A stretch of 63,939 nt of DNA, the filler included, from Octopus bimaculoides (Eukaryota), in assembly GCF_001194135.2 (NCBI RefSeq). It is 7 parts of 6 records of this genome, joined end to end, with 100 filler letters (N's around TTAATTAATTAA, not from the genome) between each part and the next. Parts side by side here need not be neighbours in the genome. Positions count along the whole stretch, not along the records: positions 1 to 26,681 come from NC_068999.1; positions 26,782 to 41,149 come from NC_068987.1; positions 41,250 to 46,857 come from NC_068981.1; positions 46,958 to 56,989 come from NC_069009.1; 3 more parts are not named here. One strand, 5' to 3'. The notes under the pieces are model-generated. The model worked only from the letters and a program-made list of their open reading frames with translations, did not search any database and was not told the DNA's origin. Below, piece after piece: positions 1-63,939 of this stretch. Every line of letters starts with the position of its first letter. Within the stretch, counting starts at the first letter, position 1. The translations under genes were made by a program, and so were the position numbers.

Positions 1-335
1 AGTTTCCTCATTGACCACCAGATAAGGGATCGGGGGACCCTGTCAAAGGCTTTCTCCATGTCAACGAAAGCCAGGTACAGAGGTTTATCCTTAGCTAGGT
101 ATTTCTCCTGCAACTGTCTCACTAGAAATAAGGCATCAGTAGTGCTTTTACCTGGCACGAACCCAAACTGCATCTCATCTAAATTGATTCGCTCCCTAAT
201 TAGTTGGGCTATGACCCTCTCTGTAACTTTCATAACCTGATATAACAGCTTGATGCCTCTGTAATTATTTGTATCTAAAGCGTCCCCTTTACCTTTGTAG
301 CAGTTGACTATGATGCTGCTACACCAGTCATTGTC
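1..335 (-). mobile_element. RTE-clade LINE, reverse transcriptase fragment (continues off the window edge)
   Basis: Minus strand reads DWCSSIIVNCYKGKGDALDTNNYRGIKLL...EMQFGFVPGKSTTDALFLVRQLQEKYLAKDKPLYLAFVDMEKAFDRVP, i.e. N-terminal RT motifs; close homologue of 22230-22550. Confidence 0.93.
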
Positions 336-734
336 ACTAATAATTATTTTTCAAGTTTAATGTCCAATGTAATCCCTTTATTATTACTTCTTGCATTACT
401 GCTATCAAACTTGCATGATGGCTTCTTTCCTGACTTCTTGATTTGTAGGTAAATCCAATAGCATTGGCGATCAACAATCATATAAAACAAATAAATAGTA
501 AAAAAAAAAAAAACCTGAAAAGAAGTTTTGGGAGAGCAAAAAATAATCTTCTTTGGATGTAAGAATGGAAATGAGATAGGAGGCAGTATCATCATCATCA
601 ATAATATTAATACGCCAACATTTTTTTTTGTACATACCTGTGGTGTGTGTCACACTTCAAAAGAAAAGGTAGAAAGTTTGAAGGGAGAGTTACAAAGAAA
701 AAGAGAAATAAAAGGTGTTAAGCAGAGGAGGTAT

Positions 735-985
735 TGTTGAAGTGAGTGGCAAAGCAGGAGAGAGGAGAGGGACAGAAGCAGAGGAAGTATAGTTGAAGTG
801 AGAGGCAAAGAAGAGGAAGTAAGAGGAGAGAGAGCTAGAGAGAGAGAGAAAAAGGAGATTGATAGTGCTGAGAGGTATGAGAAATATAACGCATTAAACA
901 CAGGAAGACAGTTAGAGGCAAGGAGACAGAGAGGAGAGAGGGAGAAAAGAGAGGAGATTAAGAGAGATAGATTGAGTGAATAGAG
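735..985. repeat. Purine-rich (AG/GA) low-complexity tract
   Basis: Almost exclusively A/G with imperfect AGAG runs. Confidence 0.85.
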
Positions 986-1448
986 AATAGTAATGAAAGA
1001 GAATGAACCATTCGCATACAGAAAATGCTTGAAAACTTTTCCTTTTTGATGATATATGATAAAGCCTTTGGAAATATGGAAATTGCAAAAAGAAATGCTG
1101 CTTTATCTATCTATCTGTCTGTCTGTCTGACAGTTATTCTGTCCGTCTGCCTCTTTCTTTCAGCAAATAGCTGTGAACCTCACACTACAGACATTGATAA
1201 ATTAAAAGCGGGAGAGAGGAGGGACAGAGAGGAAGTGAGACTGAAAGAAAGAGACAATGAGTAGTGACTGAAAGAGAGTTGGCATTCGTTTGTGTTTTTA
1301 AATGTTTGTCAGTATTTTCAGAGTAGACTGATACATACAGTGAAAGAAAAGTAGATACACAGACACATTGTTAAATCAAAGACAAATAACTACAGCAAAT
1401 ATTGGATGTCACTTTCACTTTTCATTACCACATGAGGATTAGATTAAA

Positions 1449-1692
1449 GCACAAGTGGTTGAGTACTCCACAGACATGCATATCATTAACATAGTTCTCA
1501 GGGAGATTTAGCCTCACACAGAATATCACGAGACTGGCCCGTTTGGATTACAGCTACAACTCATTTTTGCCAGCTGAGTGGACTGCAGCAAGGTGAAGTA
1601 GAGTGCTTTACTCAAGAACACAGATCACCGCCAAGTATCGTACTCATGACTTTACGATCATGGGTCGAATACCCCTAACCACTGAGCTACGT
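1449..1692 (-). mobile_element. tRNA-derived SINE (type C), degenerate
   Basis: Minus strand starts cgTAGCTCAGTGGTTAGG (A-box-like), then a decayed B-box and a gtgttcttgagtaaagcac...cagtccactcagctggcaaaaatgagt body resembling V/CORE-type SINE cores. Confidence 0.7.
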
Positions 1693-2068
1693 ACCTTCAC
1701 TCTCTTAACCGTAGAGAAAAGGAGTGAAGCAATAAAGACTGGGAAAGGAAAGTTTCAATCATTTAAAATGACAATTGCAGAAATACAATCGATCTTTTCT
1801 TTACTTTTAACAATGGAAAAGAGGAAAAGAGATTTAGTAATGAATACAGGGAAAGTCTTTTGGGTGTTTAGGTTTTCATTCTGGGAGTTCTAGAAGGATC
1901 CCATGTTAGTTCTCTCTTCTTTTCTCCACCCACCGGTACTTATTCGCTATGTTTGATAGTTCTTCATGTCTTTTACTGGGGGTGAAAGACCATGTTGCTT
2001 TTCAGGCATATTTAATGTTTTCTCTACAAACTACAAACAAACCCCACTCCCATCCTTTTTTTCCAGGA

Positions 2069-2340
2069 GCTTGTGAGTAGATTTGGTAAACGGAAACTGA
2101 AAGAAGCCCTTCATATGTATATATATATTCATGTGTGTGTGTGTGTGTGTTGGTGTGTATGCATCCCATTGGTGTGTATGCATCCCATTGGTGTGTATGC
2201 ATCCCCATAACTTAGCAGTTTGGCAGGATAGAATAAGCACCAGGCTTAAAGGGAATAAGTCCAAGGATCAATTTTTTTGAATAAAGGGTAGTGCTCCAGC
2301 ATGACCACAGTCAAATAACTGAAACAAGTAAAAGAATACC
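2069..2340 (+). mobile_element. SINE type A, 5'-truncated, with an internal 20-bp triplication
   Basis: gatttggtaaacggaaactgaaagaagccc core, (TG)n centre and gtgctccagcatgaccacagtcaaataactgaaacaagtaaaag tail shared with more than 10 copies in the window; ttggtgtgtatgcatccca x3 at about 2150-2207. Confidence 0.9.
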
Positions 2341-2499
2341 AGAAGAACATTTCCATACCACTAAATCAAGAAGGTTCTTTGAATATGTACAATATATTTT
2401 AAGGCTAAATAGTAATTCTGTTTACGTTTGCATAACAAATATTTTGGTTGGATTATATAGTTATCAGTTTAACACTTCTTTCTATATTCTGTAAGTGTC

Positions 2500-2582
2500 A
2501 GAACATAGAAACATTTCTCATGGCACTAGCACACAATTTCCAAGAACATAGAAACATTTCTCATGACACTAGCACACAATTT
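2500..2582. repeat. Tandem duplication, 43-bp period
   Basis: agaacatagaaacatttctcatg(g/a)cactagcacacaattt occurs twice. Confidence 0.9.
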
Positions 2583-2785
2583 ACAGATGCTTACATTTTT
2601 TATGTTTTCCATTAAGTTTTCACAAGTCCAGCCAGTTGTGTATGATTATAGTTAGATGAAGGGTTACCAGATTCATGGGCACTTCACCCCTTATCTGAGA
2701 CATACACAACTCACACAAACAAGTTTTGACATACAGCATATGTAGTTACAGATATTTCTGCAATGCTGATATTATTATTATTGTT

Positions 2786-2897
2786 AAGGCAGTAAGCTGG
2801 CAGAATCGTTAGCACGCTGGATGAAATGCTTAGCAGTATTTTGCCCGTTACTCCAATCTGAGTACAAATTCTGCTGAGGTCGACTTAGCCTTTCATC
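2786..2897 (+). mobile_element. SINE type B, 5' part (split by a LINE insertion)
   Basis: aaggcagtaagctggcagaatcgttagcacg...gaggtcgacttagcctttcatc matches the intact copy at 57320-57555; remainder at 4512-4620. Confidence 0.85.
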
Positions 2898-4511
2898 ATC
2901 ATCATCGTTTAACATCCGCTTTCCATGCTAGCATGGGTTCGACGATTTGACTGAGGACTGGTGAAACCGGATGGCTACACCAGGCTCCAATCTGATTTGG
3001 CAGAGTTTCTACAGGTGGATGCCCTTCCTAACGCCAACCACTCAGAGAGTGTAGTGGGTGCTTTTACATGCGACCCGCACGAGGCCAGTCAGGCGGTACT
3101 GGCAAAGGCCATGCTCAAATGGTGTATTTTATGTGCCACCCGCACAAGTGCCAGTCCAGGGGCACTGGCAACGATCTTGCTCGAAAGTCCATTATGCATG
3201 CCACGGGCACAAGTGCCAGAAAGGCGACGCTGGGCACAGGTGCCATCCCGATTTCGCTTTCGCTTGCCCCAATAAGTCTTCGCAAGCTGAGTTTCATGTC
3301 CAATGAAGGAGATGATGTTGGCATGGGTGCCAGTCGTCGAATTTAGTTCGGTTTCAATTTCACTTGCCTCAACAGGTCTTCGCAAGCGGAGTTTAGTGTC
3401 CAAAGAAGGAAAGGTACGCATAAGTNNNNNNNNNNNNNNNNNNNNNNNNNNNNNNNNNNNNNNNNNNNNNNNNNNNNNNNNNNNNNTGCCTCACCACCTC
3501 AGCCCAGGTCTTCCTGGGTCTACCTCTTCCACGGGTTCCCGCAACTGTTAGGGTGTGGCACTTTTTCACGCAGCTATCCTCATCCATTCTTGCCACATGT
3601 CCATACCAGCGCAATCGTCTCTCTTGCACACCACAGCTGGTGCTTCTTATGTTCAACTTTTCTCTCAAGATACTTACACTCTGTCGTATATGTGCACTGA
3701 CATTACTCATCCATCGGAGCATACTGGCTTCATTCCTTGTGAGCTTACACATGTCCTCAGCAGTCACAGCCTATGTTTCACTGCCATGTAGCATGGCTGT
3801 TCATACACATGCGTCATACAGTCTGCCTTTTACTCGGAGTGAGAGTCCCTTTGTCGCCAGCAGAGGTAAGAGCTCTCTGANNNNNNNNNNACACATGCGT
3901 CATACAGTCTGCCTTTTACTCGGAGTGAGAGTCCCTTTGTCGCCAGCAGAGGTAAGAGCTCTCTGAACTTTGCCCAGGCTATTCTTATTCTAGCAGCTAC
4001 ACTTTCAGCGCACCCACCCCCACTACTAACTTGGTCACCCAGATAGCGGAAGCTATCAACTACGTCTAGTTTTTCTTCCTGGAATGAGACTGAAGTTGTT
4101 TCCTGTTTGTTTACAGTCTTTATTGCACCTGAACATCTGCCACATACAAAAACTAACTTCCTAGTTAACCTGCCTTTGATATTGCTGCACCTCGTATGTG
4201 TCCATAGCTTGCACTGGGTACATCTTATGGAGTTNNNNNNNNNNCCTTCTTACTTATTAGGACTTTGGTTTTAGCTAGGTTCACTCTAAGGCCCTTCGAT
4301 TCTAGTCCCTGCTTCCACACCTGAAACTTCTCCTCTAGTTCTGATAGTGACTCAGCAATTAGTGCAAGGTCATCAGCATAAAGGAGCTCCCAGGGGCATC
4401 CTGACTTGAATTCCTCTGTTATCACCTGGAGGACTATGATAAATAGGAGGGGGCTGAGGACAGAGCCTTGGTGGACCCCTACCTCTACCCGGAATTCATT
4501 ACTGTACTCAT
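2895..4511 (-). mobile_element. RTE-clade LINE, 5'-truncated (RT C-terminal half, 3' UTR, (GAT)n tail)
   Basis: GVHQGSVLSPLLF, LLYADDLALIAES and RRLRWYGHVARM...GRGRPRKTW motifs; ends gttaaacgatgatgatga on the minus strand. Confidence 0.95.
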
Positions 4512-4620
4512 TTCAGGGTTGATAAATAAATACCAGTTCAACCCTTGGCGTCAGTGTTAATTGACTCATCCCCTCCCCCAAAATGGCTGCCCTTGTGGCA
4601 AAATTTGAAATCATTAACAT
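4512..4620 (+). mobile_element. SINE type B, 3' part
   Basis: ttcagggttgataaataaataccag...cccctcccccaaaat...cttgtgg continues the SINE interrupted at 2897. Confidence 0.8.
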
Positions 4621-5014
4621 TATTATTGTTGCTAGTTAGTCAAAAATTGATTGGTTGGTAGTGGTGATGTTGACTGTGTTGGTGTAGGGGTTAGTGATGG
4701 TGCCATGATGGCAATGACTATACTGTTCTTGTTAATTGTATTGTTATTGCTTAGTCTTCAATCAATAATTGTTGACATGCCATTTAACTTTTAAAACACA
4801 CACACTGTCTCATGTCATCGTGTTTTATTTTAGATGGAATTGCTTATCTTGTACACATTGTTACTGTTGGTCAGCAAAGATCTGGTGGGTTGGTAATGGG
4901 AGTGATTATATTGATTTTGGTGTAGATGGTGGTTGTGTTGGTGACAGTAGTGGTGGTGAAGGTTGATTTGTGTGCATGTGTGTATAGGAACAGGTATGGG
5001 TATGTTACATCTCA

Positions 5015-5320
5015 GGCAAGTGTCTTCCACTATAGTGCCAGGCTAACCAAAGCTTTGAGTGGATTTGGTATACAGAAACTGAAAGAAGCCAGTTATGTGT
5101 CTGCACAAGTGTATTTGCCTTGACACCATGAATTGGTTGTAAATGACCATTATTGTCACATAAACAGTGTTGTTTATTTCCAGTTTTCTATGGAAAACAT
5201 GTCTGATCATAGGGAATTATTACCTTACTTGCTGACAGGTGAGGGATGGCGATAGGAAAGGTATATGGTTGTAGAAAATCTGCCTGACCCATGGAAGCAC
5301 GGAAAAGTGGGTATTAAATG
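5015..5320 (+). mobile_element. SINE type A' (type A head with an RTE-like tail)
   Basis: ggcaagtgtcttccactatag...gaaactgaaagaagcc head, then a different tail ending ggcgataggaaagg...gacccatggaagcacggaaaagtgggtattaaatg. Confidence 0.75.
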
Positions 5321-5327
5321 TGTGTGA

Positions 5328-5361
<34 letters not shown>

Positions 5362-5756
5362 GCAGGCAGACAGGCAAATAGATACTCATTGTGACTAAGA
5401 AAATATACACACAAACATAAAAGCATACAAAATTATAGACACAAAAATTTTCATTGTTTGAAATACCGTCTAAAAGTTTCAAAGGCTGATCTGGGAGCTT
5501 GTGGGATATTACATCTTGGTGGTGCAGACTGTGTGGGCCAAAATCCAGTGGTAAGGACTCGAACAAACAGGTCAACACCAAATAAACTGGCCTATAATAA
5601 GTAACAAATATGAAAACTATAGAATTATATGAAACAAATATGAAAACTACAGAATTATATGAAAATGAGGAAAATTTAGTGGACAAATTAGATTGAACAC
5701 ATATACTGTCAAAATAAATAGAGTGGCTTATAAATAGTTTTACTATTTTACATATA

Positions 5757-6585
5757 CGGGGTCTGACCATTAAGTATTCAGACTATTGCCATAGTAATGA
5801 AGCTAAAGTATGCAGAGTGAAGCAGCTTGGCAAAGATTGGCCTTGAACTCGGCTGTGCATGCACACTAAGTTTTAACATTCTAGCTCACTTCCACTCTTT
5901 ACAGCAGTGCTTGGAATGCCTGTAGCATGTGATCATCACATTAACCATGACAGAGAAAGTTGTCATGGTGATACCTATGCAAAGTTGCAGAAAGCGTATG
6001 GGGAGGAGTGTATGAGCTGCATACAAAGTGTACAAATGGTTCAGACGTTTTCAAGATGGCCGAAAAAATGTCAATATTGATGAATGTTATGGGAGACCTG
6101 CAACTAGCAAAACTGAGAAAAACATCACAGATGTATGCAGCTGTGAGGAGAAATTGTCGAATCATCAACCATGAGTTATCAGAGGATGTGCAGATTAGTT
6201 ACAGTTCAGTTCAGTCCATTATCACTGAAAATTTGGGTATGAGATGCATAGCTGTCAAGTTTGTGCTGAAACTGCTTTCAGCTGACTAAAATGACACTCA
6301 GGTCATTGCACAAGATCTCATTGACTGTTGAGAATGATGAAAACTTTTTGTAAACTTTGATGTAGATTGTCTGCTCAGCTTTCTCTGTCATGGTCAATGT
6401 GATGACCACACACTACACACCTTCCTTCCAAGCACTGCTGTAAACAGTGGAAGTGAGCTGGAACGTTAAAACTTAGTGTGCATGCACAGCAGAGTTCAAG
6501 GTCAATCTGTGCCAAGCAGCTTCATTCTGCGTGCTTTAGCTTCATTACTATGGCAACAGCCTGGATACTTATTGATTAGATCATG
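5757..6585 (+). mobile_element. Non-autonomous mariner derivative with ~205-bp inverted arms and a transposase N-terminal remnant
   Basis: TA at 5755-56 and 6586-87; arms 5757-~5963 and ~6377-6585 are reverse complements; interior encodes a mariner HTH-like stretch (KLQKAYGEECMS...ELSEDVQISYSSVQSIITENLGMRCIAVKFVLKLL). Confidence 0.85.
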
Positions 6586-7309
6586 TATTTATGTTGTGAA
6601 TAATAACAGTCATTTATGGGCAATTCTTTCAAATTGGCACATAACATGCTATAAAACCCCATTCTCATAAGTATCCCCCCCCACCAAAATCAAGATTAAA
6701 AACCAAAGTTATATACAATACACAGTATTAAGATGTTAACCCCACCCACTTTTAACATAATAATAAATACTAAGCCATAAAGCTTTTTCATTTAATTGCT
6801 TCTTTTTGGATTTTGGGTTTAAGTACTGTATTTCTCAGAATATCAGATACACATTTATTTTGAAGAGATAGTTTTGGGAAAAAAAGCTGGTCAAATTTGA
6901 AAGTACTGTAAATTAATAAATAGGTTTACTGTTTTTTTTATAGTTTGGTTGAAAACCTTCAAGATACCCATTTCCATCCATTTCTTTAATGACTTAATCC
7001 CTATTTCACTTATATTTTTCACATGAATTTTTCACCCACATGCACACGAGAAGAGTCAGTCTATTCCTTCACCTAGTAGGAGTTGTAGCAAAAGCTTCCA
7101 GCAGCATCCAGTTCCATTCCTTTCACATTAAAATCTTAAAGGGTTTGTTTTGTTAACAAATACTGAGAGTTGACTTGTCAAACCATCAGGTATAATAGTC
7201 AGTTGTACCAACTCATTAGATTTTTCTTTTTAATAGCTCTAATCTCAAAGGAGAAAAGAATGATTTTTTAATAAACCCTTAAATGTTGACCAATTTTTTT
7301 TTACATGAA

Positions 7310-7653
7310 TAGGCGCAGGCATGGCTGTGTGGTAAGAATCTTGCTTCCCAACCACATGGCACCTTGGGCAAGTGTCTTCTACTATAGTCTTGGGCCGACC
7401 AAAGCCTTATGAGTGGATTTAGTAGATGGAAACTGAAAGAAGTCAGTTATGTGTGTATGTGTAGTGTCTTTGTGTCTCTGTTTGTCCCCAGCTACAACTT
7501 GACAATTAGTGTTGGTGTGTTTGCATGCCTCTAACTTAACAGTTTGGCAAAAGAGACCAATAGGATAAGTACCAGGTATAAAAAAGAAGTACTGGTGTTG
7601 ATTCATTCAACTAAAAATTCAAGGCAGTGCCCCAGTCTAATGACTGAAACAAG
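7310..7653 (+). mobile_element. SINE type A, near full length (small deletion in the B-box region)
   Basis: aggcgcaggcatggctgtgtggtaag head through the aatgactgaaacaag tail. Confidence 0.92.
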
Positions 7654-7669
7654 CATTATGTGTCTACAG

Positions 7670-8175
7670 ACACCTCTGGGTAAATTTTCTTTGGGCATTG
7701 TTTTGCCTTCAGAAATTAACATTGGTGGTAATTTTGTTCCATCTGCACATGTTAACACCACCATATAATGTGGTTTTTCGTGTCCAGTAGACTTCATAGT
7801 ACCTTCTATACCAGTAGTTTGATTGCTTGGAACACCAAATGTTAAGAAAGTTTCATCCATGTTTGCTATACAAGATAATTCAAATAAAACCTCTTAATGT
7901 CTGAAAAGCATGCTTCCATTTCAAACTCAGTGAACATTCTTTGAGCAATTTTTCATGTATGGCCAGTAAAATCTAAGTTATGACAACATGCAATCTCTTC
8001 ACTTCAAAAAATATATTTGTACAATTGAACAGTTCTTGCCATCTTTGATCCACCACCTGTTCATATGGTTTATTTTCAAGATCTTGCCATTTTCACTCTC
8101 TTCTGCAATTGCATTTATCACTTTAAATCATTTTCAAATTTTGTTTTTGATTGTGAGACCTGTTACTGGTACCAT
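7670..8175 (-). mobile_element. pogo/Tigger-family DDE transposase remnant
   Basis: NMDETFLTFGVPSNQT...STGHEKPHYMVVLTCADGTKLPPMLI matches the pogo-type MDET...GHEK...ADGTKLPP pattern; frameshifted upstream part. Confidence 0.82.
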
Positions 8176-8392
8176 GTAAACCAGTACTACAAGTTTCATG
8201 GTTGGCAACTAAAGCAGCTCCACCCACTTCAGTAGTTTGCTACTCTTGTGAGGAGGGTGTTTGGACACCCAGCAGGACTAAAAACAAGACTTGTTGATGG
8301 TGGATAAGCTCCCTGTGGGCCAATGGCCATCCAGTTAAGAGAAGCAATGGCAAACCACCCCAATATCTCTGCCAAGAAAAGTGAAAAGTGTG

Positions 8393-9500
8393 TTAAGGAA
8401 AGCAAGAAAAAGTAATTTCAGATGTTTCCACAGATTGGGGTAGGAATTCAGTGGCGTCATTGTCATTTTGTAATTCCATCAACTCCTCCTGAAAAACATC
8501 CTCGCAATCGACTTCATCGACCTCAAATGGATTGCTATACCAATTTGGAATATTCAGTGCAATAACATCTTGAAATCGCTCCACTATGTTAAAGTGCAAT
8601 GAATGTAAATAATTGCGATATGTAGTTAAATCTTCATCAATCAATTCATCTTTCAAAGAATCAAGTTATGGAAATTGATGGAATTGATGTTTTGAAATGT
8701 TAATCTTAAACAACACCAATCTCGAAATGAAGGTAGTAATAAACGATTTACAATCAACTAGAGTTTTTCTGTTTCCTTGCAATAACTTATTCAAACCATT
8801 TAATTTTGTGAATATATCACAAAAAAAAGAAAAGAAAAAAAAAAAGATATTGCACCTTGCAACCATCAATGAAGCAGGTAGTGGAGTAATTTCAAAGAAA
8901 AAGATATATAAAACAGTTCACCAAAGCATAAAACACAGTTTTACCACCACACATCAGTATAGTATAAGAGTTTAGTATGGTCCTCATCATTTCTCAGAGT
9001 TGACGGAAAATTTGATCAGACAAAGGACTGGACTTCAATTTGTTCAGTCTTGATAACTAGCTGTAGCGCATCATGCAATCTACCATTCATATTTTGTGCC
9101 ACTAGATGCTGCCGGTGTGCCAAGCAATGAATAGTTAATATCTGGTGGGAAATTTCACGTTTTAGGAGAGATGAAAAACCTCTGTATCTGCCTATCATCG
9201 AAGGGGCTCCATCAGACGCACAGGCAAGAATATTACTGAGTGGATTATTATGTTCAAAAAGAAAAGATTTGAGAGTATGAAAAATAGTTGCACCTTTTGA
9301 ATCAAGCAGTAATTTCTCTGTAAACAGCATTTCCATACAAGGTTGAAGGACTTTGCTGCTATACCAAACATATACCATCATTGAACATTGATTGTTGACA
9401 ACAGTTGACTCATCCACTTGTATAGAAAATTCAGAACGCTGGAGAATATTAATGAACTGATGTTTGACAGGAATTGCTAGTGTTAATAGACAGTCACTAG
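8393..9500 (-). mobile_element. hAT (Buster/Charlie-like) transposase pseudogene
   Basis: FSIQVDEST, LACASDGAPSMIGRYRG, IHCLAHRQHL (CxxH), KLNGLNKLLQG and NPFEV...QEELMELQND in successive broken frames; no termini found. Confidence 0.88.
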
Positions 9501-10449
9501 ACTATGTAGTATGATTGACACAATTTCTGAGGAGGTTTCTCTCTTCAGCATCCAGCAAAAATTAAATGGTTCTTATTATTTGGTCTAGCTCATGACTAAC
9601 TGTATAACTTATGGAATGTTATAGTAAATTTTAAAATTTCATTAGAGAATATCAGGGAGTTGACCAATAAGCAGACTAAAAGTTAATGTTTTGATTGAGA
9701 CAAAATATGAGGATTGCAAAGAACATAAGTGATTTTCAATGACCATGTTATACATCACTCTCAACTAAAATTCTAAAAGTGGTATGAATGCATTTAATTT
9801 CATTCAGTTAGCTTCAGCAAGCAGAACACTGTAACCTATGTTTTCAGCAGGATTTGAAAATCTTAATTACCTAACTCTTAACCTACTCTATGACATGAAT
9901 TTGCCAGGTAGAGTATCTGTTTGTCAATGCTTTACTGCCCAAAACTGCCACAAACAGAACTGTTGTTTACATTTGTTTTAAAGGAAGTTCTGAACTCTAA
10001 TTTAAATGAGAAAACTTTAATCTTTTCTTTCATCATTTACTTATATTCTGTGACACTTGTTAATACTGTACTTACTTTACTTGCACTTGCAGCAGCATTC
10101 ACCCAGGGTAAGTTGAGCCAGCTCCAACCAATGAGTAGTTTATGCTCAGAGTTCCAGAGGGAACACAATTTCACATGTGGTCTCTGGTCACATGCATACA
10201 CACTTGGGGATAGCATGATCTGTAAGCTCATCTTGCCGTCGATTATTGACTGTAGCAGAGGATTCACTGACCAAGTCACCGCCAATTATTGGAGCAGACA
10301 TAGCCTGGGTTTGAAGTGAGTTCTAGAGACATGCTTTAACAAAAAATAAGGGGTGTCTCGCTCCCAACATGTCGGACACAACCTGGAATTTCTGAATTTA
10401 TCCAAGTGACTTGGATAAATAATATCAGAAGAATAGCAAAATATATATA

Positions 10450-11421
10450 GTTGGGCATAAGAGGCATCAGATGTAGTGTGCAAGAGAGATGACTGCACTG
10501 GTATGGTCATGTGATGTGTATGGACATAAACAGCTGTGTAAAGAAGTGCTAATCTCTAACTGTAGAGGGAACCTGTGGAAGAGGTAGACCCAGGAAGACA
10601 TGGGACAAGGTGTAGAAGCATGATTTTCGAATGTTGGGCCTTAGGAAGGTGATGGAAAGTGACTGAGACCTCTGGTGATATGCTGTGCATAAGAAAACAT
10701 GTCAGGCCAAGTGAAATTGTAGTGTGGCCATGCTGGTGCCATGTAAATGGGACCAGTGAAATTGTAGTCGTGACCAATGCTGGTGCTATGTAAATGGCAC
10801 CTGTGAAATCGGAGTTAGGGCGTCACCAGTGCCTTGTAAATGGCACTCATAAATTGTAATCAAGACTGCTGACAGTGTTGTGTAAATGGCACTCGTGAAT
10901 TGTAGTTCTGGTTGTTGATGGTGTCATGTAAATGGCACCCATGAGTTGCGATCATTGCTGGTGCCATGTAAATGGTACCTGTGAATCGTAGTTGTGGTCA
11001 CTGCTGGTGCCATGTAAATGGCATCCTGAATTGTAGTTGCAGTCGCTGCTGGTGCCATGTAAATGGTACCTGTGAATCCTAGTTGTGGTCACTGCTGGTG
11101 CCATGTAAATGGCATCCTGAATTGTAGTTGCAGTCGCTGCTGGTGCCATGTAAATGACACCCATGCATTGTAGTTGTGGTTATGTAAATGGCACCTGTGA
11201 ATCGTAGTTGTGGTCAATGCTGGTGTCATGTAAATGGCACCGGTGCCAGTAGCATGGTAAATTATCTGTTACACTCCTGGAGTGGTTGGCATTAAGAAGG
11301 GCATCCAGCCATAGAAACTATACCAAATCAGACTGGAATCTGGTGCAGTCCTCTGGCTTATCAGTTCCAGTCAAACTGCCTAATCCATGCCAGCATGAAG
11401 AATGGATGTTAAATGTTGATG

Positions 11422-11422
<1 letters not shown>
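10450..11422 (+). mobile_element. RTE-clade LINE 3' end (older subfamily) with a minisatellite 3' UTR
   Basis: SVQERRLHWYGHV...GRGRPRKTW, then repeats of tgctggtgccatgtaaatggcacc, then ggttggcattaagaagggcatccagc...gttaaatgttgatgat. Confidence 0.88.
10730..11245 (+). repeat. Minisatellite of ~42-45-bp units inside the RTE 3' UTR
   Basis: About 11-12 imperfect copies of tgctggtgccatgtaaatggcacctgtgaat(c/t)gtagttgtggtca. Confidence 0.9.

Positions 11423-11425
<3 letters not shown>

Positions 11426-11461
<36 letters not shown>
11426..11461. repeat. (TA)n microsatellite
   Basis: Direct reading. Confidence 0.95.
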
Positions 11462-11466
<5 letters not shown>

Positions 11467-13146
11467 CTATGAACTATTTCTTCTCTCTGTGGTTGGATTT
11501 AGCTTAAATTGTGTCTTAAGTTATGCTGTGCAGAAGATACTAAAGGAGGATGAAATAGTGCTATACATTACTACCGAAACTAAAAACTTTAAGAACTTTA
11601 TTTTATGTAAGAGAAAAAAAATGGCATGTTGTTTAATTTAATTTAAGTGACTCTTTCTCCATAATAGTAAATTCACTAGAGGCAAGGCATGTTTACAAAA
11701 TGGAAATTCAATGCAAGATAAAACTGAAGTACTGGAATGAGTCAAGACCGAGACGTTTATCAAGAGCTATGCAGTTTGACAGTAAATTATCAAATATTAA
11801 ATGAAATATCAATCAATCAAAAGGATGTATCAACTATTCTTGCACAGTAAAATGCATTAAAGAAAACTGAAAACAACAAAGCTCCGGAAAAGATCTCAAC
11901 AGTGGAAAACTATTAATAAGGATAACAAAACTGTTTATGGGAAGCTAGCAGTAAGGAAAATCCCTGAGTTATGGAACAAAGAAGGAAAATTAGACAAGTG
12001 CATAAAACAATGGCTATTAGCAAATAAGTACTTTCCCGTTCTGGCATTAGTTGCAAGGGTCTCATGGCATCTCACCACCCACTATGGTCTTTTGTCAGCT
12101 GGCACACAGTAACAGTGGAAACCAGTCAACTTCTTTTCTTACAGCTGGATGCTCTTCCTTATATACCAGACACTATACAGCATTAACTGGATGTATTTTA
12201 TTGTGTCCCCAGTGCCAGACAAACCGTCTGCAGCAGGCCTAAGTACCCATAATACTGTATTAATCTCTATTCAGAGTTACTGCTCAAGGTTTTTTCTTTT
12301 TTGTAGGTGGGTTTCACTATGGAAGATGCAGGGAGAATTTTAGCTACTAAAGGAGTGACAGTGTGAGCTTTTGACTACCAACCTATGTCATAGAAACAAC
12401 CAAGTAGGAAGGGTGTAGCTACCATCTACTGGTGGCTTGGCCTATGTCGTTAAGATAAGTGGTGAGGTAGGAAAGCAAGAATTACAACTATGCAGGTGTG
12501 TATGGCCAACTTTCATTTAAAATAAATACATATTTTTAGTAATGCAACTCAACATTATATAATTCTTTCCTAATTCACTGCATTCAGTTGAGAGAATTGA
12601 CTAGCAGAATTGAACAGAACAACAGGCAGAGATTTTTTTCATAAAGCATTTGAAGCAAACATGGTTGCTGGAGATTAATTTACTGAAGCTTATCATATAT
12701 ATTTTGATAAATCTAAAGAAGTTATTTTAAAATTAATAAAATAATTCTCATTTGTAGTGAAAAAGTAAATACTAATTAGGTATACATATACATCTTTTTC
12801 TAGTCCATGCAAAGACTAGCAGGAATAAGTAGACAGAAAAAAAAGTAACCATACAAAGTATCTATCAAAACTGAAAGTAGACAGGGGAAAAAAAAGGTAA
12901 AAAAAGAAGCAGAGAAGAAAACTTACTTTACAGGGTGGGTGCACAAAGTATTTGTGAACAAAAGCTAGTGGGCCACAAGTAGATGACCTTATTTAATTTT
13001 ATGCAACATGTTTTACTTTAACTTTTTCATTTCTCTTTCAGGCATCTGCATGGAAGATCCCAGTGTGATACAAAAAACGAATAGATAGCTCACTTCTTGA
13101 ACATGGCCAGATTATTCAGGTTTAGAATTGGGAAACAGGGTCAACC

Positions 13147-13550
13147 TCTGGTGAGGATCATCATCATCAGCATCATCATCATCATCGTTTAACGTCCGCT
13201 TTCCATGCTAGCATTGGTTGGACGATTTGACTGAGGACTGGTGAACCAGATGGCTACACCAGACTCCAATCTGATTTGGTAGAATTTCTACAGCTGGATG
13301 CCCTTCCTAACGCCAACCACACCGAGAGTGTAGTGGGTGCTTTTACGTGCCGCCAGCATGAAGGCCAGTCAGGAGGTACTGGCAACGGTCACTCTCGAAA
13401 TGGTGTATTTTACGTGCCACCTGCACAGGAGCCAGTTCGGCGGTACTGGCAACAGACTCGCTCGAATGTCTTTTCACGTGCCACTGGCACAAGTGCCAGG
13501 AGGGCGACGTTGGTAACGATCATGCTCAAATGGTGCTATTTACATGCCCC
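13147..13550 (-). mobile_element. RTE-clade LINE 3' UTR and tail
   Basis: catcatcatcgtttaacgtccgctttccatgctagc... near-identical to the ends at 2895 and 21355. Confidence 0.92.
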
Positions 13551-15870
13551 CGGTGAAATTCTGTCCATCTGGGACCCCTGTATCTCAGTCTACATTTGTT
13601 CTTCATAGACATATCTTTTTGGAATCAGGATGATCCCAGAATTGAAAATCTGCTTTTCATTTGGTTCTTGAAAATCCAGTATTGGGATCTGATTTAAAAG
13701 CATTTGGGTTGCTATTTCTAGCATGCTGATTCACACCATCTTGCTTGATGTTTGTTATATGACATCAGAGATCAAGGGGGAGATAAATGACATTCACTTC
13801 ACTGCTTTTTCGTTAAGATAAGAACTTTGGGATAAACTGGCCAACAGTTGGAATACAACTTGGGACTGGAACAATAGAATGATTACATCACAGAATTAAT
13901 GCTCGTCTTACCATCACCTCTGATCAAATACCACTGGTGTATGTAGTCATTATAGATGTATTATAGTCATGCTATTTAGCTCTCTGTACTTTTGAGCTAC
14001 AGGTCTAATTAGCCCTCCGCAGGAGCTAGCCTTCAAGTCCACATAGAGAGCGACTTTTAAGCTAGTTTATAATGAAAAGAAATAAGCATTTTCAGTGGTT
14101 GGATGTTTGAATGGCTGAATCCACCTAGCAGGTTCAAGACATCATCAAACGACTTCAATGGGTCAATAAGTGCAGTTGTTGAGCAGCTTAAAGCAACAGA
14201 ATCCATAATTAGATGTGTGATGAAGGTAGACATCAAATACATGATGAGAAGGGTCGTTTATGTCCAGCAAGACCCAGAAAAACTGGTTATGTAACCACCC
14301 CACCCACTGAAATCATGTGGCAAGTTAGTTCTGATTTGAATCTATACACTGCTATGCTTGTGGCATCATTGGGGTGGTTGGAGATCACAGTCCTCACAGT
14401 GTGAAGGACTCACTGGGGTATACTCATACCCCAGTGAATCCTGAAGAGTGGCTGTGGCAGGGACCTGATCCTGGCATGGAACTGAGGGAAGTTTTGTTGA
14501 ATGATCTGTTCTTTGATGTAGTTGAATTTATGTGCTATTTTTCAAGGAATATGTCATTTCTTCCATCTCATGCCTGTTTTTAATTGCTTCATTTTGTTCA
14601 AATACACTCTGTAAATATGTGTTTGAAATAACCAAATACCCATGTTGAGATATCCCATAAAGAAGTAAAAAAAACAAACAAACTAATTTTCACTATGACC
14701 TCTGGGAGGTTCTTAAGTTATTCTTCTAAAGACTAAATATGTCTGAAACCTCTAAGGGGTCATACAGACAAGAACAAAGATTCTATACACAAAACAAGAC
14801 AGTTATCATTATTATCATCATTTAACATCTGTTTTTGGTGCTGGCATGTAGTAAAGCTACGAATCTTTGCTAAACTCTTCAGAATATCTAATGTGTAGAA
14901 CAGTGTCAAATGCCAACAACTGACTGGTTTCAGAAAAAACACGAGGAACAAGACCAAGATGAAAATAATTACAAAACTTTTTGTTGCAGCTATCAATCAA
15001 TATCTATTTATATCCTTTAAGGTGACAATTATTTGACCAGATGCTCTTTAATAAGATGAATGGCTCTCCTGCTTTTAGGAAATTATCTCCAAGCTATGAA
15101 GGGATTTTAGCTGAAAATGAATAATAGTTATACTTGCTATTTATAGTGTTCCCACAAGTCATACACCCAGCAGCATTGTCTTGTTGCTATTTATCACTAT
15201 CTGAACTAGACTAATTAATTACTTTGACCACTCAGAATATAAGTACTATAGACAAACAGAAGTAAACTAACCTTTGAAAGAAATTACACTCTGACTTGGA
15301 CAGCTGCACATCACTGATGTAGCCACAACATTAAATGTTAGGAGCTGGTAAGCATGTACAAGAAGTCTTTCAGCCAAATTAGTGTTATCCTTGATTATTG
15401 ACCTCTTAGAATAGCAACTACAAATACAGTACCAATATACAACACAAAAGCAGTAACAGTATCAATGTCATACAGGAATTATGATGTACACCATGAACAA
15501 GTTATGCTTTGACCCACTTTTTCTAGTAACAGAACCTACTGGCATACACAAAATAGATTGGACAAACAGCATATCCACTAACAAACTACAACTTACTCCA
15601 TAACTCAGTAAATGTTGGATTGCATATGTAGCAGTGTAATACCAAGACCATTGACTGTAGTTGCACCTAATAGACTACCACTATGCTTGGGGTTCAATGA
15701 TTTACAGATTTAGCTTGGTTGAGAAAATAATAGTAAGGTTATAGCAATAGTTAACATGATAAAATGACCACTTTTGTATGAATTTGCATTACTCATAAAG
15801 TATTTTACTCTTTCTTCTATCAAAAGTAAACATTCAAAATTTTGAAAACATACAATGCTAGTACTATTAA

Positions 15871-18316
15871 CCTTTGGTCTACCAGAGAAAATATATGTCA
15901 TTAATTACCAACTGGGTCCAATGGACCCAATATTTTTCTTTCAATTAAATTTTATTCAAACTACCATTATTTCCTTGCTACATTATATATACCATCAGGT
16001 GAATGAAGAATTAGTTTCTCACAAATTTTAATTTAAAAAATACAGCTTACAGAATATATTATAGATTTTAAAAATTACAAAAATACAGCTCTTCATGGCA
16101 GCAAATGCAGACAACATTGGAATGTTCTTGGCAAACATGGATATTACAATTCTTACATGTAGTACAAGTTCTCCTGTCTTTTTTTGGGCCACACAAAGAA
16201 CATCTACTTTTTTTTCTTTGGCTGAGGAATCTGAAATGAGGTTGAAGATCGTCTTCTTTTCTTGCTTGGTTGAGAAATGTTAGCAGAACTAAAAGATTGT
16301 TTGTCATATTTTTGTTGAGCAGTGATGTGCAGCTGTCCGAGTCAGCAAATTCCTTTCCTAACTGAATTAGGCACTGTCTTTTATCCTTGAAGCTTTGCAA
16401 GTGAAGCTGTTTAGCAACAATGAAAGCATTCACTGCACTTATATCAATCATGTTGTAGAATATAACCGTAAGCCATCTTCGAGTCATTCTTTTGGAAGTG
16501 TATGTCCTTTCCATCGTATCTAGGGTATTTTACTCCTCCTTTTGTTTTGTTGTAACATGTAATAACTTCTGGTTTCTTTCCAGCATTTTTAAAATCAGTT
16601 GAAGGCTGAGAGTGCATTGTACTCATAAGTGTGACTACATAATCTTTCTTGGGACAATAAGATAGGATCATAGAATCCTTTTGAAATCCAAATATTTCTC
16701 TTTCTTTTCCATTTGTGAAAGCACTTGGAAGTTTAACTGTTCTTTCTAATTGTTCCAGCTAAAGTAGTTTTCGAGCCAATCCTAGACTTGTAAAAAGATC
16801 ATCACAAGTTATATTGCGACCAGCATTTTCAAGTTCTTTTACTAGGTCTTCAACAAGTCTTGAACATTGATTTGTCTCTCTCCCTTTTACTGAGTCTTTT
16901 TCAGCGTAGATTTTGCATTTTCCAGGCATAAGATGTTTCACTGTGGCATATTACCCAAATTTTAATTCCATATTACCCTGGTTTTGAAGGAACATATACC
17001 TGGAATGGGCAGCGCCCTCTGAATGAAACTAATTGTTCAACTGTCACGCATGAACTTGGAACATATCCATCTTGCAAATTCTGATTCCACATTTCAAATA
17101 CTTCTCTTGTGGGCTCCAATTTATCATTACTTCTCTCTTTTTTTTTGTCTTCTTGCACTAGCATCATCAAAACGCAATACTTGTAAAATCTGTTGAAATC
17201 TTCCCTGGCTCATAATTTTGTTGAATATTGGGCGGCTATCTTCTTGACTCCATAACTGTATGACATTTTCATGTTTAGCTTTATGAACATCCATAAGAAT
17301 AATCAGTCCAATAAATTTCTTTAGTTCAGAGTGATCCATTTCCTTCTATTTATCTTTGTGAACAACCTGACCATCAACATTTGTCCATTTATGAATTACT
17401 TCAAGAAGATTCTGGTACATAGTAAAACATGTTTCCATGCTATCACAAGACCTTTTAGCAAAACAGGATGGTTCACATTCTTGGTGCACAATATTGCAAG
17501 ATGAAGTTCTTACTGCTGTATGAGTAAGAGGATTAGAATGCCAAACTTCTTGTCTGTCCCTAGAAACATTGCTCATTCATAACTGGGTGGCTTGCAGATA
17601 ATTGTTTTTGAGTATCTTCATCATCTGATGACACAGAACCTAAACTGTCCAGCAAACAATCACTTTCACCATCATCTTCATAGCGATAGAAGGGATCACT
17701 ATTATCTTCTTCCCATTCTTTATCTAATTTCAATAACCTTTATGATATTTGGTCTTCACTCAAGTTTTCACGTCTAGGCATATTGAAAAGCACAAGGGAA
17801 CTATATAAAACTTGATAGCAGACTAAAGGCAGATATTGCTCTCTCACATATCTATACTCTCCTGAAAGATGCAATATATTGTAAGAATTGTGTCATCACA
17901 TAGAAATATTGCATCACCCTATAACCTAACAGATTGAAGGTGATGCAATACCACACAAATTTACAGGAATATTTTCATAATTTGTCCTATTTTATCTAAA
18001 ATTCAGCAAATAATTGAATACAATTTTATCTATTTTATATTTGATAAATATCTAGGAAAATAATATTTGATACTGCTTTTATTCTGTTTAGGACGACAAG
18101 ATTATTGTCTGAATTTAATTTGAGGGTCCAATGGACCATACGGTAATTAATGTATAAAGTGAAATTTTCTAGCTTTTATAAACATACGGAAAATTTCCCA
18201 TTTGACAAATAAAAAAGAGTCAAGTAGAAATCAGCAGAATCAAATAATATAAAAAGTAGGAAAAAGCAATTGAAAAAACTGAAATGGACCCATTGGACCC
18301 ATTGGTAGACAGAAGG
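15871..18316 (-). mobile_element. piggyBac-superfamily transposon with both termini; transposase degenerate
   Basis: TTAA at 15867-70 and 18317-20; TIR CCTTTGGTCTACCA vs CCTTCTGTCTACCA; broken ORFs give ELKKFIGLIILM, RFQQILQVLRFDD, VEQLVSFRGRCPFQVYVPSKPG, NITCDDLFTS, YNKTKGGV, RRW...FYNMID and a C-terminal CxxC-rich domain. Confidence 0.95.
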
Positions 18317-18842
18317 TTAATTTGACAAGATGAACAATACGTGAAACACTGGGTATGTGAAAGTCAAAACACCTTAACAATTAACCAATAATTCCAATGT
18401 GTTTAATGAAATATCAAACATTAAAAACAATGAAAATTATCTGGTACTAACAGAGAGAAAAAGAAAAGAAAGACCTCTCGAATCCTAGTGATATCTATCA
18501 AAACTTCAGAACCAGAATATACCAAATAAATGCTAAATAGTGTAACAGTGTAATTGGGAAGACTGTAGGTTCCACATGTTAAGAAATTTGGAAGAGATTA
18601 ATTGCAAAATAAAGCAGCTGAAGGGAAACTCAAATATGCAAGAGCCTGCAATCAGAATATTACTGCAAGCTGAGAAACAGAATGTTATGAGGTAGATAAT
18701 GATAGCTGAAATACCAACAAACTAAAGATTTTCAGTAAACAGGTTGCAAGTTAAAGCTTGGTCTTTAATTCAGTCTTAAATTTTAATTACATTAGTAAGT
18801 AGATGAAATTAGCCTTTTATATATATATATATATGTATATAA

Positions 18843-19207
18843 TGTGATGGCACCTGTGCCCAGCGTCACCTTTCTGGCACTTGTGCCCGCGGCATGTGTA
18901 AGGACTTTCGAGCGAGATCGTTGCCAGTGCCCCTGGACTGGCTCTTGTGCGGGTGGCACATAAAATACACCATTTTGAGCGTGGCCGTTGCCAGTACTGC
19001 CTGACTGACCTTCGTGCTGGTGGCACGTAAAAGCACCCACTACACTCTGAATGGTTGGCATTAGGAAGGGCATCCAGCTGTAGAAACTCTGCCAAATCAG
19101 ATTAGAGCCTGGTGTAGCCATCTGGTTTGACCAGTCCTCAGTCAAATCGTCCAACCCATGCTAGCATGGAAAGCGGACGTTAAACGACGATGATGATGAT
19201 GATGATG
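18843..19207 (+). mobile_element. RTE-clade LINE 3' UTR and (GAT)n tail, flanked by (TA)n
   Basis: Reverse complement of the 2895-3245 end; ends gttaaacgacgatgatgatgat. Confidence 0.93.
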
Positions 19208-19978
19208 TATATATATATACCAACAATAGCATCCCTGAGGGCAATATTCTCTGGAAACATACAAACGCCCTTTTCAGAGGTATTTACTTTGAATTGTTAT
19301 TATCTCATATCTGATTAGCCTGTCATTACGTAATATGCTTCATAATTTTAGTATACATACCTTACTAGTATTTCCTCCTATGTTCTATAAACTCTTAGAA
19401 CGCATTACAGCCCTTTTCAGGGCTACTTTATTTGAATTCTTACTATCGGGTAACTAATTACATAACCGACTACACAATTTGGGTATTCATAACTTGTTGG
19501 GAATTTCTAAAAACAAGATCCTGTGAAAGACAGTTCAGTATTCTCAGTAAATGTACAAAAAACAGTAATAAGAGCTATAAACATTGCATTGCTGTTATTG
19601 GATTAACAAAACAATTATGAAAATAGAACAAAGGGATAAGGCCCACTTTCCCAGGAATTACTGGCTACGTCAGCTAGTATATACCTATATATAAATGCAT
19701 ATATTTATATATATCCATCCAATTATATATATATATATATATATATATAATTGTATATACAAGAATAAGGGCAGGGAATCGTCAATTAATAATAGAATTA
19801 ATAATTAACAATTTTGCCAAGTAGTTCAGTATGAAAAAACCTTTACCGGTAAAACCATTTATGCCTGAACTCACTAGCCGATGAATTCGTAAGTGCCTTT
19901 CTTATCGTTGATTTTTGGTGTCGCATGGCCAAAAATTACCGTGAATTTTTTTAGAGACACTTTCAAATTTATCAGAAT

Positions 19979-20043
19979 ATTGGACTGAAGATTTGGAATA
20001 GAGAAATTTTCATTCTCTTAACCATGAAACGATCGTATCCAAT
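19979..20043 (+). ncRNA. Type I hammerhead ribozyme fold (Penelope-type)
   Basis: attgga-CTGAAGA-[imperfect stem II: tgg/cca, agagaa/ttctct]-GAAA-CGATCG-TA-tccaat; 6-bp stem I, palindromic stem III ACGATCGT, GUA site at 20037. Confidence 0.65.
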
Positions 20044-20235
20044 TAACTAAAGACTTGTTTTGTTTATGCTTTTCCCTCCGGTTTTTTGTTCTATGTGTGC
20101 CATAAATATCGCCATCCGTTTAGAGAAAAATTTGTAGTTTAGAATCAGTAGTTCTTTGACTGCTATTTCTAAATTTTCAGTATGTTGGAGAAGCAACTCA
20201 ATGCTAATCCCTGTATATAATTGTATATGTATGTA

Positions 20236-20606
20236 TTCTTTTATTGCTTTACTTGTTTCAGTCATTTGACTGCAGCCATGCTGGAGCATCGCCTTTAGTC
20301 GAGCAAATCAACTCCAGAACTTATTCTTTGTAAGCCTAGTACTTAATCTATCGATCTCTTATGCTGAACCGCTAAGTTACGGGGATGTAAACACACCAAG
20401 TGATGTTAGGGGGACAAACAGACACAAACATAAACACACACACATACATATACGATGGGATTTTTCCAGTTTCCGTCTACCAAATCCACTCACATGACTT
20501 TGGTCAGCCCGAGGGTATAGTAGAGGACACTTGCTGAAGGTGCCACGTAGTGGGACTGACTCCTGGACCATGTGGTTGCTAAGCAAGCTACTTTCCACAC
20601 AGCCAT
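20236..20606 (-). mobile_element. SINE type A, full length
   Basis: Reverse complement of head atggctgtgtgg...ggagtcagtcccactacgtggcacc, the core and the tail. Confidence 0.93.
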
Positions 20607-21065
20607 AAATAAATAAATTAATTAATGTAAATAGATTGAATTATTGTGATTTAGCTTCATTTTGTATATAATATACAATGTATTTTACGTATTTTAGATT
20701 TAAGTTATTCAGACTTTAGTATTTTTAAGTAAATGATATCCTACAGTTAAGTTTTTCCTTATTCTCACATCTATAATACATTGTCATCTTAACAGTTTAA
20801 ATACATATTTCTATCTCATTATTCCATAATTTTTTATTTACGCCGTATTTTCACGTGATTTATTTTGTATAAACACTAAGTTCTACATATTACGTTTAAA
20901 ATTTTAGTTTACAGCAAATTTTCAATAAGATAAGTTGTGCTTTTATTTTAAGAAATATTGTTAACTGTTTTTCAATTATTTATTTATTGTTAAAACAAAT
21001 ATTTTTTTTTAGATATGTTACAATACGTAGATTGATTTTTTAAAAATTATTTTAATTTTATTTTA

Positions 21066-21193
21066 GACCTGATGAGTGACTATATTTTTGAATAGATTTA
21101 ACTGTAGATTGATTTGATTATTAATCGAATTATTAATTGAATTGGTTTTAGTAGATATCTACTTGAAAATATAGCCACGAAATGTGCATAGTC
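21066..21193 (+). ncRNA. Type I hammerhead ribozyme fold with a very long stem II loop
   Basis: gac-CTGATGA-gtgactatatttt...aaaatatagccac-GAAA-TGTGCA-TA-gtc; 12 of 13 stem II pairs, stem I only 3 bp, AUA site at 21190. Confidence 0.6.
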
Positions 21194-21354
21194 ATTTTAT
21201 AACATTTACTAGTTGTTCTTTTATAAATTTCATTTTTTTATTGATTTTTTGAATAAGGTTTTTATGATATGTTTATTTTCTGGAGGGTATGAATTAAATT
21301 CTTCTTTATTGAATTATTTAATAGTGGTTTTTCTCTAAATTACATATATATATA

Positions 21355-24180
21355 TCATCATCATCATCATCATCATTGTTTAACGTCCGCTTTCCATGCT
21401 AGCATGGGTTGGACGATTTGACTGAGGACTGGTGAAACCAGATGGCTACACCAGGTTCCAATCTGATTTGGCAGAGTTTCTACAGCTGGATGCCCTTCCT
21501 AATGCCAACCACTCCGAGAATGTAGTGGGTGCTTTTACGTGCCACCGGCACGAAGGCCAATCAGGCGGTACTGGCAACGGCCACGCTCAAAATGGTGTAT
21601 TTTATGTGCCACCTGCACAAGAGCTAGTCCAGGGGCACTGGCAACGATCTCGCTCGAAAGTCCTTATACATGCCAGCAGAGGCAAGAGCTCTCTGAACTT
21701 TTCTCAGGCTATTCTTATTCTAGCAGCTACACTTTCCGCGCACTGTCCCCCACTACTAACTTGGTAACCTAGATAGCGGAAGTTATCAACTACGTGTAGT
21801 TTTTCTCCCTGGAATGTGGCGGAAGTTGTTTTCTGCACATTTACAGTGTTTATTGCTCCTGAACAGAGTTTCTACGTATGCCTTTTCTACAGATCAAGCA
21901 GGGCCATCTGCCTGAAGGGGTTTGTGTCTGTTCTACCTTCCTACTTATTAGGACTTTGGCTTTAGCTAGGTTGACTCTAAGGCTCTTTGATTGTAGTCCT
22001 TGCTTCCACACCTGAAACTTCTCCTCTAGTTCTGATAGTGACTCAGCAATTAGTGCAAGGTCATCAGCATAGAGGAGCTCCCTGGGGCATCCTGTCTTGA
22101 TTTCCTCTGTTATTGCCTGGAGGACTATGATAAATAGGAGGGGGCTGAGGACTGAACCTTGGTGGACACCTACCTCTACCTGGAATTCTTCACTGTACTC
22201 ATTGCCAACCCTCACCTTATAGACAGCATCACTGTACATGGCTCGCACAGCCCTCACTAACCATTCTTCTATCCCTAGTTTCCTCATTGACCACCAGATA
22301 ATGGATTGGGGGACACTGTCAAAGGCTTTCTCCATCTCAACGAAAGCCAGGTAGAGAGGTTTATCTTTGGCTAGGTATTTCTCCTGCAGCTGTCTTACCA
22401 GTAATATAGCATCAGTGGTGCTTTTGCCTGGCACAAACCCAAACTGCATGATCTAACAACTTGATACCTCTGTAATTATTTGTATCTAAAGCATCACCAT
22501 TACCTTTGTAGCAAGTGACTATGGTGCTGCTACACCAGTCATTGGATATGACTCCTTCATGTATCACCCGGTTAACAATACGGGTGGCTAGGCTATAGCC
22601 GACACTGCCAGATAATTTGAGCATCTCTGAAGTGATTCCTGATGGGCCGGGGGCTTTCCCTGTCTCCGTACTCTTAATTGCTTTATCTACCATGGTACTG
22701 TCAACTCAGATAGCTGGTTCCTCTGTTGGGTCAACATTCGGCAGACTCTCTTTCTCTCATTCATTCTCTTTGTTGAGCAACCATTCATAGTGGCGTCTTC
22801 AAATCTCTCTCTTTGCAGCCTCGTTTAGTGCAAGTGTACCATCATCCATGCGAACACATTTCTCTCCCGCGACATCATAATTCTCTCTCATACACTGTCT
22901 TGCAACACGAAATACCTCAAGTCTTTGGTCCTCACGGCGCAGAACATTGGCAAATTTTTTTCTCATCTGCTTCCCCTCTGGTTAAATAAACCTGTCACCT
23001 AGCTTCCCTTCTGGCAGTCTGATACAATTCCCTGCTACCACCTTTCTTCCAGTCCTTCCAAACTTGTTTCTTCTGTCTAATAGCCCTGTCAACAACATTC
23101 TTCCATCACCACATTATTTTGAGTTGAGAGGGGACTTTGCACCATCCACAGATCTGGTCAGTGGCCCTCAGCAGGTTTTCCTGTAGAAACATCCAGTTGT
23201 CTTCTACATCGTGTGACGCTATATCCCCCTCTATTTCGTCAAAGGCTTCGAGTAATAAGTCTCTAAATCTCTGTCCATTCGCAGGATCTTTGAGCTTCCA
23301 GATCCTTCTCCTCCATGCTGGTCGTCTTCTCGGCAACCACTTAGTCCTGATCCTGAAGTCACTAACTACCAGTCTATGTTGTGGGGTACATTCTTCGCAT
23401 GGGAAGGTTTTGGCATTTATAAGCAGACATCTTTCCCTTTTCCTGGTGAGGATGTCGTCAATTTGACTAGTATGTCTGCCAGAACAGTAGGTGATTAGGT
23501 GACTCGTAGGTTTCCTGAAGTTAGTATTGCAGACGATAAGGTCATTTGCATCACAGAACTCCAGCAGCCTGGTTTCCTCCACATTGCGGGAACCAAAACC
23601 ATAGCCTCCATGTACGCCATGGAAGCCCCCTGAATGTTGTCCAATATGACCATTGAAGTCACTAGTCAGAAAGAGAAGGTCCCTGTCATTCGTCGACGAG
23701 GTAGTCTGCAAGAGCGTGTCATAAAATCAGTCTTTCAGTCCGTCGGGTAGCCCGGGCTGAGGGGCATAGGCCGAGATAATGGTTGCTAAACCATGGTAAA
23801 GGACTAATCTAATCTTAAGTATTCTATCACATACTCTAGCTACCTCAATTACCTTATCCACCCATTTCTCTGCAAGAGGAATGGATTCCCTGCCCAGAAA
23901 ATCTTGTACCTGTCTTCTTTGCCTGTGAGGAACCTAGTGGAACCTTACTTCTTGGAGGCAGCAGATATCGACACCTTACTTCTTGGAGGCAGCAGATATC
24001 GACACATCTCCATTCAAGCATCTCAACAATCTCACCAGACCTACCTTTCAGTGTGTCGATGTTGAGAGTGCAAACCCTGAGGGTTTGGGAGGTAAGGGCC
24101 CGTGAGACCCTGGGGCGGGGAACAGCAGCGTCATGTACCTGAAAAGAAAGCTCGCATTTTGCAGAATTCATAAACAATCA
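21355..24180 (-). mobile_element. Near-full-length RTE-clade LINE (APE endonuclease + RT) with internal deletions
   Basis: LRVCTLNIDTLKGRSGEIVEML...DICCLQEV, SDFNGHIG, SQIDDIL and QHRLVVSDF (APE); KAPGPSGI, QGSVLSPLLF and LLYADD (RT); (GAT)n tail at 21355-21375. Confidence 0.96.
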
Positions 24181-24984
24181 GTAGCATTCCTTTCAGCCAG
24201 CATCTACTACACTATCGTATTTTGCACTATATGATCACTACCTTACATAGGAGATAAACCCTAAGTGGGGGTGGGGGGAATGGCGTGAAGCCTTNNNNNN
24301 NNNNNNNNNNNNNNNNNNNNNNNNNNNNNNNNNNNNNNNNNNNNNNNNNNNNNNNNNNNNNNNNNNNNNNNNNNNNNNNNNNNNNNNNNNNNNNNNNNNN
24401 NNNNNNNNNNNNNNNNNNNNNNNNNNNNNNNNNNNNNNNNNNNNNNNNNNNNNNNNNNNNNNNNNNNNNNNNNNNNNNNNNNNNNNNNNNNNNNNNNNNN
24501 NNNNNNNNNNNNNNNNNNNNNNNNNNNNNNNNNNNNNNNNNNNNNNNNNNNNNNNNNNNNNNNNNNNNNNNNNNNNNNNNNNNNNNNNNNNNNNNNNNNN
24601 NNNNNNNNNNNNNNNNNNNNNNNNNNNNNNNNNNNNNNNNNNNNNNNNNNNNNNNNNNNNNNNNNNNNNNNNNNNNNNNNNNNNNNNNNNNNNNNNNNNN
24701 NNNNNNNNNNNNNNNNNNNNNNNNNNNNNNNNNNNNNNNNNNNNNNNNNNNNNNNNNNNNNNNNNNNNNNNNNNNNNNNNNNNNNNNNNNNNNNNNNNNN
24801 NNNNNNNNNNNNNNNNNNNNNNNNNNNNNNNNNNNNNNNNNNNNNNNNNNNNNNNNNNNNNNNNNNNNNNNNNNNNNNNNNNNNNNNNNNNNNNNNNNNN
24901 NNNNNNNNNNNNNNNNNNNNNNNNNNNNNNNNNNNNNNNNNNNNNNNNNNNNNNNNNNNNNNNNNNNNNNNNNNNNNNNNNNNN

Positions 24985-25028
<44 letters not shown>

Positions 25029-25082
25029 CATATACATACACATACATAACACACACATATATATATACACATATACATACAT

Positions 25083-25115
<33 letters not shown>

Positions 25116-25355
25116 CAAACACATACATACACACACATACATAACATATATATACATACACATACAAAACATATATATATATATATACACACACACATAT
25201 ATATATATATCCATACACACACACACATATATATATATATCCATACACACACACATATATATATATCCATACACATGCATAACATATATANNNNNNNNNN
25301 ATATATGAATAATAATAATAAATGGAGCAAAACGCATATAAATAAAAGTTTCTTT

Positions 25356-25447
25356 AATTCCTAAACATGTTTCAAAATAAATGAGAGCTCCTTCACAAGG
25401 AAGTAAGAGCTGTTGGGATTCCTCATATATTTCTCTTCAGGGAGTTC
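25356..25447 (-). ncRNA. Degenerate type I hammerhead fold
   Basis: Minus strand: gaactcc-CTGAAGA-gaaatatatgag...ctcatttatttt-GAAA-CATG-TT-taggaatt; 11 of 12 stem II pairs, ACATGT palindrome, stem I out of register by 2 nt. Confidence 0.5.
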
Positions 25448-26200
25448 ATAATAAACATATAATAGCAAGATAAAAACGAAATGATGAGGTAACTTACGAG
25501 CAAAGATGTTACATGGTCAGTGACCGTTAGAACGTTTGTTTACATAGAGATATAAAGGGATCAATGATATTATTCCATGGGCTTTAGGAATAAGAATGCT
25601 TGTTTACATAGAGATATAAAGGGAGGGGGTTGTAAACGTGATGCTAAAGGTTAAACTCAGTGAGTTATTGAAATAGGGGGAGAAAGACAAATATGTTGTA
25701 GTACTGTTAAATTTGAAAGAGCGTGAGCTAATTGCTGAGTCAAAAACGGAGGAAGGGAGGGAACTAAGGGAATACATCATATAAGGGAAACTAATAACAT
25801 ATTTATATGTAGTGAAGAAGGTGAATAAAAATAAATGAAACATCGTAGCCTAGTGATATATTACACTATTGTACGGATATTAACGCTTATTAATGGTAAA
25901 GCAGGGTACAGGATATTTATTTGAGAAGTAATAAAGATAATAACATACACGTTAACAAGAAGAATAAAAATACTTAGTTGAAGTCACCAGAGGTACGAAC
26001 AACAACCTGTGCGGCATTACTAAGAAGAAATAACTTAGCTAACTGTAGATGGGGAAATAAAGCACTAGTAGTGAATGAGGCAGAAGTATATATATTTTAT
26101 ATATATATATATATGTATGTATACATACACACACACACACACATATACACACCTTCACATACATTCCTGTATATATACATACACCCCCCACACACATGTA

Positions 26201-26262
<62 letters not shown>

Positions 26263-26267
26263 TACAC

Positions 26268-26681
26268 ATGAGGATGAGGTCTCTGTAGCAAACTTTCTGG
26301 ATGTTACCTTAGACTTACATAGTAATACTCACTTTCCATTCCATAAACCTTCAACTAATCTCAAGTACATAAGCCCCTTTAGTAACCATCCAAGACATAT
26401 AACCAGTAATTTGGTTAGGAATATCTCAATTAGGCTTTCCAAACTTTCTTCTAACTCCCAAATTTTCAATAAGGAGGCTGACTTCTATAATTCAGCCTTA
26501 TTAAGGGCTGGCTATAAGGAAAAGGTGAGGTACATCAACTCTTCTAGTGATCTTTCTCCTTCTACACAACATGATACCCCCTTTACTAGCGTAGATGAAC
26601 CCATTTCTATTCCTTCCCATTCTTCTCACTTTACTGAGAAAGTGGGTCATCCTCTTAACTCACATAAGAGAAGTGCCCCAA
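26268..26681 (+). mobile_element. Penelope-like element, RT C-terminal/thumb fragment
   Basis: [10 protein letters not shown]...[18 protein letters not shown]...[28 protein letters not shown]. Confidence 0.88.
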
Positions 26682-26725
26682 NNNNNNNNNNNNNNNNNNN
26701 NNNNNNNNNNNNNNNNNNNNNNNNN

Positions 26726-26737
26726 TTAATTAATTAA
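26726..26737. other. Artificial scaffold linker (N44-TTAATTAATTAA-N44)
   Basis: Palindrome with TAA in all six frames, centred in a 100-base block; identical at six sites. Confidence 0.95.
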
Positions 26738-27114
26738 NNNNNNNNNNNNNNNNNNNNNNNNNNNNNNNNNNNNNNNNNNNNATACTTATACATATATATA
26801 TATGCACATATATATATGTACATATATACATGTACATATATACATGTTCATATATATATACATATATATAGATACATATGTACATATATATATATTTACA
26901 TATTTATATAAACATATATATACATATATATATACATATATATATATACATATATTCAAATGAGGTTTGCTAATTTTTCACCCAATATCTCGCTTATTTC
27001 TATTTAAAATGTTATTTTGAAATGTTATTTTGATCATTCCAGCGTGTTTCTAAGACTGTTTTATGCTAGAAATCAAAGTTTCATTTAAAAAATTCCAGTT
27101 AATAGAATTATGAG

Positions 27115-27480
27115 AGGTAATGGGTTAAGATTGGTTGAGGGTTTGTGGTATGGGAAGTACGAATTATTGTGTAAGTTAAGTGTAATATCTAAAAAGTTAG
27201 CTTTCGTTACATTACCATCAAAAACGATGCCTAAGCCCATTCTACGGAAAAACTTAACTAAACTAATCTTAGCCTTTTCTACTTTTTGGTTAGAAAGATT
27301 TTGAAGGTAGAGTAGTCACGATATAGACCTCCATTGATGCTTGGGAACTGGTCTGCCATTTCATAAAGTATATACCTACCAAATCAGCTATTTGTTCTGA
27401 ATCAGAACTTCCCATCGTGACATCAAAACCATCACGTGTATCTTTACGGACCCACAGCTTGTTATCAAAGTGGACATCTA
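27115..27480 (-). mobile_element. Penelope-like element RT fragment
   Basis: FDVTMGSSDSEQIADLVG, GGLYRD and ANFLDITLNLHNNSYFPYHKPSTN in broken frames. Confidence 0.88.
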
Positions 27481-27897
27481 CGGTCGAACCACAAAAGAAA
27501 AGAATGTTCTCTAAGGGAATTCAGCGAATTATGTTCTCTAACCGGCTACAGTTACTGCAATGAATTATCTTCTGCATAATTGTTTCCGGTATTTAGCGCG
27601 CCAGAGCTGAGACTTTTGAAAATAACTCCAATGTAATCGGTAGAATTGTACACATGTCTAATTTTATGTTGGACAATTCGTGTATTGTTCTGCAAATTAT
27701 ATTGAATTGAAGGTTCGTACTGATGAGCCACGGATGGGTTGTGTAAGTAAAAATTACATTAATCCATCAATGTGCGAAACCTAGTCTACGATTAATTCTT
27801 TATTTACTATATTTTCATTTGTCTTGCCCGTTCATGTTCTGGTTTGCGCTGAATTCCCCTAGAGAACATTCTTTTCTTTTGTGGTTTGACCGTAGAT
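27476..27897. repeat. Inverted repeat pair (27476-27526 / 27847-27897) enclosing a hammerhead; pLTR-like
   Basis: atctacggtcgaaccacaaaagaaaagaatgttctctaagggaattcagcg and its reverse complement, with 2 mismatches. Confidence 0.85.
27715..27791 (+). ncRNA. Type I hammerhead ribozyme with intact core
   Basis: tcgta-CTGATGA-G[long stem II]C-GAAA-CCTAG-TC-tacga; perfect 5-bp stem I, G10.1-C11.1 pair, GUC site at 27786. Confidence 0.78.
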
Positions 27898-27947
27898 GAT
27901 CTATCTCTAGCATAAAGGATGTCCACTTAGTGGTCATCCCTTCTCAT

Positions 27948-27948
<1 letters not shown>

Positions 27949-27990
<42 letters not shown>
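27949..27990. repeat. (GATA)n microsatellite
   Basis: Direct reading; similar tracts at 31333-31424 and 52673-52702. Confidence 0.95.
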
Positions 27991-27991
<1 letters not shown>

Positions 27992-28329
27992 GTAGACATC
28001 AGCATTATGAGTACCCAGCAGTGTTTAGACATAAGCGAACTTTAGGTTCGTAATATGTTTGTGACATATTGCAACTTCTAAGGGCGAATTCACTGAAGCT
28101 ATCATGGATAAAAACTCCCTCGCATAGTAAAATACTGTAAAGACATATCTGTCCCTGTCGGATTCTGAAACGAGTGTCGAACGGCTAAAGAGCTAGAAAC
28201 ATGTCGGCAGGGAGCAATGCTGAACAAACTTTTTTTCACCATAAAAGAGAATTTTTTTTCTCCACAGTAACTGCAGTGAATTTTGCTTTTAGAAGTTGAG
28301 ATATGTCACAGAGATATTTTAACTGAAGT

Positions 28330-28390
<61 letters not shown>

Positions 28391-28431
28391 TTGAGTTTTT
28401 ACCCGTAATTTTGGATTTTATCCCTAATATT

Positions 28432-28463
<32 letters not shown>

Positions 28464-29256
28464 TATATTTACTGTTCTGTACAGGTGAGATCAATAAATA
28501 TGTATTCCATTTGGTGAGAAAGAAATATTGTTTAATAAACACAGCATATATTTTTTATGAATTACTAATAGCCTGGTACACCAGACTTGTTATAAAATGC
28601 TCTCTGAGTCGTTTCCATAGCATGAAACTATTAGTACCTCATCAAGATATATATTGTGTTTATTAGGTGAATTAAGTTAGAGGTTGTAACACTGTCTAAG
28701 TGATACTTTATGCAATGAATTCACTGGCGTATTATCTATATTTAATCATGAGCATTGGTATTAATGCGCATAGATGATAGATAAATTAACTGACAAATAG
28801 TATCCTCTTACTGTCCAGACCTGTCCTACTCCTGACCCGGGGTTGCTTTAGGTATACTGCCTACTTATAATGCCAAGTAAAATACATACGAAATCAATAA
28901 ATAGTAAATTACAGTCAACTGTGATTATTTAGTTCTATAACTACCGGTTTTCTGATTATATTTCTTACATTTTATTTTATTTTCTGACTTAACCAAATTA
29001 CTCATATAGTTATTATGTATTTAACCCACGCCTTCCCCCCCAGTATATAGGAATGTAGGACTAAGTATTATAACTATCCCAATTCTATTTCTCAATTCTA
29101 GTCGGTCGAAAGTTTTCCAGTGGGTCAGCATGTAGCATTAATTGACTATCACAGTTCTCAATTTCTCTTTTCTCTTTTTTTAACTTTATTTTATTTACTT
29201 TTCCGCTCCGATGAAGTTCCGTGATTCAAATGGGCATAATTACTTACAATGATAAC

Positions 29257-29337
<81 letters not shown>
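29257..29337. repeat. (ATT)n microsatellite
   Basis: Direct reading. Confidence 0.95.
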
Positions 29338-29454
29338 CATTATAGCCTTTCCCTTGGATAACAGAGGTGGCGTGGAGAAGTATACGTATGTATATATATA
29401 TATATATACGTATATAGATATATACATATATATACATATATATACGTATATTTG

Positions 29455-29486
<32 letters not shown>

Positions 29487-30064
29487 TATACATATAAATA
29501 TACATATATATACATATATATATATATACACATATATATACATATAAATATATATATATATACATATATAAAATAAAACTTACTTGGAAGAGGATGCGTG
29601 GCGTTCAATCATATAATGATATAAANNNNNNNNNNNNNNNNNNNNNNNNNNNNNNNNNNNNNNNNNNNNNNNNNNNNNNNNNNNNNNNNNNNNNNNNNNN
29701 NNNNNNNNNNNNNNNNNNNNNNNNNNNNNNNNNNNNNNNNNNNNNNNNNNNNNNNNNNNNNNNNNNNNNNNNNNNNNNNNNNNNNNNNNNNNNNNNNNNN
29801 NNNNNNNNNNNNNNNNNNNNNNNNNNNNNNNNNNNNNNNNNNNNNNNNNNNNNNNNNNNNNNNNNNNNNNNNNNNNNNNNNNNNNNNNNNNNNNNNNNNN
29901 NNNNNNNNNNNNNNNNNNNNNNNNNNNNNNNNNNNNNNNNNATATATATATATGCATATATACATACGTATATATACATACGTACATCTATACGTATATA
30001 TATAAGCATATGTGTGCACAGGACGTCATGAAACGTATATATGTACATATATAAACATATTATA

Positions 30065-30692
30065 AATAAGGGAAAAGAAAAAATTTCAATGCCAATATGC
30101 TGAGAAATAGACTTTATATCGTCAATCACCACATACAATATTTTTTTCACTATAAATACCCAGCGTGCTGAAAACGAGGAAAGCAAGCTAACCGACATTT
30201 TTTAAAATTCGTTATCCCCGCATCAGACCGATTTCTTGATTAATCCATAAAGGATTCTTCCTTCGTCAGCGGAGAATACGATAATAAATAGGATAGTGAC
30301 ATACACCGACGGAAAAAGGAGATGCAAAGTCATGTGTACATTTAAGTACCCCAAATATATCTAAATAGAAATCTGTTGCAAGACTCAACACACGTAAAGT
30401 GGTCACCAGTTCCGAAGTGAATGGTAATAAATTGACTTCTGATATAGGGTAAAAATTGTTTTCAAAAAATGTCATCAGTGACCAGTATATTAAAATACCT
30501 TTTAAGGTGAAAATTATAGACAATTATGAATAAGGGCAAAAGAAAAAGTTTCTATGCCAATATGCTGAGAAATAGACTTTACATCGACAGTCACCACATA
30601 CAATATTTTTCACTTTTCACTTTAAAAGGTATTATATTATCCTGGCGTCCGATGAAATTTTTTGAAAAAATGTTTATCCTATATCAGAAGTC
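30065..30692. repeat. Interleaved diverged direct repeat (~30065-30150 / ~30528-30612) and inverted repeat (~30435-30520 / ~30612-30692)
   Basis: tgccaatatgctgagaaatagacttta..tc...tcaccacatacaatatttttt twice; gacttctgatatagg...aaggtgaaaa vs ttttcactttaaaagg...cctatatcagaagtc. Confidence 0.8.
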
Positions 30693-31333
30693 TATATATA
30701 TACACATATATACATATATATATATATATTTGTTTTGCAAGATTTTTTATGTGAAATCGTGTGTTGAAACAGATGTTGTACTNNNNNNNNNNNNNNNNNN
30801 NNNNNNNNNNNNNNNNNNNNNNNNNNNNNNNNNNNNNNNNNNNNNNNNNNNNNNNNNNNNNNNNNNNNNNNNNNNNNNNNNNNNNNNNNNNNNNNNNNNN
30901 NNNNNNNNNNNNNNNNNNNNNNNNNNNNNNNNNNNNNNNNNNNNNNNNNNNNNNNNNNNNNNNNNNNNNNNNNNNNNNNNNNNNNNNNNNNNNNNNNNNN
31001 NNNNNNNNNNNNNNNNNNNNNNNNNNNNNNNNNNNNNNNNNNNNNNNNNNNNNNNNNNNNNNNNNNNNNNNNNNNNNNNNNNNNNNNNNNNNNNNNNNNN
31101 NNNNNNNNNNNNNNNNNNNNNNNNNNNNNNNNNNNNNNNNNNNNNNNNNNNNNNNNNNNNNNNNNNNNNNNNNNNNNNNNNNNNNNNNNNNNNNNNNNNN
31201 NNNNNNNNNNNNNNNNNNNNNNNNNNNNNNNNNNNNNNNNNNNNNNNNNNNNNNNNNNNNNNNNNNNNNNNNNNNNNNNNNNNNNNNNNNNNNNNNNNNN
31301 NNNNNNNNNNNNNATATATGTATGTATATATAT

Positions 31334-31426
<93 letters not shown>

Positions 31427-31599
31427 GATATACATATAGATATACATATATATATATATATTTGTTTTGCAAGATTTTTTATGTGAAATCGTGTGTTGAA
31501 ACAGATGTTGTACTTGGGGATGGTCATATTGCCAGTTTAGCCAATAAAAACACACGCACTGTATATTTGGTGTTAATTTGCTTCAGCTTTATATTACAT

Positions 31600-32480
31600 T
31601 AATCTTAACCTTAATCTTATATATATAAATGAGATGTATTAGTATCTAGAAGACTAAACTTTAAGAACTTAGCTAAATCCTTATTTAATATATTAAACTC
31701 CAACTTCTCTCATCAACATAAAAGAATATTACTCTATCTTTAATAGATCTACCCTGAAGCTATCCTATTCCACCCCACCCAACTTCCAGTCTACCATAGT
31801 AGCCTCAAATAAACAAAAGCTTTCTCTCTACTATTAAAACTCATACAATAACTCTGAATACACGAGCACTCAACATATACACAGCTCCAGCATTGAACCC
31901 CATACGTTAGACTACAACCATAACCCAACCTATCTTACTAACATTATCCAGAATACTACCAAAACTTTCACCACCGTTACAGAATAATTACCAACAACGA
32001 TAGCAATAATAATGGTAATATTAATAATACCGTTCTATCCCCATCTCTAACCTCTACTCTGAGAGTTAGTACCTCCCCCATTCCTGAAATTAATCCCTAA
32101 AATATACCCACTTGTAACTGCTGCCCGGGATCCATCTGCCCTCTACAAACCCGTTGTAGATCTAATGTAATTTATAAATGCACCGTCCTCAACACATTAC
32201 ACAATTCTACAGCTATATATACAGGATCAACCATAAATTTTAAACAGTGATATGCCGCTCATCTCAATTCTTTTAGATACCTGAAACAGTAACTCCACAA
32301 CACTCACCAGTCACATCATCTCAAAAATAGAAATATTTCCTACATTTTGTCATGGTCCATAATAGATTCCGGGACTCCATACCAAGGTTAACACATAGCT
32401 TGTAAGCTATGCCTAAAAGAGGCATTCCATATATTAAAACACAACTCCTCAATACTACTAAATAAATATAAGAGGTCCTA
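31600..32480 (+). mobile_element. Penelope-like element 3' part with GIY-YIG endonuclease (degenerate)
   Basis: CNC...CPL...C..NVIYKC, IYTGSTINFKQ.YAAHLNSFR, WSII, CKLCLKEAFHI and TCNH. Confidence 0.88.
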
Positions 32481-33410
32481 GGTACATGTAACCATCACTT
32501 TTTTCATACCTTCAAATTTTACCACAAAATCTAGATGCAACCTAAATAACCACACAGCATATATCCACAACAACCCAGTTTAACTTCCCTTTATTTCCAT
32601 TTTAATTTTTAATCTTTAATTTTTTGACTCCCCTATCTTACTTTAAGGATTTCAATCATTTAACACTACATATATGGACATGCAAGCGGATACATGTGCG
32701 TGTGTGTAAATGTGTGTGCATGTATATTTGCGTATGTATGTATATGTGGGTATATGCATGTATATATATACATATATATATGTGTGTTTGTGTGTGTGTG
32801 CATATGTATATACAAATGCATAAAGTGTGTGTATGTGNNNNNNNNNNTATCACAGTAACCTATACAATCGGATACGTCTATTTATAGAAATTTGACATCC
32901 TTGTATCCTTCCCTCCACTTTAAATTTTACTACTAAAACTACTACTCACTTTGGTATCACCCCCACCTTTTCACTACCCATCCCTTATCACCCCTACTCA
33001 CATATCTCACACTTATTCACTCCTTACCTTCTCATCTCTTCCTAACTCTCCCCACCCCTCTTCTATCCTCCCCTCACATTATCTTGACCACTAACTAGCA
33101 CTCCTTTTCTCACTTCTTTCACCCTTTCTCCACTTTTTCTTTTTTCTTCACTTTTTCACATTTTCTCTCTTTTTTCTTCTTTCTCCTTTTTTGTTTTTTT
33201 CTCTCTTTTTCTCATTTTCTCTTCCTGCTTTCATTTTGACCTATTTCCTCATTCTAATCATACACATCTCTCCCCACCATCTATCCACAATTAATACTAC
33301 CAGTACACTCCCAAATTTTCATTCACACCACAAGACCCTTTCGAACGAGCAACACAGAATCCACGGCTCCATACTTTGAAATGGAACTTACATACCATGT
33401 ACAGGAAGCA

Positions 33411-33569
33411 TTTTCTTCAACCATAGCAATATAGAGATAGAAAGAATTAACAAAAAACTTCTTGAAAAATATTGGTTCATCCATTACCATTGAGGAGGAT
33501 CATAAAGGACGTTACGATCGACCTTAATACTCATTTGTATAGGTCATGTAAGTCTCATTAGGAAGTAAT
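33411..33569 (+). repeat. 159-bp inverted copy of a Penelope RT segment, flanked by 28-bp direct repeats
   Basis: Reverse complement of 34559-34717 (one mismatch seen); cttacataccatgtacaggaagcatttt at 33387-33414 and 33572-33599. Confidence 0.9.
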
Positions 33570-33904
33570 TTCTTACATACCATGTACAGGAAGCATTTTT
33601 ACCACTTCTATACACCACTTTCCTCGAGTAATGGAACTGCAACAATATCTTTACATATTTTATTTCTACTTTCATTCTTTTATTTCCCTCTATATTCCCT
33701 ATCTCTTCCTTTTCATAAAAACTCCTTACTTCGAACTCAAATATTTACCTCTATTAAACCAACTCTCATCTTTTCTGATGAAGTGATATCCATAATATCC
33801 CAGAAACAACTGTAAGATTATATCTACATCTTTTTTCCTTATAAATGTCATGAAAACTACTCACAGCCTTGGCTTTGTTACCTCATTTTGTCTAATACAT
33901 ATGT

Positions 33905-33918
33905 GCGTGTGTGTGTGT

Positions 33919-33990
<72 letters not shown>
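33905..33990. repeat. (GT)n microsatellite
   Basis: Direct reading; other dinucleotide tracts at 36056-36127 (GT), 36650-36697 (GA), 48285-48343 (CA) and 63759-63804 (CA). Confidence 0.95.
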
Positions 33991-33994
<4 letters not shown>

Positions 33995-34254
33995 CAAAAA
34001 TGGGAGAAGAACGCAAAACATCCAGACAGTTAGGTCATAGAAAAAAGGAACAAGAAAACATCCAGACAGAAGACACAAAGAAAACAAGTTTTCTTTCCTC
34101 AGTCGAGTTCCAGATTATCTTTGAAATTTCGGTTGGTTATACTCGAGATTGATCCAATCTGGCCAGCCCAAATGAAAATCTAAGCTAAGAGCACTAGATT
34201 TCTTGGAAGAAAGCAGCGAATGTATACGAAAACAAGGACGGGAGAAAAACGGAG

Positions 34255-34330
34255 AAATGGTACACAAATACAAATAACAGGTGGTACACAAATACAAATA
34301 ACAATGGTACACAAATACAAATAACAGGTG
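34255..34330. repeat. Three tandem ~24-bp units
   Basis: tggtacacaaatacaaataaca x3. Confidence 0.9.
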
Positions 34331-34558
34331 TCTTTCGACTAAAGACGAATTAAACTAAGCTGATAAGCTTTGACAGGCACAGGGAAGAATATAGATGCTG
34401 CACGGATGGTAGTCGAACTAAGAAAGAAAGGTCAGGCTTGGCCGAACACCGGTCACGTGGAGGGGGAGAGAAGAGAGAGAGGTAGAGGCTGAGGGATAGA
34501 AGAATTAAGGAGGGGCGAGAAAAAAGGAAAAGTCACAACATAAGGTGGATTACAGCAG

Positions 34559-35940
34559 ATTACTTCCTAATGAGACTTACATGACCTATACAAATGAGTA
34601 TTAAGGTCGATCGTAACGTCCTTTATGATCCTCATCAATGGTAATGGATGAACCAATATTTTTCAAGAAGTTTTTTGTTAATTCTTTCTATCTCTATATT
34701 GCTATGGTTGAAGAAAATAAATAGTGCATCGTTTCTATATAGACCACCTGCAATGTCTGAAAAATCAATCTTTAATATATTCAAAGTATAATTACCTACT
34801 AAATTTGTGACCTGCACCAAATTGCTAGATCCCATAGTTGCATCGAAATCATATAACAAATCCCTCGAAATTCAGTTTCCATCGAAATTAATAAGGGTTC
34901 TCTTATAGAATTATATCGCTCTCCTTCCTAGATAATTCGTTTCAAAAGTGTAAGGTTAATATTTTAATAGTAGCTGTCTATATATCAACTTGAACAAATT
35001 TATACCTGTTCCTATCGTTTATGCTTTTAAACCAGTCTATAACTTAGCTGTATTTAGACCATATACTGAATTCCACCTTATCTTTAAGCTCGTGAATAAC
35101 TATATATAAAATCAACTTACTTATCCTATTTATATCAGATTTAGAACGACAGACTAGCTGCACATAAGGTTTACTAACCTTAAACTTGGTTTAAGGTCCT
35201 TTAAATTAATTTTAGGAGGTTTAGTGTTATAGGCTTGTACGATCCTATGGTCTGATATCGCACACTATATTCTAACATTCTTTATCAATGTTCTTTCAAG
35301 TGGATCATGGTTCTAGTTTATATCCTTTTAGGTATAAGGTCCTTATACTTTTCGAGTTTCAATCTGTAAAGATTCCCGGTCTTACTCGCATGTACAAACA
35401 TTCCTGTTGAATTCTTTTCAATTGTCTTTCAGCTTTTTGAGAGGTCCTTGTTGAGTTTCACTAAAATTCTATTGTATTAATTATGTTTATGAGATTCCGT
35501 TTCAATCCGTGAAGAAAGGGGTTATGTAGAGGAGTCTTCCTAGATTTGAACTTTCTCTTGAACTAGATTGAAATCTCGCGGTTGTCACCTTCAGGGTGAC
35601 AGCTAGATGCATTGTCGCAATGGAAGGATGTCCCCATCTTCATCTTGTAATGAAAGTGTTGTTTTCTTTTTTAATATGAAAATTAATGTATTCCATTCGT
35701 CCGGTATTGTGACATCCTTTTAGCGATCGTTGATGCATAATTTCTCCATTCCACAAATTACACATCTCTCAAATATTTCTATTTTTTAACACTATGCATC
35801 TATAAGAGTTGCTTTCTCGAAACCAATATCTCAATCTATCAGGCTTTCTACAACGTACATGCTTTAAATATGACACGCAGATTGCTTCTGTTGCTCATAA
35901 AGAATTCGTATTCATTCTACCTGCCAACGGCGGCACCAGC
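34559..35940 (-). mobile_element. Penelope-like element, N-terminal region + RT, 3'-truncated and degenerate
   Basis: KTGNLYRL, SKSD..RISKLIL, YKFVQVDI, FDATMGSSNLVQVTNLVG and GGLYRNDAL in broken frames. Confidence 0.88.
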
Positions 35941-36052
35941 GATTTATTTATAATCCCTCTTTTACTATATCAGTAGCGACTGGTTTTGTTTTGGAATGTT
36001 TATCAGGTTTTCGATGATAAATACATTAAGTACGATACACAGATTGATATGC

Positions 36053-36127
<75 letters not shown>

Positions 36128-36648
36128 NNNNNNNNNNNNNNNNNNNNNNNNNNNNNNNNNNNNNNNNNNNNNNNNNNNNNNNNNNNNNNNNNNNNNNNNN
36201 NNNNNNNNNNNNNNNNNNNNNNNNNNNNNNNNNNNNNNNNNNNNNNNNNNNNNNNNNNNNNNNNNNNNNNNNNNNNNNNNNNNNNNNNNNNNNNNNNNNN
36301 NNNNNNNNNNNNNNNNNNNNNNNNNNNNNNNNNNNNNNNNNNNNNNNNNNNNNNNNNNNNNNNNNNNNNNNNNNNNNNNNNNNNNNNNNNNNNNNNNNNN
36401 NNNNNNNNNNNNNNNNNNNNNNNNNNNNNNNNNNNNNNNNNNNNNNNNNNNNNNNNNNNNNNNNNNNNNNNNNNNNNNNNNNNNNNNNNNNNNNNNNNNN
36501 NNNNNNNNNNNNNNNNNNNNNNNNNNNNNNNNNNNNNNNNNNNNNNNNNNNNNNNNNNNNNNNNNNNNNNNNNNNNNNNNNNNNNNNNNNNNNNNNNNNN
36601 NNNNNNNNNNNNNNNNNNNNNNNNNNNNNNNNNNNNNNNNNNNNNNNN

Positions 36649-36702
<54 letters not shown>

Positions 36703-37634
36703 CGCGTAAAAATATGGAATACCATGAAGAAAATACATAATGTAACTCGACAGTATTTCAGGATACTCAGAGTTTCATAATAATCGTAATAATCATAATT
36801 TACAGATAGAATGTGCAAAACGACCAATAAATAGTTAGGTGAAGATACCACAATAAGTCCAGCTTCCCTCATGAAGAGAATGCTGGCAAAAGCGGTTTAT
36901 ATACAAGTGATGAGATTTAGAATGTTGAAGAGAAAGAGGAGGTAATACAAGAAGAAAAGGCGGGGAAGAGAGAGGAGGGTATCTACGACGTAGAAAGGAA
37001 CGATAAGCAGTATAAAAAAAGAAACGAAAGGCAGGGAGACGGAGGAGGATTTCTACGACAAAGGTAATGAACAGAGGTAGAATAAAAGAAACAGAGAGAG
37101 GAGGGGAGAGGATAAGGTTAAGGTCAGTATGGTGAAAGAAGACGTCAGTAAAGAATCTTACTAACAGGCAATAAGGATAGCAACTGACTAGACAGAGAGA
37201 CTTGAATCGATAAACAATGAAAGAAAGAGGTAGGGTGGAAGTAGCGGAGGAGGAAGGTATACTGAGATAAGTAGGAAATGGTACAAGGAGAAAGGAGAAG
37301 GGAAACGCTGTTGGCGTAGCTAGGTAATAAATAAAGAGCTTAACTACGATTTGGAGATATCATAAAGACGTAAGGGGAAAATGGGAAATAAGATCTGTGT
37401 TTACACGAGAAGATTACATCAGAGAATCTATTGAGAAACGAGATATGATGGCGAAGAATAACGAGCAATATAACTTACAAACACGGTGGTTAGAGTTGTA
37501 CGGAGAAGTCCCAGAAACTACGGACTAGGATAAGGTATTGGGAATAGTATGGGACTTGAGGTAGCGTATATATGTAGCTAGAGAGGTAGAGAGTTTAGAG
37601 ACTTCGTTTGAAGATGTATGTACATATATATGTA

Positions 37635-37720
37635 TACAAGCATAACAGAGTGGGAGTTTTCATACACTGGAAACTATGCCAATATAAAGTAAAATACCAA
37701 CTGAAAACTGGGTATTTCTT
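37635..37720 (+). mobile_element. Small fragment of an R2-superfamily non-LTR element (RHD-motif region)
   Basis: KHNRVGVFIHWKLCQY parallels RHDNIAKYVN.RLCEKY of the copy at ~40430. Confidence 0.55.
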
Positions 37721-37729
37721 TATCCAAGT

Positions 37730-38105
37730 GCCCCGACCTAGGTTGATTCTGCTGGATCCCACTGATAACCTTTTTTCAGCCAGAGCTACGTTATTCTTGA
37801 TAGCTCGCCTTTTGCCTTTCTCCTGTAATGTCCAGAGTCCTATATGGCTTACTCAAAGTACGATCTGCAAACTCACAACTGCCAATCTTCATTTGCAAAC
37901 ACATCGCTCTCTACCCATTCTTGCCGAAATTTCCACCCACTGGTATTTGGTTCTCTTCCTTTCTTGCATCTTCTCCATCGTCTCTTTGCAGGGCACAGTT
38001 AACTCCAGTAGGATTAGCCGCTTTGTTGTCTTCGAAACTAAGATGATATTTAGTCTCAGCAGGTCTGGGTGATATTTGTTGGAAAATTTTTCCAGGCACA
38101 AGGCT
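37730..38105 (-). mobile_element. Restriction-like endonuclease C-terminus of a HERO-like non-LTR element
   Basis: HPDLL...VSKTTKRLILLELTVPCKETMEKMQERKRTKYQ fits the PD...ELTVPWE...ERKxxKY pattern; then KRRAIK. Confidence 0.72.
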
Positions 38106-38129
38106 GGATCAACGCTAGTGCTCTAATAG

Positions 38130-38430
38130 CACTTATTTTATCCACCTCGGAAGTGGAAAAAGACAAAACCGACCACGGCGGAATTTCTGCTCAGAAGAAA
38201 TGCTGCTAAGCATCTTGCTCGACGCGCTAACGATTCTGCTGGCCTTCATAATAATAATAATAATCCTTTCTACTATAGGAACGTAGCCTGAAATTTTGGG
38301 AGAGGGCAAGGTGATTACATTGATTCAAGTTCTCAACTGGTACTTATTTCAACGATTTCGAAAGGGTGGAAGGCAAGGTCGAATTCGGTGGAATTTAAAC
38401 TGAGAACGTGAAATCGGACGAAATGTTGCT
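38130..38430 (-). mobile_element. Two adjacent type B SINE pieces separated by (TAA)n
   Basis: Reverse complements of the head (gcgctaacgattctgc) and tail (tttctactatagg...actggtacttattt...gaaagggtggaaggc). Confidence 0.8.
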
Positions 38431-38619
38431 ACTTGTCTCCTTTTTGATAATGATAATAATGATGGTAATGATGATGATTTCGTTACTAGCCGCCAGGGCT
38501 CACAAAATACAAAGATATTACAATGACAATTTTACACTTTAACGTATAATCAAAATGTAAACAAAACAAACATTGTAACAATAAAATATTAACAAAGAAA
38601 ATTCCACAATAAAAGAAGT

Positions 38620-39400
38620 GCTTCCGTGAGCTATTCGTAGAAACACTGCAGAAACCATATTTATTGTCGGTATTGTTAGATCTCTCTTTCTCTCTCTTAG
38701 GCTGGGTGTCCTCTCCAACCAGGCTCTAAACCTTTTTGCTAACACCTTAGCTAAATCTTAAAGTCGGCGTTCAGCAGAAGTATGAGCCTGAAATTAATGA
38801 TTGTGTTCCTTTGTTCGAGTTCTTTCCACAACAGCACCACGATTTCCTGGTTTATAAAACTAATAATTCTTCTGTTACACTTTCAGTTGCAGTAGATGTT
38901 TGCCAAGACGTCGAGGAACAAGTCTAACATATATGCATCAAGTTCATATGACAAACCATTCAAACTAGGCGATCTACGCCTCATACGATCATTTATCACA
39001 TTTTGTATCTCAGTGACAGGCCGTCTGTGTAGGCACTGAAGTCTAATATTGTCTCCGTTTGACTGCTCATATCGATCCGTTGAACAAGGTACCACTGAAA
39101 ATCAGCATATATACACATGGAATCGAGTACTACGTGTCCATCCTTAACTATCAAAGACCTAACTGTGACTTTGTTGTCACTTTGCGACTCTACCACGAGG
39201 ACCCATTGAACAGCTTTCGTTCCTTCGTGCGTAGCTCTAAAACTCTCACCTTCATATTTCGTGTTATGGAAGTAGTTGTGGGCCAATCTCGCCAATGTCA
39301 ATTAGCCGCTCTTTCTTTGCTAAGACTTGCATATTCTATTGTAATCACCCATAATCAGTTGTTGGCGAATTTCCACATCAACTGAGGCTAAGCTAAAATG
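38620..39400 (-). mobile_element. Tx1/L1-like LINE, RT N-terminal fragment
   Basis: RSPSLNGLSYEL...LANIY, then NFRLILLLNADFKI.AKVLAKR, equivalent to KSPGxDG and NFRPITLLNxDxKILAK. Confidence 0.75.
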
Positions 39401-39639
39401 TTAATTGATCTCTGTAAGTATTACGCACCAGGAACGATGGTTTCCATCAACATGTCGACTGTACTGGTCACAGATTTTTGATTTGTATAATCAACCGGTT
39501 GAAATTGCAGGCAACCTACGCTATTACTAGCCACTGATCTTATAAATACTCTATCTAAATATTATCTGGATGATCCCATGCGGTTACTATACGTTCACAC
39601 TCACTGGTGCATTCAAGAAATCTACTCTGCACTAGCCAG

Positions 39640-40990
39640 ATAATTGGAGATATCTGAGCATTTCTCTCTTGTAGGCTAGTGAATGGATATAAGTACTTAA
39701 GTATTTTGGAGTATGAGAAAATTAAGGAGGATGAGATGAAGGAAAGCTTTAGATGAGAATACCTCAAGAAAACCAAATTAAATATGAAGAGTAGACTCAA
39801 TGGAAGGCAGTGAATACATGAGCTGTCTCCTTAATACGATATAGTTCAGGTGTTGTTAGCAGGACAAAGAACGAGCTTGAGAAAGTGGATGGAAAAACCA
39901 GAAATGTGATGATAATGAACAAGAAACTACATCCTAAAAGCGATGTCGATAGACTTTACATGTCCAGAAACAAAGGAAGAAGACGTCTCATACTCTGCAA
40001 GATTCGTGTTGCCAATGAGGAAAACAGTCTTGGATTGTATGTGAAACAGCAGATTGAACTTTTGGATACCGTTGTTGTTAGAAAGAGCAACATGATACCT
40101 AGTGAAAATGTGACACATCGAAAAGCATTTAAGAAATAAGATGGGAAACAAAGATTGAACAACTGGAAAATGAAAGCGATGCATGGGTATTGCCTCACAG
40201 AAATGGAAAGTAAAGACAAGACCAATACCTGGATGTGACTAAGGAAATGTTATCTGAAAGACTGCACTAAGGCAGTACTCAGGAACAAGCTTTGAGAACT
40301 AATTACACCAAGTTCCAAAGAGATAAGATTAGTGAATCGCTTCTTTGTAATATGTGTGGTAGCAAAAACGTAAGTCTCACATGTTGTGAGTGAGTGTAGC
40401 AAATTGGCTCAAAAGGAATACAAAGGGAGGCATGATAACATAGCTAAATATGTTAATTAAAGATTGTGTGAGAAGTACGGTCTTGAAAGGATATTGAAGT
40501 GGTATGAACGTAATTCAGAAGGCATCACCGATAATAATGAGTACACAATCTTATGGGATTTTACAATCCAGTTTTATTCGGTGATTGATATTTGGAGACC
40601 AGACATTGCTGTAATTGACAAAATGATGAAGGCAACCAAGATCATAGGAATTACCATGTACGAGTGGATGACAAAGAAGTAGAAAAGTTTGAAAAGTACA
40701 AGCCACTAAAAGATGAAATTGCACGAATGTGGACAATGAAAAGAGTAACGGTCATCCCGGTAGTTGTAGGGTTACTGAGAAATTTGCTGGAGAAAATGGG
40801 ATTGACATGGGAGTTGAACATGTTCAGAAAATTGCTCTTTTGGGGACAGCGAGGATTTGGGGATTGGTACTCGATTGTTAAGTATCGTAGAATGAGACCC
40901 TGTGAAATCCTTGACAATAGGTTTCTTACAGAATTAGCAGGGGCAAGTGAAATAAAAAAAACTCTGAGAAGTGAAATGGAAATAATAATA
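39640..40990 (+). mobile_element. R4/Dong-like non-LTR retrotransposon, 3' half (RT end, CCHC, REL endonuclease)
   Basis: GYKYL.ILE, LHPKSDVDRLY, QEQALRTNY, CNMC...HVVSECSKLAQKEYKGRHD, ILWDFTIQ, RPDIAVIDK, EKFEKYKPL and VIPVVVG; ends in (TAA)n. Confidence 0.9.
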
Positions 40991-41149
40991 ATCTTTTATA
41001 TTACAGGCACAAGGCCTGAAATTGTTAGATCAATTACATCGACCCCACTGCGTAACTGGTACTTATTTTATTGACTCCGAAATTATGAAAGGCAAAGTCG
41101 ACCTCGGCAGAATTTAAACTCAGAACGTAAAGACGGAAAAAATGCCGCT
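40985..41149 (-). mobile_element. SINE type B (cut by a gap)
   Basis: caggcacaaggcctgaaa...actggtacttattttattgactccgaaattatgaaaggcaaagtcgacctcggcagaattt. Confidence 0.85.
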
Positions 41150-41193
41150 NNNNNNNNNNNNNNNNNNNNNNNNNNNNNNNNNNNNNNNNNNNN

Positions 41194-41205
41194 TTAATTA
41201 ATTAA
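41194..41205. other. Artificial scaffold linker
   Basis: N44-TTAATTAATTAA-N44; also at 46902-46913, 57034-57045, 60943-60954 and 62775-62786. Confidence 0.95.
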
Positions 41206-42180
41206 NNNNNNNNNNNNNNNNNNNNNNNNNNNNNNNNNNNNNNNNNNNNTCTTTTTTTTCTTCTAGCATCTGAAGCCTCGGGAAATGCTCGTCAAAAGAA
41301 CAAGACAAGCGTTCCAAAATTATGTTTCTCGACATTTTTCAAATGTCGAGAAGGAAATTTTTGTATTTTGCTAGGGCCGAAACTGCCCCTGGGGGCCAAT
41401 TCCTGCCCTTGAAAATACACACAAATGAAGCCTAGGTGCTTCGAAACAAAATTATTAGAAAATTCCAACAAAATGTGGACAATAAAAGGTCAAATAAACG
41501 TTTACCTTCACAGCCGATAACACAGCACTTCCGTGAGAAGAGATGGATAGATAGATAGCTATATAAACACAGACAGAGAGATAACGACAAGCATACAAAC
41601 TGAAGGAGCAATACATTAGAATTATATTACTATAAAGCGAGTCTCTATAACGAGACACAAAACATAAAAGATCAATATAGTGTGAAACAGTCAAGAGTAT
41701 TTGCGTATCATGCACGTGTTATGTACTTTTTCCTACTCAGTCGGTTTTCCAACTCATTATTTATATATTGTAAGTTTTTGGGGTTCGAAATAATTTCTTC
41801 TTTGTATATGTTCACTTCTGGCTGATATATTTCTTTGTAACACATACCTCTGAAATAATTCATTAGCAATTAAGTATATATCTGCAGATGATGGCGAAAA
41901 GTAAACAACATTGTAGAATACACAAATATCAATAAATCCGTTGCACCGCTATGCCCTGTATAATGGTATTCAATACAGAATACTAGAAATAAAACCAATT
42001 TATAATTACAGTGCAAGATACAATATTTAAGTGCTTTCCAAGTACATGGGTACTGCAGCCATAAATGAGGGGAACATGCAAGCTAATCTACGTGATGGAA
42101 ATCTGTAAGAAAAATGGCCAAGTGAAATCAATGAAACATACATACATACACACATGCAATCATATAAACATACATGCATA

Positions 42181-42234
<54 letters not shown>

Positions 42235-42236
<2 letters not shown>

Positions 42237-42362
42237 CGATGGGTCTTCTTTCAGTTTCTGTCAACCAAATCCGCTCACAAGGCTTTAATCTGTGACGCAG
42301 AGGGATTGAACCCAGAACCATGTGGTTGGTAGGCAAGCTACTTACCACACAGCCACTCCTGC
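42235..42362 (-). mobile_element. SINE type A head
   Basis: cttctttcagtttc...gggattgaacccagaaccatgtggttggtaggcaagctacttaccacacagccactcctgcgc. Confidence 0.9.
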
Positions 42363-42897
42363 GCATATGCATATATANNNNNNNNNNNNNNNNNNNNNNN
42401 NNNNNNNNNNNNNNNNNNNNNNNNNNNNNNNNNNNNNNNNNNNNNNNNNNNNNNNNNNNNNNNNNNNNNNNNNNNNNNNNNNNNNNNNNNNNNNNNNNNN
42501 NNNNNNNNNNNNNNNNNNNNNNNNNNNNNNNNNNNNNNNNNNNNNNNNNNNNNNNNNNNNNNNNNNNNNNNNNNNNNNNNNNNNNNNNNNNNNNNNNNNN
42601 NNNNNNNNNNNNNNNNNNNNNNNNNNNNNNNNNNNNNNNNNNNNNNNNNNNNNNNNNNNNNNNNNNNNNNATACGGATAAGATCGATATTTAAAATATTG
42701 ATTTTATCAAGTGGCCAGCATGGGAATAAAAACCTTCAAAGGTAACAAATTATTTAAAATTATAATACAGGGTATCTAAGAGATACCGCCACGCTGAAAA
42801 ATAGCGGTCAAATCTTGACTCTAAACCACAATAAATGTTCATATAGAACAAAAGAGCGAAGACGAAGACAAAATAAACTAGTCAAAATAACTGGATA

Positions 42898-42956
42898 ATT
42901 CCAGATCCCGGATTTCTGGCTTTGCATAATAAATGCTTTGCCTTCATCGGTGGAAT
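42898..42956 (-). ncRNA. Hammerhead-like fold with CCGAUGA core variant
   Basis: attcca-CCGATGA-aggcaaagca..tgcaaagcca-GAAA-TCCGGGA-TC-tggaat; perfect 6-bp stem I, AUC site. Confidence 0.55.
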
Positions 42957-43490
42957 ATACTCAAGCACATAAATACAAATATATATATATATAAACATAC
43001 AGTATACTTACATATACGAACGTATACATACATATATATGCACGTATGCACACGATTAGCTTAAAATTGCCCGCCTAAAAACTCCTCGTGCGATATGGAC
43101 AGAATATCAGCACAGTAAATACACTGACAAAATAAATTTATATAAATAAGGATAAGATCGATATTTAAAATATTGATTTTATCAAGTGGCCAGCATGGGA
43201 ATAAAAACCTTCAAAGGTAACAAATTATTTAAAATTATAATACAGGGTATCTAAGAGATACCGCCACGCTGAAAAATAGCAGTCAAATCTTGACTCTAAA
43301 CCACAATAAATGTTCAATGTTCATATAAATGTTGATATTCTGTCCATATCGCACGAGGAGCTTTTAGGCGGGCAATTTAAGCTCATCGTGTGCATACGTG
43401 AATATATATGTATGTATACGTTCGTATATGTAAGTATACTGTATGTTTATATATATATATATATATATTTGTATTTATGTGCTTGAGTAT

Positions 43491-43549
43491 ATTCCACCGA
43501 TAAAGGCAAAGCATTTATTATGCAAAGCCAGAAATCCGTGATCTGGAAT
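43491..43549 (+). ncRNA. Second, more decayed copy of the hammerhead-like fold
   Basis: attcca-CCGATAA-aggc...gcca-GAAA-TCCGTGA-TC-tggaat. Confidence 0.4.
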
Positions 43550-43682
43550 TATCCAGTTATTTTTACTAATTTATTTTGTCTTCGTCTTTGCTCTTTTGTG
43601 CTATATGAACATTTATTGTGGTTTAGAGTCAAGATTTGACTGCTATTTTTCAGCGTGGCGGTATCTCTTAGATACCCTGTAT

Positions 43683-43715
<33 letters not shown>

Positions 43716-44299
43716 NNNNNNNNNNNNNNNNNNNNNNNNNNNNNNNNNNNNNNNNNNNNNNNNNNNNNNNNNNNNNNNNNNNNNNNNNNNNNNNNNNNNN
43801 NNNNNNNNNNNNNNNNNNNNNNNNNNNNNNNNNNNNNNNNNNNNNNNNNNNNNNNNNNNNNNNNNNNNNNNNNNNNNNNNNNNNNNNNNNNNNNNNNNNN
43901 NNNNNNNNNNNNNNNNNNNNNNNNNNNNNNNNNNNNNNNNNNNNNNNNNNNNNNNNNNNNNNNNNNNNNNNNNNNNNNNNNNNNNNNNNNNNNNNNNNNN
44001 NNNNNNNNNNNNNNNNNNNNNNNNNNNNNNNNNNNNNNNNNNNNNNNNNNNNNNNNNNNNNNNNNNNNNNNNNNNNNNNNNNNNNNNNNNNNNNNNNNNN
44101 NNNNNNNNNNNNNNNNNNNNNNNNNNNNNNNNNNNNNNNNNNNNNNNNNNNNNNNNNNNNNNNNNNNNNNNNNNNNNNNNNNNNNNNNNNNNNNNNNNNN
44201 NNNNNNNNNNNNNNNNNNNNNNNNNNNNNNNNNNNNNNNNNNNCATGGTGTCTGATTATATTGTGAACCCATGGATAAATCAGTTTTTGTGAACCCATG

Positions 44300-45498
44300 G
44301 ATAGATCAAAATTTCGTGTTCTTTATGAATATTAGTTCTGTCGTCGAAAGAATGCAACCCAGACAGCGCGAAACATCTATGAGTTGTTGGGTGAAGCTGT
44401 GGCGAATGAGCACACTGGGCGTCGATGGTTTGAGATGTTCCGGTCTAGTGACTTTAATCTTAACAATCAGCTCCATGGTAGACCTGATACCAAGGAGGAT
44501 AATGATGAGCTGGAAACTGTAGTGGAAGCGGATACATCTCAAACTACAAGGAAATTAGCAGCAAGGTTTGATGTTTCCATTCCGACTGTATTGGACCATC
44601 GGAACCAAACCGGCAAGGTGAACATGCTGCACAAGTGGGTACCACACGAACTGAACAAGAATCAATTGACACGTCAACTTGAAACTTGCAGTTCTTTGCT
44701 GTCACGGCATAAAAGCGAACCATTTTTGTATCGTATTGTTACGTGTGATTAAAAATAGATTCTATACAACATTAGCAAGGGCTTTGCACGGTGGTTAGAA
44801 AGAGACGGAGTGCCAAAACTTAATCCAAAATGATTATTCACCAAAAAATGCTAATGTTGTCTGTTTGGTAGTCCAGCGCTAGTGTCACCCATACAGCTTC
44901 ATGAGACCTGGTAAGTCAATTACAATGGATGTATACATCAACCAATTGCATGAAATGCTGAGTGAAATTGCAATTAAATAACCGAGATTGGTCAATAGAG
45001 ATAGGTCAATTCTCTTGCAAGACAATGCTCGACCACATTTTGCACAAAGAGCGCTATTCGAGTTACTTGAACTGAACTTCTAAGTACTCTATGATTCACC
45101 TTCTTCACGAGAAATTGCACCAGCTGACTATCACATTTTCCAGGTTTTAGACTAACATCTTTCAAGGAAAAAACTTCTAATCTGAAGATGCAAATAGAGC
45201 CTTTCAAGATTTCATCACCCCTTGCTCTCCACAATTCTTCGCTTCCGACATAAATAAGCTACGGATAAAATGGCAAAATTGCGTTGATAATCTTTTTTAC
45301 TCCAGACACAAGGCCCGAAATTTTGGGGGAGAGGGCAAGTCGATTAGATCTACCCCAGTATGCAACTGGTACTTACTTTATCGACCAATTGTGTTGATAA
45401 TTTAGGTGCATACTTTGATTAGCTGCATTGATTTTTGTTGAGATAAAGTGAAATATACTTTCAGTTCAAAATCGGACATTTCATTCTTAATGACCTGA
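44300..45498 (+). mobile_element. Mariner (DD34D) transposon, degenerate; left end probably in the gap
   Basis: RRWFEMFRSSDFNL, KWVPHEL, RIVTCD, LLQDNARPH and IAPADYHIF; right end aatgacctga followed by TA at 45499-45500. Confidence 0.93.
45292..45386 (-). mobile_element. 5'-truncated type B SINE inserted in the mariner, with a 15-bp TSD
   Basis: aattg(c/t)gttgataat at 45277-45291 and 45387-45401. Confidence 0.88.
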
Positions 45499-46449
45499 TA
45501 AAAAATGGTTGGGTAAAAATTGGAGCAATATTTAGAAATAAATTATACAAATAAATAGTTATATAAATATGTAAAAAATAGTTATACAAATATATATGTA
45601 AAATGAAATCACACTGTGACATGCTACCTAGGCTGCATCAAAACTCCTATCGTCTCTGTCATATTTCGCTACAAATACTGGAAACTGTTTCCATCCAAAA
45701 AAGTGTATGTGCGCATCTTTTCCGTTGCATGGGGCAAGAAACAACTCACGTTCTTTGTACAGGCTTATTTAATCGGATTATAGCTAACCAGTATGTCCTT
45801 CGCCAATACTCTGTCAGCTGAGTAATTTTTCTGAATTGTAGAACTTTTTGCTCCCCCTCTATAGCACACCGCACTGGTCGTTACCTTTGTATTCCTCAAA
45901 ATTACATTAGCATTCAAATTACAGTGGATCAAATGCTGTCCTGTGGATGATGTAGGATTTTCTCCAAGTATATTACACATGTTTGAATATAGTACTATTT
46001 ATAATTTTCGTTTTGTTAGTTTTATCTAATTTTTTCTTGTGGGGCAGTTTGCTAAGTTTAACTATGGGATGGTAAAGTCTCCTGACATTAGATTCAACAA
46101 CATTTCTCTACTGGGTATGATATCCTTGGAGTTGTAAGTCTATTCTATGTAGCTGAAGTTGCTGCTACTTCTACTGTTGTCTACGGTCCTCCTGACTATT
46201 CTGATTTCGTAAAACTTCTAATTGCACTTATCAAATATGATTACCTTCTTAGCAGCACCATAAATGAGGTACAGATGCGACATAGACCAATGTCTTCAGG
46301 AGTCATCAGGACGTGTGTCACGATGCAGCTCTCACCTACAAAATATTTCTATGTTACTCGAAATGCACCATACACTGAAATCTGCCGTAAATGTGCGTAC
46401 TAATGGCCCTGACCACGAACTCGGTGTTTCATGTTTTTCAGAACATAGC

Positions 46450-46515
46450 GGCAGACAAAATACCACTAAGCATTTCGTCCGGCGTGCTAACGATTCTGCC
46501 TGCTCGAAGCCTTTA
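46450..46515 (-). mobile_element. SINE type B head
   Basis: ctaagcatttcgtccggcgtgctaacgattctgcc. Confidence 0.8.
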
Positions 46516-46562
46516 GTAATAATAATAATAATAATAATGATAATAATAATAATAATAATAAT

Positions 46563-46857
46563 ACTCCAAACAAAAGAGGGACTTGTGAAAACGAAAGCCA
46601 TCCCCATTAGAAGAGGAATATTCCAAGGAGACACGCTCTCTCCACTCCTGTTCTGCCTGGCACTCACACCTTTAACAGAATTGCTAAATAGAACTGGATG
46701 CGGTTACAAATGCTATGGAAAAAGAGTCAGCCACCTTCTATATATGGATGACCTAAAATTATACGCAAAAAACGACAAAGAGCTAGAAACACTACTACAG
46801 ACAGTACACGGCTTTACCAAGGAAATAGAAATGAAATTCGGATTAGAAACATGTGCC
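46563..46857 (+). mobile_element. R4/Dong-like RT fragment beginning at a (TAA)n tract
   Basis: IPIRRGIFQGDTLSPLLFCLAL...SHLLYMDDLKLYAKN...MKFGLETCA. Confidence 0.92.
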
Positions 46858-47004
46858 NNNNNNNNNNNNNNNNNNNNNNNNNNNNNNNNNNNNNNNNNNN
46901 NTTAATTAATTAANNNNNNNNNNNNNNNNNNNNNNNNNNNNNNNNNNNNNNNNNNNNTGTGCCAAAATTTGAAACTAGTATTTAGATAATAGAATAGAAT
47001 AGAT

Positions 47005-47195
47005 GTCCCCCCCCCACCATCGCTTGACAACCGATGCTGGTGTGTTTACATCCCCATAACTTAGCGATTTGGTAAAAGAGGCTGATAGAATAAGTACTAG
47101 GCTTACAAAGAATAAGCTCTGGGGTCGATTTGCTCAGCTAAAAGTGGTGCTCCAGCATAGCCACAGTTAAATGACTGAAACGAGTAAAAGAGCTA
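47005..47195 (+). mobile_element. SINE type A, 3' half
   Basis: cgcttgacaaccgatgctggtgtgtttacatcccc...gtgctccagcat...aatgactgaaacgagtaaaag. Confidence 0.9.
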
Positions 47196-47804
47196 ACAGT
47201 GAGAGAGAGAGAGAGAGAGAGAAAGTCAAACACACTACTGACACATACACACATGCACTCATATACACTACAAATGCTAAGACATGCACACATATACACA
47301 TACTGCCATTTTCTCACACACATCACACAGCTAATTGTCACCTGATTGTGTGTGTGTGTGCGTGTGTGTATGTGTGTGTGGCAATGGTGTTCATTTGGAT
47401 CTCTCTCTCTCTCTTTCTTTCTATTGTACAAATACTATTACCAGCCCTTTACCTCAGTCTAACAGATTTTTTACTCCACAGGAATCTATCATTAGCATTT
47501 TAACAGGTGAGGATTAGCAATGGACATCCAACTATAGATGAACCCTGCATCAATAAACTCTGTTCGAACCAGGCAAGCATGGAAAAGGGACTCTAAAACG
47601 ATGACAACAATGATAATGATGGTGATAGTGGTGTAGCACTGGCAGAGTGTGGCAGTGATGATGATGATGATGATGATAACACCCCCTTTTCAGCTGTTTT
47701 CAATAGACTTATTACTTGCTCAATAGAATAAAAAAGTAGTAATTGTTAAGTACATCCAAGTAACTGATGTATCAGCTACAAGTTTATACATATATTTATT
47801 TTAT

Positions 47805-48100
47805 TCATTTATGCACCCTTTTAAAGCCTAGCCAGGCTCATGGGCCCGGTTTCCCGGTTTCTATGGTGTATGTGTTCCCCCACCCAGCTGGACAGAACAC
47901 CAATCCATCGCAGCTTTACTCAAGAAACAGAAAGAAAGAGTGAGAGAAAGTTGGGACGAAAGAGTACAACAGGGGTCGCCACCACCCCCTGCCGTGTTTT
48001 CGCTCAATAAACACACACAACGCCCGGTCTGGGAGTCGAAACCGTGATCCTCCAACCGCAAGTCTGCTGCCCTAACCACTGGGCCATTGCGCCTCCACAT
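47805..48100 (-). mobile_element. tRNA-derived SINE (type D)
   Basis: Minus strand: gtggaggcgcaaTGGCCCAGTGGTTAGGgcagcagacttgcggttggaggatcacGGTTTCGACTCCcagacc (clear A and B boxes), then a non-tRNA body. Confidence 0.8.
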
Positions 48101-48283
48101 AATATATTTACATCTAGCACAATAGAATAAAAGAATGAGTAAATGTTAAATATAAGTGACTGACGCTACAGGATTATACTTGTGTACACACAACTAGCAC
48201 AATAGAGTAAAACAGGAACTGGATCAGGTCATACAATTATTAATCCGAAGCAGATTTACTCAGATCTGTATAAGACAACTCAG

Positions 48284-48346
<63 letters not shown>

Positions 48347-48529
48347 GTATGTATGTTCTTTTCAGTGTTTAATTGTTTAAATTCTTTCTCTGGAGAAGGA
48401 GTTGGTTTCTAACAAAAATACGAAGCTCCATTTTTGGAATGTAGATAACAAAAACAGTGTCACGTTTTAAACTTGAGAAGTCTTGCATAGTTTTAGTGTT
48501 CCGCTTACACAATGTATGTATGTGTGAAG

Positions 48530-48790
48530 TCCTCATTAAAGGCTTGTGATATGCAGGAGACCGACTGGGAGAGCAGTACCTGTCATTGCTACCAGTGTAG
48601 GAAGCAGGTTAAGGAGGGGGTTGACAGCTTTGAAAGAGCACATATTCTGCATGAATAATTAAAGCGTGCTGCACGCTGCCAGTGTAGTGAATGGGGAAAG
48701 CTTGATTTGCAATGTTTGGAGTCATGTATGCTTGTCAAGAGCAGGGCACTTTAGCCACCAACGGAGCTGCAAATGCAAAATATAAGTTAG
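48530..48790 (+). mobile_element. Probable old RTE-like LINE C-terminal fragment
   Basis: DWES...RKQVKEGVDSFERAHILHE.LKRA...C.SC..KSRA...HQRSC resembles RTE C-termini with a terminal zinc-binding motif. Confidence 0.5.
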
Positions 48791-48941
48791 TCCTAGAGCA
48801 CACAATGTTCCTGAAGGTCGGCAATGGTCTTCCTCGGTCATGAGCAGATGGCCATCATGTACATACATACGTAACCACCCACCTGCCCGTCCATCCACCT
48901 ATCCATGCATGTAGGTAGGTAAGTAAGTACGTATGTATATA

Positions 48942-49161
48942 CAGTATTCCTTCACCATATCGTGGCTCACCTATCGTGGTTTATTATTTAAGCTTATATC
49001 GATTCCTCCATGGTGTTGTTTTGCATTTATAATAAAATAAATATATACAAATTATAAAAATATTGAAAAAATACACAGTACAGTTCTGTTTCTACTTCGT
49101 AAATTTTCACCTATCAAGCGGGGTTTTGGAATGTAACACCCGTGATGTCGAGGGATTACTG
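48942..49161. mobile_element. Tigger/pogo-type MITE, 220 bp
   Basis: TA on both sides (48940-41, 49162-63); termini CAGTATTCCTTC vs CAGTAATCCCTC (reverse complement). Confidence 0.7.
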
Positions 49162-49891
49162 TATGGGTACAACTGGCTCCCACACAGCATGCATCTATAA
49201 CATTCACTCATGAGGAATTGGTCAAACTTATTAACCCCTCTGCTGTGCCTAATTGGAATGTCTCTTTTAGTAATACTAGTGGGACCTCTGGAAATTCCAC
49301 AGAACAAAAAAGATTGAGAAAGGATGATCAGCATTATTTTGATTCCAGTTATTTCGCTTCCAGTCACATTAATATATGATTTCATTTTAAAATTCCCCCC
49401 ACCCCTGCTAAGCACTATATTTCTCTCTTTCTCTCTTCCTCTTCAACAAACTTTTTAACCATGCAATTCCCCTCTTCATGCCTTTAACATTTCTCTCTTT
49501 CTCTTCACGATGCATCAGCTGCCTCTGCTCTCTCATTCACTCTTGCATTCCCTCTTCCTGTCTCTCTCACTCCATCTCCTCCTCTTCCTGTCTAACAAAC
49601 TAAAGCATAAAGTGTGAACAAATATATACACTTAGTTCAATGAAAAAATACTTTCTACTATCAACACACCACCACCACCACCACCATCATCATCATTATA
49701 AACGCTAGTTTTCAGTAAAAAAGCTCATTTCATTTCAGTCCAGCTGTTTACTTTTTCTTGCTGTCACTGTATCTCTACTCTTACGATACAAACACTATCT
49801 GCCTCTCTCTTTCTTAATGTAACTGCCTCCCTCTGTCCATCTCTCTCTCTCTCTCTCTCTGTCACTCTCTCTGTCACTCTCTCACTCTCAC

Positions 49892-49930
<39 letters not shown>

Positions 49931-50469
49931 TTCTTTAACCTGATCATCAGAACATCACCTTTGCTAAATATTGTATCCTAAACATATCTCTTTCTCTTTG
50001 CCTTTTCTTCTCCACTCTACAACATGCTGTTAACACTTCTCTCTCCCTCTTTTCTCTCATTCTTCACCTCTCCTTTCAAATAACCATGTGATGCATTTGG
50101 CTTTATTATACATCTTTCTATACTTCTTCCTCACTTCTTTCTTCTCTACTCACTCTCTCCTCTTTCTCCCCCTCTCTCTCTCACTTTTACTCCACCCCTC
50201 ACTCACTTCACCTCCATCTCAGTAACTAACAAAAGTATAACAGGTAAACAAACAAGCAGATTATTATATAGATTTTAGTTAAGAGAAAAAGCAGTGCCCA
50301 TTACCCTTAACAGGGCCTCCAAGACTGGTTTGAGGAATGGTGGGAGGAAGTTATCCTGAAATCAGAAACCTTCCAAAATGCTTGCAATAGAGTAGAGTTT
50401 GCCAAAAGCACTTAAGGGTGTTGGGTGGTGGTATTAAGCAATGTAACAGATCACATGTACCACCCAATA

Positions 50470-50920
50470 CAGCATCATCATTACCATCATCATCCTTTAA
50501 CATCAGTTTTCCATGCTGGTATGAGTTGAATGGTCTGACTATATCTGGGAAGCTGTACAGGTTCCAGTCTGATTAGGGTTCGTTTCTACCGCTGGATGCT
50601 CTTCCTAATGCCAACCCCTTTACAGTGTGTGCTGGGTGCTTTTAACATTCCACTGGCATAAGTGCCTTTATGTAGCACCAGCATGGTTGCTTTTTATGTG
50701 GCACCGGCAAATGACTCTTGCAGGCTAATCCTCTTCACCAGTGGCCTTAACACTTCTATTGTGAAGGATGGGTTTTCTTGAGTACAGCAAGGTGCCAGGT
50801 TTCTCAATTTTTTTTCATCTTGTCTGAAATGTTCAGCATCCTTGGGTCATCCTTAAGTACTCCATCTTCTGAGATTGTCCTTCAGTACTTCATCCAACAT
50901 TGAGTTTGAAATTCGCATCA
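50470..50920 (-). mobile_element. Diverged RTE-family 3' end
   Basis: catcatc..tttaacatcagttttccatgctgg...gctggatgctcttcctaatgccaacc. Confidence 0.75.
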
Positions 50921-50984
50921 AAATTTCATTCTATGACTCTTTTTTAATGACTGATTTTCATCTAACTCCTTAAAGTGTTGCAGA

Positions 50985-51090
50985 TTCAGTCCCACTGTGT
51001 GGCACCTTGGGTGAGTGTCTTCTACTATAATATTGAGCCAACCAAACCCTTGTGAGTGGATCTGCTCGATGGAAACTAAAAGAAGCCCAT
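50985..51090 (+). mobile_element. SINE type A fragment
   Basis: ttcagtcccactgtgtggcaccttggg...gatggaaactaaaagaagccc. Confidence 0.85.
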
Positions 51091-51599
51091 TATATATATN
51101 NNNNNNNNNNNNNNNNNNNNNNNNNNNNNNNNNNNNNNNNNNNNNNNNNNNNNNNNNNNNNNNNNNNNNNNNNNNNNNNNNNNNNNNNNNNNNNNNNNNN
51201 NNNNNNNNNNNNNNNNNNNNNNNNNNNNNNNNNNNNNNNNTATATATATATATATATGTGTGTGTGTATATATGTGTTTTTATATTATTAATAAATTCAT
51301 GAACTTATCAATAATATAATCAGGAAATCAATATTTAATATTTCGAAAAACATACATCCAACATGACACGGCAACATAATAAATTTAAAATTTAAAGCAT
51401 AAATATACGAAATATAAATATCAATATATATAAAAATCTGAATATAGATAAATAGCGGATGTTAAATGATGATGATGATGATGATGATGATGATATGTGT
51501 GAATATATATGCGTATAAAAATTTATGCGTAATTAGGCATGAATATTGTAAAGTCTAAAATCTAAAATATAAAGGAACCTAAGATTTAAAGAGTTAAAT

Positions 51600-51685
51600 A
51601 TCTTACGATCATTTCGCAGATATTACTATAATCACAAAGTGATCTAAAGATCATCTTATTATCAGTAATTCCGCTCTTCAGAGAT
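51600..51685 (-). ncRNA. Type I hammerhead ribozyme with intact core and long stem II
   Basis: Minus strand: atct-CTGAAGA-Gcggaattactgataat...attatagtaatatctgC-GAAA-TGATCG-TA-agat; G10.1-C11.1 pair, ~16 pairs in stem II, GUA site between 51604 and 51603. Confidence 0.75.
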
Positions 51686-52672
51686 GCATTAAGAACCAAT
51701 AGTATATATATATAATATTAAAACATTAGAAATATTAAAAAATTAAAAATAATAATAAAATATATACTGTCCTTTCTATAAATTGTCAAATTAATCCTTC
51801 TGAAATATGTAAAGTTCATTCCTTTCATCCTTTGTTGAAATTTCAAGTGTTAAACACTTATTTGTATAAGAATTGGTATATATATTTTTTTTCTAAATGT
51901 ATAGAAGACCTCGGCAAAATTCATCCTGCTATTAGACGTGTTGGTAATCCTATAAATCCGATCCAATTTTNNNNNNNNNNNNNNNNNNNNNNNNNNNNNN
52001 NNNNNNNNNNNNNNNNNNNNNNNNNNNNNNNNNNNNNNNNNNNNNNNNNNNNNNNNNNNNNNNNNNNNNNNNNNNNNNNNNNNNNNNNNNNNNNNNNNNN
52101 NNNNNNNNNNNNNNNNNNNNNNNNNNNNNNNNNNNNNNNNNNNNNNNNNNNNNNNNNNNNNNNNNNNNNNNNNNNNNNNNNNNNNNNNNNNNNNNNNNNN
52201 NNNNNNNNNNNNNNNNNNNNNNNNNNNNNNNNNNNNNNNNNNNNNNNNNNNNNNNNNNNNNNNNNNNNNNNNNNNNNNNNNNNNNNNNNNNNNNNNNNNN
52301 NNNNNNNNNNNNNNNNNNNNNNNNNNNNNNNNNNNNNNNNNNNNNNNNNNNNNNNNNNNNNNNNNNNNNNNNNNNNNNNNNNNNNNNNNNNNNNNNNNNN
52401 NNNNNNNNNNNNNNNNNNNNNNNNNNNNNNNNNNNNNNNNNNNNNNNNNNNNNNNNNNNNNNNNNNNNNNNNNNNNNNNNNNNNNNNNNNNNNNNNNNNN
52501 NNNNNNNNNNNNNNNNNNNNNNNNNNNNNNNNNNNNNNNNNNNNNNNNNNNNNNNNNNNNNNNNNNNNNNNNNNNNNNNNNNNNNNNNNNNNNNNNNNNN
52601 NNNNNNNNNNNNNNNNNNNNNNNNNNNNNNNNNNNNNNNNNNNNNNNNNNNNNNNNNNNNNNNNNNNNNNNN

Positions 52673-52703
<31 letters not shown>

Positions 52704-52716
52704 TATAGATAGCTAG

Positions 52717-53115
52717 ATACAGGTGTGGCTGTGTGGTAAGAAGCTTGCTTCCCAACCACATGGTTCTGGGTTCAGTCCTAGTGCATAGCACCTTGGGCAA
52801 GTATCTTCTTTCATAGCCTTGGGCTGATCCAAGCCTTGTGTGTGGATTTGGTAGACAGAAACTGAAAGAAACCCATTGTCTATGTATGTATATATATATT
52901 TATGTGTGTGTGTCTGTATTTGTACCCCAATCACCAATTGACAACCAGTGTTGGTGAGTTTACATCCCTGTAACTTAGCAGTTCAACAAAAGACCGATAG
53001 AATAAGTACTAGGCTTAAAAAAGAAGTCCTAGGGTTGATTTGTTCAACTAAAAATCCTTCAAGGCGTTGCCCCAGCATGGGTGCAGTCAAATGACTGAAA
53101 AATTAAAGAATAAAA
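52717..53115 (+). mobile_element. SINE type A, full length
   Basis: caggtgtggctgtgtggtaag...ggttctgggttcagtcc...aatgactgaaaaattaaagaataaaa. Confidence 0.93.
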
Positions 53116-53174
53116 CAATAAAAAAATAAAAGACTATATATATATATGTATAGTTATATATATATATATACACA

Positions 53175-53385
53175 TGTGTGTGTGTGTGTCTTTGTGTCAA
53201 TATTTTCCCACCACCACTAATTGACAACCGGTGTCAGGGTGTTTACATCCCCGTAACTTAAAGTTTCAGCAAAGCGACTGATAGAATAAGTACCAGGCTT
53301 TATTAGTCATTCAACTAATAAAGAAATGTTTCAAGGCAGTGCTCCAGCATGGCTGAAGTCTAATGACTCAAACAAGAAAAAGATA
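53175..53385 (+). mobile_element. SINE type A, 3' half
   Basis: ttgacaaccggtgtcagggtgtttacatccccgtaactta...gcagtgctccagcatggc. Confidence 0.85.
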
Positions 53386-54119
53386 AAGTTAAAACACTAA
53401 CACGTATCTCTGATTGTGAAATCCTCCTGTGGTAATGCATTGACAACAAAATCAATTCATGTATTCAGCATATTTTTAAACAGGGGAATCATTGTAAATA
53501 GCAACACTGTTTTGAATACAGTATACAGCATTCTGACTGTTTTTCTCTCAGTTTTGGAGATACCCCTTCAGTTGATCAAACTCATCCCTGTTCTCATCAA
53601 ATCCTCTTCAGTGCATTAACCCTTGGGTAAAGACCAATTAAAGATAGGCTTCAAAGTTCCTGGAATTCAGGCAAAAACGTGGGAGACGGAAACTTAGTAC
53701 TGTATCAATTAACTTTAATCTATAACCACCGGAACAGACCTTTTTGAGGTCAAATTAAGGGAAGTTGAACTGTGTAAAGGACACAAGATGCTACAACAAC
53801 CCTCCACTAGTTCTTCCTTGTCAGCTTTGTCCTCATCTCTTTTGCTCAAGGATTGGTTTTCTTCATTAATACCATTCCCTTCCAGTGAGGGTAGACCAAT
53901 TGCTTGGTGGTAATTGATACTTACTCTCGATGAGAAACGGAGATAATCTCAACAAGGAATGTTTTGACGATGAGAGAACAGCTGTGGATATGTATTTCTA
54001 CCTCAGTAAATGTCATCAGCATGGCTGTTGCCACTATGAAATTGATTGTCTCTGGAGAGGGAGATAATTTTAATGAATCAAAAATTTATTTTATCATCAA
54101 AAATTATCATCATTCTTTT

Positions 54120-54690
54120 ATTCGTTTATTCTTTTACTTGTTTCAGTCATTTTGACTGCAGCCATGCTGGAGCACGCCTTGAAAGGTTTTAGTCAAAGAA
54201 ACTGACTTATTTTTTTAAGTCTAGTACTTATTCTATTGGTATCTTTTGCCATTAAGTTATGGGGGTGTAAACACACTAACATCAGTTTGTCAAGTGATAG
54301 TAGTGGTGGAGGACAAATACAGACACAAAAACACACACACTTATAAATATATATATATATATATATACTCTCTGAGTGGTTGGCGTTAGGAAGGGCATCC
54401 AGCTGTAGAAACTCTGCCAAATTAGATTGGAGCCTGGTGTTGCCATCCGGTTTCACCAGTCCTCAGTCAAATCGTCCAACCCATGCTAGCATGGAAAGCG
54501 GACGTTAAACGATGATGATGATGATATATATGGTGGGCTTCTTTCAGTTTCCATCTACCAAATCCACTCACAAAGCTTTGGTCGACCCAAAGCTATAGTA
54601 GAAGGCACTTGCACAAGGTGCCATGCAGTGAGATTGAACCCAGAACCATGTAGATGGGAAGCAAGCTTTTTACCACATAGCTATGCCTAC
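54120..54690 (-). mobile_element. SINE type A interrupted in its central microsatellite
   Basis: Tail 54120-54345 and head 54530-54690, with a LINE stub between them. Confidence 0.9.
54367..54525 (+). mobile_element. 159-bp RTE 3' stub inserted in (TA)n
   Basis: actctctgagtggttggcgttaggaagggcatcc...gttaaacgatgatgatgatgat. Confidence 0.93.
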
Positions 54691-54714
54691 GCTTATCTTG
54701 CCATGCCTGTAACT

Positions 54715-55095
54715 CATCGTCATCACTTAACATCCATGCTTGCATGAGTCAGACTAATTTGTTGAGGTAGATCTTCGTCAGTCATTGCCAACCGTTACTT
54801 GTTTCCCCGAAGCCAGTTATGTCTTTACAAAATACTGAAAAATGAATTCCCTGGTTTGAATGACAGACACTTATTTACAGCTATCACAGGATGTCAAGAC
54901 AAGGAGACACAAACACAGGCATGCATATATACAATAGGCTTCTTTTAGTTTCCATCTATCAACACTACTCACAAGGCTTTGGTTGGCCTGAGGCTATGGT
55001 AGAAGGCACTTACTCAAGTTGCTGTGCAGTAGGATTGAACCCGGAACCATGTGGTTGGGAAGTGAAATCCTTAACCACATGGCCAGTCCTACACC
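54715..55095 (-). mobile_element. SINE type A' (RTE-like tail)
   Basis: Type A head at 54940-55095 joined to the tail seen at 5110-5320, ending catgcaagcatggatgttaagtgatgatga on the minus strand. Confidence 0.75.
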
Positions 55096-55429
55096 TGTAC
55101 TCACACTCAGATTTGTCTTTGCTGTTGGAATATATGTCACTGGCCACTCTCAGCTCATTTTAATTTCATTTATACAAATTACCCAGGTCATAAATATGTT
55201 CTACTCATTTTTTTTTTTACCTGTCTAACTGCTGCAGATAAGGTACAACTAATGACATGCATTAAGGTACAGTTAACGTCATGCTAATGACATATATTGA
55301 TGCAAAATCTCTTATCCACAGCTATTCTCTTGTCTTCAGACAATCAGATTGTCTTTTCTTTATATGTGTGTGTGCATATATATGTATATATATGCATAAA
55401 TATTTTTATTAATATTTAGCAGAAGCAAC

Positions 55430-56175
55430 AACTGGATGCCCTTCTTAATGCCAACCACTCTGAGAGTGTAGTGGGTGCTTTTATGTGCCACTGGCACAAG
55501 AGCCAGTCAGGAGGCACTAGTATCAGCCACGCTCAAATGGTGCTTCTTACATGTCACTGACATGGCTGCCAGTCAGGCAGCACTGGTATTGGCCATGCTT
55601 GAATGGGCTATATCATGTGCCATCAGCACGGGTGCCAATCAGGCAGCACTGGCATTGGCCATGCTCAAATGGTGCTTTTTACATGTCACTGGCACAGATG
55701 CTAGTCAGGTAGCACTGACATCAGCCACGGCTATAATTTCCCTCGGTTCAATAGGTTTTCACAAGCATGGCATATTCCCCAATGATTGAAGGGTGCTTTT
55801 AAACGGGCCAGTTATGCAAAACTGGCATTGGCAACAACTATAATCTCACTTGACTTGCCGGGTCTTCTCAAGCATGGCATATCCCCAAAGGTCTTGGTCA
55901 CTTATAATTGCCTCTGTGAGGCCCAACGTTCAAAGGTCATGCTTCACCATCTCATCCCATGTCTTCCTGGGTCTACCTTTTCCACAGGTTCCCTCCATTG
56001 TTAGGGTGTGACACTTTTTCGCACACCTGTCTTCATCCATATGCATTACATGACCATACAAGCACAGTCGTCTCTCTCTTGCACACTAGAACTGATGCTT
56101 CATATGTCCAACTTTTCTTTCGGGGCGTTTATACCCCATCGTGTATGCACACTGACATTACGCATCTAGTAGAAC
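55430..56175 (-). mobile_element. RTE-family 3' part with ~65-bp tandem units in the UTR
   Basis: tcttcctgggtctacctttccacagg (antisense of GRPRKTW) and repeated gccagtcaggcagcactgg...ctcaaatggtgctt. Confidence 0.85.
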
Positions 56176-56551
56176 ATACTAGCTTCATTTCTTTTAAGCC
56201 TAAGATTTCATTCTGGGAGTCTTTCAAGGGTCTTATTTTATTTCTCCCATTTATCATCGTTTTTTGTTTTCCCTCTTCCAGTACATATTCGCCTTGGTTG
56301 TTAGTTCTTCATGTAGATATGATTACCATTTTCTCTACAAACTACATACAAGCCCATTTTTTTGTTTTACTCAGGTGCAAATGTGTGATCTTTGGTCATT
56401 TATCCATGCTGTTTATCACATCAAGATGATTTCAGATTAGCTTCCAATATGTTCCATGTTGCAATGGCACCTTGCCATCAGTTTATTGTATTGCATCCAG
56501 AATTCGACCATTGTTTTAACACACATGTAAAATTTGATTGGTGACCGCCAT

Positions 56552-56585
<34 letters not shown>

Positions 56586-57319
56586 AATTTACTTGTTAAC
56601 ACAAATTTGGTCTGTGTTGTGTTCCATTACTTAATTACTTAATAAATGAAAAAATGTATGGTAAATAAACATACGACATAATATATACTGAGTAGAAAAT
56701 GGGACGGGAGACAAACATAGAAGGTCCCTAATTTTTCATCAGTTATCACCCAATAGCTAATATACAGTTTCATACCTTTAATGAAAAGACTGAGAGTTTC
56801 ATAATTGGTGGGGCCCACAAAAAAATTATTTTTGCGGATAATTCAGGGCCGAAAGCAAACAAAACAAAACAAATCAAAATGACACAGAGTGTGATTTAAG
56901 ATGGTGGATAAGGACAAACAGTCAAGTAGAATATAACCTTAGAACCAAGAGGACGAGAATAGTGGGTAGTGCTTAGAAAATATCCTAAANNNNNNNNNNN
57001 NNNNNNNNNNNNNNNNNNNNNNNNNNNNNNNNNTTAATTAATTAANNNNNNNNNNNNNNNNNNNNNNNNNNNNNNNNNNNNNNNNNNNNGAGGCATGACG
57101 AGCTTTGGCGTTGACATTAGGGGACGGATTTGTCTGTTTAGGGTCAGTTTTTTGAGACAACACCGTCACCGAGTTCTCAGCATGTAAACATTGCTTGTAG
57201 CGTAGTTTTTTAAGGCTAGCAGATCGGTATTCATCTGCATTTTTTTTTGTTGATAGATTTTGTTATCATTATTATTATTATTGTTATTATTATCATCATT
57301 ATTATTATCATTATCATTG

Positions 57320-57523
57320 AGACGTTGAGCTGGTAGAATCGTTGGCACGCCGAGTAAAATGCTTACCGGCATTTCGTCCGTCCTTACGTTCTGAGTTCAA
57401 ATTCCACCGAGGTCTATTTTGCCTTTCATCCTTTCGGAGTCGATAAAATAAGGACCAGCTGAGTACTGAGGTCGATATAATCGATTAGCCCAAATTTCAG
57501 GCTTTGTGCTTATAGTAGAAAGG

Positions 57524-57554
<31 letters not shown>

Positions 57555-57555
57555 G
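57320..57555 (+). mobile_element. SINE type B, full length, embedded in (ATT)n
   Basis: gagctggtagaatcgttggcacg...gttctgagttcaaattcc...gcctttcatcctttcggagtcgataaaataagg...agaaaggattattatt. Confidence 0.9.
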
Positions 57556-58984
57556 GGTGATGATTGAACTTCAGAGGAAGAATAAAAATACAGGAGTTAA
57601 TAAAATATTGACATTCAAATTTCTCTAACCAATCCAGTTAAATAACCTAAGAACCTCTCTCACTTATCAATGATCATTTCATAACTTGCTGATAATTGTT
57701 CGAGTTTAATTATACAAAGCAGAGCAGAATCAATAACCGGATAAAAATTCTTAGTAGTATTAAGTTATGACACTTTCTAAGATCGAACTGCAACAATCTC
57801 TTGATGATGCGAAACTGTTCCGCCTTCTCAAAACTGCAAGGTAATAAACAAGATCGACTTTATCTTTCATACTTTTTAGGTCAGTAAAGTAAGTACCAGA
57901 CATTAGCTGAGGTGTATTTAGTCTACTGTCTCCTGATCCAAGTGTGGCCTTATGTCATATTAGAAATTATTTCTTTGCAGTGAGAATTTCTATCTAAACA
58001 TAAACTCTAAGAAGTATATTATCTGTAATTTCACTTTTTCAGAATTAAAAAGGAAACGAAGTTTGTATTTGATGGACTGAAAAATGAGAAATTCTACCTC
58101 TAGTTTTTAGTTACCTAAAAAGAAATCGTTCTCCTACTTCTGTAATGGTTCTACAAATAGCTTTCAGTTTACTCGCGTAAAATATAAAAGCTATCCAAAT
58201 ATTATAAGGCCAAATGTCCATAAAAGGAATATAACTTAAACACAGCCAGGAACAAACTTTCTTATACGAGGCCAGGTTTTGCAGTGAGGCAACTTACTCA
58301 ACTAAATCAAATATAGTTCGGTATTCATTATATCCACTCAGAAGAGAGGAAGGTTGCAGATATTGAACTCAGAAGTTAGGAAGATAACAGAAAAATGCTG
58401 GAATGTATACAGTTAGAGGCTATACCTTTACCGCCTCTTCCGATTTAATGACACGATTAATTATGTTTTAAAGAGAGACAAGCAATCTCTCTAGAATCGA
58501 TAGTGAAGAAACTGCGTTTAACATTAAAATGTCGGCTGACTTCCTTTCCATTCACATGGGCTCGTTAAATTAATCGCCAGTACTATATTTGGAATGATTA
58601 ACTTATCTATATTATCTTGTCAAGTAATGTGTCAAAATATAAATTCATAACCAAATGGAAATTGATAGAAATATTAAAAGCATGGATTAAATATCAAGAT
58701 TCCATTGTAAATCTCAATATTTAACATTTATATTAAGAAAGGTAACAAAATCGATAGACGCACCAAACGAAAGAATTTTGAGAAATATATACTTTTTTCT
58801 CAGCTTAAATTCCTCCAAGATCGACTCAACTTTTCAACATGTTAAGATCAATGAAATAAAATCGAGTGTTGTCACTCGATTTCATCGGATATCTTTCCCT
58901 AAAATATCCCTAAAAAACATATCTTCTTGTGGCGTCGTGCCAACCTCCGGAATAATATAAATTTTAAGAGAAAGATCGTTATTG

Positions 58985-59090
58985 GCAGGATTGGTAGTAG
59001 CACGTGACCAAATGATTTTTGTGATATCTTTGTTCGTTGATGTTCTGAGCTCAAATCCCATCGCATTCAACCCTGCCATTCATCCCAACA
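58985..59090 (+). mobile_element. Old type B SINE head
   Basis: gatgttctgagctcaaatccc...gccattcatcc. Confidence 0.55.
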
Positions 59091-60389
59091 GAACTCTCAA
59101 ATAAATACTAGTTATATAATAATGTAAATTTAATACTATTCCCTACGGTACGTCGGTTTTCGATCTGTCTTAGAAACCTTGCTAAAGAGAACCTTCTATC
59201 TTGCTACTGTTCATTTTAGTATGTAACTGTCTGCTAAAACCAAACCATTACCTCTGGATTTCGCGAAAATAGAGTGGGTGGGAGATGCATCTTACCCTCC
59301 CGTTAGTACGATACCTCTCTATTGTAAGTAACGCAATAAACACAGATAACATTCTCAGAACTTCTGTTATTGATTTTTGACAGCTTAGTTGGACTGAGGT
59401 AATGTACATGAAAATTAAAAGTGGATCATTCATTTTTAAATGCGAACCTATAAGTTGGACAGTCAAAAAATCCCTCTTTACATAGTATAACAAGGACAAA
59501 CTAATCTTCTATAACAAACATTAATACTGAATAATGCGAGTTAATGGTACAAGCGTGAATTATAGTGTAGTACGGTGCCAGGCCATTTAGGGATGTTTTG
59601 TGTCTACGTGAGTTATCAACTTGCTACGACTAGCAGTCAAAGTTCCCTTGAGTATTACTCTACCGTCTTCAAGCATGAAGGATTAGTTGAGCAGAGTTGC
59701 ATTAGTTGTACTGAGTGAAATCAAGTCGGAGTGGTCACAGATAGAACATCTTTAATTCATAAGTCTTATTGATTGGAAATGATTCGTTCTGTGGTACAAG
59801 TGCACTCCTCCGACCCTATCAGAACAGCCTCCATCAGCAACCAAGTACAGTATAATTGTACATCACAGTATGAATCAAGGCAGAATTCCCGCAACTGGAG
59901 CGCAGAACCGTCTTAACAGCATTATAGGCCTTTGGGCAAATCAATGCACTGGGCATACATTTATCTATCGACAGTGAGCCACAACATATAAAGATCAGAA
60001 TTGGGTCACTAGACCCTTAAGGCATGCGCTTCAGGACAACTGCTTAGTGTGCCTATGCCCTCAGAAAACACTGCTAGAGCACCTATGACTGCCAGATCAG
60101 GGCTGGCTTTGAGATAAAGAACAAAAACACTGTAATACGATTTTTGTCCTTGTGTAGCAATTATTTCCTATTTGCTTACCCCTAGAAAGTATGAAAAATG
60201 GCTAATATTTCCTTCGAACTTTGCTTTTGTTACATTTATTCAAATGCCAAACAATCCCTCTCAAAACATGGCTGTGATGCTCCCCCATTACTCAGAGATG
60301 CACATATTATCAGCGGCTAAGGGACGCGATCAAGCGGTTAAGGTCAAGCAACTGACAAGCAAATCTGTGATGTGGAGCAGAATATTTGC

Positions 60390-60846
60390 TGTAACGATCA
60401 AGAATTCTACTGCGGCGCTTTGAAGAGTTTGGGAGAGGACATTCGGTGAAAGCGACCGGATCTGTGGAGTGCGGAGGATTGGATTCTTCACCGAGTTCTC
60501 CTCACTCGTGAGTTTCTCGCCCAAAACAACATGGCATCGATCCCATACACGCCCAATTCGCCAGGTTTAGTACCTGCGGATTTCCATTTCTTCTCCTAAG
60601 ATGAACGGTGCAGCTCAAAGGTCACTGTTTTAACACCGTTGTCAAGATCCAGAGCGAATCACAGAAGGTCCTCGACTCTCTTACGGAAAACGACTTCTAG
60701 GCCAGATTCCAAACGTGGCCGGAACGCTGGAACCGGTGTATTGCTGCGCAAGGTGACTATTTCGAAGGAAATGATGTAAAAACTTAGGTAAATAAGTAAT
60801 TTTTTGTTAAATTTGACTAGTTCGTGAATCTTTTGATACCACCTCA
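60390..60846 (+). mobile_element. Mariner 3' fragment with right TIR
   Basis: QEFYC...KRPDLW...WILH/RVLLTREFLAQN...PNSPGLVPADF...RWNRCIAAQGDYFEG; ends cttttgataccacctca followed by TA. Confidence 0.88.
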
Positions 60847-60998
60847 TATATATATGTGTGAGTGTGTATATATACATACATACATACATACATATATANN
60901 NNNNNNNNNNNNNNNNNNNNNNNNNNNNNNNNNNNNNNNNNNTTAATTAATTAANNNNNNNNNNNNNNNNNNNNNNNNNNNNNNNNNNNNNNNNNNNN

Positions 60999-61080
60999 GG
61001 TGGTGGTGGTGGTGGTAATGGTGGTGGTAATGGTGGTATTAGTGGTGGTGGTGGTGGTGGTGGTGACGTAGGTGGTAATG
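60999..61080. repeat. (GGT)n microsatellite
   Basis: Direct reading. Confidence 0.9.
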
Positions 61081-61674
61081 AACTTTGACGGTATCGGTTG
61101 TGATGTTATAAACATGTTTTAATAGAATAAAGACATGACATGCCTAGCTTCGATCAACATTAAACATCACTTTTACTTCCTCGAAAGAAATTAATCATAC
61201 ACGGCAAATAATATCAGTGATTGGATAAAATAAATATTATAAATTCTAGAGTATCTGGTGTTGGCGCATATAGTTTTGCTTGTCTTCTTTTATTTTGTCT
61301 TTGTTTTTTGAGGAGGTTTTTGGTTTTTTTGGTGGGATTTTTGTTTGCTGAGGGTAAATTTTCCGGTGAAATTATGGCTTTTTTTAGCAATGCATTTCAT
61401 CACACTTTGGTAACCAGGCGTGAGATCACACAATGTTATCATGTATTTTTGCATACATCCTATTCTCACAGTCTCTCATTCTCTCTCCCATTCTTTCTCT
61501 CGCTCTCACTGTTACTCTCTCTTACTTTCTCTCTCTCTCTCTCCCTTACTCTCTCTCTCACTCTCTTTTCCTCACTCACTTCCTCCTCTCTCCTTTCACA
61601 TCCACTCTCTAACTTTCTCTCTCTCTCTCTTCTTCCCTCTCTCTTATTGTCTTCCTTTTTGCATACACAACTCT

Positions 61675-62015
61675 TTTACTCTTTCTCTTGTTTCAGTCAT
61701 TGGGCTCCAGCCATGCTGGAGCACTGCCTTGTTGAGTTAATCGAGCAAATCGCCTCTAGTACATATTTTAAGTTTGATTCATATTTTATCGAACCTCTAT
61801 CCCAAACCGCTAGGTCACCCAAAACAGGGTTTCAAATGGTCCAGTGGGAGTCAAAAACGAAGACAAACGTACACATATACGACGGACTTCCAGAAAGTTT
61901 GCATCTACTAAATTCATTTACAGAGGTTGATCAGCCTGGTGCCGTGCAGTGGGACTGAACACAAAACCACGTGGTTACGAAGCGAACTTCTTAACCACAC
62001 GGCTATGCCTGAGCC
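61675..62015 (-). mobile_element. SINE type A with internal deletions
   Basis: cttgtttcagtcattgg..cagccatgctggagcac...gcagtgggactgaacac...cttaaccacacggc. Confidence 0.85.
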
Positions 62016-62845
62016 TCTTAATCGCACAATCTTGCTTGCACATTTAATATATTCAACCGTGATTACTACAAGTCATTATATATGTTAAAGTGATATCTGA
62101 CCGTTGTTAGAAACGTAAGTAACGTTTCATCAAGACTATAAGCTATAAAGAGCTTCAGCTGAAAATAGTGTTTACTGGCGGTTTGGCTTTGAAATATGGA
62201 TAAAATCTACTTCTGTTAGTCAAGTCTGGGCGCATTATGCTGGAAATTATTCTGGATTCCATGATGTTTGAGTGACTGAGGTGACAAGATTCCAGATGAA
62301 ACACAGCACACTGCTTGGTTCCAGGATCGTATCTCATTAGTCAAACACTAACCGCTTGACACTACATCTTCACTCATCTGTTAGATCAATGTGTACAGTC
62401 GTGGCCAGAAGTTTTGAACTTGTTTTTAAAAAATTAAAATTGTTATACCCAAGTACAATTCGATTCAAATATCTGAGTAATACTAGGAAGACGTGATGGT
62501 CATGCCTGGAAATAACTTTCATTATATGTGTCTGCTCCATCAGCTCAATCCAAGGACTAAACACCGCTATCGGCGCTACACCCGCCGCCGCCGCCATCGC
62601 CACCACCACCGCCACCGCCACCGCCGCCACGAACTTCATCGGCGCCAACACCATCGAGCTGAAATGCGAAACTTCAAAGCAAAATCAAAAGCAGCTGTCA
62701 GTTGCTTAGCACTGCCGTTTTAGGGACCACNNNNNNNNNNNNNNNNNNNNNNNNNNNNNNNNNNNNNNNNNNNNTTAATTAATTAANNNNNNNNNNNNNN
62801 NNNNNNNNNNNNNNNNNNNNNNNNNNNNNNTATTATATTATATAT

Positions 62846-63000
62846 ACGACGGGCTTCTTTCAGTTTCCATCTACTAAACCCACTCACAAGGCTTTAGTCA
62901 GCCCTAGGCAATAGTAGAAGACACTTGCCCAAGGTGCCGCGCAGTGACACTGAACCATGTACTTGGTAAGCAAGCTTCTTACCACACAGCCACTCCTGTG
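62846..63000 (-). mobile_element. SINE type A head
   Basis: gacgggcttctttcagtttccatctac...gacacttgcccaaggtgcc...accacacagccactcctg. Confidence 0.9.
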
Positions 63001-63756
63001 TCTATATAAAGACAAATTTACATTGGTCAATGTATTCTAAACGAGTTGAAACCAAATGGTCATAGCTGGAACGCCTTTTATCGTAGGTCTAATCAATCTA
63101 GTCTTGATGTAAGAGGACGTTTTGGGCAACAACAAATACATCTGTTTATTTCTACTGACTTCGTCGGTCTGCTAGAAATAATAGCCAAAAAATCTTCATA
63201 ACTTTCCTCTCATTACCACCATAACCTTTAATAACAAATAATTTATCAGATATTATATTCTCTAATCCACATAGAATTAGATGGAATATTGTAATGCCTG
63301 GAGCACCTTTGATCATGGATATAATCATTCAGGATTGACTTGGGGTTAAAGAAGACCAACAACAGTAACAACAACAACAATACTAACAAATACACCCGTT
63401 CTCTTCCACAGTTTTCTGTGCTGTCTTCTCTTTGCTATATATAATGAGTATTTATCTAAAGTTAACAATACACTGCTTCAACAACCATTGTGTTGGCAGT
63501 AACAGCGATGAAGATGGCGGCGAGATATAAACCATTCAACTTCCGGTCAGTAATCTCTAGGCTTTATCGATTTAGTTGACTTCAGTATCTCACAGAAGTT
63601 AATTTCAGAACTCGAATTATCCTGAGTTATTGTTAACTACTTATCGAGTGGTTTCGGGGTATTATTCCTTAGTTTATCGGATTAGATAGGATAGGTCGGA
63701 ATGCACTGCGATCGACAGATATATGTACGTATAATCCGTATATTTGTACATATGTG

Positions 63757-63836
<80 letters not shown>

Positions 63837-63939
63837 TATGTGTGTCTGTGTGTGTATTCATAAGTATATGAGTATATATAATATTTATTTATACAGGTGT
63901 ATATATACATACATATATACATATATATATATATGTATG

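What the first reader, a model, noticed from the sequence alone, without database searches (positions are those of the whole stretch)
19979..51685. At least six non-identical type I hammerhead folds share one unusual architecture across the window
Seen: CUGANGA...GAAA cores at 19979, 21066, 25356, 27715, 42898/43491 and 51600, all in type I order. Each has a short, near-palindromic stem III (ACGATCGT, ATGTGCAT, ACATGT, ACCTAGT, ATCCGGGAT, ATGATCGT), and most have a long stem II of different sequence. Known: Penelope-like elements carry minimal type I hammerheads with palindromic stem III that are thought to cleave as dimers. Inference: several distinct PLE or PLE-derived families here keep the fold while stem sequences turn over. 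Long stem II arms may be a lineage-specific design that stabilises the ribozyme in AT-rich RNA.
Basis: partly seen in the sequence, partly recalled or inferred. Interest (0 to 1): 0.75.

Follow-up and report, generated by a model that had tools for sequence, protein, structure and literature searches.

The report
Octopus Penelope hammerheads, optional long arm
The motifs are decayed copies of six separate repeat families, likely in an octopus: three are ends of protein-coding Penelope-like jumping genes and three are short non-coding units those genes likely move, and each carries a hammerhead RNA fold predicted to cut only in pairs, with a long second arm that is common in this genome but optional.

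Summary
The seven motifs are real: a descriptor finds 6 in the window against a mean of 0.15 in shuffles. They belong to six separate multi-copy families. Three sit downstream of an RT plus endonuclease ORF with Hydra-clade Penelope motifs: 21066 and 25356 firmly, 51600 on two loci. Three (19979, 27715, 42898) are ORF-less, head-to-tail units of about 584, 549 and 475 nt with Penelope-style ends. Family majorities restore palindromic stems III where the window copies have decayed, and stems covary between subfamilies. The core design is published for Hydra elements. The long stem II (49-103 nt in four families; published Hydra 12-26 nt) I did not find in print. It is common genome-wide (586 matches at 40-70 nt, 179 at 10-30 nt), but it is not one shared architecture: one lineage has both 25-nt and 60-nt forms. 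Cleavage is untested, and RNA reads show no cut ends. This scan reported long-armed octopus Hydra hammerheads before on other DNA. Verdict: new variant of a known kind.

The parts
19755..19862 (-). Inverted 108-nt tail piece of the 19979 family
   Evidence: BLAST of the natural unit against the window
19861..20218 (+). 5'-truncated copy of a non-coding unit of about 584 nt (family 19979)
   Evidence: 1436 first-look candidates, best 40 at 95-100%; read-through into the next unit at 8 independent loci
19979..20043 (+). Type I hammerhead motif; 34-nt stem II insert with U.U at its base; stem III ACGATCGT; predicted cut after 20037
20609..21338 (+). 3' untranslated end of a Hydra-like PLE (family 21066)
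   Evidence: 87% to the 3' part of the ORF-bearing copy L229; ORF end upstream on the same strand in 6 of 30 loci
21066..21193 (+). Type I hammerhead motif; 103-nt stem II; stem III decayed from ACGTGCGT (13 of 31 copies, the commonest state)
   Evidence: (fold z -3.9)
25314..26114 (-). 3' untranslated end of a Hydra-like PLE (family 25356)
   Evidence: 77-82% to L212; hammerhead 0.75-2.5 kb downstream of the ORF match in 12 of 17 loci
25359..25443 (-). Type I hammerhead motif; 60-nt stem II; stem III decayed from ACATGTGT
26269..26681 (+). RT fragment of the same PLE family, inverted relative to the 3' end
   Evidence: 94% DNA identity to the L212 ORF
27125..27469 (-). Broken RT fragment of a related PLE, abutting the inverted piece of family 27715; link to that family unclear
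   Evidence: 71% to the L212 ORF
27475..27526 (-). Inverted 52-nt piece of family 27715
   Evidence: 96% reverse complement of 27847-27898
27527..27949 (+). 5'-truncated copy of a non-coding unit of about 549 nt (family 27715)
   Evidence: 853 candidates; read-through at 4 independent loci
27715..27791 (+). Type I hammerhead motif; 49-nt stem II; stem III decayed from ACCTGGT (27 of 33 copies)
   Evidence: (fold z -3.8)
42671..43316 (-). More than one unit (645 nt) of the 475-nt non-coding family 42898, head to tail
   Evidence: single 95% match across the unit junction; 1536 candidates
42898..42956 (-). Type I hammerhead motif with U4C core and A.A at the base of a 27-nt stem II; stem III ATCCGGGAT
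43333..43696 (+). Inverted second copy of family 42898
43491..43549 (+). Hammerhead copy with G8 changed to A and a change in stem III; predicted inactive
   Evidence: role of G8 from PMC11167929 and PMC6155905 passages
51263..51970 (-). 3' end of a probable Hydra-like PLE (family 51600)
   Evidence: 96% to the region downstream of the endonuclease ORF end in L234; related ORF with related hammerheads on both sides in L232
51600..51685 (-). Type I hammerhead motif; 59-nt stem II; stem III decayed from ACGATCGT (24 of 27 copies)

Best explanation
The motifs are decayed genomic copies of six separate repeat families, three lying at the 3' end of Penelope-like retrotransposons with Hydra-clade protein motifs and three in ORF-less head-to-tail units likely moved by those enzymes; each hammerhead is predicted to cut only when two copies pair through the palindromic stem III, and the long stem II is likely an optional fold-back expansion. 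Steps. Shown: family membership, ORF link (21066 and 25356; weaker for 51600), unit structure, two discrete 3' ends, inverted partners, compensatory changes. Inferred: a tandem precursor RNA brings two hammerheads together (the two ends of a full element, or neighbouring units); the palindromes form a 6-10 bp shared helix; cutting, probably helped by the element's protein as in the anole element, releases a unit-length RNA. Every copy examined runs across the cut site and some exceed one unit, so the template must be uncut or re-ligated (circular). The RT starts at one of two sites 190-350 nt past the core and inserts at TA-rich microsatellites. The arm is inferred to be under selection to stay paired, so that extra sequence does not misfold the core, and not to be needed for cutting. 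The window copies have no intact same-strand partner and are likely inactive remnants.
For: Six families with 243-1536 first-look candidates each; the only notable shared stretch is 33-37 nt between two of them. ORF link: 12 of 17 loci for 25356 (loci picked by me from the 150 RT hits), 6 of 30 for 21066, L234 and L232 for 51600. ORFs carry RxxWK, DKT and, in two families, CxCX5C, as defined for Hydra. Non-coding units: longest ATG frame 39-49 aa in doubled units (the 19979 unit used there had a gap), read-through at 8, 5 and 4 independent loci and two 3' ends about 100 nt apart. Stem III as a hairpin costs +1.4 to +2.7 kcal/mol, as a duplex gains -7.5 to -12.0. Covariation: 14 cells changed on both sides against 5.4 in shuffles, at 3 pairs in the long arm of 25356; 16 against 6.8 for 42898, including the inner palindrome pair. 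N7 carries shared variants in four families while the other core positions mostly hold. Arm optional: L408 (60 nt) and five 25-nt loci share flanks at 67-80%; ORF-linked clusters with 10, 14, 22 and 25-27 nt inserts.
Against: No cleavage data. Three RNA-seq runs show no pile of read ends at the predicted cut site in either unit laid; reads come from both strands, though fragmented cDNA from thousands of passive copies has little power. RNAalifold recovers stem II but not the hammerhead register of stems I and III for 25356. The number of covarying pairs is small (3 per family) and not above shuffles as a count (113/500 and 447/500); related sequences inflate the cell counts; for the 51600 group support is weak (26/500). 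Pfam names neither RT nor endonuclease in the local ORFs, and gives only sub-threshold GIY-YIG hits in 2 of 6 homologues; no PDB match. Long arms outnumber short ones about 3 to 1 for the one stem III counted, which a purely neutral expansion does not predict. No autonomous partner was identified for the non-coding units.
Confidence: 0.72

Rival explanations
1. The long arm is a selected functional part: it stabilises the fold or is a handle for the element's protein, so long-armed families have an advantage.
For: 586 against 179 exact matches for long and short inserts; about ten long-arm families among 30 loci; compensatory changes 6-11 bp from the core; three subfamilies of the 51600 group keep a 12-14 bp arm with different letters.
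Against: No sequence is shared among arms. A 25-nt and 60-nt pair exists in one lineage. Short-arm families are ORF-linked and abundant. Only 18 of 30 long inserts fold better than 95% of shuffles, against 22 of 30 short ones. Selection to stay paired explains the covariation as well.
Confidence: 0.3
2. The fold is kept for a job other than cutting (RNP assembly, dimer pairing, positioning RT initiation), and cleavage is slow or irrelevant.
For: In the anole PLE, catalytic mutants did not affect insertion in vitro and no reads ended at the cut site (PMC11167929 passages). U4C, which lowers activity in vitro (PMC3088659 passage), is fixed in the youngest 42898 subfamily (24 of 26) and recurs in other families. 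No cut ends.
Against: C3, G5, A6, G8, A9, G12-A15 and a permitted cleavage triplet hold across all six families and diverged subfamilies. U4C and U.U at the base of stem II are known in active hammerheads.
Confidence: 0.15
3. Families 19979, 27715 and 42898 are only truncated terminal repeats of coding PLEs whose ORF was not sampled.
For: Only 30-60 loci per family were read out of hundreds; the assembly is gappy; RT or endonuclease fragments lie next to a few copies (window 27125-27469, L006, L021, L260, L382).
Against: Walking upstream returns to the family's own downstream sequence through the same junction at 8, 5 and 4 independent loci, also in an older subfamily (L375). No locus has an ORF upstream on the same strand; neighbouring fragments lie downstream or on the other strand, as expected for elements that share TA targets.
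Confidence: 0.13
4. Chance matches and hairpins in AT-rich repetitive DNA.
For: Rfam finds none; whole-motif fold z-scores are weak (-1.2 to -2.1) for five of seven window copies.
Against: Shuffle control, reversed-pattern control, majority states that restore the palindromes, position at PLE 3' ends.
Confidence: 0.01

Closest known systems
Hydra-clade Penelope-like elements and their hammerheads (Craig et al. 2021, PMC8557442; read: passages, section 11, supplement parts 1-2 and search hits), including Hydra-1_Obim
   Same: C-terminal endonuclease, RWK-like and DKT motifs, CxCX5C linker in two of three families, TA-repeat neighbours, inverted truncated partners, type I hammerhead near the 3' end with a 7-10 nt palindromic stem III and often U.U at the base of stem II.
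   Different: Insert between the core halves is 12-26 nt in the 26 Hydra rows of File S2 (counted by me), against 49-103 nt in four families here. The 25356 family lacks the CxCX5C linker and is longer than 3 kb. None of the six hammerheads is the one listed for Hydra-1_Obim. Two spike-moss PLE-X rows have inserts of about 48-54 nt and are marked there as deviating, so long arms in PLE hammerheads have a precedent.
Minimal PLE hammerheads of metazoans (Cervera and de la Pena 2014, PMC4209133; read: parts 1-2 of 4)
   Same: Type I order, palindromic 15.2-16.2 region, larger than usual helix II, many families per genome with covariation, mostly dispersed single copies, some on opposite strands 100-700 bp apart; dimer cleavage shown there but low.
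   Different: Helix II there is 6-8 bp; here 12-14 bp plus a distal hairpin, up to 103 nt. Stem III here has 3-4 potential pairs.
Metazoan non-LTR retrozymes (Cervera and de la Pena 2020, PMC7229834, passages; Li et al. bioRxiv 10.64898/2026.07.22.740005, part 1 of 5 and passages, supplements closed)
   Same: Non-coding head-to-tail units with one type I hammerhead each; the preprint argues they derive from PLEs.
   Different: Units here are 475-584 nt against about 220-350 nt in the passages read; mostly dispersed, truncated, with inverted partners and two defined 3' ends; hammerhead of the PLE type; circular RNA not shown.
PAc, Poseidon element of the green anole (PMC11167929, passages)
   Same: Two RT start sites give an optional tail; AT-rich targets; hammerhead in the terminal repeat.
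   Different: Tail there 30-40 nt, about 100 nt in the three non-coding families here; protein-assisted cleavage shown there, untested here.

Membership tests
Type I hammerhead ribozyme | CUGANGA and GAAA core with NUH cut site between stems I, II, III, opening in stem I | tested here: met
   All six families; U4C in family 42898; G8A in the 43491 copy
Type I hammerhead ribozyme | Compensatory changes in the stems | tested here: met
   25356 and 42898, 3 pairs each; weak for 51600; not counted for 19979, 21066, 27715
Type I hammerhead ribozyme | Match to an Rfam hammerhead model | tested here: not met
   0 of 107 matches at E up to 5; long inserts and short stems are a likely cause, not tested
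Type I hammerhead ribozyme | Self-cleavage at the predicted site | not testable with these tools
   No bench assay; RNA-seq ends uninformative
PLE dimer-type hammerhead | Short palindromic stem III, unstable alone and stable as a duplex | tested here: met
   Commonest states palindromic; energies; dimer cleavage itself untested
EN+ Penelope-like element (21066, 25356, 51600) | Single ORF with RT and C-terminal GIY-YIG endonuclease upstream of the hammerhead | tested here: met
   ORF links; RT motifs read by eye and matched to File S4/Fig. S7; homologues at E 1e-102 to 1e-49, unnamed; Pfam gives no confident name; 51600 rests on two loci
EN+ Penelope-like element | Partial tandems, inverted truncated copies, optional tail | tested here: met
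   L215 has the repeat upstream of the ORF; inverted copies in the window; two 3' ends counted for the three non-coding families only
Hydra clade | RWK motif and DKT in place of DKG | tested here: met
   RIRWK and DKT in L201, RIKWK and DKT in L229; N-terminal part not available for 51600
Hydra clade | CxCX5C linker, no CCHH endonuclease motif | tested here: inconclusive
   Linker present in the ORFs of 21066 and 51600, absent in 25356; CCHH judged absent by eye only
Hydra clade | Length under 3 kb | tested here: not met
   About 3.1 kb for 21066 (L229) and over 3.5 kb for 25356; the paper says 'generally'
Hydra clade | Placement in the Hydra clade on an RT tree | not tested
   Reference sequences were seen only in the paper's supplement and were not available to the tree tools
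Non-LTR retrozyme (19979, 27715, 42898) | Non-coding head-to-tail unit with one type I hammerhead | tested here: met
Non-LTR retrozyme (19979, 27715, 42898) | Tandem arrays with two or more complete hammerheads | tested here: inconclusive
   Direct pairs with two hammerheads at L233 and L235; most copies are single, truncated or inverted
Non-LTR retrozyme (19979, 27715, 42898) | Unit-length linear and circular RNA | not testable with these tools
   'Goes back' joints only reflect the head-to-tail unit, which also exists as DNA

The most novel reading that the evidence does not exclude
Octopus Hydra-like retrotransposons support a set of large (475-585 nt) circular passenger RNAs, and the long stem II arm that dominates their hammerheads is a protein-binding handle that replaces the usual loop-loop contact and lets the element's enzyme switch dimer cleavage on; natural 25-nt and 60-nt versions of one ribozyme make this directly testable.
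Probability: 0.2. Interest if true: 0.68.

Novelty: new variant of a known kind. Interest (0 to 1): 0.42.

Why it matters
What PLE hammerheads do is still open: they are slow in vitro and dispensable for insertion in the one purified system. This genome offers natural test material: one lineage with short and long arms, subfamilies that switched to a U4C core, palindromes of 6 to 10 nt in one family, and coding and non-coding families side by side. Long-armed motifs are missed by Rfam here, so ribozyme counts in such genomes are likely too low. The basic arrangement is known, so a specialist would find this useful more than surprising.

Tried and rejected
Rfam scan: no hammerhead. Pfam on the window RT fragment, four local ORFs and six homologues: no confident family; PDB sequence search empty. 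Census downstream of 90 endonuclease loci (30, 60 picked by me from its other 120 rows): 12 of 90 had a strict sense-strand motif, because copies are old and gappy, so it gives examples, not proportions; hits in L312, L358 and L362 may be separate insertions. A profile search of the genome was not possible, so diverged families are under-sampled. RNA: no listed holder is on record as RNA; three raw RNA runs show reads on both strands and no pile of ends at the cut sites. The weak ORF hit next to the 51600 copy in L152/L243 was rejected as an unrelated junction. A shared downstream motif was sought in all six families: found only between 19979 and 42898 by BLAST, loosely in 27715, not in the ORF-linked ones. 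One search used a mis-indexed structure and held one row on the wrong strand; both were discarded and redone. Literature searches for long-armed or octopus PLE hammerheads found only Craig 2021 for octopus. Lunse et al. 2017 and Arkhipova et al. 2017 are not held; they describe PLE hammerhead variants and may already include long stems II.
Full report
Observation. The window is a pack of seven stretches; the cited sites lie on four contigs of a 2.34 Gb genome. All seven motifs are present in type I order with the parts listed under the observation check. Rfam reports no hammerhead among 107 matches. A post hoc descriptor finds 6 motifs in the window against a mean of 0.15 in 100 shuffles. Exact genome-wide patterns for the core plus one stem III give 586 matches with 40-70 nt inserts and 179 with 10-30 nt, against 2 and 2 for the reversed control. 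The organism is likely an octopus: the endonuclease in L365 is, by eye, nearly the same as Hydra-1_Obim in the supplement of PMC8557442.

Six families. Each motif belongs to its own repeat family with 243 to 1536 first-look candidates, of which 40 were scored per search. Apart from 33-37 nt shared by 19979 and 42898, BLAST finds only simple AT-rich matches between them. The window copies are decayed. The commonest stem III is ACGATCGT in 15 of 32 copies (19979), ACGTGCGT in 13 of 31 (21066), ACATGTGT in 32 of 48 (25356), ACCTGGT in 27 of 33 (27715), ATCCGGGAT in 17 of 26 (42898) and ACGATCGT in 24 of 27 (51600); four window copies differ from these.

Three families are ends of coding elements. 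A window fragment at 26270-26680 reads as part of an RT and has 6515 candidates in the genome. In 12 of 17 extended loci, chosen by me for long frames, the 25356 hammerhead lies 0.75-2.5 kb downstream of the ORF match on the same strand, and in L215 it lies just upstream of the ORF. For 21066 the ORF end lies upstream in 6 of 30 loci and L229 holds most of an element. For 51600 the link rests on L234 and on L232, where a related ORF has related hammerheads on both sides. The ORFs show RIRWK or RIKWK and DKT and, for 21066 and 51600, CxCX5C, the marks given for the Hydra clade (section 11 of PMC8557442). Pfam and PDB do not name these proteins, so the assignment rests on motifs, on unnamed homologues and on comparison by eye with the published alignment. 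No tree was built.

Three families are non-coding units. Walking upstream from 19979 returns to the family's own downstream sequence. Natural units are about 584, 549 and 475 nt, with no long frame. Read-through of more than 200 nt past the main 3' end is seen at 8, 4 and 5 independent loci, among 62, 35 and 44 loci hit, some overlapping; the window itself holds 645 nt of the 475-nt unit. Each family has two main 3' ends about 100 nt apart, like the optional tail that PMC11167929 ties to two RT start sites, though longer. No locus of these families has an ORF upstream on the same strand. They work like retrozymes or non-autonomous PLEs; circular RNA is not shown.

Selection on the fold. For 25356, 24 distinct rows give 14 cells changed on both sides against 5.4 in shuffles (0/500), at three pairs 6-11 bp into the arm; the count of such pairs is not above shuffles (113/500). 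For 42898, 27 rows give 16 against 6.8 (0/500), with a C-G to U-A switch in the distal arm and a C-G to G-C switch inside the palindrome; pair count 447/500. For the 51600 group, 12 rows give weak support (26/500), though three subfamilies keep a 12-14 bp arm with different letters. Rows were chosen to include diverged subfamilies, and relatedness inflates these counts. N7 carries shared variants in four families; U4C is shared in 42898 (24 of 26) and 51600 (8 of 27), while older 42898 subfamilies keep U4. RNAalifold recovers the arm but not the hammerhead register, as expected if stem III forms only between two copies.

Mechanism. Stem III costs +1.4 to +2.7 kcal/mol as a hairpin and gains -7.5 to -12.0 as a duplex of two copies. 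Dimer cleavage of such motifs is known and slow (PMC4209133; review PMC6765202), and in the anole element it needs the protein. I infer that two hammerheads in a tandem precursor pair, cut out a unit-length RNA, and that uncut or re-ligated RNA is copied, since the copies span the cut site. None of this is shown here. RNA-seq reads map to both strands with many A>G and T>C differences and no pile of ends at the cut site; this fits passive transcription of many copies and has little power.

The long arm. Inserts are 12-26 nt in the 26 Hydra rows of File S2, by my count, with about 48-54 nt in two PLE-X rows marked as deviating. Here four of six are 49-103 nt, and about ten long-arm families appear among 30 loci. 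But ORF-linked clusters have 10, 14, 22 and 25-27 nt inserts, and L408 (60 nt) shares 67-80% flanking identity and the base of stem II with five 25-nt loci, one of which follows an endonuclease ORF. Arms share no sequence between families. So the arm is frequent and kept paired, but gained or lost within a lineage. U.U at the base of stem II, seen at 19979, is common in the Hydra table; it and U4C are known in active hammerheads (PMC3088659 passages).

Novelty. The core design and genomic layout are published. Long arms in octopus PLE hammerheads and non-coding Hydra-type units were not found in the searches; two key papers (Lunse 2017, Arkhipova 2017) are not held, and the supplements of the 2026 preprint are closed. 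Earlier notes of this scan report long-armed octopus Hydra hammerheads on other DNA; I reached that reading before seeing, and those notes are not independent support. What this window adds is the split into coding and non-coding families and a natural short/long pair. Verdict: new variant of a known kind, interest 0.42.

Noticed in passing
L408 against L433, L443, L447, L451, L454: Same hammerhead lineage with a 60-nt or a 25-nt stem II insert; flanks 67-80% alike. A natural pair for testing the arm.
   Followed up: partly
window 42944-42950; L171-L178; L298, L315, L345, L349, L351: U4C core arises in at least four families, including the youngest 42898 subfamily and two ORF-linked clusters.
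   Followed up: partly
window 20132-20168 and about 43615-43648: Families 19979 and 42898 share a 33-37 nt stretch about 70-130 nt after the cut site; a looser version is in 27715; possibly a signal for the helper enzyme.
   Followed up: partly
L273:1268-1909 and L147:1180-1760: RNA reads differ from the loci mostly by A>G and T>C, often in part of the reads, as A-to-I editing of paired inverted copies would give; copy differences are not excluded.
   Followed up: no
window 21055-21068: Stem I of 21066 begins at the end of a T-rich run ending in TTTTAG, like the intron end that overlaps helix I in D. virilis Penelope; splicing untested.
   Followed up: no
window 27125-27526: An RT fragment abuts the inverted piece of non-coding family 27715; either insertion into an older element or a template switch to the helper RNA.
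   Followed up: partly
L213, L223, L224, L214, L217: Stem III palindrome length varies from 6 to 10 nt within family 25356.
   Followed up: no
window 31654-32463 (+) and 34585-35550 (-): Further broken PLE ORF fragments.
   Followed up: no
window 21850-23726 (-): Broken endonuclease plus RT frames that look like a LINE (resemblance recalled, not tested); similar fragments near 40619-41071 and 46264-46857.
   Followed up: no
window 9019-9501 (-) and 16071-16529 (-): Frames that look like DNA-transposase remnants (resemblance recalled, not tested).
   Followed up: no
G000: 14,554 first-look candidates for a Hydra-type endonuclease; at least 16 clusters among 90 loci, far more than the one octopus Hydra family in the published table.
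   Followed up: partly
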